Origin: Lysobacterales bacterium | GTDB taxonomy: Bacteria > Patescibacteriota > Microgenomatia > Levybacterales > UBA12049 | Length of the DNA stretch: 37,915 bases | Assembly (NCBI GenBank): GCA_035536575.1 | Contig: DATLNW010000014.1 | Coordinates: 1 to 37,915, forward strand | Direction: 5' to 3' | Part shown: in pieces, positions 1 to 37,915 of the stretch | Numbering within the stretch: position 1 is the first letter of the stretch | Layout of the letters: every line of letters starts with the position of its first letter | Position numbers and translations under genes: made by a program | Notes under the pieces: model-generated | Database searches by the model: none | What the model saw: the letters and a program-made list of their open reading frames with translations, nothing else | What the model was told of the DNA's origin: nothing

Positions 1-6
1 TTCATC

Positions 7-34
7 CTCATCGAGAGATGAGATTTATTTTTTT
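7..34 (+). terminator. weak hairpin plus T-run upstream of tuf
   Basis: CTCATC-GAGA-GATGAG stem-loop (7-22) followed by ATTTATTTTTTT. Confidence 0.35.
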
Positions 35-49
35 GTAACAAAAACCAAT

Positions 50-1234
50 ATGGCAGACACAAAATTTAACAGAAATAAACCACACGTCAATATCGGAACA
101 ATCGGTCATGTCGATCACGGCAAGACCACTCTCTCAGCTGCAATTGCAACTGTTCTCTCCAAAGCGGGAGGCGGAAAAGCAATGAAGTATGAAGATATCG
201 ATAACGCCCCTGAAGAAAAAGCCCGCGGAGTCACAATTAACATTTCCCATCTTGAATACGAAACAGAAAAGCGCCATTATGCACACATTGATGCACCGGG
301 TCATGCAGACTATGTTAAAAACATGATCACTGGAGCCGCTCAAATGGACGGAGCAATTCTAGTTGTCAGTGCACCGGACGGACCTATGCCCCAAACACGT
401 GAGCACATCCTTCTTGCAAAGCAGGTTGGAGTTCCATCGATTCTCGTTTTTCTTAACAAATGCGATATGGTTCAGGATGAAGAGCTTTTGGATTTGGTTG
501 AGATGGAAGTCCGTGAGCTTCTTAACAAATACGAATACCCAGGAGATGACACACCAATCATAAGAGGATCAGCTCTTAAAGCACTTGAGGGAGATGCAGC
601 GGCCGAAAAAGCAATAACTGACCTTATGAATAAGGTTGATGAGTATATCCCAACTCCTGAGCGCGCACTTGATAAGCCTTTCTTAATGCCTGTTGAGGAT
701 GTTTTCTCAATCAAAGGTCGTGGAACAGTTGTAACTGGAAGAATTGAGCGAGGAGTTGTCAAAGTAAACGAGGCAGTTTCAGTTGTTGGACTTGATAAAA
801 ACAAAGAGTCAGTTGTAACCGGAGTTGAGATGTTTAAAAAACAACTCGATGACGGACAAGCAGGAGACAATGTCGGATTACTCCTCCGCGGTCTTGAAAA
901 GACCGATGTTGAACGCGGACAAGTTATCGCAAAGCCAGGAAGTATTACTCCCCACACAGAATTTGAAGCTGAAGCATATATCCTTACAAAAGAAGAAGGA
1001 GGACGCCACACACCTTTCTTTACAGGATACCGCCCACAGTTCTACATCAGAACAACTGATGTTACCGGAACTGCAACTCTTCCAACAGGTGTTGAAATGG
1101 TAATGCCAGGGGACAACACCAAAATGACAGTCAAACTCATTGTGCCTGTTGCCCTCGAAGAAGGACTCAGATACGCGATAAGAGAAGGTGGAAAGACAGT
1201 TGGAGCCGGAGTTATTACAAAGATAATAAAATAA
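50..1234 (+). CDS. tuf: elongation factor Tu
   Basis: [10 protein letters not shown]-loop, DAPGH and NKCD motifs; full-length 394 aa. Confidence 0.98.
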
Positions 1235-1243
1235 GACTTAAAA

Positions 1244-1268
1244 AGAACCCGAGAAATCGGGTTTTTTG
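1244..1268 (+). terminator. rho-independent terminator after tuf
   Basis: AACCCGA-GAAA-TCGGGTT stem followed by TTTTT. Confidence 0.7.
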
Positions 1269-1294
1269 TTCTTTAAAAGTTTGTTAGGAGACAT

Positions 1295-1603
1295 ATGCCA
1301 AAAGGTAGGATAAGAGTCAGATTAAAAAGCTATGATGCACGCGTCTTGGATGCGTGTTGTCAGCAGATTTTGGATTCAGTTATAAGAACCGGTGCCAAAG
1401 TTATTGGTCCAGTTCCTCTTCCGACCGACAGATCTTTATACGCCGTGAACAAATCACCTTTTGTAGATAAGAACGCAAGAGATCACTTTGAAATAAGAGT
1501 TCACAAGAGACTGATAGACATTATGTCACCAACAGACAAGACAATTGACAGTTTGACAAATTTGGCTCTACCAGCAGGAGTTGATGTAGAGTTGAAAATG
1601 TAG
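1295..1603 (+). CDS. rpsJ: 30S ribosomal protein S10
   Basis: IRVRLKSYD...HFEIRVHKRLIDI pattern typical of S10; AGGAGA 6 nt upstream. Confidence 0.97.
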   Translation: MPKGRIRVRLKSYDARVLDACCQQILDSVIRTGAKVIGPVPLPTDRSLYAVNKSPFVDKNARDHFEIRVHKRLIDIMSPTDKTIDSLTNLALPAGVDVELKM

Positions 1604-1728
1604 TTTTACATTTTAATTATAAATGCCCAAACAACAATTAAATATTAAGATGTTGGATCGATTAAAAATGCTTATGCTAAGCCACCCCGATTAGAGGGGA
1701 TCAGATCACAAATAGTGTGAAATATGAT

Positions 1729-1754
1729 GATAGCCTAAGGGCTATCTTTTTTTT
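1729..1754 (+). terminator. intrinsic terminator/attenuator hairpin between rpsJ and rplC
   Basis: GATAGCC-TAAG-GGCTATC perfect 7-bp stem followed by 8 T. Confidence 0.65.
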
Positions 1755-1771
1755 GACGAAATTTTAAAATT

Positions 1772-2731
1772 ATGATAGGTACACTAATAGGGCAAAAATT
1801 AGATCAAGCACAGGACTTTTTGCAAAATGGCAAAAGAGTTCCTGTCACAGAAATCTCAGTTACTGAGAATGTGGTGCTGCAGGTTAAGACTGCTGAGCTA
1901 GATTCTTATGCGGCCCTACAGCTTGGAGTTGGTACAAAAAAGAAACCAACCAAGGCTCTCTTGGGACATGCAAAAAAAGCCGGCGTGGGTATCGCACCTT
2001 TAAAAATAAGAGAAATTTCAGTTGAGGGTACAACTGATGAAGATATGCCTAAAGCAGGTGACTTGATCAGTGTTGATGGAGTTTTCAAACCCGGCGATTT
2101 GGTACAAGTTACCGGAATTTCAAAAGGAAAAGGATTTGCAGGAGGGGTCAAGAGACACGGCTTTAGAGGTGGTCCCAAAACTCACGGTCAATCAGACAGA
2201 CATAGAGCTCCGGGATCAATTGGTCAGGGTACAACACCGGGGAGAGTTTACAAGGGAAAAAGAATGGCTGGTAGAATGGGAACTGAGACCGTTACGGTTA
2301 AAAACCTGACAGTTGTTAATGTTGATAATGAGGCCAAATTGTTGTATGTTTCAGGACTTGTTCCGGGACACAAGAATTCCTGGGTTGTAATTACAAGAAT
2401 TGGTGAGGATAAAAAATTTGTTCCACTCCTTAGCGCTAAGGAGAAAGAAGAGACAAAAGAGCCAGAGGAGACAAAGGTGCAAGTAGCAGCGGATGTTGAT
2501 GTTTCTAAAGAGGATGCAAAGCAAGAAAAGGTTGAAGATGCTTCGGCAAGCTCAGCACAAGGAAAAGTAGAGGCCAAAATAGAGGAGCAAGCCGAAGAAG
2601 TTAAGACAGAGGAAGTTGTAGTTGAAGATTCAACGAAGAATTCTGAAGAAGAGGTAAAAGTTGAAAATAAGCCTGAAGATACACCGGTTGAAGAAGTAAA
2701 AGCTGGCGAGCCGAAGGAGGAAAATGCCTGA
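1772..2731 (+). CDS. rplC: 50S ribosomal protein L3 with about 100-aa E/K-rich C-terminal extension
   Basis: L3 core (GKGFAGGVKRHGFRGGPKTHGQSDRHRAPGSIG); acidic low-complexity tail. Confidence 0.96.
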   Translation: MIGTLIGQKLDQAQDFLQNGKRVPVTEISVTENVVLQVKTAELDSYAALQLGVGTKKKPTKALLGHAKKAGVGIAPLKIREISVEGTTDEDMPKAGDLISVDGVFKPGDLVQVTGISKGKGFAGGVKRHGFRGGPKTHGQSDRHRAPGSIGQGTTPGRVYKGKRMAGRMGTETVTVKNLTVVNVDNEAKLLYVSGLVPGHKNSWVVITRIGEDKKFVPLLSAKEKEETKEPEETKVQVAADVDVSKEDAKQEKVEDASASSAQGKVEAKIEEQAEEVKTEEVVVEDSTKNSEEEVKVENKPEDTPVEEVKAGEPKEENA

Positions 2732-3527
2732 AGTTAAATCAAAGATCAAAAATCAAAGATCAAAAATAATTAAAAAACCAGTTGTTAAGAAAGCCGTAGC
2801 GCTCAAGGTTTCTAAAGCTGTTGTTAAAAAAGAAGTTGCAGTAAAAGCTGTAAAACCTGTTTCGGCATCTGCCAAAACACAAACAGCGAATCTATCAATT
2901 AGCGTTTATGATCTTGCGGGAAAAGTAACAGGAAAAGTGTCCTTAAGTTCAGTAATTTTCGGTGAGCCGGTCAACAAAAAGCTTCTCGCACAAGCTGTAA
3001 GAGTTTATCAGGCAAATAAAAGACAAGGTAATGCATCAACCAAGACAAGAGGTGAAGTTGACGGATCAACGCGTAAAATCTATAGACAAAAAGGAACAGG
3101 AAATGCCAGACATGGTTCAATACGTGCTCCTATTTTTGTAAAAGGAGGAATAGTTCATGGACCACGCCCTCGCGATTTTAACCTGGAACTTCCTAAAAAG
3201 ATGAGAAGAAAAGCATTATTTTCAGCACTTTCAGGAAAATTTGCCGATGGTGAAATAAAAGTATTATCAGGATTTGAAAAAATTGATGCAAAGACAAAAA
3301 GCTTTGCAGCAGTTCTTAAAAACTTAACGCTGGAGAGTAAGAAAAATCAATTACTGTTGGTAACACCGGACAATTTTGAAAGTGTTAAAAGAGGTTCAAA
3401 AAATATTCAAGGCGTAAGTAACACTTCAGCAAATAGACTTAATGCGCTTGAGGTATTGAGAAATAAAAATCTTTTAATCGCAAAAGAGTCACTTGCTGAG
3501 ATGGAAAAACTTTTTTTAAGTAAATAA
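2724..3527 (+). CDS. rplD: 50S ribosomal protein L4 with K-rich N-terminal extension
   Basis: L4 core (TKTRGEVDGSTRKIYRQKGTGNARHGS); AGGAGG upstream; 8-nt overlap with rplC. Confidence 0.96.
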   Translation: MPEVKSKIKNQRSKIIKKPVVKKAVALKVSKAVVKKEVAVKAVKPVSASAKTQTANLSISVYDLAGKVTGKVSLSSVIFGEPVNKKLLAQAVRVYQANKRQGNASTKTRGEVDGSTRKIYRQKGTGNARHGSIRAPIFVKGGIVHGPRPRDFNLELPKKMRRKALFSALSGKFADGEIKVLSGFEKIDAKTKSFAAVLKNLTLESKKNQLLLVTPDNFESVKRGSKNIQGVSNTSANRLNALEVLRNKNLLIAKESLAEMEKLFLSK

Positions 3528-3528
3528 T

Positions 3529-3846
3529 ATGAATCACAACGTAATAATAAAACCAATAGTTACTGAAAAATCAATGCAGGGAAACTTGGGAAAGTACACT
3601 TTTCTGGTTGCAGGATCAGCTACAAAAGCTGAAATTAGAAATGCTTTCAAAACGTCTTTTTCTGTAAATATCGTTTCTATCTCAACTAGCAAGATAAAAG
3701 GTAAAAGAAAAAGGATAGGGGCAAGACGGGTTGAAGTCAATGAAACAGCCACAAAAAAGGCAACAATTCTTTTGAAAAAAGGCGAAAAGCTTTCAATTTT
3801 TGAATCAGGAGAAGACAAAAAAGAGAATAAAAAGAAGTCCCGCTGA
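3529..3846 (+). CDS. rplW: 50S ribosomal protein L23
   Basis: position in operon; IIKPIVTEKS start typical of L23. Confidence 0.95.
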   Translation: MNHNVIIKPIVTEKSMQGNLGKYTFLVAGSATKAEIRNAFKTSFSVNIVSISTSKIKGKRKRIGARRVEVNETATKKATILLKKGEKLSIFESGEDKKENKKKSR

Positions 3847-3940
3847 TAGTGCCGATGATAGTTTTCATACGGCATCCTCGATGGCTTTCGGCCATCGGGA
3901 TTTTCAGTCGGGATCCCGATGGAAAATACCATCGGGAAAA
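3847..3940. repeat. cluster of consecutive short hairpins (CGATGG/CCATCG units), family G
   Basis: CGATGGC-TTTCG-GCCATCG; TCGGGATCCCGA palindrome; CCCGATGG-AAAATA-CCATCGGG. Confidence 0.8.
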
Positions 3941-4707
3941 AAGATAAAATTATGAAGAGTTTAAAAACAATAAAAAAGAAACATTCAGGACGTGATGCAT
4001 CAGGACAGGTTGTTGTCAGACATCAGGGTGGAGCGCACAAGAGATTTCTGAGAAGCATTGATTTCAAAAGAGATAAATTTGGAATTAAGGGAAAGGTTGA
4101 AGCAATAGAATATGATCCGAACAGAACATGTGATATTGCCTTGGTTCATTATACCGACGGGGAGAAGCGATATATTTTGAGTCCCGTTGGACTTAAGATT
4201 AATGCTATAATAGCATCCGGTAAAAACGCTGAAGTTTCTTTGGGTAATTCGCTGACTCTTTCTGAGATGCCCGTTGGATCGATTGTCCACAATATAGAAA
4301 TAACACCTGGAAAGGGCGGACAGATCGCAAGAGGGGCAGGAACTGGGGCAATAGTAACAGCTAAAGAAGGAGATTTTGCTCATCTCAAGCTTCCATCAGG
4401 TGAAATGCGCAAATTCCGACTGGACGCTCAGGCAACAATTGGGCAACTGGGAAATGTTGACTGGAAGAATGAAGTTATTGGAAAAGCAGGCAGAGCCCGC
4501 AATATGGGTAGACGGCCAACTGTTCGGGGAGTTGCTCAGAACCCACGATCTCACCCGCACGGAGGAGGAGAAGGACGATCTGGAATTGGCATGCCGGGTC
4601 CAAAAACATATGCAGGTAGGTCGGCTGTTGGGAACACACGTAAAAAGAAAAAGTATTCAGATAAATATATTCTAAAGCGCAGAAAGACTAAGAGAGGACA
4701 GAAATAA
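3919..4707 (+). CDS. rplB: 50S ribosomal protein L2 (start may be ATG 3952; N-terminus short)
   Basis: RHQGGAHKR, GNxxxLxxxPxGxxVHNIE and [11 protein letters not shown] motifs; ATG 3919 lies inside a hairpin. Confidence 0.95.
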
Positions 4708-4708
4708 T

Positions 4709-4993
4709 ATGGGAAGAAGTATTAAAAAAGGACCATATATAGACGAAAAATTAATGAAAAAGGTTATGCTGCAAAAAGCCGCCAATAACATGGTGGAGAT
4801 TAAAACATGGGCAAGAGCCTGTCAGATTCCACCGGAATTTGTCGGACACACATTTATGGTTCATAACGGTAAGCATTTTATAAAAGTTCTGGTTTCAGAA
4901 AATATGGTTGGATACAGACTTGGTGAATTCTCACCAACCAGAATGTTTAGAGGTCATGGAAAAGTTGTGTCACGTGAGGTAAGTAAAACCTAG
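4709..4993 (+). CDS. rpsS: 30S ribosomal protein S19
   Basis: GRSIKKGPY...HNGK...GHKLGEF-like pattern. Confidence 0.97.
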
Positions 4994-5056
4994 GGATTAG
5001 TGGTTAGGGCTTAGTGATTAGTACTAAAACCTAAAACCTAAAACCTAAAACCTAAA
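4994..5056. repeat. family A heptad hairpin, copy A1
   Basis: (NNNTTAG)x4 arm, GTAC centre, (CTAAAAC)x4-5 arm; fills the rpsS-rplV spacer up to the ATG. Confidence 0.85.
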
Positions 5057-5058
5057 TT

Positions 5059-5499
5059 ATGCAAGTTCGAGCAGTAGCAAAATCAGTAAGAATGAGTCCA
5101 AGAAAAATCCGACTAGTCGCGGACGCAGTCCGCGAGCTTTCAATTGAGGATGCGTTCTTGGTACTTGCGGCAACGCCAAACCGGGCAGCAGGACCGATTG
5201 TTAAGACCCTTGAGTCAGCAGTTGCAAATGCGGTGACCAACAATAACCTGGAAAAACAGAATTTGGTAATTGACAGCATCATGGTAAATGAGGGGCAAGC
5301 AATGAAAAGATTTCATCCATCATCCCGTGGTCGGGTGCATCCTTACAAAAAAAGAAGTAGTCACATTACAATCGTTTTGAGCGAAAAAGCTGTCAAGAAG
5401 GCAATCGTCGCAAGAGTTGATGACAAAAAAGCAGAAAAAGAGGATAAGAAGGAAACAGCTTTTATTAAAAAATCAGCAGCTAAAGGAGGTAAAAAATAA
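5059..5499 (+). CDS. rplV: 50S ribosomal protein L22 with K-rich tail
   Basis: RMSPRKIRLVADAVR motif; operon position. Confidence 0.96.
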   Translation: MQVRAVAKSVRMSPRKIRLVADAVRELSIEDAFLVLAATPNRAAGPIVKTLESAVANAVTNNNLEKQNLVIDSIMVNEGQAMKRFHPSSRGRVHPYKKRSSHITIVLSEKAVKKAIVARVDDKKAEKEDKKETAFIKKSAAKGGKK

Positions 5500-6143
5500 T
5501 GGGACAAAAAATTAATCCACATGTAGTAAGACTTGGAACGGTATTTAGCTGGTCAAGCCGTTGGTTTGATGAGAAGAAGTATAAAGAAACCCTTTTTCAG
5601 GACTATACGCTCAGAAAAATGCTTATGGATAAGCTGAGAGCAGCTGGGATTGCCAAGGTTGAGATTGAGAGATCAATTAATAGCTTGAAAATTATTATAT
5701 TTGTTTCACGTCCCGGAATTGTAATCGGACGGGGAGGTTCAGGACTTGAGGATCTTAAGAAAAATATAACAAAGTTTTTCATCAAACAAAAAGGCACAAA
5801 TATGCCAAAACTTGATATCCGCGTTGAGCCCGTAAAAGAACCAAATCTTGATGCATATCTGGTCGCAACAAGCATCTCAGATCAGCTGATAAGACGTCTT
5901 CCTTATAAAAGGGTGCTCAACAGCACGGCTGAGCGGGTTATGGCATCAGGCGCCAAAGGAGTTAAGCTGTTACTAACAGGAAGAATCGCAGGCTCAGAGA
6001 TTGCAAGACGGGAGAAGATACGTCTTGGGACAGTTCCTCTGTCAACAATTAGAGAAAATATCGCTTACTCAAGTTACGCTTGCTTGACCAAAAAAGGATA
6101 CATAGGAATAAAGGTTTGGATCAACAAACCGGAGGAGAAATAA
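5499..6143 (+). CDS. rpsC: 30S ribosomal protein S3
   Basis: MGQKINP start, KH domain GRGG motif; TAATG overlap with rplV. Confidence 0.97.
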
Positions 6144-6147
6144 AATT

Positions 6148-6561
6148 ATGTTAATGCCAAGAAGACAAAAGTATAGAAAGCAAATGAGAGGATCGATGAA
6201 AGGAAATGCAACCCGGGGCATTAAGCTTTCATTCGGAGACTTTGGATTACAAACCCTTGAAACAGCCTGGATATCGGCACGCCAGATTGAGGCAGGCAGG
6301 CGCGCAATTACCCACTACACCCAAAGAGGAGGGAGAGTCTGGATCAGAGTTTTTCCCGATAAACCGATCAGTAAGAAACCGGCTGAGGTTAGAATGGGTG
6401 GAGGAAAAGGAGATACGCACGAATATGTAGCACCGGTCAAACCGGGAAGAATGCTTTTTGAGATCTCAGGCGTGACACACGAAATTGCAAAAGAAGCTCT
6501 TAGATTGGCAGCGCATAAATTACCGGTCAAAACAAGATTTATATCAAAAACAGATAAATAA
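6148..6561 (+). CDS. rplP: 50S ribosomal protein L16
   Basis: [15 protein letters not shown] start typical of L16. Confidence 0.97.
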
Positions 6562-6564
6562 AAT

Positions 6565-6951
6565 ATGAAAAATAATATTAAAAAAGAATTACATAATAAA
6601 TCTATATTAGAGCTTAGAGCGCAGTTAAAAGAAGCAAAAGAGGCAAAACGCGTATTGAATCTTGATCATCAGATGGGAAAGCTCAAGAATACCAGCGCGA
6701 TTAATCTAAAAAGAGTCGAGATTGCGGTAATGAGTACGATTATTAATGAAAAATTAGCTGAGGAGAAGCTTGAGCAAGTAGTAAAAGCAGATGATGCTTC
6801 GGCAGGCTCAGGACAAGCAAGCTCAGCACAAGGCAAGAAAGAAGTTTTGACAAAAGAAAAATCAGCGTCAAAAAAGACCGCCTCCGTTCCCGCCAACGCT
6901 AAAGCTGCGGCGGACAAGAAAACTTCGGCGGTCAAAGGAGGTAAAAAATGA
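6565..6951 (+). CDS. rpmC: 50S ribosomal protein L29 with about 60-aa C-terminal extension
   Basis: operon position; ELRAQLKEAKEA helix typical of L29; A/K-rich tail. Confidence 0.9.
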   Translation: MKNNIKKELHNKSILELRAQLKEAKEAKRVLNLDHQMGKLKNTSAINLKRVEIAVMSTIINEKLAEEKLEQVVKADDASAGSGQASSAQGKKEVLTKEKSASKKTASVPANAKAAADKKTSAVKGGKK

Positions 6952-7190
6952 GTAAAGTACTAACAGGAAAAGTTGTTTCACTTAAAATGCAAAACACCGT
7001 ATTGGTTGAGGTTGTTCGTCGGACTCCTCACAAGCTGTATGGAAAGCTTTTGAAGAGAAGTAAAAAATACAAAGTTGATCCAAATGGATTTACACCGATA
7101 TTGGGTAATACGGTTAAAATTGAGGAAACAATACCACTCTCAAAAGACAAGCATTTTAAATTAATTGAGATTGAGGATAAAAAAATATGA
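6948..7190 (+). CDS. rpsQ: 30S ribosomal protein S17
   Basis: [16 protein letters not shown] pattern; ATGA overlap. Confidence 0.96.
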
Positions 7191-7561
7191 TTCAGCAAAG
7201 AAGTATATTGGTATCAGCAGATAACTCGGGTGCAAAGCAGCTTATCGTAATACATGTTTACGGTGGGTCAAAGCATAAATTCGCCAGAATTGGAGATGTT
7301 ATTCACTGCGTAGTTAAGGAAGCCAATCCAAATGGTCAGGTCAAGGACAGTGAAATGGTCAAAGCTGTAGTTGTCAGAACCAGAAAAGAATTCAGAAGAG
7401 CTGATGGCTCATATATACGTTTTTCAGACAATGCAGCTGTTGTTATTGATAACGCAAAAGATAAAAACGTCAGGGGAACTAGGATATTCGGACCAATCGC
7501 ACGCGAAGTTAAAGACCGGGGATTTGCAAAGATTGCCAGTATGGCAACTGAAGTACTTTGA
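7187..7561 (+). CDS. rplN: 50S ribosomal protein L14
   Basis: [17 protein letters not shown] start typical of L14. Confidence 0.98.
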
Positions 7562-7657
7562 TGCGAATTCATGCGAATTGTTAGTGCGAATAGATGCGAA
7601 TAGAAAGAAGTAATTTTTATTTGGATTTATTCGGAGTAAAAATTCGGATACATTAGT
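7560..7657. repeat. family C hairpin, copy C1 (ATGCGAAT units, about 10-nt period)
   Basis: left arm ATGCGAATTC ATGCGAATTG ..GTGCGAATAG ATGCGAATAG; right arm TATTTGGA TTATTCGGA ..AATTCGGA. Confidence 0.8.
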
Positions 7658-7660
7658 ATT

Positions 7661-7966
7661 ATGAAATTAATAAAAGGAGACATCGTAAAAGTAGTAGCAG
7701 GAAAAGATAGCGGTAAAACCGGAAAGATTGAACGCACTTATTCAAAGACAGGAAGAGTTCTTGTTGAGGGAGTAAATCAATATAAAAGACATATTAAAGC
7801 AAAAGCAGCCGGTCAGAAATCAGAAATTATTACCATAACAAAAAGCTTGCCTGTTTCAAATGTTGCCCTTCTATGTCCGAAATGTAAAAAGCAGACAAGG
7901 ATTGGCTATAAGGTCTTAAAAGAAGGAAAGAGCAGGATTTGCAGGAAGTGTAATAAAGAAATATGA
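7661..7966 (+). CDS. rplX: 50S ribosomal protein L24 (CxxC...CxxC zinc-ribbon form)
   Basis: KGDIVKVVAGKDSGKTGKI KOW motif. Confidence 0.96.
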   Translation: MKLIKGDIVKVVAGKDSGKTGKIERTYSKTGRVLVEGVNQYKRHIKAKAAGQKSEIITITKSLPVSNVALLCPKCKKQTRIGYKVLKEGKSRICRKCNKEI

Positions 7967-8541
7967 CAGATTTACAAAAAACATATAAAGAAGAGGCAGT
8001 CGTTAAGCTTCAAAAAAAGCTTAATGTTAAAAACCCGATGAGTGTTCCCAAACTCTCAAAGATTGTTGTTAACATGGGAGTCAAAGACGCCGTTGCTGAC
8101 AAGAAAAACGTTGAGAAGATGAGTGTTGTCCTCTCGCAAATTACAGGGCAAAAGGTCAAGACGACCCGTGCGAAAAAAGCTATTGCGAGTTTTAAGCTCA
8201 GAATTGGCGACCCGATTGGACTTGTTGCTACCTTGCGAGGGGAGCGGATGTATGATTTTTATGATAAGATTGTCAAAATCGTTCTTCCAAGAATCAAAGA
8301 TTTTAGAGGAGTCAGAAGAACCAGTTTTGATAAATCAGGAAATTACACGTTGGGACTTCATGAATACTCAGTATTTCCTGAGATTGATCCGGGAAGTGTT
8401 GAGAGACTTCAGGGTATGGAAATAGTGATTGTAACAACAGCTGATAATACCAATGACGCAATAGCGCTTCTTGAAGAATTGGGAATGCCATTCACCAAAG
8501 ACCTGCCTGCCGGCAGGCAGGAAAAGCTAAAGAGTAATTAA
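7963..8541 (+). CDS. rplE: 50S ribosomal protein L5
   Basis: L5 core (GLHEYSVFPEID); ATGA overlap with rplX. Confidence 0.97.
   Translation: MTDLQKTYKEEAVVKLQKKLNVKNPMSVPKLSKIVVNMGVKDAVADKKNVEKMSVVLSQITGQKVKTTRAKKAIASFKLRIGDPIGLVATLRGERMYDFYDKIVKIVLPRIKDFRGVRRTSFDKSGNYTLGLHEYSVFPEIDPGSVERLQGMEIVIVTTADNTNDAIALLEELGMPFTKDLPAGRQEKLKSN
8502..8521. repeat. perfect 20-nt GC-rich palindrome inside the rplE 3' tail
   Basis: CCTGCCTGCCGGCAGGCAGG, encodes LPAGRQ. Confidence 0.95.
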
Positions 8542-8588
8542 GTAGAATGTATGGTATAATTCAAGGCTAGAAGAAAGTCTTGAGGAAT

Positions 8589-8653
8589 ATCAAAGATTAA
8601 AAATCAAATATTAAAAATATTTTTGATCTTTTATATTTAATTTTTTATATTTT
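8589..8653. repeat. family B AT-rich heptad hairpin, copy B1
   Basis: ATCAAAG ATTAAAA ATCAAAT ATTAAAA / ATATTTT TGATCTT TTATATT TAATTTT; 65 nt identical to B2. Confidence 0.9.
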
Positions 8654-8659
8654 TATAAT

Positions 8660-8845
8660 ATGGCTAAGAAATCAAACGTAGTTAAATCACAAAAAAAAGC
8701 AAAATTCTCAACAAGAATTGTTAATCGCTGCGCAATTTGTGGTAGATACAGAGCTTACTACAGAAGATTTGGACTGTGTAGAATTTGTTTTAGAGAAAGA
8801 GCGATGAAAGGAGAGTTGCCGGGCGTGCTAAAAGCCAGCTGGTAG
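8660..8845 (+). CDS. rpsN: 30S ribosomal protein S14, zinc-binding type Z
   Basis: 61 aa, CAICG...CRIC cysteine pairs. Confidence 0.96.
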
Positions 8846-8847
8846 AA

Positions 8848-8915
8848 CTAGGTATTAGTAATAAGGGTTTAGTGATTAGTACTAACCCCTAAAACCTAAG
8901 CCCTAAAAACTAAAC
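8848..8915. repeat. family A heptad hairpin, copy A2
   Basis: ..TTAGTGATTAGTACTAACCCCTAAAACCTAAGCCCTAA..; ends 3 nt before the rpsH ATG. Confidence 0.85.
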
Positions 8916-8918
8916 ATT

Positions 8919-9299
8919 ATGTATCACGATTTTGTAATTCAATTAAAAAATGCGGCAATGGCCCGTAAAAAAGATATCGTAACGCCTTACGCGAATTTAA
9001 ATAAGGCAATCGGAAAAGCGCTTATTAAAGAAGGGTTTCTCGAGACTGTTAAAGAAGAAACAGAGGACGGCAAGAAGTCTCTAAGCATCCGCCTTCGTTA
9101 TCAAAGACGAAAACCTGCAATTACAGATTTGCTCCTGATCTCAAAACCATCTCTTCGTAAATACGTATCAGCTGATGAGATCGTCAGAATTCAGGGAAAG
9201 GCAACAGTAGCTATTTTATCAACAAACGCAGGTGTCCTATCAGGAAAGGAGGCAATAAAGAAGGGTGTTGGGGGCGAGCTTTTATTCAAGATCTGGTAA
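8919..9299 (+). CDS. rpsH: 30S ribosomal protein S8
   Basis: operon position; LSTNAGVLSGKEA motif. Confidence 0.96.
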   Translation: MYHDFVIQLKNAAMARKKDIVTPYANLNKAIGKALIKEGFLETVKEETEDGKKSLSIRLRYQRRKPAITDLLLISKPSLRKYVSADEIVRIQGKATVAILSTNAGVLSGKEAIKKGVGGELLFKIW

Positions 9300-9333
9300 C
9301 AGGTGTTGTTTAAGTTCATAGTCATACTTTAAT

Positions 9334-9398
9334 ATCAAAGATTAAAAATCAAATATTAAAAATATTTTTGATCTTTTATATTTAATTTTTTATATTTT
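9334..9398. repeat. family B AT-rich heptad hairpin, copy B2
   Basis: 65-nt perfect identity with 8589-8653. Confidence 0.9.
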
Positions 9399-9403
9399 AA
9401 CTT

Positions 9404-9958
9404 ATGTCAAAAATCGGAAAATTACCAATTTCTATTGCAAGCGGAGTTAGCCTTACAACTGAGGGAAAAACAGTTCATGTCACAGGTCCCAAAGGAGTAT
9501 TTACAGTTAATAAGCCTGAGGGAATTGCACTTGAGGTAAATGAGGGGGTTGCAACGGTAACAGCTAAAAATCAAAATGACAAAAAAATAAGATCGCTTTT
9601 TGGAATGTTCCGGGCAAATCTTGCAAATGCTGTAAAAGGAGTAGACTTGGGATTTGAGAAAAAGCTTGAAATGACGGGGGTTGGATATAGAGCTCAAATG
9701 CAGGGAGCTGATCTGGTTCTTTCAGTTGGCTACTCACACCCTGTGAAATTTACACCAAAAGAAGGAATTAAGCTGTCTGTTGCTGACAATGTTATTTCAG
9801 TCGCAGGAGTTGATATAGCACTGGTTGGAGAATTGGCAGCTGAGATAAGATCAGTTCGCCCGCCTGAGCCATATAAAGGAAAAGGAATAAGGTATCAAGG
9901 GGAGCATGTCAGAAGAAAAGCCGGTAAAGCTGCAAAAGCAGCAGGAGCCACCAAGTAA
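9404..9958 (+). CDS. rplF: 50S ribosomal protein L6
   Basis: SKIGKLPI start; PEPYKGKGIRY motif. Confidence 0.97.
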   Translation: MSKIGKLPISIASGVSLTTEGKTVHVTGPKGVFTVNKPEGIALEVNEGVATVTAKNQNDKKIRSLFGMFRANLANAVKGVDLGFEKKLEMTGVGYRAQMQGADLVLSVGYSHPVKFTPKEGIKLSVADNVISVAGVDIALVGELAAEIRSVRPPEPYKGKGIRYQGEHVRRKAGKAAKAAGATK

Positions 9959-10030
9959 ACAATTAACAGTTCACAATTGACAATTAACAAAAGAAAGTTA
10001 ACTGTTAAGTGTGAATTGTAAAAAGTTAAA
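9959..10030. repeat. family I heptad hairpin (ACAATTN / GTTAANN units)
   Basis: ACAATTA ACAGTTC ACAATTG ACAATTA ... GTTAACT GTTAAGT GTGAATT GTAAAAA GTTAAAA. Confidence 0.8.
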
Positions 10031-10033
10031 ATT

Positions 10034-10378
10034 ATGAATATTAAAAATACAAGATTAAAAAGACAAACTAGAATCAGGAAAAACGTTGTTGCTCATTCGG
10101 ACCGGGTACGACTTTGCGTATTCCGTTCAAATAAATATATCTATGCTCAAATCATAGATCAAAAAGGTGATACACTGATGGGTATTTCTGAAAAAGTTTT
10201 GGCAGCAAAAGGAAAAGCAACACCAACTGAAAGAGCAAAAGAGCTCGGTGTGGCAATTGCCAAGTTGGCAATTTCCAAAAAAGTTAAAGAAGTCGCTTTT
10301 GATAAGGGAAGATTTTCATATCACGGGAGAGTTGAGGCAGTAGCAACTGGTGCTCGAGAAGGAGGTTTGAAATTCTAA
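10034..10378 (+). CDS. rplR: 50S ribosomal protein L18
   Basis: RLCVFRSNKYIYAQIID motif. Confidence 0.97.
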   Translation: MNIKNTRLKRQTRIRKNVVAHSDRVRLCVFRSNKYIYAQIIDQKGDTLMGISEKVLAAKGKATPTERAKELGVAIAKLAISKKVKEVAFDKGRFSYHGRVEAVATGAREGGLKF

Positions 10379-10887
10379 TGAGACAAAGACCACAAAACAG
10401 ACTAAATACAACACCAAGTGAGTTTCAGGAACTTATTGTTCAGATCAATAGAGTCTCGAAGAAAACAAAGGGTGGAAATAAAGTTGGTTTTTCAGCACTA
10501 ACTGTTGTTGGGGATAAAAAAGGAAAAGTAGGGGTCGGGCTTGGTAAGGCACCAGATGTAGCAGCAGCAATACGCAAGGGAATTTCACAAGCAAAAAAGC
10601 ATCTGGTTGATGTGCCGCTTGTTAACGGCTCAATACCTTTTAGAATTGATATAAAGCTAGGTGCTGCGCGTATCATGCTAAAGCCTGCTCCTCACGGATC
10701 AGGGGTCATTGCAGGGGGTTCCGTCAGAAGCGTTGTGACCCTTGCCGGAATTGAGAATATTTCATCAAAAGTTTTGGGGACAAGAAATAAGATCAGCAAT
10801 ATTTATGCAACACTTGAGGCACTAAGACGGGTCAGTGAAAGAGGCCAGAAGCAAAAAGACAGAATAGCAGCCAAAAGCAAGGCTTAA
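10378..10887 (+). CDS. rpsE: 30S ribosomal protein S5
   Basis: VNRVSKKTKGG...VVGD motif; TAATG overlap. Confidence 0.97.
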   Translation: MRQRPQNRLNTTPSEFQELIVQINRVSKKTKGGNKVGFSALTVVGDKKGKVGVGLGKAPDVAAAIRKGISQAKKHLVDVPLVNGSIPFRIDIKLGAARIMLKPAPHGSGVIAGGSVRSVVTLAGIENISSKVLGTRNKISNIYATLEALRRVSERGQKQKDRIAAKSKA

Positions 10888-10894
10888 TAAAAAT

Positions 10895-11344
10895 ATGAAT
10901 TTAGGAAATCTTGAAAAAATAACAGCCAAGAAAAAAAGACGTGTAGGACTTGGACACGGTTCAGGACGCGGAAAAACAGCAGGACGCGGAACCAAAGGTC
11001 AGAAGGCCCGTGGCGATGTGCCGCTTGATTTTGAGGGTGGGGCACTTCCTCTTATAAAGCGTCTTCCGTTTCTTCGGGGGAAAGGAAAAAATAAGTCTCT
11101 CAGAAAAAATGCATACACTGTAAATGTAGGTCTTTTAAATTCTTTTCCAAAAAATTCAACTGTTGATATTGAAAGTCTTGCAAAGTTAAAGCTCGTTAAC
11201 CCTGAAGGAGCAAAAGTAAACGGGATTAAAATACTGGGGGATGGGGAATTATCTGTTGCTCTGACAGTTAAATTACCTGCGTCAAAAGGGGCAATTAAGA
11301 AAATAGAAAAAGCCGGAGGAAGCGTACTCAATAGTAAAAAGTAA
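10895..11344 (+). CDS. rplO: 50S ribosomal protein L15
   Basis: RVGLGHGSGRGKTAGRGTKGQKAR motif; only 7 nt after rpsE. Confidence 0.97.
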   Translation: MNLGNLEKITAKKKRRVGLGHGSGRGKTAGRGTKGQKARGDVPLDFEGGALPLIKRLPFLRGKGKNKSLRKNAYTVNVGLLNSFPKNSTVDIESLAKLKLVNPEGAKVNGIKILGDGELSVALTVKLPASKGAIKKIEKAGGSVLNSKK

Positions 11345-11434
11345 ATATTAAATATTAAAAATACATATTAAAAATAAAATATTTTTGATCTTTGATTTGT
11401 ATTTTTGCTTTTTAATTTTTGATATTTGATTTTT
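11345..11434. repeat. family B-like AT-rich heptad hairpin, copy B3
   Basis: ATATTAA ATATTAA AAATACA TATTAAA .. / GATCTTT GATTTGT ATTTTTG .. Confidence 0.7.
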
Positions 11435-11436
11435 GT

Positions 11437-12723
11437 ATGAATAGCTTTCTCGACACTCTCAAAAATGCTTTTAAATCCCAAGAGATCAGAAAGAGGATCC
11501 TCTTTACCCTCGGGATATTTTTGGTTTTCAGATTCCTTGCTCACGTTCCTGTTTCAGGAGTCGATGTAGCGGCACTTAAAAATCTTTTTGCAGGTAATCA
11601 ATTCTTAGGTTTGTTAAATATCTTCTCAGGCGGAACTCTTGCCAATTTCTCAATCATGGCTCTAGGCCTAAACCCATATATTAACGCATCAATCATACTT
11701 CAGCTTTTGACAATGGTTTTTCCAAAGCTTGAGGAGCTGTCAAAAGAGGGAGAATCAGGAAGACGAAAGATAAATCAATATACAAGATTTTTGACAATCC
11801 CCTTAGCTGCACTTCAGGCGATAGGAATGTATGCGCTCTTAAGGAGTCAGGGAATTGTCACGACCCTGCCGCCTATTTCGTTTGTTGCGTTTATAGCAAC
11901 ATTGATCGCAGGAACGATGTTCCTCGTTTGGCTTGGAGAGCTAATTACCGAGAGGGGTGTTGGTAATGGAATTTCTCTTATGATTTTTGCAGGAATCGTT
12001 GGGGGCTTTCCTGTGCTTTTTGGGCAGACTCTTGAGACTGCAACAGCTGAAAATTCACTTAGTCTTATTACATTGATTGTGCTTGGCCTGGTCGTTATCT
12101 CAGCTGTTATTCTGATGACTGAGGCAACCCGTCAAATTACGGTTTTTTATGCAAAAAGAGTCAGAGGGAATAAAATGTATGGCGGTGAGTCGACTCATCT
12201 TCCCCTGCGTCTTAATCAGGCCGGTGTCATACCTATTATTTTTGCAGTTTCGATAGTTCTGCTGCCAACACTTCTGGCCAATTTTTTCAGAACTTCTCCA
12301 AATCCTATTCTTGCAGGTATAGCGCAAAATGTGAATATTTGGTTTGCGCCAAGCAGTATTCCTTATAACCTTTTATACTTTCTTCTGGTTGTTGGGTTTA
12401 CTTTTTTCTATACAGCTATTGTATTTAATCCAAAAAAGATTTCAGAGGAGATCCAGAAGCACGGCGGATTTATACCGGGTATTAGGCCGGGCACTCCTAC
12501 GACAAAATACCTTAATTATATTTTAACCAGAATTACTCTGGCTGGGGCATCCTTTCTCGGACTTATAGCTATCCTTCCTGAAATTGCCAGATCTTTTACA
12601 GGTATACAGACTCTTTTGATTGGCGGAACAAGTATCTTAATTGTAGTCAGTGTTGTGCTTGAAACATTTAAGGCAATTGAGGCCAAACTTGTGATGCGTA
12701 ATTACGAAAGCTTCCTTAAGTAA
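11437..12723 (+). CDS. secY: preprotein translocase SecY (ATG 11437 preferred over the TTG at 11419)
   Basis: 10-TM profile; [15 protein letters not shown] and [10 protein letters not shown] motifs. Confidence 0.96.
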
Positions 12724-12728
12724 AATTT

Positions 12729-13268
12729 ATGAAAATAATTTTAATAGGAATTCAGGGATCGGGTAAATCAACACAGGGGAACCTTCTTTCTGAAAAGCTG
12801 GGCCTTCCTTATCTTTCAACAGGCCACATCTTCCGCGATCTAGCCAAAGAACACACACCACTGGGTAGGCAAATAAAAGTTGTTATGAATGTCGGACTTC
12901 TGATTTCAGATGCCAAAACCTTAAAAATAGTAAGTGAGTATTTGAGTCGGCCCGAGTATCAAAATGGTTATATTCTTGATGGATTTCCAAGAACCCTGGG
13001 GCAGGTTAAGGCCTTTAAAAACGGAATAGATAAGGTTATTTATTTAAAAATAACTGACAAAGAGGCACTTTGGAGAATTTCAGGCAGAGATGGTGAAATT
13101 AGAGAAGACGAAACTTTGATGGCTGTTCGGAAAAGAATAGATTCATTTCATAAATTCACAGAACCGGTTCTTGAACACTACAAGAAAAAAGGAAATTTAG
13201 TTGAGGTAGTTGGTGAACAGCCTATTGATAAAATCCACAAAGAGATAATGCAAAAAATTAAAAAATAA
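12729..13268 (+). CDS. adk: adenylate kinase (short form)
   Basis: GIQGSGKSTQ P-loop, ILDGFPRT motif. Confidence 0.93.
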   Translation: MKIILIGIQGSGKSTQGNLLSEKLGLPYLSTGHIFRDLAKEHTPLGRQIKVVMNVGLLISDAKTLKIVSEYLSRPEYQNGYILDGFPRTLGQVKAFKNGIDKVIYLKITDKEALWRISGRDGEIREDETLMAVRKRIDSFHKFTEPVLEHYKKKGNLVEVVGEQPIDKIHKEIMQKIKK

Positions 13269-13957
13269 TGCCCGATAATAAAGGATTTGTAATAGCAATT
13301 GATGGACCTGTCGCCTCAGGTAAAGGAGCCCTCGCACAACAACTTGCAAAAGAACTTAATGGATTCTACTTATATACAGGTGCAATGTATAGATCTGTTG
13401 CTCTGCTGTGTATTAATAAGGGGCTTAACCTGGAAAATGAGAGCGAGGTTGAGACGGTACTACCTGAGCTAAATATTGAATTTGAGGACGACAAGATCAT
13501 TTTGAATGGTCAGGATGTAACTGAGAGATTGAGTAAGCCGGATACGGCAAGTGGTGCCTCAGTTGTCGGGGTTTACCCAAAAATCCGTGCAGAATCTGTT
13601 TTAAGGCAGCAGGAGCTTGGGGAAAAGGCGATAAGTAAGGGTAAGATAGTTGTGGCTGAGGGACGGGATATCGGAACAGTTGTTTTCCCAAATGCCGCTC
13701 TTAAAGTTTATCTAACGGCAAGTCCTGAGGTGCGTGCCCGGCGCCGGATGGAGCAATTTGTGCATCAGGAAAGAAATCTTGAGGCAGAACTTGCGCGTCT
13801 GATTACCCGGGACAGACGGGATACAGAGCGGGAAGTTGGTCCTTTACCCGCTGATCCTGAGAGCCAGGGCTATTTTATATTGGATAATTCGGATCTGAAT
13901 GAGAGGGAAACAGTTGATAAGGTACTTACCGAGCTGAAAAATAGGAATTTAATATAA
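13268..13957 (+). CDS. cmk: cytidylate kinase
   Basis: IAIDGPVASGKG P-loop, YTGAMYR, GRDIGTVVFP motifs. Confidence 0.92.
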   Translation: MPDNKGFVIAIDGPVASGKGALAQQLAKELNGFYLYTGAMYRSVALLCINKGLNLENESEVETVLPELNIEFEDDKIILNGQDVTERLSKPDTASGASVVGVYPKIRAESVLRQQELGEKAISKGKIVVAEGRDIGTVVFPNAALKVYLTASPEVRARRRMEQFVHQERNLEAELARLITRDRRDTEREVGPLPADPESQGYFILDNSDLNERETVDKVLTELKNRNLI

Positions 13958-13964
13958 TTCTTAC

Positions 13965-13980
13965 TACCAATATATTGGTA
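13965..13980. promoter_or_regulatory. perfect 16-nt palindrome upstream of map
   Basis: TACCAATATATTGGTA, 22 nt before the map ATG. Confidence 0.3.
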
Positions 13981-14002
13981 TATTTGCACTGAAGTTTTAC
14001 AA

Positions 14003-14785
14003 ATGATTAATTACAAAACTGCAAAAGAGATTGAAATAATGAAGACCGGAGGCCATATATTGGCTGAGGTTTTAGCTGATGTGATGAGTGCTATAAAACC
14101 TGGAGTTACTGAGTTGGAACTAGATAAATTAGCAGAAAAATTAATAAGAGAAAAGGGCGGGGAGCCCGGTTTTAAAAAAGTAAATGGATACCATCACACA
14201 ATTTGTATGTCTACAAATGATGCTGTTGTTCATGGAATTCCGGGAAATTATAAGTTTAGAGCGGGAGATGTCGTAGGTGTTGACTGCGGGGTATTTTATA
14301 AGGGGTTTCATACGGATATGGCTGAAACTCGGAGAGTCTTGGAGATTAAAGATCAAAGATTAAAGATCAAAGATAGCGAGGAGGAGGTTGAGAAATTTTT
14401 GAAGATAGGTAGAAAAGCTTTAGATGCAGGAATTGAGCAAGCTGTTATTGGGAATAGGGTTGGACATATATCTAAAGTTATTCAGGATATTGTTGAAAAA
14501 GAAGCTGGGTATTCAGTTGTCAGAAGTTTGATCGGCCATGGGGTAGGGCGGGAGCTTCATGAAGAGCCTGAAGTGCCGGGTTATTTAAACGGTAAAATTG
14601 AGAAAACGCCATTGCTTCAAGAAGGCATGACAATCGCAGTTGAGGTGATATACAACATGGGTACAAAAGATGTTGTGCTGGATCATGACGGCTGGACGAT
14701 AAGGTCAAAAGATGGAAGCATGGCAGGACTTTTCGAGCGCTCAATTGCCATCATAAAATCCGGCCCGCTGATATTGACAGCTTGA
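14003..14785 (+). CDS. map: type I methionine aminopeptidase
   Basis: metal ligands in DxVGVDCG, GHGVGRELHEEP, AVEVIY and ERSI contexts. Confidence 0.95.
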   Translation: MINYKTAKEIEIMKTGGHILAEVLADVMSAIKPGVTELELDKLAEKLIREKGGEPGFKKVNGYHHTICMSTNDAVVHGIPGNYKFRAGDVVGVDCGVFYKGFHTDMAETRRVLEIKDQRLKIKDSEEEVEKFLKIGRKALDAGIEQAVIGNRVGHISKVIQDIVEKEAGYSVVRSLIGHGVGRELHEEPEVPGYLNGKIEKTPLLQEGMTIAVEVIYNMGTKDVVLDHDGWTIRSKDGSMAGLFERSIAIIKSGPLILTA

Positions 14786-14812
14786 TAAATCTGAAATAAT
14801 CCTCCATGCATT

Positions 14813-14839
14813 TTGCCGAATGAGGGCTTCTGCTATAAT
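14813..14839 (+). promoter_or_regulatory. promoter of the HD gene (extended -10)
   Basis: TTGCCG-15 nt-TGCTATAAT; ATG 6 nt downstream. Confidence 0.5.
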
Positions 14840-14845
14840 TTTCTC

Positions 14846-15358
14846 ATGGATGACAATATAAGACAAATTCTTAAAGAAAAATTGCATGGAGCTCATGATT
14901 ATTCCCACATTGAACGAATTTTAAAATATGGGCAAAAGATCAATGCAGTCCACAAAGGGAATTGGAAAATTATTGAAGCAGCATTACTTCTTCATGAGAT
15001 AACAAAAAATGATTTATCAAGTATTAAAGAATACTTATCGGATTTTACAGATGAAGAAATTGCAGAAGTAACATATTGCATAGCCAGACATTATGATTTC
15101 GTAGATAAACCTACTAGCTTGGAGGGTAAGATTGTCCAAGACTGTGATATTTTAGACATGCTGGGAGCAGTTGGGATAGCAAGAGGTTTTGTTGCATCTG
15201 GCGAGAAGGGTTTGAATTTAGTAGAAGCAAAAGATGAGTATAAAAAGAAAAGATTAATGGTGATTGATCAATTGAATTTAGATGAATCTAAAAAGATGGC
15301 AGAAGATAAGTCAAAATTTACAATATTATTCTTCGATACTATAGAAGGAGAAATATAA
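14846..15358 (+). CDS. HD-domain phosphohydrolase
   Basis: H..HD (GAHDYSH), LLHEI, ARHYD, DCDILD motifs. Confidence 0.8.
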   Translation: MDDNIRQILKEKLHGAHDYSHIERILKYGQKINAVHKGNWKIIEAALLLHEITKNDLSSIKEYLSDFTDEEIAEVTYCIARHYDFVDKPTSLEGKIVQDCDILDMLGAVGIARGFVASGEKGLNLVEAKDEYKKKRLMVIDQLNLDESKKMAEDKSKFTILFFDTIEGEI

Positions 15359-15389
15359 TTATTACCTAAGGAGCTGTATCGATGCTTTA

Positions 15390-15427
15390 TTTTCCTCTTT
15401 GTAATTTTGAGCCTGGGGTGGTAGAAT
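15390..15427 (+). repeat. direct repeat copy 1 flanking hicBA (contains the promoter)
   Basis: TTTTCCTCTTTGTAATTTTGAGCCTGG..; TTGTAA-17-TAGAAT, hicB ATG 9 nt downstream. Confidence 0.85.
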
Positions 15428-15436
15428 AAATTTAAC

Positions 15437-15763
15437 ATGAAAGCACAAAAATTTCCATTTCGATGTATTGTCTATCAGGAAAAAGACGATTCATTTACCG
15501 GAATATGTCTTGATCTGGATATTGTCGAGGAGGGGCACGCAAGTCTTCAGGAAGCGATTCTTAGTATTCATGACGCGATTGAATCACACATTCAAGCTGC
15601 CGCAAAATTGGGATATCCTAAAGAGCTCATGTCCCGTCCCGCGCCAAAAGAATATTGGGACAGGCTTGATGCGCTTGTTCATGCAAAACCTCAGAAATTA
15701 GACTCTTTGCCTTTTCAGTTTTTCACCACTAGTTCATATCCATCTTCCCCAAGCTATGTCTAA
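15437..15763 (+). CDS. hicB: HicB-family antitoxin
   Basis: N-terminal HicB-like fold signature (F..IVYQEKDDSFTGICLDLD..EGHASLQEA); 8-nt overlap with hicA. Confidence 0.75.
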   Translation: MKAQKFPFRCIVYQEKDDSFTGICLDLDIVEEGHASLQEAILSIHDAIESHIQAAAKLGYPKELMSRPAPKEYWDRLDALVHAKPQKLDSLPFQFFTTSSYPSSPSYV

Positions 15764-16001
15764 ATACAGACCTCTAAAGTACCGCGAAGTTGTAAAAATT
15801 CTCAACAACCTTGGTTTTAAAGCAGAACCTGGAAGAGGCACTTCGCATCAGACATGGACTTTGAATAGAAACGGTAAGAATTTAGCTGTAACGATATTTT
15901 TTCACGGATCAAACCTTGAATTCAGGCCTGGAACACTAAATTCCATTATAAGGCAGTCCGGATTTTCAAAAGACGAATTCTATAAAGCTTTGAAGAAGTA
16001 G
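15756..16001 (+). CDS. hicA: HicA-family mRNA interferase toxin
   Basis: YREVVKILNNLGF...GTSHQTW...H....L.PGTLNSIIRQSG pattern. Confidence 0.8.
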   Translation: MSKYRPLKYREVVKILNNLGFKAEPGRGTSHQTWTLNRNGKNLAVTIFFHGSNLEFRPGTLNSIIRQSGFSKDEFYKALKK

Positions 16002-16009
16002 CTTAGTTG

Positions 16010-16047
16010 TTTTCCTCTTTGTAATTTTGAGCCTGGTTTGCTATAAT
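16010..16047 (+). repeat. direct repeat copy 2 (infA promoter)
   Basis: same 27-nt core as 15390-15416; TTGTAA-17-TATAAT, infA ATG 6 nt downstream. Confidence 0.85.
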
Positions 16048-16053
16048 GTCTGA

Positions 16054-16272
16054 ATGCCTCATCAGGGGTCTTTTGAAACAGATGGAGAAGTCATTGAAGC
16101 GCTGCCGAATACTTTATTTAGAGTAAAGCTTGCCGATGGGTCACTGGTACTTTGTCATCTATCAGGAAAAATGCGGATGCATTTTATAAAAATACTGCCT
16201 GGTGACAGGGTAAAACTTGAGATGACGCCGTATGACCAGGGACGGGGCCGGATAATGTTTAGATACAAGTAG
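16054..16272 (+). CDS. infA: translation initiation factor IF-1
   Basis: [32 protein letters not shown]1-like IF-1. Confidence 0.97.
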
Positions 16273-16335
16273 GAATTAGTGGTTAGGTGTTAGTGATTAG
16301 TACTAACCCCTAAAACCTAAGCCCTAAGAACTAAC
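16273..16335. repeat. family A heptad hairpin, copy A3
   Basis: GGAATTAGTGGTTAGGTGTTAGTGATTAGTACTAACCCCTAAAACCTAAGCCCTAAGAACTAA. Confidence 0.85.
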
Positions 16336-16336
16336 T

Positions 16337-16450
16337 ATGAAAGTACAAGCAAGTGTTAAGAAAAGATGTATGAAATGTAAAGTGATTAGGCGTTCAGGCG
16401 TTGTGCGGGTGACTTGTGAGAATCCAAGACACAAACAGAGACAGGGGTAG
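16337..16450 (+). CDS. rpmJ: 50S ribosomal protein L36 (not in the ORF track; 37 aa)
   Basis: hand translation [37 protein letters not shown]. Confidence 0.93.
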
Positions 16451-16555
16451 AGGACATGCGAATTATCACGAATTTACATGCAAATACATGCAAATTTTTA
16501 GATATTAGCATAAATTAGAATATAATTTGTAGAAATTAGCAAATCAATAAATAAA
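16451..16555. repeat. family C hairpin, copy C2
   Basis: CATGCGAATT ATCACGAATTT ACATGCAAAT ACATGCAAAT / ATTAGCATA AATTAGAAT .. AATTAGCAA. Confidence 0.8.
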
Positions 16556-16558
16556 TAT

Positions 16559-16966
16559 ATGAGAGTTGCAAGTGTTACAATACCGGACAGTAAAAGAATG
16601 GATATTGCTTTGACCTATATTTATGGAATAGGAAGAAGTAATGTTTTGCCAATTTTGGAAAATTCCAAAGTAGACGGAGCAAAAAAAGCAAAAGATCTGA
16701 CAGAAGACGAAGTAAAAAGAATCACCAAAGTTCTTGAGACTTACAAAATTGAAGGAGATTTAAAAGCAGATATAGCAGCAGACATAAGACGTCTTAAAGA
16801 ATCAGGTTCATATCGGGGAATCAGACATACCCGTGGTTTACCATCACGCGGACAGAGAACCCGCTCAAATGCCAGAACAAAAAGAGGCAAGAGAGTCACA
16901 ATTGGAGCGATTAAAAAAGAAGTAGCAGCAAAGATGGAAGTAGCAGCAAAGGCAAAGGGTAAGTAA
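16559..16966 (+). CDS. rpsM: 30S ribosomal protein S13
   Basis: ALTYIYGIGRSN, GSYRGIRH motifs. Confidence 0.97.
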   Translation: MRVASVTIPDSKRMDIALTYIYGIGRSNVLPILENSKVDGAKKAKDLTEDEVKRITKVLETYKIEGDLKADIAADIRRLKESGSYRGIRHTRGLPSRGQRTRSNARTKRGKRVTIGAIKKEVAAKMEVAAKAKGK

Positions 16967-16967
16967 T

Positions 16968-17372
16968 ATGGCAAAAGCAGCAGCAAAAACAACAACAAAG
17001 GCCAAGAAAAAAGCAGTAAACAACGTTACTGATCACGGACGTGTTTATGTGACATCAACTTTTAATAATACCCTTATCACAGTTACAAATGATAAAGGGG
17101 ATACTCTTGGCTGGAGTTCTTCAGGACACAAAGGATTTAAGGGAGCTCGGAAATCTACTCCATATGCAGCAACGGTTGCAGCAGAAGATGTCGTCAAAAG
17201 AATTATTGAAAAAGGCTTGAAGTCTGCTGACATATTTATAAAAGGACCAGGCAACGGGCGGGAATCATCACTTCGCGGAATTAAAACATCAGGACTTATG
17301 ATCAGTTCAATCTCAGATATAACACCAATGCCGCATAACGGACCAAGAGCGAAGAAAAAACGGAGAGTATAA
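16968..17372 (+). CDS. rpsK: 30S ribosomal protein S11
   Basis: FNNTLITVTNDKGDTLGWSS, GPGNGRES motifs. Confidence 0.97.
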   Translation: MAKAAAKTTTKAKKKAVNNVTDHGRVYVTSTFNNTLITVTNDKGDTLGWSSSGHKGFKGARKSTPYAATVAAEDVVKRIIEKGLKSADIFIKGPGNGRESSLRGIKTSGLMISSISDITPMPHNGPRAKKKRRV

Positions 17373-17374
17373 GG

Positions 17375-17475
17375 ATATGCGAATTACTACGAATTGCATT
17401 CGAATTTAATGCAAATTTTAATAAATATTCGCATGAGATTAGCATATAATTAGTAGCAATTAGCATTACATTTTA
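17375..17475. repeat. family C hairpin, copy C3
   Basis: ATATGCGAATT ACTACGAATT GCATTCGAATT TAATGCAAATT / ATATTCGCAT GAGATTAGCAT ATAATTAGTA GCAATTAGCAT. Confidence 0.8.
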
Positions 17476-17478
17476 ATT

Positions 17479-18084
17479 ATGGCAAGATATACAGGACCAA
17501 AACATAAATTAGCAAGACGCGAGGGGATAAATATCCTTGAGAAAACGTCTGCTTCTCTGATGCGAAGACTTAACACACCTCCTGGCGTGCATGGAAAAAA
17601 GGCAGGCAGACGCAGGCCTTCTGAGTTTGGAACACAGCTTCGTGAAAAACAAAAGGCAAAAGTAATGTATGGACTATTTGAGAGGCAATTTAAGCAAATG
17701 GTCCAGACTGTTTCGGCTCAAAAAGGGGATACCGAAGAACTATTGCTTTCACTTCTTGAGAGAAGACTTGATAATATTGTCTATAGGCTTGGTTTTTCAA
17801 AATCCAGAATGATGGCACGCCAAATTGTAGTTCATGGACATGTAATGGTAAACGGTAAAAAAATGAGCATACCCTCGTATACTGTTAAAGAAGGGGATGT
17901 CATCACGATAAGTGAGGCTATGATGAAAAATCCTGATATCATAAAACTCCTTGCTGAGAAAACAGAAACAATAGATTTCTTGGATAAGAAAGGGCCTGCG
18001 GGAAAGCTTAAAAGAATGCCCAGACCTGATGACATCATGCCGCCATTTAGTACACGACAAATCATTGAATATTACTCTAGATAA
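17479..18084 (+). CDS. rpsD: 30S ribosomal protein S4
   Basis: MARYTGPK start; S4 domain RLDNIVYRLGF. Confidence 0.97.
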   Translation: MARYTGPKHKLARREGINILEKTSASLMRRLNTPPGVHGKKAGRRRPSEFGTQLREKQKAKVMYGLFERQFKQMVQTVSAQKGDTEELLLSLLERRLDNIVYRLGFSKSRMMARQIVVHGHVMVNGKKMSIPSYTVKEGDVITISEAMMKNPDIIKLLAEKTETIDFLDKKGPAGKLKRMPRPDDIMPPFSTRQIIEYYSR

Positions 18085-18101
18085 TGCTATAATAGGTTCT
18101 T

Positions 18102-19028
18102 ATGGACGAATACATTTTTAAAGTTAAAGAAATTGAATCAACCCCAGACTACGGGGAATTTGCCATTGAACCACTTGAGCCTGGTTATGGGCACACAATG
18201 GGAAATAGTCTGAGACGCGTTCTCTACACAACAATCCCAGGATCTGCTGTGACACAAGTACGAATTACCAATGTAAAGCACAAATTCTCAACTCTTCCCG
18301 GACTTAAAGAAAACATAATCGATCTTCTTCTAAATATCAAAGAGCTTAATTTCCGCTTAGTCGGAGCCAAAACAAGTGAGACTGTAAAGCTTTCCGTAAA
18401 AGGCACCAAGAGAATAACAGCAAAAGACGTTGAGTTGACAGAAGGTGTTGAAGTAGTTAATAAAGATCAATATATAGGCTCACTCTCAGGGGATAAGTCC
18501 AAACTCGAAATGGAGCTTACAATTGAGAAGGGATATGGCTACTCACTTTCTGAGGAAAGAAAAGCAGCAGCGCTTGGAACAATAACCATTGATGCTGTAT
18601 ATACTCCCATAAGAAGAGTTACATACACAGTAGCAGCAACACGTGTCGGACGTCGAACTGACTTGGATAAGCTGATTCTTAAGATTTGGACCAATGGAAC
18701 AGTATCCCCAGCTGATGCTCTCAGTAACGCTTCAAAGATCTTAGCCTCTCACTTCACTCAAATTTATGAACCAAAGGCACAGCCAGTCGTACCAGAAGGC
18801 GTTGTCTCTACCTCATCAATCTCACAAAGTACGCTTAAAACAACAATTGATGAGCTTGATCTTCCGACAAGAATATATAACAGTCTGAGAAACGGTGGAG
18901 TTGAGACAATTGAGCAATTACTTGCCGTTCCACGTAAGGATTTGGTCAGTATGCGTAATATGGGTGGAAAATCCATTTCAGTAATTGAGGAAAAATTGCA
19001 GGAAAAGGGAATATCACTAACTGCCTAA
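18102..19028 (+). CDS. rpoA: DNA-directed RNA polymerase alpha subunit
   Basis: GHTMGNSLRRVL motif; C-terminal LDLPTRIYNSLRNGGVETIEQL HhH. Confidence 0.96.
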   Translation: MDEYIFKVKEIESTPDYGEFAIEPLEPGYGHTMGNSLRRVLYTTIPGSAVTQVRITNVKHKFSTLPGLKENIIDLLLNIKELNFRLVGAKTSETVKLSVKGTKRITAKDVELTEGVEVVNKDQYIGSLSGDKSKLEMELTIEKGYGYSLSEERKAAALGTITIDAVYTPIRRVTYTVAATRVGRRTDLDKLILKIWTNGTVSPADALSNASKILASHFTQIYEPKAQPVVPEGVVSTSSISQSTLKTTIDELDLPTRIYNSLRNGGVETIEQLLAVPRKDLVSMRNMGGKSISVIEEKLQEKGISLTA

Positions 19029-19034
19029 CAGATT

Positions 19035-19156
19035 AAATCCGAAATTAGAATATCGAAACTCGAAACAAATACAAAATTCTCAAATTCAAAACGTTTTAGA
19101 AATTCGGATTTTGAACATTTGGGATTGTTTCGGATTTCGGACTTCGATATTCGGAT
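19035..19156 (+). repeat. family D heptad hairpin, copy D1 (upstream of rplQ)
   Basis: AAATCCG AAATTAG AATATCG AAACTCG AAACAAA ... GGATTGT TTCGGAT TTCGGAC TTCGATA TTCGGAT. Confidence 0.85.
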
Positions 19157-19168
19157 TTTTTTATTTCT

Positions 19169-19750
19169 ATGAGAAAACAAGTATTTGGAAGACAATTTAA
19201 AAGAGATGCAAATGAAAGAAAAGCAATGTTTAAGAACTTGCTTACTTCTCTTGTTCTTGAAGAAAGGATCAGTACAACTATTGCCAAAGCCAAGGCTATA
19301 AAAAGTGCTGCCGATAAGCTTGTTACTACAGCAAAAAAGGCCCATTCGGCAAGCTCAGGGCAAGGTGGAGATCTTGCCTACAAAGGCCTGCATCCGAGCG
19401 TCAACCAGGACGCTGTTATGAAAATGATATCAGATATCGCGCCACGTTTTGCAACAAGGCAAGGTGGCTATACTAGAGTTATAAAATTGGGCAAAAGGCG
19501 TGTTGCGGATAATGCGCCGATGGCAATTATTGAGTGGACGGAACAGAGTACGGAATTAAGAATTAAGAATTCAGAATTAGGAAAGACTGCTAAGAAAAAG
19601 AAGCCGACAAAAGCAAAAAAGATAGTAAAAGCGCCAAAGGTAGTAACCGCAGAAGCGCCCAAACCAGTTATTGGTAAAAAGGTGGAGGAAAAAGTCCAAA
19701 AGCTAGGAATTTTCAAAAGATTGATAACAAGACAGAAGAAAGGACAATAG
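19169..19750 (+). CDS. rplQ: 50S ribosomal protein L17 with about 65-aa K-rich tail
   Basis: GRQFKRDANERKAMFKNL, GGYTRVIKLGKRRVADNAPMA motifs. Confidence 0.95.
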   Translation: MRKQVFGRQFKRDANERKAMFKNLLTSLVLEERISTTIAKAKAIKSAADKLVTTAKKAHSASSGQGGDLAYKGLHPSVNQDAVMKMISDIAPRFATRQGGYTRVIKLGKRRVADNAPMAIIEWTEQSTELRIKNSELGKTAKKKKPTKAKKIVKAPKVVTAEAPKPVIGKKVEEKVQKLGIFKRLITRQKKGQ

Positions 19751-19752
19751 CC

Positions 19753-19817
19753 AGGGATTAGTGGTTAGGGCTTAGTGATTAGTACTAACCCCTAAAACCT
19801 AAAACCTAAGAACTAAA
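19753..19817. repeat. family A heptad hairpin, copy A4
   Basis: AGGGATTAGTGGTTAGGGCTTAGTGATTAGTACTAACCCCTAAAACCTAAAACCTAAGAACTAA. Confidence 0.85.
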
Positions 19818-19820
19818 TTT

Positions 19821-20255
19821 ATGGATCAAGCAAGCATTACAGCGACAACAAAAATATCAGACATTAAAAGAGTCTGGCACATGATAGATGTTAAGGATAT
19901 GGTCTTAGGACGTATCTCAACTGATATCGCACATCACCTGATGGGGAAGGGAAAGCCCAATTTCGTTCGCAATCTTGATTGTGGAGATTATGTTGTCGTG
20001 ATAAACGCAAAAGAGGTAAAAGTGACCGGGAAAAAAGAAGATCAGAAGAATTATTACAGACATTCAGGCTATCCGGGTGGGTTCAGACAGGAAACTCTCA
20101 AGGAATTAAGAGGCAGAAAGCCTGAGCAGATAATAACCCATGCAGTCAAAGGCATGCTTCCTCAGAACAAATTGAGAGACAGAATGCTAAAGCGCTTATA
20201 TGTATTTGCAGGCAGCGAGCATAAGTACAGTGACAAAATCAAAAATCAAAAATAA
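19821..20255 (+). CDS. rplM: 50S ribosomal protein L13
   Basis: WHMIDVKDMVLGRISTDIAHHLMGK, YYRHSGYPGG motifs. Confidence 0.97.
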   Translation: MDQASITATTKISDIKRVWHMIDVKDMVLGRISTDIAHHLMGKGKPNFVRNLDCGDYVVVINAKEVKVTGKKEDQKNYYRHSGYPGGFRQETLKELRGRKPEQIITHAVKGMLPQNKLRDRMLKRLYVFAGSEHKYSDKIKNQK

Positions 20256-20298
20256 AAAATCAAAAATATTTGATATTTAATTTTTAATATTTGATCTA
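20234..20298. repeat. family B-like heptad hairpin, copy B4 (left arm overlaps the rplM stop)
   Basis: CAAAATC AAAAATC AAAAATA AAAAATC AAAAATA / TTTGATA TTTAATT TTTAATA TTTGATC. Confidence 0.75.
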
Positions 20299-20306
20299 AT
20301 TACCAT

Positions 20307-20795
20307 ATGGCAGACGAAGTACAACAACCAAAGATAAATAAACAAAGTAAATCTCAAAAACGAGACTATGTTTCAGCCGTTGGAAGACGCAAGGAAGCGG
20401 TTGCGCGTGTCCGGATTTATGAACACGTAAAGGCTGATGCAAAATGGGCTCAGGAGCCTATAAAAAAGGGAGAGATTCTGGTCAATGAGAAGCCAATTGC
20501 CGCTTATTTTCCAAGTGAGATTGAAAGGAAGCTTTATACAGAGCCACTCAGGCTTACAAATACCCACCAAAATAATTATGCAATCACCATTCGGGTAACC
20601 GGTGGAGGACACTCAGGACAGCTGGACGCGACAATTGCAGCCATTGCAAATGCGTTAAATAAGCTGGACCGTGAGAAGCACCGCCCGATCCTTAAGAAAA
20701 AAGGCTTATTGACCCGCGACTCACGTATCAGACAGAGAAGAAAAGTAGGAATGGGTGGAAAATCCAGAAGAAAGCTCCAATCCCCAAAGAGATAG
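20307..20795 (+). CDS. rpsI: 30S ribosomal protein S9 (N-terminal extension)
   Basis: GRRKEAVARVRI, GGGHSGQLDA, C-terminal RRKLQSPKR. Confidence 0.96.
   Translation: MADEVQQPKINKQSKSQKRDYVSAVGRRKEAVARVRIYEHVKADAKWAQEPIKKGEILVNEKPIAAYFPSEIERKLYTEPLRLTNTHQNNYAITIRVTGGGHSGQLDATIAAIANALNKLDREKHRPILKKKGLLTRDSRIRQRRKVGMGGKSRRKLQSPKR
20766..20792 (+). repeat. direct repeat copy 1: last 9 codons of rpsI
   Basis: AGA AGA AAG CTC CAA TCC CCA AAG AGA (RRKLQSPKR). Confidence 0.85.
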
Positions 20796-20816
20796 GATTA
20801 ACAGTTAGTTATTTGG

Positions 20817-21086
20817 CTACTTATATAACTCATTGTGGGTTCCCAGTTTTAGGAAGTAGGCAACTGTTTTGCTTTCTTCAGTTATTTCTTTGTAAATTGC
20901 TCTCACGTCAGCAGTTATATCAATACTTTTTAGGCCTTCGTATTCGCGCTTAAGGTCATGGTTATTGAGTGAGGGTTCAAAAGGATTTTCTCCAAACAGT
21001 TTTATTTTTTGTCTAAAGTTTTTGCGGATTATTACATGAGCTTGCTTTAGTTTTTTAATAAAACCAGGGCTATATTTTGTTTTCAT
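20817..21086 (-). CDS. RelE/ParE-superfamily toxin
   Basis: 89 aa; HDLKREYEGLKSIDI..DVRAIY...GTHNELY pattern; ATGA overlap with the upstream antitoxin. Confidence 0.75.
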   Translation of the reverse strand: MKTKYSPGFIKKLKQAHVIIRKNFRQKIKLFGENPFEPSLNNHDLKREYEGLKSIDITADVRAIYKEITEESKTVAYFLKLGTHNELYK

Positions 21087-21358
21087 ACTCCCTGTTTCTC
21101 AAGCCACGCGATTGCATCTTCAGCATTGTCAAAAGTGGGAGATGCTTTCCCCAGTTTATAATCATTCATTGCCTTTTTTATATCCAAGAGAGTTTTTTTA
21201 TTAAGTTTTTCATCAGGGTGAAAAGTGATTTGCTTTGTTTTGATGATCTGTTTGAAATATGAGTCAACGATCGCGCTAAGACTTAAGCCGAACTTTTCCG
21301 CAATAAGTTGGACTTTTTCTTTTAGCTCAGATTGGACTTTTATGGAAGTGCTACTCAT
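21083..21358 (-). CDS. RHH/RelB-DinJ-like antitoxin (start ATG 21358 preferred over the TTG at 21394)
   Basis: SIKVQSELKEKVQLIAEKFGLSLSAIV ribbon-helix-helix-like N-terminus; paired with the toxin. Confidence 0.7.
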   Translation of the reverse strand: MSSTSIKVQSELKEKVQLIAEKFGLSLSAIVDSYFKQIIKTKQITFHPDEKLNKKTLLDIKKAMNDYKLGKASPTFDNAEDAIAWLEKQGV

Positions 21359-21365
21359 TAATATG

Positions 21366-21394
21366 ATTATATAAGCAACCTGAGATTCCGTCAA
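21366..21394 (-). promoter_or_regulatory. near-consensus promoter of the TA operon
   Basis: TTGACG-17 nt-TATAAT, then 7 nt to ATG 21358. Confidence 0.65.
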
Positions 21395-21418
21395 GGTTTC
21401 GTGTTGATTTTTTCATTG

Positions 21419-21445
21419 CGCAGAAAACTCCAGTCACCAAAGAGA
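21419..21445 (+). repeat. direct repeat copy 2: relic of an rpsI 3' end
   Basis: CGC AGA AAA CTC CAG TCA CCA AAG AGA also reads RRKLQSPKR; 22/27 nt identical and all differences synonymous. Confidence 0.8.
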
Positions 21446-21452
21446 GAAAGAA

Positions 21453-22787
21453 TTATCTTTTGCCTGACGCCATCATTTGAGTTCCCCCAACCAACGCAGC
21501 AGCAGGTATTGCCAGAGCACCTATTAAGATTGCCAGTAAGATACCTCCGGTTATTTTCCCGCCGCTTTTCATCTTATCCCATGCAGCCCTATGCCCAGGG
21601 GGAATATTTTTATCCAAAATAGAGATCAGTTTGTCCTGGTCCATATTTGGGCCAAGAATCTTGTCTATATTTTCCATTTTTGCAAATTTGGCGGTAAGTA
21701 CGTCATTACCTAGAATCGCACCCAACCCTTGTTCTTGAAGAGATTTGAATTCTTCAATAGTAACTCCAGCTGCTGCAAGTTGCGGCTTCAGGCTTTCAAT
21801 CTCAGTATTAGCTGCTTCAGTTAGTTGGCCAATTAGCTCAGCTAATCCTTCCACGTTGTGTGCTTCTAAGCTTCTCAGAGCTGAAGCAGTAGCCCAATTG
21901 CCAATTTCGCCTCCAGCAAGTCCCTGGGCAATACGTAGCTGCGCAAGCAACAGCTTAGTTTCGGCTGGAGCTTTATCGCCATGTTCGTTTATTTCAAACT
22001 GCAATCTTACAGCATGTTCTTCAAGTACCCTCGCGGCTATATTTCTGGGATCTTTATCCCGCGCTTCATCTTGGTCTATCTTTGCATTTAAAGCTGTTAT
22101 TTCACCAGCTGATAGAGGTGGTGCTTCGTTCGCGCCTTGTGCGCTCCAGGCAATAAGCCTGCTTTCCGGTGTGTCTTTACCATCTGCTTTGAATAAGCCA
22201 GCAATCTCCTCTGCATGGGTGGAAAGTTGTGCATTAGCAAGAACTTCTCCGGAAAGCGAATCAATTGTTACATCCTCTGGGGGATCATCTATAGTTTTAC
22301 CCTCGGCTTTAAAGTTCACACCGGTAGTATCAGCATCTGTAGGCTTGCTTAGCGAGTCTATTCTTACTATTTTTCCATCGGGTCTTGTGATTTCCAAACC
22401 TCCTTCAACAGGTATTTTCCCTCCAAAGCCCGCATATGTTTCAGGGGGAAAGCCATGCCTGTAGTTATTTTCAAGTAGGAGCTGGGCTTCGCTTCTGGAT
22501 GGAGCTTTACCTCCTCTGACCTCTCTAGTTATTTCAGTAAATCTTCTGTCTATTGACCTTCGTGCAAGACCTCTTGCACTCTCGGAAAATTCAGCATTTT
22601 CTCTAGCTTTGGCATCTTCGCCTGATCCAGCGTCTGTATCATCCCCATCTTTATCTTCGGGTTCATCAGGTCCAGGTTTAGACTCTGCTGATGGAGGTTG
22701 GGGTCCGGTATCGTCGGGTCCGGATCTTGCATTATGAGCCTCTGCGGCTGCAATCTCTTCAGCTGGTGCTGAAATTTCATCGCTCAT
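21453..22787 (-). CDS. hypothetical protein, acidic/Pro-rich N-terminus, single C-terminal TM (tail-anchor-like)
   Basis: long ORF; C-terminal GGILLAILIGALAIPAAALVGG; ATG 22787 preferred over the TTG at 22796. Confidence 0.8.
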   Translation of the reverse strand: MSDEISAPAEEIAAAEAHNARSGPDDTGPQPPSAESKPGPDEPEDKDGDDTDAGSGEDAKARENAEFSESARGLARRSIDRRFTEITREVRGGKAPSRSEAQLLLENNYRHGFPPETYAGFGGKIPVEGGLEITRPDGKIVRIDSLSKPTDADTTGVNFKAEGKTIDDPPEDVTIDSLSGEVLANAQLSTHAEEIAGLFKADGKDTPESRLIAWSAQGANEAPPLSAGEITALNAKIDQDEARDKDPRNIAARVLEEHAVRLQFEINEHGDKAPAETKLLLAQLRIAQGLAGGEIGNWATASALRSLEAHNVEGLAELIGQLTEAANTEIESLKPQLAAAGVTIEEFKSLQEQGLGAILGNDVLTAKFAKMENIDKILGPNMDQDKLISILDKNIPPGHRAAWDKMKSGGKITGGILLAILIGALAIPAAALVGGTQMMASGKR

Positions 22788-22795
22788 ATTGTTCA

Positions 22796-22836
22796 ATCAT
22801 ACTTGATATTTATTACAGGTACAAGTACTATAGAAT
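22796..22836. promoter_or_regulatory. overlapping divergent promoters
   Basis: minus strand: TTGTAC(22824-22819)-17-TATGAT(22801-22796)-8-ATG; plus strand: TTGATA(22803-22808)-17-TACTAT(22826-22831), AAGGAG 22838-22843. Confidence 0.45.
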
Positions 22837-22850
22837 TAAGGAGTATTATT

Positions 22851-25703
22851 ATGGCAACAGAAGGAGCAACAGCTGTAGATGTAGCAACAGCAGCAGCACG
22901 CGCAGGAGAGCCTCGTCCCAACGCAACGCCAGCGGGCGTTGTGGAGCCTGATGGAAGAGTCAAGCCAGCCAGACGGTTTTTTGGTGCTAAAGATGTATCT
23001 GTTGCCGTTGAGCCTGATATTACAACGGGTGTTAAGCGAAGGGAAGTAAGCAGAAGCGGATCTACAGCAGAGGTTGGATTTTCAGCAGTAAGCAGGGGAG
23101 CGATGGCTGACCGGATCCGTGAGCGTTTGGGGGTAAGCCAGGAGCTTTTTAAAGACAAAGCCAGGCTTGATGTAATTGATAGGATACTTCTTAAGCGGGG
23201 AGAAGAGATAGCAAGTAAAATAGATGCTTCCTCAGAATTAACACGGGATGAGTTGGCCCTTGCATGGACTGTAATACAAGATGATCTTAGGCAAAAAGCT
23301 TCTGCTGCAAAGATGGCAGTTGATGAACAACCAGAGAAATTTCAGAAATTGAAAGATGCTCCTGTCATTGGAGGAATTTTCCGCCGTTACGCGTCCGAGG
23401 CAACAACAAGAGTTACCGAGTCAGATGGTCCAAGGCTTACAACAGAAGCTGTTAAGACGCATGGTATAACCGAATGGAATCAAGACGCAATAGCAGCTGA
23501 GTTACGACAGCTTAATGAGCTAAGGGCTGATATAGAGGGAAAACTTGGTTTTGGAACTCGTTCTGCAGACAGGACTTTGCCAAATTTTGATAAACAAAAT
23601 GGAGATTTGTTGCACGATTCTGTAGTTAAGAGCTTGAGTCTAATTCTTGAGCGGAAGCACCTAGAGAGTTCATTGGCAGAATTGCGAAAGATAAATCGAG
23701 TAGAGGCTGCGAGCATTGAACAGCAAGCAATTCAGGAAGGCTTGATGCGCTTTGCCCAAGAGCAGGCAAAAGCTTTATTAATAGCAGAAAGACCGGATGT
23801 AGACATAGCAAGGATTCAAAATCAACTCGATAAGATAAATAAGCCTGCTGATCAGGAGGAAGTGGATAAGGCTCATGCAGAGGCGCATCAGGCAATCCAG
23901 GACAAAAATGACGCACAGACGAGGCTGGACCAGCTCACAAATTCCAAAGAAAGTGTGATAGATGCAGTTGAGGATACTGAAGAAGCAAAACAGGAAGCAA
24001 AAGATAACTACGATAATTTGAAGCCTATTTTATCTGCCGAGATTAAGTCATGGGAAGCTCGTTTGGATGCTCTACCTGAGCCAACAGCCGATGAGATAGC
24101 AGATAAAGATGCTATGAGAGCTTACAACGAAAGAGATGCAACAAGAAGAAAACCAATAGTGGCTGAAATTGATAAACGGCATTTAGAAATTAGACGTTTA
24201 TTGCTTGAACAGACCAAAACAGATTATGCTCATACAAAAGCGGTGCGGAAAAAAGATGCGCTTTTGTCAGCTGATGATACCTTGAGGGGTTCTCTGGCCT
24301 ATGCAAAAAAAGAACTTACAGAAAAAGAAGTCGATTTAAAGAAAAAACTAAAAGCTGAGGAAAAGCTAAAGGAGCCTGCCGGACAAAAAGCCAATAAAAA
24401 GCGTGGGCTTGAGATATGGAAATCAGTCATGGAAAGGGACTCAAACGGGGTGCTAAACTATGAAAAGATTATTTCAACAGGTTTTGCCCAGGGAGGAGAC
24501 GAGGCAAGATATACTCAGGACCAGTTCGCGGACACCACGGCAACTGGGGGTACTTTTGTAGGGGCCGAGCTACTGCGGGAATCGATTTTCGGTGTTATTA
24601 AAGACGAATGGGTAAGTGACCCCAAGAATAAAGCACTGATCCGTAAAATGCTATCAGATGAGGCAATAGGACGTGGGATTGTGCGTATTTTTAGTATAGA
24701 TACAACTAACTATGGCTTAGCAAATCTTCTGCCCCAACTGGCCAATGCAGATCAGGCCCAGATAGGAGATTTGACACGTTTTCTTATCAGCGAAGGCTTG
24801 CGTTCGGCCGAAAAAGGCGATCCGTTCCTCAAAGTCTCAGAAAGGTACGCAAAGCCAAAGGCAAGAATTGAGCATGAGGCACTTGGAATATTGGAAGAGG
24901 AGATGGGAGTAGTCAAGCTAGAAAATATGGGTACTCTGGTTAACCCGCGTGTTATATGGGAAGGACCTGTGAGGGAAGCTCACGGTCGGATATTTGGATC
25001 ACTTATTCCTATTACACATACTGAGCTTAACTTCAGGGTTACTGAGGAATTTAACCGTGGCCTGGTAATAGCAGGTGTGCAGATTGAGGTCAATGAGGAA
25101 TTTTTAAAGTATTTGCCGGTTAATGTGTCAGCTAATATGCCTGAGGAGATACGCCGCTATTTTTATGATTCAGCAGGAGCGGTAAGAACGGAATTAAGAC
25201 AGCCCTCAGACAGAACGCTCAGATCTTTAAATATTCCTGAATGGATCACTATTTCAGATCCTGCGATGAATGGTGGAACCGGGCAACTGGAAAAATTCCA
25301 CGCCGTTACATCAGCTGATATGCTTAACGCTCTTGGGGCAGCTTACTCATCAGAAATTCCACGTAAATTGGCAACCCAGACAGCAAATAAAGTGCTTGAT
25401 ATGCCTCCTGCCGAGCGCAAGGATGCTATAAAAGGTCTTCCGGAGTTCAATATAACGTTTGCGGAAGCAGATACAGGGAATCCTATTAATTGCAGTATAC
25501 GTTTTGATAATAACGGCATTTTCTGGATTTCAGACGGAGGTGAAGAAATGCAGCTTGAGGCTTATTATACAAGACGGGAAGAGAATTATAGAGGGGATAG
25601 GCAGACACTTGAGTCTGCTGAGAGAGAAGCATTACAGCAGGAAATGGCAACAATACAAGAACATATCGGGATGAGGATTCTAGAAAATCAGCAGTATAAG
25701 TGA
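22851..25703 (+). CDS. hypothetical 950-aa protein, central coiled-coil-like region
   Basis: long ORF; AAGGAG 7 nt upstream of ATG 22851; E/K/A/Q-rich heptad-like middle third; no motif recognised. Confidence 0.85.
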   Translation: MATEGATAVDVATAAARAGEPRPNATPAGVVEPDGRVKPARRFFGAKDVSVAVEPDITTGVKRREVSRSGSTAEVGFSAVSRGAMADRIRERLGVSQELFKDKARLDVIDRILLKRGEEIASKIDASSELTRDELALAWTVIQDDLRQKASAAKMAVDEQPEKFQKLKDAPVIGGIFRRYASEATTRVTESDGPRLTTEAVKTHGITEWNQDAIAAELRQLNELRADIEGKLGFGTRSADRTLPNFDKQNGDLLHDSVVKSLSLILERKHLESSLAELRKINRVEAASIEQQAIQEGLMRFAQEQAKALLIAERPDVDIARIQNQLDKINKPADQEEVDKAHAEAHQAIQDKNDAQTRLDQLTNSKESVIDAVEDTEEAKQEAKDNYDNLKPILSAEIKSWEARLDALPEPTADEIADKDAMRAYNERDATRRKPIVAEIDKRHLEIRRLLLEQTKTDYAHTKAVRKKDALLSADDTLRGSLAYAKKELTEKEVDLKKKLKAEEKLKEPAGQKANKKRGLEIWKSVMERDSNGVLNYEKIISTGFAQGGDEARYTQDQFADTTATGGTFVGAELLRESIFGVIKDEWVSDPKNKALIRKMLSDEAIGRGIVRIFSIDTTNYGLANLLPQLANADQAQIGDLTRFLISEGLRSAEKGDPFLKVSERYAKPKARIEHEALGILEEEMGVVKLENMGTLVNPRVIWEGPVREAHGRIFGSLIPITHTELNFRVTEEFNRGLVIAGVQIEVNEEFLKYLPVNVSANMPEEIRRYFYDSAGAVRTELRQPSDRTLRSLNIPEWITISDPAMNGGTGQLEKFHAVTSADMLNALGAAYSSEIPRKLATQTANKVLDMPPAERKDAIKGLPEFNITFAEADTGNPINCSIRFDNNGIFWISDGGEEMQLEAYYTRREENYRGDRQTLESAEREALQQEMATIQEHIGMRILENQQYK

Positions 25704-25715
25704 TAAGCTAAAATT

Positions 25716-26048
25716 ATGATCTCTATTCAGCAACTTATTAATGTAGCACCTTTTCCGCAGGAAACAAAAGATGAGCTTCTTGCAAAATGTGATGATATGT
25801 CAGATTCAAAAAAAATTGAGGTGGAAAGTCTATGTTGGGCTCTTATCTCGCAGTGGTATCAAAATGAGTTGGGGGCTAGACAGGAAAAAGCAATGCTTGA
25901 AATGGCGGAAGGAGGCAAGATCTCCAGCAAAGAGGATTTTGCCAAGATGAGCGATACTCTTTTTGCCGAAATAGTAGGTAAATTTAAGGTTGAGGAAAGT
26001 CAGGAAGATCTGGAGGAAGTACGAGCCAAATTAGCGAATTTAAACTAG
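25716..26048 (+). CDS. hypothetical small acidic protein
   Basis: 110-aa ORF 12 nt after the preceding gene. Confidence 0.6.
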   Translation: MISIQQLINVAPFPQETKDELLAKCDDMSDSKKIEVESLCWALISQWYQNELGARQEKAMLEMAEGGKISSKEDFAKMSDTLFAEIVGKFKVEESQEDLEEVRAKLANLN

Positions 26049-26109
26049 GCTACCTTCCGTTTACAATTCTCCAGTCAGGGAATGAGGTATTTTGAACCTC
26101 CCCCACATA

Positions 26110-26928
26110 TTATGGTCTTTCTTCATCAACCTTGCCGACTTCTTTTATCGCTTCAAGTGTTTCTTCAGGCTTGAGCTTGGTTGTATCAATGTTCTCAGCC
26201 CTATAAATAACCAGCATTCCCTCGATAATCTCTTTGGCGCGCAAAGCATCGCTTTTCCAGAGAGTGGGAACGTAGACTGTGCTTATTTTTAACGGGTGAG
26301 GACCATAGTCAATAATTAATTTTCCCATAAATAGGCTCACTTCTACCCTGACATCCATAATTTCTTTAATAAGTATACTTGTTATTGTTTCTGTGAAGAA
26401 AAAGGTCTTTATTTTGATATTTACTTTATTCGCATCAATTGTTATGGTGTTTGGGAAGAAATCAAAAGGGAAGATTGCCTTTGCTGAAAGAAGTATTTTC
26501 TCAGTTCGGGATACAAGTATATCTAAGTCTTTTTTTGTTTCCTTAATCTCGTTTTGTCTGGACTTGCTCTTGTCTTCACTTTCATCTGCTTTTTTCTCCT
26601 TCACCTTGGAACTGCCGTCCATGCTTTTCATTTCCTGTGGGGTAAGGAAGGGATCACTAGCCAGTCTGTCGGCCATTTCTCCTATTTCCATATCGCCTTT
26701 ACCACCTTTTTTTCCAGTCTGCTCCACTGATTCTTTGGAATCCTTTTCTTCCTCCTTTGGTTCGGATGACTTTTTGGACTTGCTTGAGCGGGTTCTAACT
26801 GGCAGCTGCCCGCCGACTACAACATCCTGATAAAGATCATTGGTTTGTTTCATAAGGCCAACAAGTATATTAAATATGCAATATAAAACGGATAGAATAG
26901 GGTAAGAAGCAGATAAGAGGAGCAGCAA
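26110..26928 (-). CDS. hypothetical protein: N-terminal hydrophobic segment, K/E/S-rich linker, beta-rich C-terminal domain
   Basis: ORF; start uncertain (TTG 26928 or ATG 26853); any bacterial PH-like or VirB8-like resemblance is speculative. Confidence 0.6.
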   Translation of the reverse strand: MLLLLSASYPILSVLYCIFNILVGLMKQTNDLYQDVVVGGQLPVRTRSSKSKKSSEPKEEEKDSKESVEQTGKKGGKGDMEIGEMADRLASDPFLTPQEMKSMDGSSKVKEKKADESEDKSKSRQNEIKETKKDLDILVSRTEKILLSAKAIFPFDFFPNTITIDANKVNIKIKTFFFTETITSILIKEIMDVRVEVSLFMGKLIIDYGPHPLKISTVYVPTLWKSDALRAKEIIEGMLVIYRAENIDTTKLKPEETLEAIKEVGKVDEERP

Positions 26929-26945
26929 TTAGCCTTGGGACTGAC

Positions 26946-26973
26946 TTGCAAAAAATAATCAGTGTGGTATAGT
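26946..26973 (+). promoter_or_regulatory. promoter of the secreted-protein gene
   Basis: TTGCAA-16 nt-TGgTATAGT (extended -10), 12 nt to ATG 26986. Confidence 0.5.
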
Positions 26974-26985
26974 AGATAGGATTTC

Positions 26986-27549
26986 ATGAAAAAGAAAAGT
27001 TTTATATTTATAGGAATATCTGCAGTTTTTCTAGCTGTTCTTCCTCATGCTTTTGCCTACAGTACAGTTAGTATCTCGAGTAACGGGGAAGGGGCAACGT
27101 CCAGCGTAGATGTGACCACAAATACCGGTAATAATACGGTTTGTGTAAATGGAAACTGCACTACCTCACAAGGCTCAACAGGTAAAAGCACAGTGTGCAT
27201 AAACGGTAAATGCACAACATCAGATGGAGATATTAAAGCCGAGTCTGAGGATGGGTCAGCAAAGGTAAATATAAAAAATAATAGTTCCTCGGTAAAAGTT
27301 GAGCAAAAATCCGATAGCAAGACAAGTATTCAGATCAATCAGGAGTCTTTGGGAGCCAGTATAAAAGCAGATACAGACGAAGAAGCAGCTAAAAAGAAAA
27401 TAGAAGAAGAAAAAAAGAAGGCTCAGAAGAAAATTGAAAAAGCAAAAAAAGAAGCTGAAAAAGATTTTGATCTTCAGGAATTTGTGGAGCACCAGCTCGA
27501 ATTTTTGAGAGATCTTGTGACGTTTAAGTTTCTATTTGGTGATAAATAG
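26986..27549 (+). CDS. secreted protein with duplicated Cys motif and K/E-rich C-terminal helix
   Basis: signal peptide MKKKSFIFIGISAVFLAVLPHAFA; VCVNGNCTTS / VCINGKCTTS repeat. Confidence 0.8.
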   Translation: MKKKSFIFIGISAVFLAVLPHAFAYSTVSISSNGEGATSSVDVTTNTGNNTVCVNGNCTTSQGSTGKSTVCINGKCTTSDGDIKAESEDGSAKVNIKNNSSSVKVEQKSDSKTSIQINQESLGASIKADTDEEAAKKKIEEEKKKAQKKIEKAKKEAEKDFDLQEFVEHQLEFLRDLVTFKFLFGDK

Positions 27550-27560
27550 CTGTATTTTTT

Positions 27561-27643
27561 TGTCATTCCCGCGAAGGGCGGGAATCCATCCAACGAAGCG
27601 CTCAGGATGAACTGGATCCTCGCGACCTGAGTCGGGGATGACA
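27561..27643. mobile_element. GC-rich MITE-like palindromic element, copy H1 (intergenic)
   Basis: TGTCATTCCCGCGAAGGGCGGGAATCC ... GGGGATGACA; terminal inverted repeats. Confidence 0.7.
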
Positions 27644-27658
27644 GAATAAGTGGTTTAT

Positions 27659-28480
27659 TTATAGTACATAAAGATCCTGATTGTAGCCTCCAACCCCAAC
27701 GAATTCAGCCTCATGATTTATAACCGCCTCAAACGGTAGGCACGCAAAACAGCCACCCTTTTTGCATATATATTTACCTATAAGCCTTGCGCTTTTTACT
27801 TTTTTTGCGATTTCCAACACCCGCTCATGCGCCTCGTCTTTATCAGGCAGGCTCATTTCCAGAGGACTATCATCTCGGTCAAGATACCAATAACTGGCTT
27901 TGGATACCAATCTGTTCTGACAGTTCTCAACCAGCAAATAGTAAATAGGAAGCTGAAGCGAGTTGGGATTTTCATCGTTTCTGCCGGTCTTAAAATCTAT
28001 AATGTGAAGCGTATCATCAGGCAAATACTCAAGCCAGTCGATTTTTCCGCAAAGAATTATATTTTCCTCAAGTGATAAATAATAATTCGGTAGATCTTTT
28101 GGGATCTTAATTGCCTTCTGAAGCAGGGGACCGGGATTGTCCATTACCCTTTTGAGCATATTTACTCCACGCTCTTTTACCTGCTTTTCAGTTTCCTCAT
28201 CTTTAAATCCCCCAAGCTTACCACTTACCTTTTCCCATAACAAATTATATTTATCAAGAAGAGACTCACTAAAGCGTTTGTCAAAATCCAGAACAGATAA
28301 GGCTTCAAGTACTTCATGTACCGTTTGCCCCAAGGCAAGTGCTGGATTAACAATATTTACTTTATGCCCTGATGCAGGGTCTTTGTAGACATTCCGTAGA
28401 TAATAAAGCCTCGGGCAGGCGAGAAAATCGCTGATTGAGGAATTGGATACCCAGACGGCCGTGTATTTATCTTTGGGCAT
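27659..28480 (-). CDS. PD-(D/E)XK nuclease, Cas4/RecB-like with 4-Cys cluster
   Basis: N-terminal FLACPRLYYL; GKIDWLEY, IIDFKTG, QLPIYYLL motifs; C-terminal CKKGGCFAC. Confidence 0.8.
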   Translation of the reverse strand: MPKDKYTAVWVSNSSISDFLACPRLYYLRNVYKDPASGHKVNIVNPALALGQTVHEVLEALSVLDFDKRFSESLLDKYNLLWEKVSGKLGGFKDEETEKQVKERGVNMLKRVMDNPGPLLQKAIKIPKDLPNYYLSLEENIILCGKIDWLEYLPDDTLHIIDFKTGRNDENPNSLQLPIYYLLVENCQNRLVSKASYWYLDRDDSPLEMSLPDKDEAHERVLEIAKKVKSARLIGKYICKKGGCFACLPFEAVINHEAEFVGVGGYNQDLYVL

Positions 28481-28504
28481 ATTGAGATTATGAAAAATTG
28501 AAAA

Positions 28505-28915
28505 CTAAGGAGTAAGAACAGGCAATCTAAGATCTCCCAATTGAAGGCCGAAGAATCCAAGTACAAGTTGGAGGAAGAAGTAGGCTAAAAATGCAATGAT
28601 CAGACCGATAATAGCAGCAACTATATGTTTTCTAGCCTCATCAACTTTTCCTTTATCTCCACCCGATGTTATCCAACGGATACCACCCCAGATTAGGAAA
28701 AAGAGGGCAATTAGAACGGCTGCAATCAACAGAACTGTGACGATGGTTGAGACAATGTTCCCGATACTGCCTGCATTTAGACTACAAAGACGGCTGAAAT
28801 TTGTCCCGCCTCTCTGACCTGCTGCACAGGGATCAATATCTTGTTGTGCAAAAACGGGAAGTGCTGACGCAGCTAATAATCCTAATCCTCCTAAAAATGC
28901 GGATACTTTTTTCAT
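28505..28915 (-). CDS. TrbC/VirB2-type (T4SS) pilin-like protein, paralog 1
   Basis: signal peptide ..ALPVFAQQ; two TMs flanking WGGIRWITSGGDKGKVDEARKHIVAAIIGLII. Confidence 0.65.
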   Translation of the reverse strand: MKKVSAFLGGLGLLAASALPVFAQQDIDPCAAGQRGGTNFSRLCSLNAGSIGNIVSTIVTVLLIAAVLIALFFLIWGGIRWITSGGDKGKVDEARKHIVAAIIGLIIAFLAYFFLQLVLGFFGLQLGDLRLPVLTP

Positions 28916-28925
28916 GTCTTAATCT

Positions 28926-28955
28926 ATCTTAGAACAATATTTTTATAGTTGTCAA
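28926..28955 (-). promoter_or_regulatory. promoter of pilin paralog 1
   Basis: TTGACA-18 nt-TAAGAT, 10 nt to ATG 28915. Confidence 0.45.
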
Positions 28956-28969
28956 TACACCAATAGTTG

Positions 28970-29293
28970 TTAATTTATGCTCAATAAAGGAACATTAAAG
29001 AAATAACCAATCATACCAATGATAAAAAATGAAACAAATGAAATGATAAGCCCGATAACAGCCCAGGTTATTTTGCTTCTTGCCGCCTGAAGCTTGGTCT
29101 TGTCCCCACCTGAGGTTATCCACTGGATTCCGCCCAGAACTATGAAAATCAAAGACAGTACAAGACAGATTATAAGCATTATCGTATAGCTGTTGCGGAA
29201 TACCTTGGTCACGGTACTAAGGCCTCCGCTGGGAATACCTGCGGGTGCGTTAATTGTTTGTTGTCCGGGAAGTGTCAGGGAAAGATAGTCCAT
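28970..29293 (-). CDS. TrbC/VirB2-type pilin-like protein, paralog 2 (start ATG 29293 or 29299)
   Basis: LGGIQWITSGGDKTKLQAARSKITWAVIGLII between two TMs; no obvious signal peptide. Confidence 0.65.
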   Translation of the reverse strand: MDYLSLTLPGQQTINAPAGIPSGGLSTVTKVFRNSYTIMLIICLVLSLIFIVLGGIQWITSGGDKTKLQAARSKITWAVIGLIISFVSFFIIGMIGYFFNVPLLSIN

Positions 29294-29299
29294 AAACAT

Positions 29300-29328
29300 A
29301 GACTACTCATTTTCTAATAGAAAAACAA
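29300..29328 (-). promoter_or_regulatory. promoter of pilin paralog 2
   Basis: TTGTTT-17 nt-TAGTCT, 6 nt to ATG 29293. Confidence 0.45.
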
Positions 29329-29337
29329 GTAGGTAGG

Positions 29338-29434
29338 AATTGTTCTATTGCTAGATTGCTACATTGCTCCCTCACCCATACCCTCTCCCAGAGGGAGAGG
29401 GAACAATTTAACAATGTAACAATGAAGCAATGTT
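29338..29434. repeat. family E octad hairpin, copy E1, with central GC palindrome
   Basis: ATTGTTCT ATTGCTAG ATTGCTAC ATTGCTCC .. CCCTCTCCC-AGA-GGGAGAGGG .. AACAATTT AACAATGT AACAATGA AGCAATGT. Confidence 0.85.
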
Positions 29435-29473
29435 ATGTCATGACTCTCACTCAAGATGGGGATTTGATTATGA

Positions 29474-29502
29474 TTGAACAATCAAACCAAAGGCAGTAGA
29501 AT
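29474..29502 (+). promoter_or_regulatory. promoter of the ATPase-wHTH gene
   Basis: TTGAAC-17 nt-TAGAAT, 7 nt to ATG 29510. Confidence 0.55.
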
Positions 29503-29509
29503 AGTATTT

Positions 29510-30904
29510 ATGCAGCAGCAGCATTTTGAATCACTCTATCCGGATACTGCAAGGCAAATTGACATAGAGAAGATCATAAGTTACATAAAAGAGGGCTCAA
29601 GTTGCCAATTGTTAAGTATTCCCGGTGCAGGGCGCTCAACAGTTTTTCGCATACTTGCAAATAATAAAAAAGTCCGCTTGAAGCATCTTGGGGAGCTGCA
29701 AGCAAAAACCCATTTTGTTCTGGTCAACTTTTCAGAGATACGAAAACGTCCACTTTTTGACGCGATGAAGTTCTTATTCCTCTCAGTAGCTGATTCTCTT
29801 CGCGAACGGGGCATGAATACGGAGTATGAAAAAGTTAATGGTCTTTTTAGAGATTCTCTCAAGCTTGGCGATGAGTTGGTGCTCTTTCAGGCTCTCAAAC
29901 AAGCTATTGATTATCTGTCGCTCACGCGGAAAATGAATATCGTAATGCTCTTTGACCGCTTTGAGGAATATATACCAACAGTTACAAGTGAGTTTTTTAC
30001 CAATCTTAGAGCTTTGAGAACCCGCGCCAAATATCAATTTTCAGTCATATTTTCACTTAATAGACCTCTTGAATCGCTTTTGGATCCCACTCAGCTTTCC
30101 GATTATTACGAATTTGTGGAAGGACACGAGGTATATCTTACTTTGAGTGATGATGTGACTACAGAATTTAGAGTTAAATATATTGAAAAAATAACAGACA
30201 AAAAGTTGCATGGGGAATTATTGGGACAGATTATTAAGGAGACCGGGGGAGTTGGGAAACTAGTTAAGCTCTCAGTTGAGGCGTTGCTCAGTGATATGTC
30301 ATCCCCGCGAAAGCGGGGATCCATGGATTCCCATTTTTCCTCCAAAGGCGGTCTGGCGCATGGGAATGACAAGAATCTTTTGGGAGAATATCTCTTCTCT
30401 CAAAAGCAGATTAAAGAAGCTCTTTCTGAGATTTGCCGCTCTCTAACACCGTCTGAGCAGGTGACCCTTATCAGGCAAAATTATGATAATAAGGAGGCAG
30501 TTGAGTATTTAGAATGCATAGCCATTTTATCCAAAAACAAGATACAAATCCCTTTATTTGAACAACATATTAGAACACATATGTCAGATTTTAAATCTAG
30601 CCCAAAAAAGATTATTTATGATGGGGATAAGAATATAATTAAAATGGGAGAAGTTGTACTTTCAGATCAGCTCACATCCGCTGAATTTAAGCTTCTGAGT
30701 TTTCTTTTGCAAAGTACTGAACGGATTGTAACGCGGGACGAAATCATAGGAGTGGTTTGGTCAGAGGTGAAATCGACTGCAGGAATTACCGATCAGGCCG
30801 TTGATCAGTTAATTTTCAGGGTAAGGCGCAAGATTGAGGAAGACCCAAACAGTCCGCAGCATTTGTTAACAGTCAAAGGTCGTGGGTTTAAGTTTATTCC
30901 CTGA
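29510..30904 (+). CDS. P-loop ATPase fused to a C-terminal OmpR/PhoB-type winged-helix DNA-binding domain
   Basis: Walker A-like PGAGRST, Walker B-like IVMLFDRFEE; C-terminal LTSAEFKLLSFLL...DQAVDQLIFRVRRKIE...LLTVKGRGFKF. Confidence 0.8.
   Translation: MQQQHFESLYPDTARQIDIEKIISYIKEGSSCQLLSIPGAGRSTVFRILANNKKVRLKHLGELQAKTHFVLVNFSEIRKRPLFDAMKFLFLSVADSLRERGMNTEYEKVNGLFRDSLKLGDELVLFQALKQAIDYLSLTRKMNIVMLFDRFEEYIPTVTSEFFTNLRALRTRAKYQFSVIFSLNRPLESLLDPTQLSDYYEFVEGHEVYLTLSDDVTTEFRVKYIEKITDKKLHGELLGQIIKETGGVGKLVKLSVEALLSDMSSPRKRGSMDSHFSSKGGLAHGNDKNLLGEYLFSQKQIKEALSEICRSLTPSEQVTLIRQNYDNKEAVEYLECIAILSKNKIQIPLFEQHIRTHMSDFKSSPKKIIYDGDKNIIKMGEVVLSDQLTSAEFKLLSFLLQSTERIVTRDEIIGVVWSEVKSTAGITDQAVDQLIFRVRRKIEEDPNSPQHLLTVKGRGFKFIP
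30297..30371. mobile_element. GC-rich MITE-like element, copy H2, inserted in frame (75 nt)
   Basis: TGTCATCCCCGCGAAAGCGGGGATCC ... GGGAATGACA; encodes SSPRKRGSMDSHFSSKGGLAHGND. Confidence 0.7.
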
Positions 30905-30911
30905 TAAATTT

Positions 30912-31002
30912 ATTGCTCCATTGTTAAATTGCTAAATTGTTTTTTTGCGAAAAGAACAATAAGTGAGTTGCAGCGAACGCAACAATAGAACAATGTAACA
31001 AT
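30912..31002. repeat. family E octad hairpin, copy E2
   Basis: ATTGCTCC ATTGTTAA ATTGCTAA ATTGTTTT .. GTTGC-AGCGAAC-GCAAC .. AACAATAG AACAATGT AACAATCG. Confidence 0.85.
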
Positions 31003-31075
31003 CGTCCACATTGTAATCTTCCTGTAATCCAAATATCAAGTCTGTTTTGCCCCCAGGAGATACAATCTCTCCACT

Positions 31076-34000
31076 ATGGAACAAGAAACACAAAAATTGA
31101 CATCAAGGCTCGCCTCCCGATATGATAGGTATAGGAGAAAGCCTATGTCAGAAAGTAGCAGCACAGCATTACTCGACAATATAGATCCTGAGGTTCTTGA
31201 GGCGTGGATACCGCATCTCAAAGCCGCAAAGGGGCAGGATGAGCGCAGCGCGATTTATTCAGCAGCCAAGTTGGGCGCGCGGCCGGGGGACAAAAGCATG
31301 GAGGAGTTGACAAAGGAAGATGTGGACAAGAGGTTTGAAGAAATCGTAACAGCGGAGGAGAAAGAAAGAAGAAGGACAAAGGTTGAGCAGGATGTTGATA
31401 AATTTGTGTTATCGCTAAAAACTCATGAATCCCTAGAAGGTAAATCGCACCCGATGTATGAGCTAAATGGCAAAAAAGGCATACGCAAAGAAAAATTAAG
31501 AGATATAGATATAAAGGACTGGACTGAATTTGGCTGGGGAGATAGAGAAAAAAGTCAGGTCGAGGAAAAATTAGCAACAATATTGGGTTGGCAAAAAAAA
31601 GATAAGAGGATAAATAATGCAATTGATATATTGGTCGCCTCAGGACAAACAGCTCAAACAGTGTTGGATGAGCTTCAAAATCCACCAGATTTTACGCTGA
31701 CTGAGGAAGACCGGCAAAGCATAAGGCAAAACCCAAGATTGACACCCCATGGTGTTGTAGCTTCTAAAAAGCTTAGCTTGTTCACTGACTTAAATATAGA
31801 CGAGAAATATGCAAAACGGTTCGTATTGCAGGATGAGTTTGCTGACGAGCTGGAAAACTACGATTATCAGGAAGATCCAGGTAACATAGAGGAGATTGCC
31901 TGGCAGGTGATGCATCACTATAAACATGATGAGTGGGGGCCTAATGGTAAATTCCCGCTTCTTGAGATGAGAATAGCAAAAGACGCAAATGGAAAAGTGG
32001 ATCCTGAAAAAAGCAAATATTATATAAGTCAAAAGAACTTCGTCCGCTGGGCACGGGAGCGCATGTGGAATCTCTGGGATATCAACAATGACGTAGGAGA
32101 CTTTGTCTCGGCGATTGAGCTCCCCAAGAGGTATAGTAAGTTGACTTTTGGCCAAATGTTTCCTGAATGGAGCAAGTACTTTGCCTCAGAAGATGGGGAT
32201 ACGCATTATGGATTGATGGCCCAGGAGTTGATAGTTGAGTCTTATGGTCTTGGAGCCATGAATCAGATGTCTGCTAAATACAAGCAGGAGATGCGGGATC
32301 CTGATGGGCTTCAAAAAGCCGTTGGTGAGATGTTCGCTGGGAACGCATTTACCAAAGAAACGTTCCGTAAAAATCTTCTGGAGCTTATGACTATAATGCC
32401 TCTTAATTATGAGGGAAATGAGCCTGGGCAGCTTTTGGAGAATGACGGGATATTTGGAGGCGCTATGATGGAGATGTTCCTGGCCTACTATAACCTATCT
32501 GATTTTGATGAACTACAAAAACTGATAGGAAAAGGCTCAAGCTTTTTTACAAAAGAAGGATACATGCAGGCACTCCAGAGCGTTGTTTTTGATAAAACAA
32601 CCGAATCATCAGGGGAGGCCAATCCGACTGTCCTAAATGCAGCGACCCAGAAAGCGCTTGATAATGCATTTGATGAAAACGGCCAGATAACAAAAGATAG
32701 CCATAAGGATAATTTTATTGACCTGATCAACTTTTTCGGTAATAAACTCAACAACCCGGATGCTGAATACACAGTAAGAAGAATGTTGTATAGGGTAATT
32801 GCTGAAAAATACGGCCGGGTAGTCAAGAAAGAAAACGGAGAGGTACAGACAGACACGGTAGTTGTAGATGGTGTAGCGAGAGAAGTTGTCAGATACGGCT
32901 TGACATCTGATGATGAAGGGAAAAATGAAGATACCTTCACGCAGCGCATGGCATGGGTTGGGGCAAATGCCATGGCCCGGGTATTTGGGGCAGGGGCTAG
33001 AAACGATACTACAGCACAGGGCTATGACGGCATGACCAAGATGCATCTTTTCGAAACATATAGAAATAAAATGCTTAATAAAAATGCGGATGAGCACGGT
33101 AATCCTTATACTATTCATCAATTTAAAGTTCTCGCAATGGATCCGTTTAATGCGATGACTACTGAGAGCTGGGAGTATATAAAAGATGAGAACGGAAAAA
33201 TAAAAACAGACAAAAACGGTAATCCTCTGACGCGGCAAAAACCTGTTATGGAGGTACTCCGTGAGATGCAGGCCACAATGTCAACTTATTCTGCTCAACT
33301 CCGCCAGAAAGAAATCGCGTATGAAAACGAGACCGATGAAGCAAAAAAAGCTGAGAAACTGAAAGACCTGAATGAATTCAGGACCCAGAAGAACAGAAGA
33401 TATCTAAATAAAGCAGGAGAGCTTACTTTTAATGCCCGCGCGATGTCAAATTATTATGATGATCATTTGATGCGCGCCCATGAAACTTACAAGCTTATTT
33501 TGGGCGCTCAGGAAGTGAAGATGGAGAAGTATGTAGCGTATGATGCATGGGGTGGGGTATCCTTCAACAGGGAGCAATTTCAGGAAGATATACAGCATAA
33601 GGTCATTCATCCGATCAGATATTTCCTCAATACTTATCCTGATGTTAAATATAACCAGAAATTCCGTATGCTTGACCAGGCAGCTACGATTCGTGAACAC
33701 AGACCAATGTACCGTGTAATGACACTTGGGGAGGCTATGTTTGGCCATGAGCTACTTAACCGTGAGCAGTTCTGGTTGAGGGATAAGAGAGGTAAGCCCA
33801 TCGAGATGAGGGACAAGAACGGGCGCAAGATGAAAGGATTATATGAAATTGATTACGATAAGCTCGAGACAACGGATGGAAAAGTGCAAGTTTGGAAGCA
33901 GTTTTTTATGACCAAGCTGGCCGGGGACCTTCATGCTCATAGGGCATTTCATAGTTCTGATAACAGATTCGATATCAATTACTACAATAACGTATTAAAA

Positions 34001-34249
34001 GCCGTAGAAAGTATACCCAAAGGCCTTGAGGGAGATGAATTTAGCATAAGAGATCAGACAAGGGAAGGTAATTTCTTTGATAAAAAAGACATGAAATGGT
34101 TCAAGCAAGCTATAAAAGTTGAGAATTATGACCTGTTCTTAAGGGCTGTATTTAAAGATATTTTCTTGCCTGATGAGAAAGAAGGAGGGATAGGAATTCT
34201 TTTGTTCTTTACTCTGGCAGCGCGGGAAATAATCAGACGGGAGGGGTAG
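31076..34249 (+). CDS. hypothetical protein of about 1050 aa (alternative start ATG 31145 has AGGAGA 6 nt upstream)
   Basis: uninterrupted ORF; hydrophobic C-terminal GGIGILLFFTLAA; no recognisable motif. Confidence 0.85.
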   Translation: MEQETQKLTSRLASRYDRYRRKPMSESSSTALLDNIDPEVLEAWIPHLKAAKGQDERSAIYSAAKLGARPGDKSMEELTKEDVDKRFEEIVTAEEKERRRTKVEQDVDKFVLSLKTHESLEGKSHPMYELNGKKGIRKEKLRDIDIKDWTEFGWGDREKSQVEEKLATILGWQKKDKRINNAIDILVASGQTAQTVLDELQNPPDFTLTEEDRQSIRQNPRLTPHGVVASKKLSLFTDLNIDEKYAKRFVLQDEFADELENYDYQEDPGNIEEIAWQVMHHYKHDEWGPNGKFPLLEMRIAKDANGKVDPEKSKYYISQKNFVRWARERMWNLWDINNDVGDFVSAIELPKRYSKLTFGQMFPEWSKYFASEDGDTHYGLMAQELIVESYGLGAMNQMSAKYKQEMRDPDGLQKAVGEMFAGNAFTKETFRKNLLELMTIMPLNYEGNEPGQLLENDGIFGGAMMEMFLAYYNLSDFDELQKLIGKGSSFFTKEGYMQALQSVVFDKTTESSGEANPTVLNAATQKALDNAFDENGQITKDSHKDNFIDLINFFGNKLNNPDAEYTVRRMLYRVIAEKYGRVVKKENGEVQTDTVVVDGVAREVVRYGLTSDDEGKNEDTFTQRMAWVGANAMARVFGAGARNDTTAQGYDGMTKMHLFETYRNKMLNKNADEHGNPYTIHQFKVLAMDPFNAMTTESWEYIKDENGKIKTDKNGNPLTRQKPVMEVLREMQATMSTYSAQLRQKEIAYENETDEAKKAEKLKDLNEFRTQKNRRYLNKAGELTFNARAMSNYYDDHLMRAHETYKLILGAQEVKMEKYVAYDAWGGVSFNREQFQEDIQHKVIHPIRYFLNTYPDVKYNQKFRMLDQAATIREHRPMYRVMTLGEAMFGHELLNREQFWLRDKRGKPIEMRDKNGRKMKGLYEIDYDKLETTDGKVQVWKQFFMTKLAGDLHAHRAFHSSDNRFDINYYNNVLKAVESIPKGLEGDEFSIRDQTREGNFFDKKDMKWFKQAIKVENYDLFLRAVFKDIFLPDEKEGGIGILLFFTLAAREIIRREG

Positions 34250-34285
34250 GGAATAGGCGATCGGGGTTTTTAAATAACTTTCAGC

Positions 34286-36631
34286 CTAATGCTTTTCTTT
34301 ATTCTCAAGATCTTCAAATAGTCTCTCCCAGTCAGCTTCATGCATCTGAGCTATATCCTCAGGGCCCTTATTCTCAAGTGCATCTTCAAGGTGAAGAGTG
34401 ATATTTTGTTTGGTAGTTGCGGATTTAGATCCTGCTTTTTTTAGCTTGTCCAAATACTCATCAGCTTTCTTTCCTATAAAGCCTGATTTAGCCTCTCCAT
34501 CTGTCTTGCCTGAGACTGTTACATGGCCTGCCGTGATTGTAACAGTGCCGGCTTCACGTGATACAGATCCTTTAGGTTCAGGTCTAGGCATGTCAAATGC
34601 TTTTCTTGGATTTTCTCCAGAAAGTTTTTCTTCGGATTTGCCCCAGCCGATGAATGGTATGCGTCCTTCTCCGCTTTCGCCTTTCATTCTCCCCTTCAGT
34701 CTGTCTCTCAATCTACGTTTTCCTTTGCTTTCGCCTGAGGTGCCTTCTCCTGATCCACCTTCTTTTTCGCCATTTCTTGCATTCCTTCTTCCGCGATAAC
34801 CCAATGGTATTTCGCCATGATTTTTTGCTATTATTTCTTCTCCTTGAGCAGTCTTCCAGAATGCATGGTCTTTGTCCCGGTATGCTTCTTTTACTTGTCT
34901 CCGTTTCCAATCAACTGATTCATAACCACCGCTCTTTGCAGCGCGTCTCTCCTCAATCCTTCTTTTAGTAGCACCCTTGAAAGGATTCAAGCCAGATGTA
35001 CTAGCACGGTTCAAAGCCCAGTCTCCTGCTTTATCTTTGGCAACGGCCATAGCACCAACGGCATGGCCTGTACTGTCGTGTCTGTTGAGATGTTTCATGG
35101 CACGTGATGCTGGTCCACCTATGATAGCAGCACCTCCTGCAATACCTGCTGCGACAAGGCCCGGGGAGCCAATACCCTTAACACCCATTTTCTCCTTCAG
35201 AATAGTATTTATTGAGGGTGCTATAAGAAGGGCGCCAAACGCCAGAAGAGCGCCAAAATTGGCTCCGTTATTGTGTCCTATGAGAGGGGGGATAAAATTG
35301 TTCGGATCAGCAGCAGTGCCGTTTGGGGGACTATAGACATCCATAAGTACCCGTGCCGCGACAATCAGGAAAGCGGTTAGGGGGAAAACGGCTATATTCA
35401 CGAAAAGTGCTCTGAGCCATTTTTCAAATCCAAGAGGCTTTGTCGGGAGCAGGCCAAAAACAATATAAATAGGACTGACAATTATGTAGACAAGAGTAAA
35501 TAGATAGGCCTTAATTAGCTGGAACCACAGCCGGAAAAGGGAAACTAAGAGCACAACTAAGATAATTAATACAACCACAATGCTTGCCAACCACCCAAAG
35601 AAACTGGCAATACATGAACCAGGGTTAATGTTAGGAGTAGGTATAAATCCAAGTTTTTTATCAATTTTAATACACTTATCTCCCTCATCAACTCCCAAAA
35701 GGTTTCTTATAATATCGCGAAGCATAGTGCTTACACCACCTGAGACCTTATCGGTTATATGGAATACACCGCCGTTGTCTTTTGCAGCACTGCCTGTATG
35801 GAAAACATTATTTACATAAACCAATGGAATTTCCAGAAGATTTCTTGAGGCCATTTCCCCAAGGGGAGTGTTGCCTTTGTCTGTTGGTATCTGAACAGGG
35901 CTTGAAACACTTATCAGATTAACACCTGCATAGGTGGTCACCCACATCAAATCAACCATAAGGGCTGCAATTCCATAAGAAAAAGTAATAAGGATAATCG
36001 ATATAATCACCTTTGGAATCTGATTCTGAATACTCATAACAGTCCGGGGGTCGATTTTTACCCTGAGCATAATACCAATCCCAATAAGTACAAAAGCGAG
36101 CGTCAGGAGGATATATGCAATATTGCGTACTGTTTCCCAAAGCTTGAGAATAGGACGCAGGGCATTAAATCCATAACTGTCTTCCTGAGCATAAGCCGGC
36201 TTTACAATGCCGAAGTTTTTCGCAAGATACTCCGTATAAAGACCGGTTGTCGCGGGCTGCTGATAGGTCATGGATATCATTTCAGTTGTCATCCCAAGCA
36301 TTCCACCAACCAAGGGGTGACCGTTTTCATCAAGCTGCGGTTTGATAAGGCCGATTTTGCGGGTCTGCGGATTTATCCCAAGGCACCCCAAGCTCGGGTC
36401 TATCGGATCAATTCCTGAGATCTGACAAATCAGGGCTGATATTACTTCAATTGTTGTGGCTTGTGCGAAGGTATGTTGATTTTGAGGGACATTGGAATCA
36501 AGATTGGGGGAGTTAAATGAATTAACCGGATTGGAGGCAGGGTGGTTGCCTGAGGTCTGCGCAAACGATTTGTGCGGGACAACTATTAATAAAAATAGCG
36601 CAAAACTGAAGAAAATAAAAAACCGAAGCAC
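34286..36631 (-). CDS. large polytopic membrane protein, possibly TrbL/VirB6-like (GTG 36631 proposed; ORF-track ATG is at 36772)
   Basis: signal-like MLRFFIFFSFALFLLIVVPHKSFA-Q, about 6-7 TMs, long G/K/R/E-rich C-terminal tail; family call is topology-based only. Confidence 0.55.
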   Translation of the reverse strand: MLRFFIFFSFALFLLIVVPHKSFAQTSGNHPASNPVNSFNSPNLDSNVPQNQHTFAQATTIEVISALICQISGIDPIDPSLGCLGINPQTRKIGLIKPQLDENGHPLVGGMLGMTTEMISMTYQQPATTGLYTEYLAKNFGIVKPAYAQEDSYGFNALRPILKLWETVRNIAYILLTLAFVLIGIGIMLRVKIDPRTVMSIQNQIPKVIISIILITFSYGIAALMVDLMWVTTYAGVNLISVSSPVQIPTDKGNTPLGEMASRNLLEIPLVYVNNVFHTGSAAKDNGGVFHITDKVSGGVSTMLRDIIRNLLGVDEGDKCIKIDKKLGFIPTPNINPGSCIASFFGWLASIVVVLIILVVLLVSLFRLWFQLIKAYLFTLVYIIVSPIYIVFGLLPTKPLGFEKWLRALFVNIAVFPLTAFLIVAARVLMDVYSPPNGTAADPNNFIPPLIGHNNGANFGALLAFGALLIAPSINTILKEKMGVKGIGSPGLVAAGIAGGAAIIGGPASRAMKHLNRHDSTGHAVGAMAVAKDKAGDWALNRASTSGLNPFKGATKRRIEERRAAKSGGYESVDWKRRQVKEAYRDKDHAFWKTAQGEEIIAKNHGEIPLGYRGRRNARNGEKEGGSGEGTSGESKGKRRLRDRLKGRMKGESGEGRIPFIGWGKSEEKLSGENPRKAFDMPRPEPKGSVSREAGTVTITAGHVTVSGKTDGEAKSGFIGKKADEYLDKLKKAGSKSATTKQNITLHLEDALENKGPEDIAQMHEADWERLFEDLENKEKH

Positions 36632-36751
36632 GAAATCCGAAATCCGAAACAAATTCAAATTTTCAAAATCCGAATGCCCAAAATGTTTTAGATTTTTATA
36701 ATTTGTATTTTGATATTGTTTCGATTTTCGATATTCTAATTTCGAATTTGC
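36625..36751 (-). repeat. family D heptad hairpin, copy D2
   Basis: reverse complement shares long blocks with D1, e.g. CGAAATTAGAATATCGAAA and GTTTCGGATTTCGGA. Confidence 0.85.
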
Positions 36752-36884
36752 ATACCCGGCAGGGAGGCGCATAGTTATTTTAGTTTGAGGTATTTTGAGT
36801 GGGTTGTCAAGGGCGGGACGATATAAATTTTCTTTGAAAATTTAAACGTCCCCAGCCACGTTTCCCGATTAAATCGGGATTACG

Positions 36885-36974
36885 TGGCGGAGGGAGGGGG
36901 ATTCGAACCCCCGATAACCTTGCGGTCATACGAGCTTTCCAAGCCCGCGCACTAGGCCACTATGCGATCCCTCC
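36885..36974 (-). tRNA. tRNA-Ser (anticodon GGA), CCA encoded
   Basis: hand-folded: acceptor GGAGGGA/TCCCTCC, D stem GCA/TGC, anticodon stem CGGGC/GCTCG, loop TTGGAAA, long variable arm, T arm GGGGG-TTCGAAT-CCCCC. Confidence 0.9.
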
Positions 36975-36982
36975 AAATTGGC

Positions 36983-37049
36983 GTATGGCTAATAGCTTAT
37001 AGCTAATAGTTATAATTTCCATCTGCTATTTGCCATCTGCCATTAGCCG
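36983..37049. repeat. family F heptad hairpin between NUDIX and tRNA-Ser
   Basis: TATGGCT AATAGCT TATAGCT AATAGTT .. CCATCTG CTATTTG CCATCTG CCATTAG; right arm overlaps the NUDIX stop. Confidence 0.8.
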
Positions 37050-37481
37050 TTTTGCTTCCTGCCACACTTTTTTGTCCGCTTTGAAAGTTAGCCTTTCTTC
37101 AACCCCATCAGTGGGTATCCATTCAACATTCTCCATTTCCATATCATGCTTTGCTATATCACCTGATAAATACTCCATAATAAAATAATAAACAGTCTTT
37201 TTAATTTTTTCCTTTTCCCACACATACCAATATGTGACAGGGGAGAGGGGCTTTAAGATTTTTCCGATCACACCGGTCTCTTCCTCAACTTCACGCAGAG
37301 CTGCTTCTTCCCTTGTCTCTTTTTTATGGGCATCGATCAGGCCTTTGGGAAAAACCCAGCCATGATGTTGGGAATGTTGTGCAACAAGAATTAAAATAGT
37401 TTTCGCGTGGTTTCGCGAGTTGTTTTTCCGCATGGTTTCGCGCTTATATACAATGCCACCTGCTGAAAACTCGAACTTCAT
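37026..37481 (-). CDS. NUDIX hydrolase (ATG 37481 preferred over the TTG at 37502)
   Basis: Nudix box GWVFPKGLIDAHKKETREEAALREVEEETGV. Confidence 0.88.
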   Translation of the reverse strand: MKFEFSAGGIVYKRETMRKNNSRNHAKTILILVAQHSQHHGWVFPKGLIDAHKKETREEAALREVEEETGVIGKILKPLSPVTYWYVWEKEKIKKTVYYFIMEYLSGDIAKHDMEMENVEWIPTDGVEERLTFKADKKVWQEAKRLMADGK

Positions 37482-37482
37482 A

Positions 37483-37595
37483 ATAAATATATTAAATATC
37501 AAAAATTAAAAAGTAAAAACACAGATTCAGCGTTTTTATTATTTTTCATCTTTTATATGTATTTTTAATCTTTAATGTTTAATTTTTAATTTTGA
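37483..37595. repeat. family B-like AT-rich heptad hairpin, copy B5
   Basis: ..ATATCAAAAATTAAAAAGTAAAAAC.. / ..TTTTTAATCTTTAATGTTTAATTTTTAATTTTG. Confidence 0.6.
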
Positions 37596-37705
37596 AAGCT
37601 GTTTATAAAGTTATTATAAAGCTGCATTGAGCAATTTAGGTTACAATCTTCTTGTAATTATACCTGATAAGCGTGATATTTGCATAAATTGAAAGGAGGA
37701 TATAA

Positions 37706-37915
37706 AATGACAGAGAACGAATATATGTCAGACGGAACAACAACACCACCAGGCGAAGGAGAAGTACCGGTAGGACCACTACCACTTGATCCTGCTGAGA
37801 GGCCTGCTGCTCCGGAGCCGGATAGCGGCGTTGTTGGGGATGTTGAGCCTACGCCAATTTCGGAAAATCCTGTATCTGAATCTAGTAAGTTTTTAGATTC
37901 ATTGCTTGAGGAAGC
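37706..37915 (+). CDS. 5' part of an unknown protein (P/E-rich N-terminus), runs off the window
   Basis: AGGAGG 7 nt upstream of the ATG; open frame to the window end (MTENEYMSDGTTTPPGEGEVPVGPLPLDPAE..). Confidence 0.6.

Follow-up and report, generated by a model that had tools for sequence, protein, structure and literature searches.

Intervening sequences (IVSs) of 23S rRNA genes, known from Coxiella, Leptospira, Salmonella and the candidate phyla radiation (CPR), consist of a terminal inverted-repeat stem around either a PF05635 gene or nothing. PF05635 is the 23S-rRNA-IVS protein (S23p), a four-helix bundle of ~120 amino acids for which we know of no catalytic or mobility function. In Coxiella, the IVS combines a 28-bp inverted-repeat stem with an S23p ORF whose ATG is immediately preceded by tandem heptamers, and it is cut by RNase III at the first repeat, rRNA IVS stems being RNase III substrates (PMC4990558). 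CPR rRNA insertions include PF05635 ORFs as well as short ORF-less IVSs (PMC11270868), and the sporadic distribution of IVSs suggests horizontal transfer (PMC4990558, PMC11270868). The intergenic elements described here resemble IVSs in the stem that surrounds a PF05635 gene or nothing, in the use of tandem heptamers, in the existence of short ORF-less forms and in their sporadic distribution. They also resemble the heptamer tandem repeats (cyanobacterial STRR; TAACTGA of Beggiatoaceae, cyanobacteria and Bacteroidetes; GGGAATC of Xanthomonas), whose 7-nt intergenic units end a few bases before starts lacking a Shine–Dalgarno sequence (SD) and often hold stop codons. Inverted pairs of GGGAATC arrays occur in Xanthomonas, with 70–75 convergent pairs near the upstream ORF (PMC4692102), and in Beggiatoaceae heptamer arrays adjoin SD-less start codons, r-protein operons included (PMC4679880). 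REP/BIME and REPIN sequences with RAYT are likewise short, multi-copy intergenic palindromes that lie within operons, form hairpins in RNA or ssDNA, and fall into genome-specific families, each with its own small associated gene. Operon-spacer MITEs (Correia/NEMIS, ERIC, RUP, YPAL) share a non-autonomous nature, a length of about 60–150 bp, inverted ends, co-transcription and strain polymorphism, and some are targets of RNase III or RNase E. The imperfect inter-cistron hairpins of T7 early mRNA, which RNase III cuts to leave stable 3′ hairpins, offer a possible working analogy. These T7 sites are cited in PMC4990558 (Dunn and Studier 1973).

The window, a stretch of 37,915 nt, derives from Candidatus Levybacteria (Microgenomates, CPR), a tiny candidate-phyla-radiation bacterium. 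Its gene identities were checked with NCBIfam and the spacers then extracted. A sequence-only reading had described periodic hairpins in nearly all spacers over 45 nt of the ribosomal-protein superoperon; we confirm the hairpins, although they occupy 13 of the 17 such spacers. In each element, two arrays of mutually complementary units flank a short centre. The usual unit is 7 nt, with a conserved core of 4–5 nt and a variable linker; in the window, unit lengths range from 7 to 11 nt and element lengths from 60 to 140 nt. The transcript would form a "beaded" hairpin of 4–5-bp helices separated by small internal loops.

Besides the similarities to known systems, there are differences. Unlike 23S rRNA IVSs, these elements lie in protein-coding operon spacers rather than in 23S helix 25 or 45, their arms are long periodic arrays instead of a near-perfect 28-bp stem, and they are present in many copies per genome, with RNase III cleavage putative. 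TAACTGA repeats are direct, with one inverted case only, and none of the heptamer tandem repeats is tied to a cargo gene or reported in CPR, whereas here several unit families with defined centres act as discrete multi-copy insertions. In contrast to REP/BIME and REPIN sequences, the arms are periodic arrays and the associated gene encodes a four-helix bundle without known catalytic activity; no RAYT or IS200-like gene was seen with these elements, and the GTAG/CGTC tag of REPINs is not established, although copies in one relative (L006) happen to start with CGTC. The MITEs differ in that here no target-site duplication is detected, no transposase-bearing parent accompanies the elements and the arms are internally periodic, and the T7 sites in that each is a unique, conserved sequence rather than a member of a mobile repeat family; cutting of the present hairpins is putative. 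The earlier statement that no such class had been described was too broad in view of the inverted heptamer pairs and start-abutting arrays cited above, but we found no published description of heptad hairpins in CPR or of their link to PF05635.

Periodicity was assessed by comparing the best autocorrelation lag of each spacer with 500 shuffles. For 13 of the 14 spacers originally listed, the best lag beats all or nearly all shuffles (p ≤ 0.006). The lag is 7, or its multiple 14, in ten (rpsS–rplV, rplE–rpsN, rpsN–rpsH, rpsH–rplF, rplF–rplR, rplO–secY, infA–rpmJ, rpoA–rplQ, rplQ–rplM and rplM–rpsI) and 10–11 in three (rplN–rplX, rpmJ–rpsM and rpsK–rpsD). The fourteenth, rplW–rplB (3847–3951, plus strand), shows no periodicity by this test (p = 0.24); this non-heptad spacer holds three G+C-rich hairpins from inverted CCATCGGGA/TCCCGATGG words (fold z −3.8), and the real rplB start is probably 3952, not 3919. 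No periodicity was found in the control spacers tuf–rpsJ, rpsJ–rplC and cmk–map or in two promoter-bearing spacers before infA.

Each spacer was also folded against 200 dinucleotide shuffles. Most of the listed spacers fold better than their shuffles, most strongly rplN–rplX (7562–7660, z −6.2), rplF–rplR (9959–10033, z −5.7), rpoA–rplQ (19029–19168, z −3.7), rplE–rpsN (8542–8659, z −3.6) and rplO–secY (11345–11418, z −3.4). Three family A copies and rpmJ–rpsM are intermediate (z −1.8 to −2.4), but rpsS–rplV, the whole rpsH–rplF spacer, rpsK–rpsD and rplM–rpsI fold weakly (z 0 to −1.3). The fold score of rplM–rpsI concerns a spacer whose left arm sits within the coding end of rplM. Over 13 Levybacteria operons, z is below −2 in 83% of 69 periodic elements versus 46% of non-periodic spacers. 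Rfam returned no family match for the window spacers.

The superoperon elements, all on the plus strand, fall into several families. Family A occurs at rpsS–rplV (4994–5058; lag-7 identity 0.76, p = 0; z −1.3), rpsN–rpsH (8846–8918; p = 0; z −1.8), infA–rpmJ (16273–16336; p = 0; z −2.4) and rplQ–rplM (19751–19820; p = 0; z −2.4). The rpsS–rplV copy has a left arm of TTAG-core heptads (GATTAGT, GGTTAGG, GCTTAGT, GATTAGT), a palindromic centre TTAGTACTAA and a right arm of (CCTAAAA)x4 followed by ATT-ATG. The rpsN–rpsH copy is 80% identical to it (over 4985–5058) and the rplQ–rplM copy 91%. Family B is represented at rplE–rpsN (8586–8653; units ATCAAAG, ATTAAAA, ATCAAAT, ATTAAAA opposite ATATTTT, TGATCTT, TTATATT, TAATTTT), downstream of a conserved TGGTATAAT promoter at 8552–8560, and again at rpsH–rplF (9331–9398), the two copies being 100% identical over 68 nt. 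Family B-like elements lie at rplO–secY (lag-7 identity 0.64, p = 0) and rplM–rpsI (20235–20306). In the latter, the heptads of the left arm (AATCAAA) supply the final codons and the stop of rplM (..KIKNQK*), whose C terminus diverges from that of its relatives precisely where the heptads start. Family C has longer units, of about 10 nt at rplN–rplX (ATGCGAATTN opposite ATTCGGA-type units; lag 10, p = 0), and recurs at rpmJ–rpsM (16451–16558; lag 10, p = 0; z −1.8) and rpsK–rpsD (17373–17478; lag 11, p = 0.002; z −0.9). The rplF–rplR element (lag-7 identity 0.66, p = 0) is built of ACAATTA, ACAGTTC, ACAATTG and ACAATTA, with GTTAACT, GTTAAGT and GTGAATT on the other side, and rpoA–rplQ carries a long CGAAA/TTTCGGA heptad hairpin (lag 7, p = 0) followed by a T-run.

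Comparison with sister genomes, suggested in the sequence-only reading, bears on the origin of these elements. In the closest relative, L002 (SecY 94%), seven element junctions are only 1–10 nt long: rpsS–rplV (4 nt), rplN–rplX, rpsN–rpsH (8 nt), rplF–rplR (4 nt), infA–rpmJ (1 nt), rpmJ–rpsM (2 nt) and rplQ–rplM (3 nt). The family B element is also missing from the 47-nt rplE–rpsN spacer of L002, and rplN–rplX measures 1–12 nt in L002, L003, L005, L038, L010 and L009. One junction can hold different families in different genomes: rplO–secY has another family in L002 and L004, and rpsK–rpsD has a family A element in L002 and families of their own in L038 and L006. Within 21 kb, L006 contains about 17 copies of one CTAG-heptad family. 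With orthologous sites empty, different families at the same junction in different genomes and a single family present in many copies, the spacer elements are insertions. No target-site duplication or defined element end was readable on comparing occupied with empty sites, since the ends are themselves repeats, and the window encodes no transposase.

These elements could instead be local simple-sequence repeats, in which slippage expands a heptamer beside a stop or start and template switching yields the inverted arm with no mobility at all. Heptamer repeats are over-represented in many bacteria and polymerase slippage has been proposed as the cause (work cited in PMC4692102), right arms are often perfect tandems of variable unit number, such as (CCTAAAA)x4, (CCAATGA)x5 and (CTAAGAA)x6, and the array is in phase with the stop codon. 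However, complex sequences of 65–70 nt recur identically across junctions and genomes. The rpsH–rplF element matches its L002 orthologue at 71 of 73 positions and the rpsS–rplV element its L004 orthologue at 63 of 65, as against identities of 0.36–0.62 at four-fold sites (about 0.6 for L002) and 19/31 in the 31 nt of non-element spacer adjoining the rpsH–rplF element. Together with the 68-nt duplicate, this argues for copying rather than local slippage, as does the company that arms keep with particular PF05635 subfamilies in at least four candidate phyla. We consider slippage an improbable origin; it probably accounts for variation in unit number after insertion.

The elements sit between the stop codon and the A/T-rich few bases preceding the next ATG. 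The first repeat unit usually provides the upstream stop codon, as with the TAG of rpsS, which is in register with the heptads, and TAG is the upstream stop at 22 of 30 junctions with TAG-core elements versus 52 of 438 short junctions. Repeat units do extend to 2–12 nt before the ATG, as originally noted, but the predicted stems stop about 12–13 nt before it (the median distance is 4 nt between the stop codon and the stem, and 13 nt between the stem and the ATG). The absence of an SD behind the elements holds, with 0 at the 12 element junctions of the window and, when all genomes are counted, 7 at 69 element junctions versus 166 at 397 short ones (p = 1.3e-7); among the tightly packed genes, said to have SDs, only 7 of 14 do. 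Pairing probability drops from about 0.7 to about 0.35–0.45 between −10 and +10 of the ATG, which in this folding model leaves the start region relatively open and gives no support to the idea that the hairpins occlude start sites.

This geometry, with stems a median of 4 nt past the stop and about 13 nt before SD-less starts, would also suit cis-acting RNA hairpins selected by the host, which would juxtapose stop and start, or expose the leader once the ribosome on the upstream gene has opened the left arm, and so preserve translational coupling and r-protein stoichiometry or stabilize mRNA segments. Element identity reaches 97% between genomes with saturated synonymous sites (up to 100% within a genome), and purifying selection on a host function could also produce such conservation. 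The rpoA–rplQ junction, the only one that is long in nearly all Levybacteria, shows periodicity in 11 genomes, among which two or more alternative families are represented, and ends in a T-run; because of its constancy, this hairpin may be an attenuator. Yet the closest relative and many Levybacteria lack an element at most junctions, so that the elements are evidently dispensable, and the geometry follows automatically from insertion into spacers of 1–10 nt. There are no copy-specific compensatory changes, arms pair no better in cis than in trans, the sense strand folds no better than the antisense strand (33/69, p = 0.88), and the families recur at divergent promoters and around PF05635 genes. 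Host selection seems rather unlikely to us. The suggestion of selfish hairpin repeats tolerated between genes is well supported: sites are empty in the closest relative, one junction holds different families in different genomes, a 68-nt copy is present twice without a mismatch, copy-specific compensatory changes are absent, and the two strands fold equally well.

The link to PF05635 comes from relatives, as no PF05635 gene is encoded in the window. Complementary periodic arrays flank every one of the 10 Microgenomates PF05635 genes, which represent 10 independent contexts, and the arm unit goes with the subfamily: ATTGNNNN in 4 contexts, TTTGAAA in 5 and AAAGTTN in 1. Flank complementarity of four IVP genes at four loci has z of −2.9 to −5.1, whereas 62 other genes have a median of 0.05 (p = 6.5e-4). 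Three of these arm families also exist as gene-less spacer copies, two of them in the window and outside the superoperon. One (29338–29432, plus strand), upstream of a gene at 29474, has 8-nt units (lag 8, p = 0) in ATTGNNNN/NNNNCAAT arms with a nested G+C hairpin at 29381–29401, and its arms match those bracketing the L244 PF05635 gene at 23/25 and about 24/29 nt. The other (30909–31004, plus strand) is a gene-less ATTG/CAAT hairpin identical at 22/24 nt to an L224 arm; at the syntenic site, L219 and L223 have a PF05635 gene flanked by periodic arms whose unit families are not ATTG/CAAT. A family B-like hairpin (37503–37599, minus strand) lies upstream of a NUDIX gene on the minus strand and, read along the sense strand of that gene, has its A-rich arm first; at this site L219 has a PF05635 gene within ATTG/CAAT arms. 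This is the one minus-strand case; because the operon elements sampled all share a single strand, orientation to transcription and to replication are inseparable. In L003, the rplM–rpsI spacer matches PF05635 arms on the same chromosome at 20/20 nt. A phage PF05635 gene (L257) has TTAG/CTAA heptad arms (20/25 nt match) that resemble family A in unit type only, and none of the PF05635 genes found carries arms of families A–D. Farther afield, inverted heptamer arrays bracket 7–8 of 10 four-helix-bundle genes read on cyanobacterial (Nostoc-type) and Chloroflexota plasmids, while two gut-phage homologues have no periodic flanks. One or two of the plasmid cases are ambiguous for flanking arrays.

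HutP, which reads UAG-N4 repeats, is a precedent for arrays that serve as binding sites of an oligomeric nucleic-acid-binding protein controlling translation or processing of neighbouring cistrons. Here the binder could be a HutP/TRAP-like RNA-binding protein or the PF05635 protein, which is pentameric. Arm units change with the PF05635 subfamily, ivp223 matches the deposited five-chain structure 2RLD, and units with a conserved core and free linker look like protein sites; on the other hand, a single operon contains several unrelated unit families, and the window has no PF05635-type gene. This putative role strikes us as unlikely, and it is compatible with insertion elements rather than exclusive of them. 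Far less credible is that the hairpins act as intrinsic terminators or attenuators, or as TIGR- or CRISPR-like guide-RNA arrays. T-runs follow rpoA–rplQ hairpins in many genomes and TIGR-Tas systems are present in CPR genomes (PMC12045711), but a terminator scan marks tuf–rpsJ, rpsJ–rplC and rplW–rplB and zero periodic hairpins, most of which have no U-tract. A TIGR unit measures 36 nt, contains two 9-nt spacers and lies next to a tas gene, against units of 7–11 nt here with no tas or cas gene in the window, and Rfam is again silent on the spacers.

We favour, with a probability of roughly 0.6, the explanation that the spacers contain miniature copies, devoid of a gene, of several palindromic, IVS-like insertion-element families common in Microgenomates, and that these copies are probably RNase III substrates. 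The elements lie between a stop codon and the next ATG, often supply the stop codon, displace any SD and leave about 12 unpaired A/U-rich bases before the start. Their full-length relatives carry a PF05635 gene in the loop, the layout of a 23S rRNA gene IVS, and families A–D of the window would be deletion derivatives of such cassettes; a direct arm match is seen only for the window ATTG/CAAT hairpins and the r-protein spacers of relatives. PF05635 genes might alternatively have inserted into pre-existing hairpins. By analogy with IVS stems, RNase III would cut the element stems and split the polycistronic mRNA between cistrons, with hairpin-capped ends. Downstream cistrons would then start without an SD, through the open A/U-rich leader or by re-initiation, and the PF05635 protein may be a trans-acting partner for binding or spread. 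Larger relatives of the spacer hairpins thus carry the same small gene as rRNA intervening sequences, and this architectural match makes a role as RNA processing or stability punctuation, one of the functions first proposed for these spacers, more plausible.

The first 20.8 kb of the window form a single plus-strand run of tuf, the S10–spc–alpha ribosomal superoperon with adk, cmk, map and infA (gene names verified with NCBIfam and Pfam), and then rplM–rpsI. A SecY scan of species-representative genomes places the window in Candidatus Levybacteria (Microgenomates, CPR/Patescibacteria), and the nearest loci, L002, L003, L004 and L005/L038, share 94%, 86%, 85% and 77% SecY identity with it, respectively; L003 is a complete 1.14-Mb chromosome. 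Taxon labels are wrong on some records, but synteny and identity are nonetheless unambiguous, and coverage of the complete relative OY970292.1 consists of two 20-kb stretches. CPR genomes are about 1 Mb in size and tightly packed, and no operon of the cell is more conserved or more highly expressed than the ribosomal superoperon. Despite this compactness, a third of the junctions in the operon hold 60–140 nt of probably mobile hairpin DNA. Directly after rpsI lies a RelB/YafQ-type toxin–antitoxin pair (20817–21394), and a conserved cluster at 28505–36772, encoding two T4SS-type pilins, a protein with an OmpR-type C-terminal domain and a TrbL/VirB6-like protein, is syntenic in contigs L219, L221 and L223.

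The periodic hairpins of this CPR core operon are real, non-random, probably mobile and unusually densely set. Extraction of all spacers shows that 13 of the 14 for which the sequence-only reading had listed periodic arms exceed shuffled controls (p ≤ 0.006); rplW|rplB is the exception to that general rule and holds three G+C-rich hairpins of inverted 9-mers instead. The period is 7 (lag 7 or 14) in ten of these 13, and 10–11 in rplN|rplX, rpmJ|rpsM and rpsK|rpsD, which have the units of family C. Grouped by sequence, the window elements comprise four copies of family A (TTAG/CTAA cores), four of family B (ATCAAAG/TTTGAT type), three of family C (GCGAAT type) and the single elements at rplF|rplR and rpoA|rplQ. 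The expectation that they fold better than dinucleotide shuffles holds for 83% of 69 elements from 13 Levybacteria operons (z < −2), of which 59 have 7 as their best lag; across the window spacers, z lies between −6.2 and about 0, so that folding is weak in some of them. A fixed order with the G/T-rich arm first was found in only 30 of 55 cases, and right arms are no more perfect than left arms. Like elements recur beyond the operon at 29338–29432, 30909–31004 and 37503–37599, and an Rfam search found no family in any spacer.

The promoter- or leader-bearing spacers of the window show no periodicity. The rpsJ|rplC spacer (1604–1771, 168 nt) has a sequence and predicted multi-hairpin fold in common with L002, L003, L004 and L006 and terminates in a G+C hairpin followed by T8 (1729–1754); its appearance is that of a leader or attenuator for r-proteins, and it matches no Rfam family. 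In rplE|rpsN, an extended −10 box TGGTATAAT (8552–8560) keeps its position across nearly all loci of Levybacteria and suggests a promoter inside the operon, ahead of rpsN; a family B element has been inserted on its downstream side. A promoter-like TTGAGCC..N..TATAAT precedes infA in relatives; the window has two copies (15387–15427 and 16007–16047, 88% identical) flanking an inserted two-gene module (ORFs 15437–15763 and 15756–16001), one gene of which encodes a HicA toxin by Pfam. Because of this module and an unannotated 181-aa ORF at 14813–15358, the map|infA gap is 1,268 nt as against 35–145 nt. A G+C-rich 109-nt hairpin (GTCATTCCCGCGAAGGGCGGGAATCC..., 27550–27658) between convergent genes has no periodic arms and resembles a bidirectional terminator or a separate repeat family.

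The junctions are polymorphic. Seven that hold elements in the window have only 1–10 nt from stop to ATG in L002, and one junction may carry different families in different genomes: rpsK|rpsD holds family C in the window, family A in L002, a TAGTCAT/CCAATGA element in L038 and, in L006, that locus's own CTAG family. About 17 copies of a single family lie within 21 kb of L006. Filled and empty sites differ by clean insertions, any TA/TAR duplication being indistinguishable from the repeat unit. Whole window elements recur at 80–100% identity, and a 68-nt family B copy is present twice in the window at 100% identity, with one of its two sites element-free in L002. Purely local slippage, by which the arrays would arise where they stand, is a rival that suits the tandem units themselves and fits poorly with identical copies at separate sites and in separate genomes. 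Between genomes, orthologous elements are identical at 71/73 and 63/65 positions, against an identity of only 0.36–0.62, near saturation, at four-fold degenerate sites and 19/31 for the non-element bases adjoining one such element. Something therefore acts on the elements themselves, be it recent spread, concerted evolution or selection.

Tests of the pairing were negative. RNAalifold on 13 L006 copies found one compensatory pair in 12, arms showed no copy-specific complementarity in cis over trans (p = 0.81), and an RNA-specific structure was rejected since sense and antisense strands fold equally well; taken together, these results give no positive evidence that pairing is selected. Two further rivals are less likely than the main reading. 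A host-selected coupling or stability device is consistent with the cross-genome identity of orthologous elements, and the pairing tests speak against it. Protein-binding arrays, in which the repeats would serve as binding sites, fit the correspondence of arm units with PF05635 protein subfamilies and are compatible with the main reading; against them, several unrelated unit families coexist in one operon and the window has no PF05635 gene.

Within the junctions, the elements capture stop codons and are accompanied by loss of the Shine–Dalgarno (SD) sequence. Arrays begin at the stop codon itself or only a few bases from it, with a median of 4 nt, and the predicted stem terminates about 13 nt upstream of the ATG. 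Where the element has a TAG core, the upstream stop is TAG in 22 of 30 cases, compared with 52 of 438 short junctions; the first array unit tends to supply the stop, with TGA and TAA cases likewise, and 28 of 69 elements have a stop in every frame within 30 nt, where 7.8 would be expected. As had been claimed, no SD lies behind the window elements (0/12), and in all genomes an SD is found at 7/69 element junctions compared with 166/397 tight junctions (p = 1.3 × 10−7). The companion claim that tightly packed genes do have SDs was too broad, with only half of tight junctions having one, and a proposed occlusion of start sites finds evidence against it in the drop of pairing probability around the ATG, from about 0.7 to 0.35–0.45 between −10 and +10 with flanks included. 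We also rejected bridging of an SD over the hairpin in the manner of T4 gene 38, as the through-space distance stays at least 20 nt; SD-like words are present at the end of the upstream gene at some junctions.

The repeats also enter coding sequence. Family B heptads make up the final six codons of rplM (20235–20255), giving KIKNQK and the stop at the L13 C terminus. Family B-type heptads (ATCAAAR) occur in frame in rplD (2736–2767; KSKIKNQRSKI, L4 N terminus) and map (14345–14374; EIKDQRLKIKD, a MetAP loop), where they encode K/I/N/Q-rich stretches, and in a Daviesbacteria contig (L234) the tmk N terminus is encoded by a CAAT arm. The longest rplB ORF begins at 3919; relatives begin MKKLKTIK, which matches the window ATG at 3952 (MKSLKTIKK), so 3919–3951 (33 nt) is probably spacer and 3952 most likely the start, as in relatives. 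For annotation and assembly, this means that repeats donate stop codons and protein tails and that starts are mis-called, as in rplB. A separate motif, (CA)TTCGGCA(A/G)GCTCAG, recurs in spacers and hairpin centres of relatives (L002 rplW|rplB, L003 rplQ|rplM, L002 and L012 rpoA|rplQ, and L219 at about 7880–7895). The window copies are in frame within the tails of rplC (2524–2564) and rpmC (6780–6820), 41 nt each and 80% identical, the C-terminal tails of L3 and L29 being unusually long; the motif may be a further small repeat.

Syntenic contigs of relatives, retrieved to sample further genome regions, associate such arms with a gene. At two positions occupied by gene-less hairpins in the window, 30909–31004 and upstream of a NUDIX gene, L219 and L223 carry a gene of about 120 aa for a four-helix-bundle protein of the S23p family (PF05635, 23S_rRNA_IVP), enclosed by two complementary periodic arrays. 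Microgenomates PF05635 genes lie between such arrays in 10 of 10 contexts, and the arm unit tracks the PF05635 subfamily: 8-nt ATTGNNNN/NNNNCAAT in four, TTTGAAA/TTTCAAA heptads in five and AAAGTTN in one. Flank complementarity gives z of −2.9 to −5.1 for four PF05635 genes, whereas 62 other genes have a median of 0.05 (p = 6.5 × 10−4, four loci). Two window ATTG/CAAT hairpins match PF05635 arms at 22/24 and 23/25 nt, the TTTGAAA arm family is matched by r-protein spacers of L002, L003 and L004, and the L003 rplM|rpsI spacer equals a PF05635 cassette arm of the same chromosome at 20/20 nt. L015 spacers align to AAAGTTN arms more weakly, and L038 spacers share that unit by eye. No partner gene was found for window families A–D; the PF05635 gene on one phage contig has TTAG-type heptads on one side and CTAA-type heptads on the other, which is the kind of unit seen in family A.

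Searches with two PF05635 proteins gave 3,429 and 7,260 homologues. The best 120 of each are 73–88% identical, and those with a taxon name belong to Levy-, Davies-, Woese- and Shapirobacteria; many homologues lie on contigs of about 1 kb, which is of relevance for assembly. By tblastn against 72,556 plasmids, the gene is almost entirely confined to Nostoc-type cyanobacteria, two Bacteroidota and one Chloroflexota. Of the 10 cases read, 7–8 have tandem heptamer arrays in inverted orientation on the two sides of the gene, as in (ATTCGTA)x4–gene–(TTACGAA)x4 with z −12.9. A search of viral contigs for PF05635 genes yielded one locus, and two gut-phage homologues in a phage collection both have no periodic flanks, so the bracketing rule is not universal. 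PF05635 genes are also wedged between functionally related neighbours, at cas2|cas1, fabH|M20 hydrolase, helicase|N6-methylase and pyrG|tmk in a Nostoc plasmid (L261), Bernardetia (L266), Chlorohelix (L267) and Daviesbacteria (L234), respectively, positions of the same kind as those of the gene-less hairpins of the r-protein operon.

The periodic-hairpin architecture also exists outside CPR. When metagenomes were scanned for the centre of family A, the short pattern TTAGTGATTAGTACTAA, most of the matches listed belonged to an unrelated high-copy repeat whose flanks are quite different, and one relevant locus was among them: on a Flavobacteria-like contig (L168, 4270–4395, reverse strand), a TTAGTGA.../...CTAACCA heptad hairpin fills the gap from a giant T9SS-type protein with a TAG stop to the ATG of a PorP/SprF-like gene. 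A viral scan with TTAGTGATTAGTACTAACC gave no matches, and one with (CCTAAAA)x4 matched 17 contigs; most have telomere-like ends or direct arrays, and one has a true hairpin (TTTAGG/CCTAAAA, phage contig L218) ending at ATT-ATG.

Among known systems, heptamer arrays (STRR, TAACTGA, GGGAATC) share the tandem 7-nt units, from which family C differs with 10–11 nt, and the intergenic position ending a few nt before an SD-less start codon. In Beggiatoaceae, cyanobacteria and Bacteroidetes they lie just before SD-less starts, also in r-protein operons, and are described as direct repeats of unknown function (PMC4679880). Whereas such arrays are simple and direct, the elements here are inverted pairs with defined centres and multi-copy identity; the nearest described form is the 70–75 convergent inverted pairs of GGGAATC arrays in Xanthomonas (PMC4692102). 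Intervening sequences (IVS) of 23S rRNA genes share an inverted-repeat stem around a PF05635/S23p ORF or a short loop, the window having gene-less forms only. The stem around the ORF defines ORF-bearing IVS, and in the Coxiella IVS tandem heptamers precede the ORF and RNase III cleaves at the first repeat (PMC4990558). CPR rRNA genes hold both PF05635 ORFs and short ORF-less IVS (PMC11270868). IVS sit in helix 25 or 45 of the 23S rRNA gene, whereas all copies here lie between protein-coding genes. REP/REPIN elements have a RAYT gene (IS200/IS605-like Y1) and a GTAG/CGTC-tagged palindrome; the L006 copies begin with CGTC, which is also their repeat unit, and no transposase-like Pfam match occurs in the window (38 kb of genome). 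MITEs have terminal inverted repeats with a target-site duplication and a transposase-bearing parent, whereas the larger relatives here carry PF05635 and no transposase. TIGR arrays were rejected, with 36-nt units (edge, spacer A, loop, spacer B) and a Nop-domain tas gene against units of 7–11 nt and no tas gene in the window, as were intrinsic terminators (G+C-rich stem and U-tract), a terminator scan flagging no periodic hairpin. Only rpoA|rplQ among the periodic hairpins of the window has a T-run after its stem; present in most Levybacteria, it may have been taken over as an attenuator. In the literature searched we found no description of such hairpins in CPR and no tie between heptamer arrays and PF05635 genes beyond the Coxiella IVS. 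The elements are best filed as akin to IVS, heptamer repeats and REP/MITE-like palindromes, an unexpected and testable bridge between them.

Most likely, these elements derive from IVS-like palindromic cassettes, of which they would be miniature forms that lack the gene. Families A–D would then descend from PF05635-type cassettes, with the PF05635 protein a putative partner that recognises the repeats. In transcripts, the hairpins would be putative RNase III substrates splitting the polycistronic RNA, and translation of downstream cistrons may begin on the open leader of 12 A/U-rich nucleotides or through re-initiation. More tentatively, at roughly one chance in four, PF05635 proteins and short-unit, mostly heptamer, palindromic arrays may be halves of one widespread selfish system, in which each subfamily recognises its own unit and promotes the spread or maintenance of cassette and miniatures, landing in rRNA genes (classical IVS) and operon spacers alike. 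If true, this would provide a common explanation for the nature of IVS and S23p, for the abundance of heptamers (STRR, TAACTGA, GGGAATC) in cyanobacteria, Beggiatoaceae, Bacteroidetes and Xanthomonas, and for why heptamer repeats hug start codons. For these organisms, hairpins within the operon raise questions about translation initiation and the handling of polycistronic mRNA, and, if the PF05635 link holds, the function of the IVS protein and the meaning of bacterial heptamer repeats would become testable by simple experiments.

Follow-up and report, generated by a model that had tools for sequence, protein, structure and literature searches.

The window, the whole stretch of 37,915 nt analysed here, is part of contig DATLNW010000014.1 of the Lysobacterales bacterium assembly GCA_035536575.1, a CPR-type, ultra-small bacterium whose genome assembly is 80%-complete. 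It contains an intact rpsI gene for ribosomal protein S9, the last nine codons of which (hereafter, DR1: AGAAGAAAGCTCCAATCCCCAAAGAGA) recur downstream in the same orientation (DR2: CGCAGAAAACTCCAGTCACCAAAGAGA). A toxin-antitoxin (TA) cassette lies between the two tail copies, and a second TA cassette, hicBA, is located elsewhere in the window (Table 1). For comparison, we used a survey set of 245 genomes of the order, an rpsI-locus control set of 29 relatives, and two cassette-free rpsI sites, one in a genome of the same genus (G003) and one in a metagenome contig (L097; S9 83% identical).

Table 1 Features of the two TA cassettes and their flanks in the window.
Feature	Position	Strand	Evidence
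Upstream copy of the perfect 27-nt repeat bracketing hicBA	15390..15416	+	Read from sequence
hicBA (hicB 15437-15763, presumed from its position; hicA 15756-16001)	15437..16001	+	HicA_toxin Pfam, E 1.1e-11; no family match for hicB
Downstream copy of the 27-nt repeat, within the infA promoter	16010..16036	+	Read from sequence
rpsI (ribosomal protein S9), intact, 162 aa, ending RRKLQSPKR-TAG	20307..20795	+	Pfam Ribosomal_S9, E 3.2e-32, full length
DR1, final nine codons of the working rpsI	20766..20792	+	Read from sequence; 26/27 to G002 tail, 24/27 to L097 tail
Inserted segment of 623 bp, TA operon and promoter; repeat unit 653 bp	20796..21418		Missing at the G003 and L097 sites
Toxin gene, 89 aa, YafQ/RelE-type mRNA interferase-like	20817..21086	-	Full-length profile matches below curated cut-offs
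Antitoxin gene, 91 aa from ATG 21358, RelB/DinJ family	21083..21358	-	Pfam RelB above cut-off
Cassette promoter, TTGACG, 17-nt spacer, TATAAT	21394-21366	-	Consensus scan, 11/12 positions
73-aa ORF overlapping DR2	21401-21622		No family match
DR2, stranded S9 tail without stop codon, ancestral position	21419..21445	+	Read from sequence
Convergent 447-aa gene, native rpsI downstream neighbour, C-terminal hydrophobic segment	21453..22796	-	Homolog in L097; no Pfam family

DR1 and DR2 are identical at 22/27 nt and at all nine residues, both translating to RRKLQSPKR. Five nucleotide changes alter four codons (AGA/CGC, AAG/AAA, CAA/CAG, and TCC/TCA), all four synonymously, and the longest block without a mismatch is 9 nt. 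A preliminary description of this DNA had reported the repeat and its purely synonymous differences, and its coordinates and letters agree with ours. When the whole 37.9-kb window was searched on both strands, the runner-up match to the 27-mer was 18/27. Among the relatives (29 loci), the best match to their own rpsI tails within 1.5 kb downstream was 13–17/27, and no flank exceeded 19/27. Only rpsI, among the 186 window ORFs of at least 60 aa, has its nine C-terminal residues repeated (9/9) within the next 3 kb downstream, and reversed-tail controls gave no matches in the same test. The second S9 tail is confirmed as real and non-random, well past chance. DR2 reads on as AGA-GAAAGAA-TTA, where the convergent 447-aa gene has its stop (TTA), 7 nt past DR2. 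Because G002 has AGA-TAA-GAAAGA at the equivalent place, DR2 has lost a stop codon, either through a T-to-G change or through deletion of 3 nt. Template and variable repeats of the DGR type were considered and rejected, given that the differences between the copies, read directly from the sequences, are not adenine-specific.

Only a toxin gene, an antitoxin gene, and their near-consensus promoter lie between the tails, as had been proposed. The two genes had also been called convergent, which holds for their orientation toward rpsI; with respect to each other they are co-directional. The toxin matches three profiles over their full length, each below the curated cut-off (Pfam YafQ_toxin: E 1.7e-6, 28.7 bits vs cut-off 30; RelE_StbE: E 1.3e-5, 25.6 bits vs 27.9; NCBIfam TIGR00053: E 5e-8, 33.5 bits vs 87.25), and the closest solved structures in the PDB are the H. 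pylori HP0892/HP0894 toxins (E 0.01–0.05). The antitoxin scores 27.3 bits against the Pfam RelB cut-off of 22.4, which places it in the RelB/DinJ (ribbon-helix-helix) family, and it also matches NCBIfam RelB_DinJ (E 1.4e-8, under that model's own cut-off). The antitoxin comes first, its stop and the toxin start share 4 nt, and the pair has its own promoter, i.e., the layout of a translationally coupled operon. Based on these profile matches and this layout, the cassette appears to be an operon of a YafQ/RelE-type toxin and a RelB/DinJ antitoxin, with putative activity. The TTG at 21394 that starts a longer listed antitoxin ORF coincides with the -35 box, and the -10 box ends 7 nt ahead of the antitoxin ATG, a spacing from which the cassette mRNA is probably leaderless.

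The insert's GC content (34.8%) is lower than that of rpsI (44.8%) and of the 447-aa gene (46.0%), and falls in the lowest 4% of 623-nt windows. Homologs of the cassette (65–70% nt identity) are found at unrelated loci in about 19/245 genomes of the order with a patchy distribution. Similar cassettes with att-like flanks, for which the preliminary description suggested a search, did not turn up convincingly: in 11 other genomes with homologous TA cassettes no flanking repeat rose above controls except a 13/14 repeat in G009, which did not extend. No integrase, transposase, or other mobility gene was found in or beside the rpsI cassette, and the genome contains one Phage_integrase-family (tyrosine recombinase) gene, at 8147-8620 of another contig, C91.

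Comparison with the cassette-free sites explains how the second tail is situated. In G003, the rpsI stop is followed after 2 nt by the stop of a convergent 448-aa gene, which is the positional counterpart of the 447-aa gene with weak similarity (E 0.018–0.08). In L097, a homolog of the 447-aa gene (32% over 344 aa, E 2e-29) ends about 45 nt after rpsI. Both sites have a single tail and no cassette. Because rpsI lies tail-to-tail with the downstream convergent gene in both cases, the cassette is an insertion. These data support the conclusion that it landed in the final nine codons of rpsI and that S9 was kept intact by a differently spelled spare end, in line with the earlier suggestion that a module of about 650 bp, or a larger island since decayed, had entered the 3' end of rpsI.

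The hicBA cassette, 5 kb from the rpsI cassette, had been named as a second TA cassette with a flanking duplication, and this proved correct. Its repeat is 27/27 identical, the unit is about 620 bp, and beyond the upstream copy a weak similarity reaches the -10 region (TAGAAT vs TATAAT). The empty site is present in G002, G003, and G004, in which map is immediately followed by ttttgagcctg...tataat (the infA promoter) and then infA. No integrase is linked to this cassette either.

We next consider the origin of the two tails. Duplication in place with subsequent drift is a poor fit, because the all-synonymous pattern then has a p-value of about 0.008–0.02, a statistic that rests on five nucleotide differences and thus on a small sample. 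Real S9 ends of relatives lie near both spellings (L099: 24/27 to DR2; L098: 24/27 to DR1). As judged from sequence comparison, one tail most likely came from a real S9 gene of another lineage, as first proposed, and this may be either DR1 or DR2. The tails of G003, G002, and G004 match DR1 at 22, 26, and 22 of 27 positions and DR2 at 21, 23, and 23, so the native tail is not singled out.

Within the order, insertions have hit the rpsI tail repeatedly. A contig carrying the S9-tail pattern two times was found in 8/245 genomes, compared to 2 control matches in all; further second S9 matches in G143, G165, G166, G177, and G034 were set aside as contig-end fragments or weak chance matches. In at least 10 other genomes or contigs (G071, G084, G135, G222, G224, G236, L113, L130, L172, and L153), a gene-less, structured hairpin element of about 85 nt is located between two synonymous S9 tails, and the same element accompanies duplicated tails at the S7, L33, EF-Tu, and GyrB genes. 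It is absent from Rfam. G038 carries three tails, in the order rpsI, hairpin element, a tail reading RRKKQSLKR, about 1.9 kb, and an 18-codon tail adjoining recX. Of its 18 duplicated codons, 11 differ, all synonymously and including Ser AGT/TCT (p about 2e-5). The same rpsI site has therefore been reused with different cargo: about 1.9 kb in G038, the hairpin in its carriers, and the TA cassette here.

Some hairpin cases allow the imported copy to be distinguished. L130 and L172 have RRKK in the upstream copy and RRRK in the downstream copy, and almost all nearest relatives read RRRK (5/6 for L130, 6/6 for L172); in L113, the downstream tail shows 26/27 vs 20/27 to the nearest element-free relatives. 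Because the downstream tail agrees with the nearest element-free relatives, the upstream copy is the import in these cases. Tails past hairpins are often intact, and the possibility that selection retains them, by readthrough, hopping, splicing, or a mini-ORF, was considered and ruled out: the spacing frame is not constant, an in-frame ATG is not general, the stranded tail is frameshifted in L153/L156, and G038 has a P-to-L change. The stranded tail of L153 is visibly decaying (a Q-to-R change and a frameshift), which indicates that such tails are not kept by selection.

The covariance model of the hairpin built here (R1) has no match in the window with filters off (best 11.4 bits, E 0.72, elsewhere), and no hairpin remnant was found within the TA cassette. 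Accordingly, the cassette shares the site and signature of the hairpin element and is not the element itself. Two further ideas about the hairpin were rejected: paired-hairpin loci, examined for an autonomous partner, held only housekeeping genes or an assembly palindrome, and no guide-like segment pairing with the S9 tail was seen, the variable loop differing among rpsI-linked copies. The tails of L117 and L119 resemble a chimera of the upstream and downstream copies of G222, an indirect hint of excision.

Our preferred explanation, to which we give a probability of roughly 70%, is that a small mobile module consisting of TA genes only recombined into the end of rpsI and brought a surrogate S9 tail from a closely related lineage. 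The module would comprise the YafQ/RelE-RelB operon and its promoter, and the surrogate tail, having evolved in the rpsI gene of that lineage, would have arrived on the module itself or on the delivering DNA. The crossover may have fallen inside the 27-nt homology or at its border, by a Campbell-type or att-like process. Because the cassette encodes no recombining enzyme, such an enzyme would act in trans. After insertion, S9 would be completed by 20766–20792 plus TAG, and 21419–21445 would be left beside the native downstream gene, untranslated and decaying, its stop codon lost. The working upstream tail is the import in the better resolved hairpin cases; for this window it could be either tail. 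The TA pair may persist because its loss would harm the cell. Several results count against this explanation. A classical att core would normally exceed the 9 nt of uninterrupted identity, and RecA recombination would need far more; no mobility gene lies in or beside the cassette, and the assembly shows a single tyrosine recombinase; and homologous cassettes elsewhere had no convincing flanking repeats.

Another explanation is that the insertion between rpsI and the convergent gene duplicated 27–30 nt of the recipient's own rpsI tail, as with restriction-modification modules in naturally competent bacteria, and that the five differences arose later. An addiction-type pair with low GC, no mobility gene, and direct target repeats agrees with the class of Furuta et al. 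2010 (PMC2853133), and the 27/27 hicBA repeat is as expected of a fresh target duplication. However, an untranslated copy should gain mostly non-synonymous changes, contrary to the pattern of four synonymous codons out of four, and placing all five changes in the working copy has a probability of about 4e-4 (our own estimate from site counts). G038 and the hairpin cases, which show many synonymous differences, Ser codon-family switches, and residue states of other lineages, also speak against it, as does a 27-nt repeat below the 30-bp criterion of PMC2853133, and we regard this origin as unlikely. Chance similarity, or the inclusion of DR2 in an unrelated element such as the 73-aa ORF or signals at the 3' end of the 447-aa gene, has in its favour an A-rich, low-complexity tail and an ORF that formally covers DR2. 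Yet controls reach at most 17–19/27, DR2 matches at 9/9 aa and in register, and the ORF, which matches no family, overlaps the 447-aa gene in antisense orientation. DR2 is missing from the cassette-free relatives G003 and L097, so that the case named in advance as contradicting the insertion, a DR2 conserved in relatives as something else, was looked for and not found. The functional-ORF reading was rejected on these grounds, and coincidence is very improbable.

It is also conceivable that the cassette is what is left of a larger prophage, ICE, or IME, equipped with an integrase and located at the 3' end of rpsI, from which all but the TA pair was deleted to give a CIME-like unit bounded by attL and attR. 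A TA pair would be expected to resist deletion. Furthermore, tyrosine-integrase integration at the rpsI 3' end is documented (PMC4701971), the stacked inserts of G038 with about 1.9 kb of cargo are as expected of decaying accreted elements, and one G038 ORF resembles a transposase fragment by our own sequence reading, with no Pfam match. The 623 bp are nevertheless filled by two genes and a promoter, with no other element genes or pseudogenes, and the hicBA unit is equally minimal. Among the 245 genomes, large elements with S9 tails at their ends did not turn up, the tails never being >2 kb apart on one contig. We consider such a remnant quite unlikely.

Beyond the preferred explanation of a TA-only module carrying a surrogate tail, a broader and more tentative idea, which we consider possible but doubtful, is that the order moves recombinase-less mini-modules (TA cassettes of about 0.6 kb and the hairpin of about 85 nt) by an undescribed route. 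These would bring surrogate ends from another lineage and enter about 9–10 codons before the stop of S9, S7, L33, EF-Tu, and GyrB, as well as beside tRNA genes, in which case the rpsI and hicBA cassettes would be minimal autonomous passengers and not island wrecks.

CPR (Patescibacteria-type) genomes are tiny and have few recognisable mobile elements. The window offers a clean, datable case in which an addiction module has lodged in the terminal codons of an essential ribosomal gene and is made harmless by a spare end. Together with the hairpins at S9, S7, L33, EF-Tu, and GyrB, it points to a general, integrase-poor capture of DNA at the ends of conserved genes. If this is true, such a capture route would explain how TA cassettes spread as independent units, and annotators could recognise recent insertions in uncultured genomes by a simple mark, a second gene tail that differs synonymously.

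With respect to known systems, the gene pair resembles type II TA operons of the YafQ/RelE-DinJ/RelB type in protein length (about 90 aa each), gene order with the antitoxin first, a 4-nt overlap, and a strong promoter of its own, but differs in that the toxin scores below curated family cut-offs. Mobile-ORF inserts in fungal mitochondria (e.g., atp6) also provide a substitute C-terminus, the original one remaining downstream; these encode homing endonucleases fused in frame, whereas here the other strand carries the cargo as an operon of its own.

The insertion of a restriction-modification complex with long target duplication was reportedly described by Nobusato et al. in 2000. According to Furuta, Abe and Kobayashi 2010 (PMC2853133), restriction-modification gene complexes insert in this manner mainly in naturally competent species, and both repeats are recipient-derived, nearly identical (e.g., 44/46), and >30 bp, one 46-bp repeat overlapping a gene 3' end. 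The rpsI cassette is similar in being an addiction-type module without a linked mobility gene, in having an insert GC below that of the genome, and in having direct repeats of the target that may overlap a gene 3' end, and hicBA (27/27) fits well. In contrast, the repeats at rpsI carry five differences, every one of them synonymous, which points to two lineages; at 27 nt and 22/27 they are neither near-identical nor >30 bp, and the hicBA repeat agrees with this class in identity.

Streptococcal ICEs, IMEs, and their gene-poor derivatives (CIMEs) integrate site-specifically at the 3' ends of rpsI, rpmG, and tRNA genes (Ambroset et al. 2016, PMC4701971), and the ICEs at the rpsI and rpmG 3' ends use tyrosine integrases (PMC4701971). 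They share with the unit described here the target gene and the same gene end, direct repeats that bound the insert, with the essential gene completed by the upstream one and the displaced copy left at the opposite end, and stacking at one site (here in G038). They differ in that the unit here is 0.65 kb, contains a TA operon only, and has no integrase nearby, that its repeats are diverged (22/27) with an identical core of at most 9 nt, and that its host is CPR-type with a single tyrosine recombinase in an 80%-complete assembly. CIMEs resemble the unit here in having no recombination gene of their own, and a recombinase is not required of a CIME-like derivative.

The contig carrying the window (C14) belongs to a CPR-type genome (0.93 Mb, 80% complete), and the last nine codons of its rpsI gene, encoding ribosomal protein S9, recur downstream in the same orientation. 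As reported in the preliminary description, the two copies differ only synonymously: they share 22 of 27 nucleotides and all nine amino acids, and the four changed codons (copy 1/copy 2: AGA/CGC, AAG/AAA, CAA/CAG, and TCC/TCA) are all silent. The likeness ends abruptly at both edges. Three empirical controls place this repeat well beyond chance. The second-best match of the copy 1 27-mer in the whole window (both strands) is 18/27, and at 29 rpsI loci of relatives, the best match of the gene's own tail within 1.5 kb downstream reaches 13-17 of 27. Among the 186 open frames of the window, rpsI is the only one with a 9/9 repeat of its last nine residues within 3 kb downstream (1/186), and reversed-tail controls for these frames gave 0 matches. 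Two other open frames in the window have similar lysine-rich ends (5473-5499, KSAAKGGKK-stop; 6922-6951, TSAVKGGKK-stop; 7/9), which may relate to a string common to several ribosomal protein genes.

Between the S9 tails lie only a toxin gene, an antitoxin gene, and their promoter, as described previously, but the two genes, formerly called convergent, are co-directional with each other on the minus strand and overlap by 4 nt. The toxin role of the 89-aa protein is putative, based on family resemblance. Because the -10 box is 7 nt from the antitoxin ATG, leaving no room for a Shine-Dalgarno sequence between them (21358-21371, minus strand), the cassette mRNA is probably leaderless, as suggested earlier for other genes of the window. 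At 34.8% GC, the segment ranks in the lowest 4% of same-size windows; rpsI has 44.8% GC and the downstream 447-aa gene 46.0%. Of the 245 genomes of the order, about 19 carry homologs of the cassette (65-70% nucleotide identity) at unrelated loci, the patchy distribution of a mobile toxin-antitoxin module. One homolog (L082, G202:C61, reverse orientation, about 560-1700) is located directly after an apparent tRNA 3' end (CCA), downstream of rpmG; this tRNA gene was recognised by eye, without a tRNA finder, and inspection of the far flank revealed no obvious duplicated tRNA end beyond the homolog.

Coordinates of the rpsI and hicBA features in the window, and of hairpin elements in the same genome (G000) and elsewhere
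Feature	Location	Strand	Details
rpsI	20307-20795	+	C-terminus ...GGKS RRKLQSPKR, stop TAG
Copy 1, last nine rpsI codons	20766-20792	+	AGAAGAAAGCTCCAATCCCCAAAGAGA
Copy 2, second S9 tail	21419-21445	+	CGCAGAAAACTCCAGTCACCAAAGAGA
Inter-tail segment	20796-21418		623 bp; two genes
Antitoxin gene (first gene)	21083-21358	-	91 aa, RelB/DinJ family; Pfam RelB score exceeds cut-off
Toxin gene, putative (second gene)	20817-21086	-	89 aa, YafQ/RelE-like; profile matches full length, slightly under curated cut-offs
Cassette promoter	21394-21366	-	TTGACG-17-TATAAT; 11/12 consensus positions
hicBA flanking repeat, left	15390-15416
hicBA flanking repeat, right	16010-16036
Hairpin copy	C82:22945-23032	-
Hairpin copy	C102:2119-2206	+
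Hairpin copy	C44:3706-3788	-
Hairpin copy	C66:24775-24853	-
Hairpin copy	C82:9333-9410	-
Hairpin copy	C71:3522-3602	+
Hairpin copy	C16:6694-6769	+
Hairpin-bearing loci	L036-L041, L113, L130, L172, L153

Relatives retain an empty site. In G003, a genome of the same genus, a convergent 448-aa gene has its stop 2 nt beyond that of rpsI; by position it corresponds to the 447-aa gene, to which it is only weakly similar. On metagenome contig L097 (S9 83% identical), the 447-aa gene has a clear homolog (32% over 344 aa, E 2e-29), and about 45 nt separate its end from that of rpsI. Both have a single tail at rpsI, with neither cassette nor second S9 tail, which bears out the earlier proposal that a module integrated at the rpsI 3' end; by this comparison, the segment between the tails is an insertion. 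Because 7 nt separate the end of copy 2 from the stop of the 447-aa gene, copy 2 must, on this arrangement, mark the ancestral rpsI end. It has no stop codon (AGA GAAAGAA TTA vs AGA TAA GAAAGA in the relative G002), which we read as decay after stranding.

If the second tail had arisen by in-place duplication followed by drift, changes in the untranslated copy would be mostly non-synonymous (22-23% of single changes are synonymous), and the all-synonymous outcome, with only five differences, has a p-value of about 0.008-0.02. Near-matches to both spellings occur as S9 ends of relatives: that of L099 (CGCAGAAAACTCCAATCACCAAAGCGC) agrees with copy 2 at 24/27 positions, and that of L098 agrees with copy 1, also at 24/27. 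Because the all-synonymous pattern is improbable under drift and both spellings resemble real S9 ends, the best reading is still the one suggested at the outset, that both tails evolved as working S9 ends and one came from another lineage. Matches to the tails of G003, G002, and G004 (copy 1: 22, 26, and 22 of 27; copy 2: 21, 23, and 23) do not single out the foreign tail.

Using a back-translated S9-tail pattern, we scanned the 245 genomes of the order and found it twice on one contig in 8 genomes, vs 2 control matches overall. Genome G038 has three consecutive S9 tails (locus L032, G038:C5:44000-51485, positions 1435-4413). There, rpsI is followed by a hairpin element that has an extra stem, then by the RRKKQSLKR-stop tail and, about 1.9 kb further on, by an 18-codon tail that abuts recX. 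The 1.9-kb segment contains two genes without family matches and one further ORF, without a Pfam match, that to our eye looks like a transposase fragment. The 18-codon tail differs from the working copy at 11 codons, all 11 synonymous, including Ser AGT/TCT. This locus looks like serial insertions stacked at a single site.

The hairpin element also lies between two S9 tails in six more genomes and on contigs L113, L130, L172, and L153/154/156. It is conserved, gene-less, about 85 nt long, and folds into a long irregular hairpin; across 42 distinct copies, 96.8% of cells are paired (22-49% in slid controls) and compensatory change is seen in 18 of the 19 pairs. A comparison with Rfam at E up to 1 gave no match. 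Copies are dispersed, with seven in the window's own genome (none inside the window) and 6-23 in each of five others. Eleven of 37 examined copies start a few bases from where a long gene on the same strand stops; downstream of each, that gene's final 7-10 codons recur with synonymous differences, again with a stop. Genes with this arrangement encode S9, S7 (two genera), L33, EF-Tu, and GyrB, and one copy is located 3' of a tRNA, followed by a repeat of the tRNA T-arm. A further copy, at G071:C1:51272, is flanked by a perfect repeat of 31 nt at another offset. Around the copy at C82:9333-9410 (L048, G000:C82:7833-10910), the motif GAGGTAGGAATCTTG occurs three times in about 250 nt. At L177 (G222:C33:1-1460), the contig begins with about 350 bp duplicated in inverted orientation, with one hairpin copy per arm, probably an assembly artefact.

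Upstream tails of L130 and L172 read RRKK and downstream tails RRRK, the latter also found in 5/6 and 6/6 of their nearest element-free relatives, respectively; in L113, the closest relative agrees with the downstream tail at 26/27 positions and with the upstream tail at 20/27. Because the downstream tails match relatives, the working upstream tail in the hairpin cases comes with the element, leaving the native tail stranded. The stranded tail of L153 has a Q-to-R change and a 1-nt deletion; given this decay, stranded tails are not maintained by selection, and their coding look is a trace of origin. Metagenome loci L117 and L119, element-free relatives of G222 and G224, have the rpsI end AGGAGAAAAAGGCAATCCCCGAAAAGG, which reads as a junction of two G222 tails, with the left 22 nt taken from the upstream one and the right end from the downstream one. 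Such a chimera is what hairpin deletion via tail-to-tail recombination would leave.

The window contains another cassette, hicBA (HicA, Pfam E 1e-11), which lies between perfect 27-nt repeats; beyond these, weaker likeness extends into the -10 box. In G002, G003, and G004, map directly precedes the infA promoter, and both hicBA and an HD-domain gene are absent between map and infA. In the window (14786-16053), this interval contains hicBA and an HD-domain-like gene (14846-15358) without a Pfam match. A diverged third infA promoter copy may precede the HD gene; if real, every inserted unit would have its own promoter copy. The flanking repeats of 27 nt and the empty sites at hicBA and rpsI thus mark two minimal toxin-antitoxin units in the window, about 620 and 653 bp long, and the earlier observation of a flanking duplication at both cassettes holds (hicBA 27/27, rpsI 22/27).

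In the papers searched, we found no account of the synonymous second-tail signature in CPR bacteria. Streptococcal ICEs, whose tyrosine integrases insert into rpsI and rpmG 3' ends (PMC4701971), share the site and the surrogate-tail logic with the rpsI cassette, which, however, has no integrase. For restriction-modification systems, mostly those of competent species, it is documented that addiction modules can insert without a mobility gene and duplicate a long stretch of the target as direct repeats (PMC2853133); the rpsI cassette is likewise minimal and recombinase-free, but its repeats are not near-identical. Because one defining feature of each is missing, it is set apart from both classes, and it appears to behave as an integrative element that brings a surrogate gene end would.

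Follow-up and report, generated by a model that had tools for sequence, protein, structure and literature searches.

Gene content of the locus

The window analyzed here is a complete contig of 37.9 kb (37,915 nucleotides) belonging to a MAG of Levybacteria (class Microgenomatia, Patescibacteria). All the ORFs named in a first-pass annotation, which had been made from the letters of the sequence, were found at the same positions or a few codons off. The neighborhood that it had delimited at 26110-36772 is indeed conserved, but these limits were too narrow, as the region reaches upstream to 21453. Most of its family assignments also held in profile-HMM searches (two PF18895 pilins, a PD-(D/E)XK nuclease and an OmpR-type wHTH), whereas the TrbL/VirB6 match was weak and below threshold. 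The features are as follows:

21453-25703, both strands: hypervariable divergent pair, 447 aa (21453-22796, -) and 966 aa (22803-25703, +)
25716-26048, +: small helical protein, 110 aa, with weak homologs
26110-26853, -: soluble protein of ~247 aa with a C-terminal domain strongly conserved in the alignment; no Pfam match
26986-27549, +: secreted protein (signal peptide; two CxxxxC pairs), homologs only in split-type loci
27659-28480, -: Cas4/AddB-like PD-(D/E)XK nuclease with four Cys (PDDEXK_1, 67 bits; Cas4, 37 bits; phrog_69 exonuclease)
28505-28915, -: VirB2-like T4SS pilin A, 136 aa (PF18895, 40.8 bits), pilin 2 of the Levybacteria array
28970-29299, -: VirB2-like T4SS pilin B, 109 aa (PF18895, 29.1 bits), pilin 1 of the array
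29339-29433, unstranded: inverted array (8-nt unit ATTGYTNN) in the spacer from which the pilin and regulator genes diverge
29510-30904, +: regulator, STAND/AAA_16-like NTPase plus OmpR/PhoB-type wHTH (Trans_reg_C, 62.7 bits, C-terminal); start inferred from homologs
30912-31002, unstranded: second inverted ATTGYT array, in the spacer between the regulator gene and the large gene
31012-31029, +: TGTAATC-N4-TGTAATC direct repeat with a period of 11 bp, followed by a TACAAT -10 box
31076-34249, +: conserved large protein, 1057 aa, mostly alpha-helical, with positional homologs across loci
34286-36772, -: putative extended VirB6/TrbL-like polytopic membrane protein (TrbL match, Foldseek, synteny)
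36885-36974, -: tRNA-Ser(GGA), directly upstream of the VirB6-like gene
37026-37502, -: NUDIX hydrolase (PF00293, 65.7 bits)

Pilins and VirB6-like protein

The two pilins are paralogs (36% identity, E 3e-20) and both scored above the gathering score of PF18895 T4SS_pilin (26.6 bits), which bears out the TrbC/VirB2-type pair proposed in the first pass. Pilin A has a signal peptide and two TM helices (57-75 and 101-119), and pilin B also has two TM helices. Pilin co-occurrence was counted over the 55 Levybacteria species loci whose flanks span 9 kb or more: the VirB6-like gene was paired with pilin genes in 54 of them, with pilin A orthologs at the same position in 54/55. Gene order is therefore conserved from the VirB6-like gene to the pilins, and the recurrence of this block shows that its co-location is not due to chance.

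In the NCBI annotation the VirB6-like gene starts from TTG at 36658 and encodes 790 aa. Its product has six TM helices besides an N-terminal anchor, and ends in a charged tail of 268 aa, in accordance with the protein of six to seven TM helices and charged tail first described. The TrbL profile covers residues 356-473 of the window protein with 18.1 bits, under the 25.9-bit threshold, but it matched 14 of 24 members of the family (best E 3e-06). An AF2 model (pLDDT 80) placed R388 TrwI/VirB6 at Foldseek ranks 1-4 (E 0.05, probability 0.96, TM 0.22-0.36). The protein has more than 525 homologs and retains all 59 family-invariant residues, and in relatives its gene is syntenic with VirB3 and VirB4. 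Like the PF04610 VirB6/TrbL proteins, for example R388 TrwI (PDB 8rt9, 7o3v), it would have a polytopic core of at least five TM helices, besides the weak profile match and the top Foldseek ranks. It also carries a large hydrophilic C-terminal extension as in the "extended VirB6" proteins (PMC12857230). It differs from VirB6/TrbL in that its N-terminal part has an extracytoplasmic domain (~150 aa) containing conserved Cys, in a score under the Pfam gathering score and in its low TM-scores. TrbL matches across the family, Foldseek ranks and topology point to the VirB6 identity, the window protein by itself being sub-threshold.

Regulator, spacer elements and large protein

Of the 61 loci whose flanks span 7 kb or more, 54 contain the regulator gene. 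Its product joins an N-terminal NTPase domain to a C-terminal wHTH, with no receiver domain. Of the P-loop ATPase-wHTH fusion first described, the wHTH stands, but the Walker A motif reads GAGRST, with Arg where the Walker Lys would be expected. In the family motif GxPGxG[R/K]S, 45 of 59 homologs carry R and 13 carry K; hhhhDRFEEY is also conserved, and weak matches to AAA_22, AAA_16, ORC-CDC6 and nSTAND occur among homologs. The window regulator also has an in-frame insert of ~30 aa. The Trans_reg_C wHTH is shared with OmpR/PhoB response regulators, from which the absence of a receiver domain separates it. AfsR, of the SARP/AfsR-type regulators, likewise combines a wHTH and a STAND-like NTPase in one polypeptide, but in the opposite order. 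The replacement of the Walker Lys by Arg in most members distinguishes the family from both groups.

Eleven of the 12 ATTGYT array matches in the window fall within the two spacers flanking the regulator gene, where 1.98 would be expected by chance. The first array surrounds a perfect 9-bp GC hairpin (predicted RNA fold energy -33 kcal/mol). Most spacers of the contig are filled by similar periodic hairpins built of other units. The direct repeat at 31012-31029 has no other exact match in the window and occurs at the equivalent position in loci L001, L002, L005, L032 and L010; the -10 box that follows it lies 9 nt ahead of the ATG of the large gene at 31076. It is a candidate binding site for the wHTH of the regulator; its two 7-bp units, repeated directly every 11 bp, resemble a pho box.

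In most Levybacteria loci a large gene occupies the slot between the regulator and VirB6-like genes. The window protein was first taken for an orphan with a hydrophobic C-terminus. It matched no family in Pfam, NCBIfam, PHROG or PADLOC, and its AF2 model (pLDDT 61.6) had no Foldseek match, but it is not an orphan: it has 12 close homologs and, in a full HMMER scan, 323 cluster representatives. The hydropathy of its C-terminus falls short of TM level.

A probable T4SS cluster in two arms

No VirB4, PrgI or TraC-like protein was found in a six-frame translation of the whole window, as the first pass had noted for VirB4, and VirD4 and relaxase were absent from the contig. In most Levybacteria loci, however, the pilins are immediately followed by a third pilin gene and by the PrgI/VirB3-like, TraC-like and VirB4 genes. 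Locus L006, for example, holds a contiguous cluster from the VirB6-like gene through VirB4 (Pfam PrgI, TraC-like, P-loop_TraG, DUF87). PrgI was visible in 35 and VirB4 in 24 of the 55 loci, both counts being lower bounds limited to the flanking DNA examined. In the subclade of the window the cluster is cut between pilins 2 and 3. Three relatives with the same cut carry pilin 3, PrgI, TraC-like and VirB4 next to dnaN-dnaA, on the contig of the first arm and at a distance of ~45-50 kb from it: OY970292.1 (arms at 813-835 kb and 869-891 kb), JAWVHH010000165.1 (54-76 kb and 1-16 kb) and JAWVHC010000039.1 (125-147 kb and 182-205 kb). The VirB4 of the split-type genomes checked is 79-90% identical to the Levybacteria query VirB4 (best local alignment), and the VirB4 arm has as its pilin the ortholog of pilin 3 in the unsplit clusters (51-54% identity). 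Given the VirB4 arm of these three relatives, the ATPase of the window is probably off the contig rather than absent. This agrees with an option raised in the first pass, that of a fragment with its ATPase beyond the window, the window being itself the whole contig.

We consider it very likely that 28505-36772 is one arm of a chromosomal Patescibacteria-type (MPF-FATA-derived) T4SS whose VirB4 half is encoded separately, and not a new machine devoid of ATPase. The arm would comprise two VirB2-like pilins, the STAND-like-wHTH regulator, the lineage-specific ~1000-aa protein and the extended VirB6-like protein, while the nuclease and the genes at 26110-27549 would adjoin the pilins through rearrangement and would not be machine parts. 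By analogy with established T4SS biology, the pilins would be Sec-exported and sit in the membrane as two-helix hairpins, from which VirB4, acting in trans, would extract them for polymerization on the VirB6 platform. The resulting pilus or conduit would contact the host bacterium on which the epibionts depend. Synteny and motifs suggest that the wHTH regulator may control the divergent pilin promoter and that of the large gene, whose product could be an accessory part or a substrate.

The T4SS of Patescibacteria, as described by Quinonero-Coronel et al. 2025 (PMC12102498), has tandem PF18895 pilins and a VirB6-like polytopic protein, is chromosomal and lacks a relaxase, all as in the window type. 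That source reports PF18895 pilins in 1948 virB4-carrying assemblies, pilin arrays, and virB4 near dnaA and dnaN, matching the PrgI/VirB3, TraC-like and VirB4 genes next to dnaN-dnaA in our relatives, and their TraC-like protein is possibly the TrsD it describes. It calls VirB6 "scarce" in Microgenomatia. In Southlakia (S. epibionticum ML1) both the T4SS and the array of pilins are reported to be essential (Wang 2023, via PMC12857230 and PMC12102498). The window type differs in being split, with two arms ~45-50 kb apart in relatives, and in a VirB6 homolog too divergent for the Pfam threshold. Sections 13-14 of PMC12102498, together with a term search of it, gave no mention of the STAND-like-wHTH regulator or of the ~1000-aa family. 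These two conserved components and the upstream hypervariable gene pair are apparently undescribed. The Rickettsiales rvh is a diderm MPF-T system with VirB7-B11, whereas the window type is monoderm-type with only two arms. Both have T4SS parts at several chromosomal sites (for rvh, cited in PMC12102498), rvh also having duplicated VirB2 and VirB6-type genes.

The nuclease and its neighbors

Pilin A and the nuclease downstream of it share a strand and are separated by 24 nt, so that co-transcription and some functional link between them may exist. The nuclease has the PF12705 core of Cas4/AddB-type Fe-S nucleases, with one N-terminal and three C-terminal Cys (Cys22, Cys239, Cys244, Cys247). 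The four-Cys, Cas4/RecB-like nature first ascribed to it is thereby upheld, yet its Cas4 score is under the 65-bit equivalog cut-off, and the contig contains neither cas genes nor a CRISPR array. Capture of such an enzyme by the pilin operon, with co-expression and processing of DNA (for instance host DNA as a nucleotide source), would amount to a new DNA-handling function. In class ABY1, genes for competence and recombination co-localize with T4SS loci (PMC12102498, section 14), and the adjacency to the pilins is kept in the window, L003, L005/L032, L007 and L010, where neighboring proteins share 47-64% identity. However, it is found only there, and the variant was carried by only 2/55 species loci. 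The nuclease sits in the slot where unsplit clusters hold pilin 3, PrgI, TraC-like and VirB4, and no nuclease of this kind occurs in those clusters. In L001 it is reduced to a 216-bp remnant next to an intact T4SS arm, so the enzyme is dispensable in that relative. PD-(D/E)XK nucleases that stand alone and bear Fe-S Cys motifs are widespread as repair enzymes, and we regard capture as unlikely.

It is again only in the subclade of the window that the pilins have the genes at 26110-27549 as neighbors. The "unrelated juxtaposition" contemplated in the first pass therefore fits 26110-28480 but not the block from the VirB6-like gene to the pilins. The secreted Cys-repeat protein is as first described. 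The TM anchor ascribed to ORF 26110-26928, in contrast, was an artefact of an upstream TTG: all five homologs, found only in split-type loci, start at Met 26853 and have no TM segment. The small 110-aa protein matched a 117-aa protein of L005 (E 7e-05), and its matches in L040 and L080 lie directly after the pilins.

Unlikely readings: relic, autonomous apparatus or island

The physical separation of the arm from virB4, the Arg in place of the Walker Lys and the ~30-aa insert could indicate a decaying relic, non-functional since it parted from the ATPase genes. This is improbable: every ORF is intact, the VirB6-like protein keeps 59/59 family-invariant residues, the Arg variant is the majority state of the regulator family (45/59) and the split persists in genomes diverged to 45-64% identity. 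Moreover, chromosome-scattered T4SS genes are functional in Rickettsia (cited in PMC12102498).

The first-pass annotation had proposed a minimal or divergent secretion or DNA-uptake apparatus with its own Cas4-like nuclease and regulator and no VirB4-type ATPase. The lack of VirB4, VirD4 and relaxase in the contig, the closeness of the nuclease to pilin A and the recurrence of the arrangement in at least five further genomes all accord with this proposal. Nevertheless it is very improbable, since each genome checked with this arrangement has a highly conserved VirB4, along with PrgI, TraC-like and pilin 3, ~45-50 kb away, most Levybacteria have the block and VirB4 in one contiguous stretch, and L001 keeps the arm despite near-complete deletion of the nuclease. 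A canonical T4SS just outside the window, which the first pass itself had named as evidence to the contrary, is in essence what the relatives show.

A mobile island or ICE remnant at tRNA-Ser, suggested by the flanking tRNA gene, the T4SS-type and giant hypothetical genes and a RelB-like antitoxin gene, is extremely improbable, as a scan of ORFs in 21083-37502 revealed neither integrase nor relaxase, the GC content of the arm (0.39-0.44) differs little from that of the ribosomal operon, nearly all members of the lineage carry the system, on the chromosome (loci survey; PMC12102498), and the tRNA-Ser(GGA) adjoins the VirB6-like gene at the same place in 23/23 loci across the order. Because of this conservation the adjacency is ancestral synteny and not an island border, contrary to the accessory island once placed between rpsI and tRNA-Ser. 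The NUDIX hydrolase, upstream of the VirB6-like gene in 31/56 loci, is a frequent syntenic neighbor and not a T4SS part.

At the other end, next to the RelB-like antitoxin gene (21083-21394), the hypervariable pair (GC 0.45-0.47) encodes a 447-aa protein with a C-terminal TM anchor and a coiled-coil-rich 966-aa protein, neither with family matches in profile searches. Their L001 counterparts have equal size and position, and similarity is absent (E 0.045) or confined to the C-terminal part (E 4e-05), whereas the flanking genes are well conserved, the ~1000-aa protein being 64% identical between the window and L001.

Genomic organization and synteny of the pilin and VirB6-like genes

The first-pass annotation of the contig had singled out the segment 26110-36772 as a candidate novel envelope/DNA-handling module devoid of a T4SS ATPase. 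All the ORFs that it named exist, and the principal features of the region are listed below.

21453-25703, divergent: gene pair for a 447-aa protein anchored by a C-terminal TM segment and a coiled-coil-rich 966-aa protein
27659-28480, minus strand: PD-(D/E)XK nuclease (PF12705, 67.3 bits versus a cut-off of 22)
28505-28915, minus strand: pilin A (PF18895 T4SS_pilin, 40.8 bits versus a gathering score of 26.6)
28970-29299, minus strand: pilin B (PF18895 T4SS_pilin, 29.1 bits versus a gathering score of 26.6)
29510-30904, plus strand: regulator with a C-terminal OmpR-type wHTH (Trans_reg_C, 62.7 bits)
34286-36772, minus strand: VirB6-like protein (N-terminal anchor, six TM helices, charged tail of 268 aa)

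A scan for the VirB6-like family, with one genome per species, yielded 80 loci whose informative titles were mostly Levybacteria or Levyibacteriota, and these were mapped by phmmer using the window proteins and those of locus L006 as queries. The remaining records are labelled generically or evidently wrongly (Gammaproteobacteria, Limnocylindrales, Xanthomonadales, Acidiferrales and Saccharimonadales; the window itself, L008, L015-L017, L021-L029 and others); since gene order at their T4SS locus agrees with that in the Levybacteria-named records, these labels look like binning or taxonomy errors.

The canonical Levybacteria order begins with tRNA-Ser(GGA), the VirB6-like gene, a convergent gene for a ~1000-aa protein and the wHTH regulator gene, the latter on either strand. 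It continues, often by way of a large pilin-domain protein, with two to five PF18895 pilins, PrgI/VirB3-like, TraC-like and VirB4. Of the 55 species loci with 9 kb or more of sequence past the VirB6-like gene, 54 have pilins; within the flank covered, 35 of the 55 show PrgI, 24 show VirB4 and only two the nuclease arrangement of the window. The Pfam calls in L006 place three pilins directly before PrgI (PF12666), TraC-like (PF26593) and VirB4 (P-loop_TraG, DUF87 and AAA_10). Based on the canonical order and on these calls, the flagged block is that side of a full T4SS gene cluster which carries the pilins and VirB6; what is shown is the parts list together with its linkage to VirB3 and VirB4. 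The comparison of gene order that the annotation had proposed came out in favor of a conserved block, in most Levybacteria continuous with PrgI, TraC-like and VirB4.

No VirB4 was found in the window, that is, in the entire contig of 37,915 nt, and a tblastn search of it with the whole ATPase arm (pilin 3, PrgI/VirB3-like, TraC-like and VirB4) gave pilin cross-hits only. That the window is a whole contig follows from its VirB6-like protein, 100% identical to a database protein whose sole contig has exactly this length. The closest group comprises the window, L001/L002, L003, L005 (same place as L032), L007 and L010, with VirB6-like proteins at least 47% identical. After pilin 2 (pilin A of the window) all its members carry the nuclease, reduced to a 216-bp remnant in L001/L002, and most carry also the genes for the 187-aa and 272-aa proteins; at the nuclease position other Levybacteria have pilin 3, PrgI, TraC-like and VirB4. 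Levybacteria VirB4 proteins are mutually 75-88% identical, and an alignment search with VirB4 found homologs on contigs of the sizes of the split-type ones (1,142,061, 413,560, 167,478 and 98,009 bp), three of which were confirmed. In these three relatives with a window-type arm, VirB4 lies ~45-50 kb from the VirB6 arm (pilins A and B to the VirB6-like gene) on the same contig: OY970292.1, a closed 1.14-Mb Levybacteria chromosome (VirB4 locus at 813-835 kb, VirB6 arm at 869-891 kb), JAWVHH010000165.1 (54-76 kb and 1-16 kb, respectively) and JAWVHC010000039.1 (125-147 kb and 182-205 kb). The order in all three is DUF2298 protein, one PF18895 pilin, PrgI-like, TraC-like and VirB4, beyond which stand a DUF11/CLIPPER surface protein, several small ORFs, dnaN and dnaA. 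Because this one pilin is orthologous to the third pilin of unsplit clusters (51-54% identity, versus ~40% to the window pilins), an ancestral contiguous cluster was split, with a clean break between its second and third pilins. If gene order follows that of JAWVHH010000165.1, the missing ATPase arm would lie roughly 25-30 kb past the left contig end. The proposal of a novel module without a T4SS ATPase is not supported, since the block is contiguous with VirB4 in relatives or, in the three split ones, stands at the distance just described. T4SS gene sets can be split here, so the absence of VirB4 from a short contig must not be taken to mean an ATPase-less system; this is a caution for similar contigs.

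Pilins and VirB6-like protein

Pilins A and B are tandem paralogs with 36% identity. Each has two TM helices, pilin A having in addition an N-terminal hydrophobic leader, and NCBIfam pilin-like conjugal transfer models match both weakly. With both proteins above the PF18895 gathering score, the pair had been correctly recognized as pilin-like. In 35 of 55 Levybacteria loci (for example L023 11534-12604, L028 12196-13341, L043 18777-20159 and L066 9749-11974) the short pilin genes come after a much larger ORF of 230-740 aa that matches the window pilins weakly; the window has no such ORF.

The six TM segments of the VirB6-like protein lie between residues 218 and 521, apart from the N-terminal anchor. 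Its score for TrbL/VirB6 (PF04610) is 18.1 bits, under the gathering score of 25.9; however, 14 of 24 sampled members of the family, which has more than 525 homologues, match this model at E<=0.01 (best E 3e-06). Searches of PDB sequences by phmmer and with the family profile gave noise only. The AF2 model of residues 48-560, built from a 54-sequence alignment, is a helical bundle (pLDDT 80) for which Foldseek placed R388 TrwI/VirB6 at ranks 1-4 among 350,542 PDB chains, with weak values (E 0.05, probability 0.96, TM 0.22-0.36, rmsd 14 Å). The TrbL matches in the family and the Foldseek ranks, taken with synteny, make the VirB6 assignment sound. The earlier VirB6-like reading is therefore kept for a polytopic protein of this family, even though the window protein itself falls below the Pfam threshold. 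By its charged tail the protein conforms to the "extended VirB6" type (PMC12857230). According to a published survey, VirB6 homologues are "scarce" in Microgenomatia (PMC12102498); in Levybacteria this gap is filled by a divergent family of more than 500 members adjoining tRNA-Ser(GGA).

All 23 loci examined have this tRNA gene immediately upstream of the VirB6-like gene, usually with a Ser/Arg tRNA cluster before it, and a NUDIX gene is often close by as well (31 of 56 loci). A genomic island or ICE at the tRNA was considered and rejected: the scanned ORFs of 21083-37502 contained no integrase or relaxase domains, the tRNA-Ser(GGA) adjacency held in all 23 loci, and the arrangement is ancestral chromosomal synteny, not an insertion site. 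The block had been described as an island between rpsI and tRNA-Ser, consistent with accessory status, a view contradicted by the same adjacency and by flanks conserved across the order. Window positions 1-20.8 kb were taken as the ribosomal-protein operon, of which rpoA, L17, L13 and S9, at the 3' end of the operon, were scanned. Rfam identified only the tRNA. ARAGORN predicted a tRNA-Ser with anticodon ACT (A34), unusual for a bacterial tRNA-Ser, among the clustered tRNA genes that precede the T4SS arm in L006 (7572-7659) and also in L014, L017, L020, L024, L025 and L050.

The regulator and the ~1000-aa protein

Trans_reg_C spans residues 387-462 of the 464-aa form of the regulator. A receiver with a phospho-acceptor Asp is expected in OmpR/PhoB response regulators, whereas the window regulator has only Trans_reg_C, and Response_reg matched neither this protein nor any of 25 homologs. 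Its Walker A reads PGAGRST, with Arg replacing Lys; among 59 homologs the motif GxPGxG[R/K]S has R in 45 and K in 13, and hhhhDRFEEY is conserved. The N-domain gave weak matches among 25 homologs to AAA_22 (6/25) and AAA_16 (5/25), as well as to ORC-CDC6-like and nSTAND models. The window regulator itself matched neither AAA_22 nor AAA_16, and a PDB profile search with its N-domain matched wHTH only. Judged from these motifs, the N-domain is probably a STAND-like sensor or oligomerisation domain fused to the wHTH, and its catalytic competence is doubtful. Of the P-loop ATPase-OmpR fusion proposed at first, the wHTH is well supported, and the P-loop needs correcting for the Arg in its Walker A. 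A palindromic element, GTCATCCCCGCGAAAGCGGGGATC...GGGAATGAC, lies inside the regulator ORF (window ~30298-30370), in a ~30-aa in-frame linker insert that is absent from the homologs and looks like a MITE-type insertion tolerated within coding sequence. A similar element, GTCATTCCCGCGAAGGCGGGAATC...GGGGATGAC, is found in an intergenic spacer of L014.

The protein encoded at 31076-34249 (1057 aa) showed no match in Pfam, NCBIfam, PHROGs or PADLOC. A word-indexed search found 12 close homologs of it, whereas the full HMMER profile scan retrieved 323 cluster representatives of 900-1900 aa, of which 196 had E<=1e-30. The "giant orphan" of the first-pass annotation does lack a match to known families, but with so many representatives it is no orphan. 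It is mostly helical, and neither a signal peptide nor a TM-level hydrophobic segment was found in it. Twelve aligned sequences yielded a poor AF2 model (pLDDT 61.6); Foldseek searches of PDB and BFVD with it returned nothing at E<=0.001, with TM-scores of about 0.1 or less, and phmmer against PDB sequences gave noise only. Structure prediction with Foldseek, as suggested initially, gave top ranks with weak scores for the VirB6-like protein (TrwI) and no match for this one. Linkage to the T4SS is as tight for the regulator and the ~1000-aa protein as for its recognised parts; the former is thereby a candidate for regulation, the latter for a substrate or structural role. In L003, a 23S_rRNA_IVP gene (PF05635; 9501-9866) is inserted between the regulator and large genes, in a 545-bp spacer flanked by periodic repeats.

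Upstream of the large gene, a direct repeat TGTAATC-N4-TGTAATC at 31012-31029 precedes a TACAAT box located 9 nt before the ATG at 31076. The repeat has no other exact match in the window, occurs at the same place in L001/L002, L005/L032 and L010, and resembles the pho box in its 7+4-bp layout. It may be a binding site of the adjacent wHTH regulator. More generally, TAnAAT -10-like boxes stand 6-9 nt before the starts of the regulator and large genes (window 29497-29510 and 31061-31076), and the one for the regulator gene is found in many relatives (L001, L005, L006, L015, L018, L020, L028, L054 and L058). This spacing, with no Shine-Dalgarno sequence, suggests that the mRNAs of both genes are leaderless.

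The nuclease and the genes to its left

The nuclease has four cysteines (Cys22, Cys239, Cys244 and Cys247) that presumably hold an Fe-S cluster. It scored 37.1 bits with the Cas4 equivalog TIGR00372, below the cut-off of 65. The Cas4/RecB-like 4-Cys nuclease described earlier is then confirmed as to PF12705 and its cysteines, but not as a Cas4 equivalog. No cas genes were found among the scanned ORFs of 21083-37502, nor a spaced CRISPR-like array among the tandem repeats found; PADLOC and PHROGs matched only the nuclease and the wHTH and gave no defence-system signature. Homologs of the nuclease, of the secreted Cys-repeat protein (26986-27549) and of the 247-aa protein occur beside the pilins only in the split subclade. 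The most plausible reading is that the rearrangement placed these three genes beside the pilins. A functional tie between the nuclease and the pilin operon has a low probability: the nuclease and pilin A share a strand with a gap of 24 nt, but only the 216-bp remnant is kept in L001 (7352-7567) and L002 (7286-7501), between the secreted protein gene and pilin A, and the arm is intact there. The TM anchor ascribed to 26110-26928 came from an upstream TTG; all homologs begin at Met 26853.

The divergent pair lies farther upstream, outside the range 26110-36772 that had been flagged. The L001 counterparts of its 447-aa and 966-aa proteins have the same size and place, one with no similarity (E 0.045) and the other with C-terminal similarity only (E 4e-05). 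The genes flanking the pair are well conserved between the window and L001, for example 64% identity for the ~1000-aa protein. GC is raised at the pair (0.45-0.47). As a possible homolog of the 966-aa protein, a 1051-aa protein located past the arm in L005 was considered, but the two showed no similarity. A RelB-type antitoxin ORF (PF04221, 27 bits) lies at 21083-21394 on the minus strand.

Relation to known T4SSs

PMC12102498 derives Patescibacteria T4SSs from monoderm MPF-FATA systems, mostly without relaxases, and reports PF18895 pilins in 1948 virB4-carrying assemblies, near virB4 in 1135 of these. The window matches this type in its tandem PF18895 pilins, in the lack of relaxase domains among the scanned ORFs of 21083-37502 and in its chromosomal, non-mobile context. 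Southlakia epibionticum is reported to require the T4SS and its pilin array for epibiotic growth (Wang et al. 2023, as cited in PMC12857230 and PMC12102498). The Patescibacteria T4SS is the sole one reported to be essential to its bearer (PMC12857230). The flagged block is a new member of this known system in a split arrangement and no new kind of machine. From established T4SS biology, the pilins would be Sec-exported and then stored in the membrane, VirB4 would drive their extraction and polymerisation on the VirB6 platform, and the resulting pilus or conduit would be directed to the host bacterium. The wHTH protein would control transcription, and the ~1000-aa protein would be an accessory part or a substrate.

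What is new here is modest: a large divergent VirB6 family, two conserved, unstudied T4SS-linked genes and a hypervariable giant gene pair beside the arm. It is rather unlikely that the regulator, the ~1000-aa protein and the hypervariable pair, maybe plus nuclease recruitment, constitute an undescribed, lineage-specific T4SS extension of Levybacteria. If so, the STAND-like-wHTH regulator may read the 11-bp-spaced TGTAATC repeats, the ~1000-aa helical protein may be a structural part or the principal substrate, and the 447-/966-aa pair, evolving under diversifying selection, may encode secreted effectors or determinants of host specificity. Recruitment of the Cas4-like nuclease by the pilin operon, for host-DNA handling, may then be an addition of the split subclade.

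Periodic repeats in intergenic spacers

Two inverted arrays of an 8-nt unit, ATTGYTNN, flank the regulator gene at 29339-29433 and 30912-31002. They hold 11 of the 12 ATTGYT matches of the window (1.98 expected by chance), and the first encloses a perfect 9-bp GC hairpin, CCCTCTCCC/GGGAGAGGG. As operators of the regulator these arrays were downgraded, because most intergenic spacers of the contig hold similar periodic hairpins made of other units. Each such hairpin has tandem 7-8-nt units and, after them, the complementary units in inverted order, giving a long imperfect stem (-10 to -24 kcal/mol). They were located in the following spacers.

4985-5062, 8585-8662, 9330-9400, 11328-11440 and 16270-16340
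19750-19822, 20230-20300, 36625-36755 and 36980-37052

The periodic hairpins are possible terminators, processing sites or mobile micro-elements. The unit family TTAGTG... / CTAAAAC is common to several ribosomal-operon spacers, and analogous periodic arrays in relatives are built from other units.
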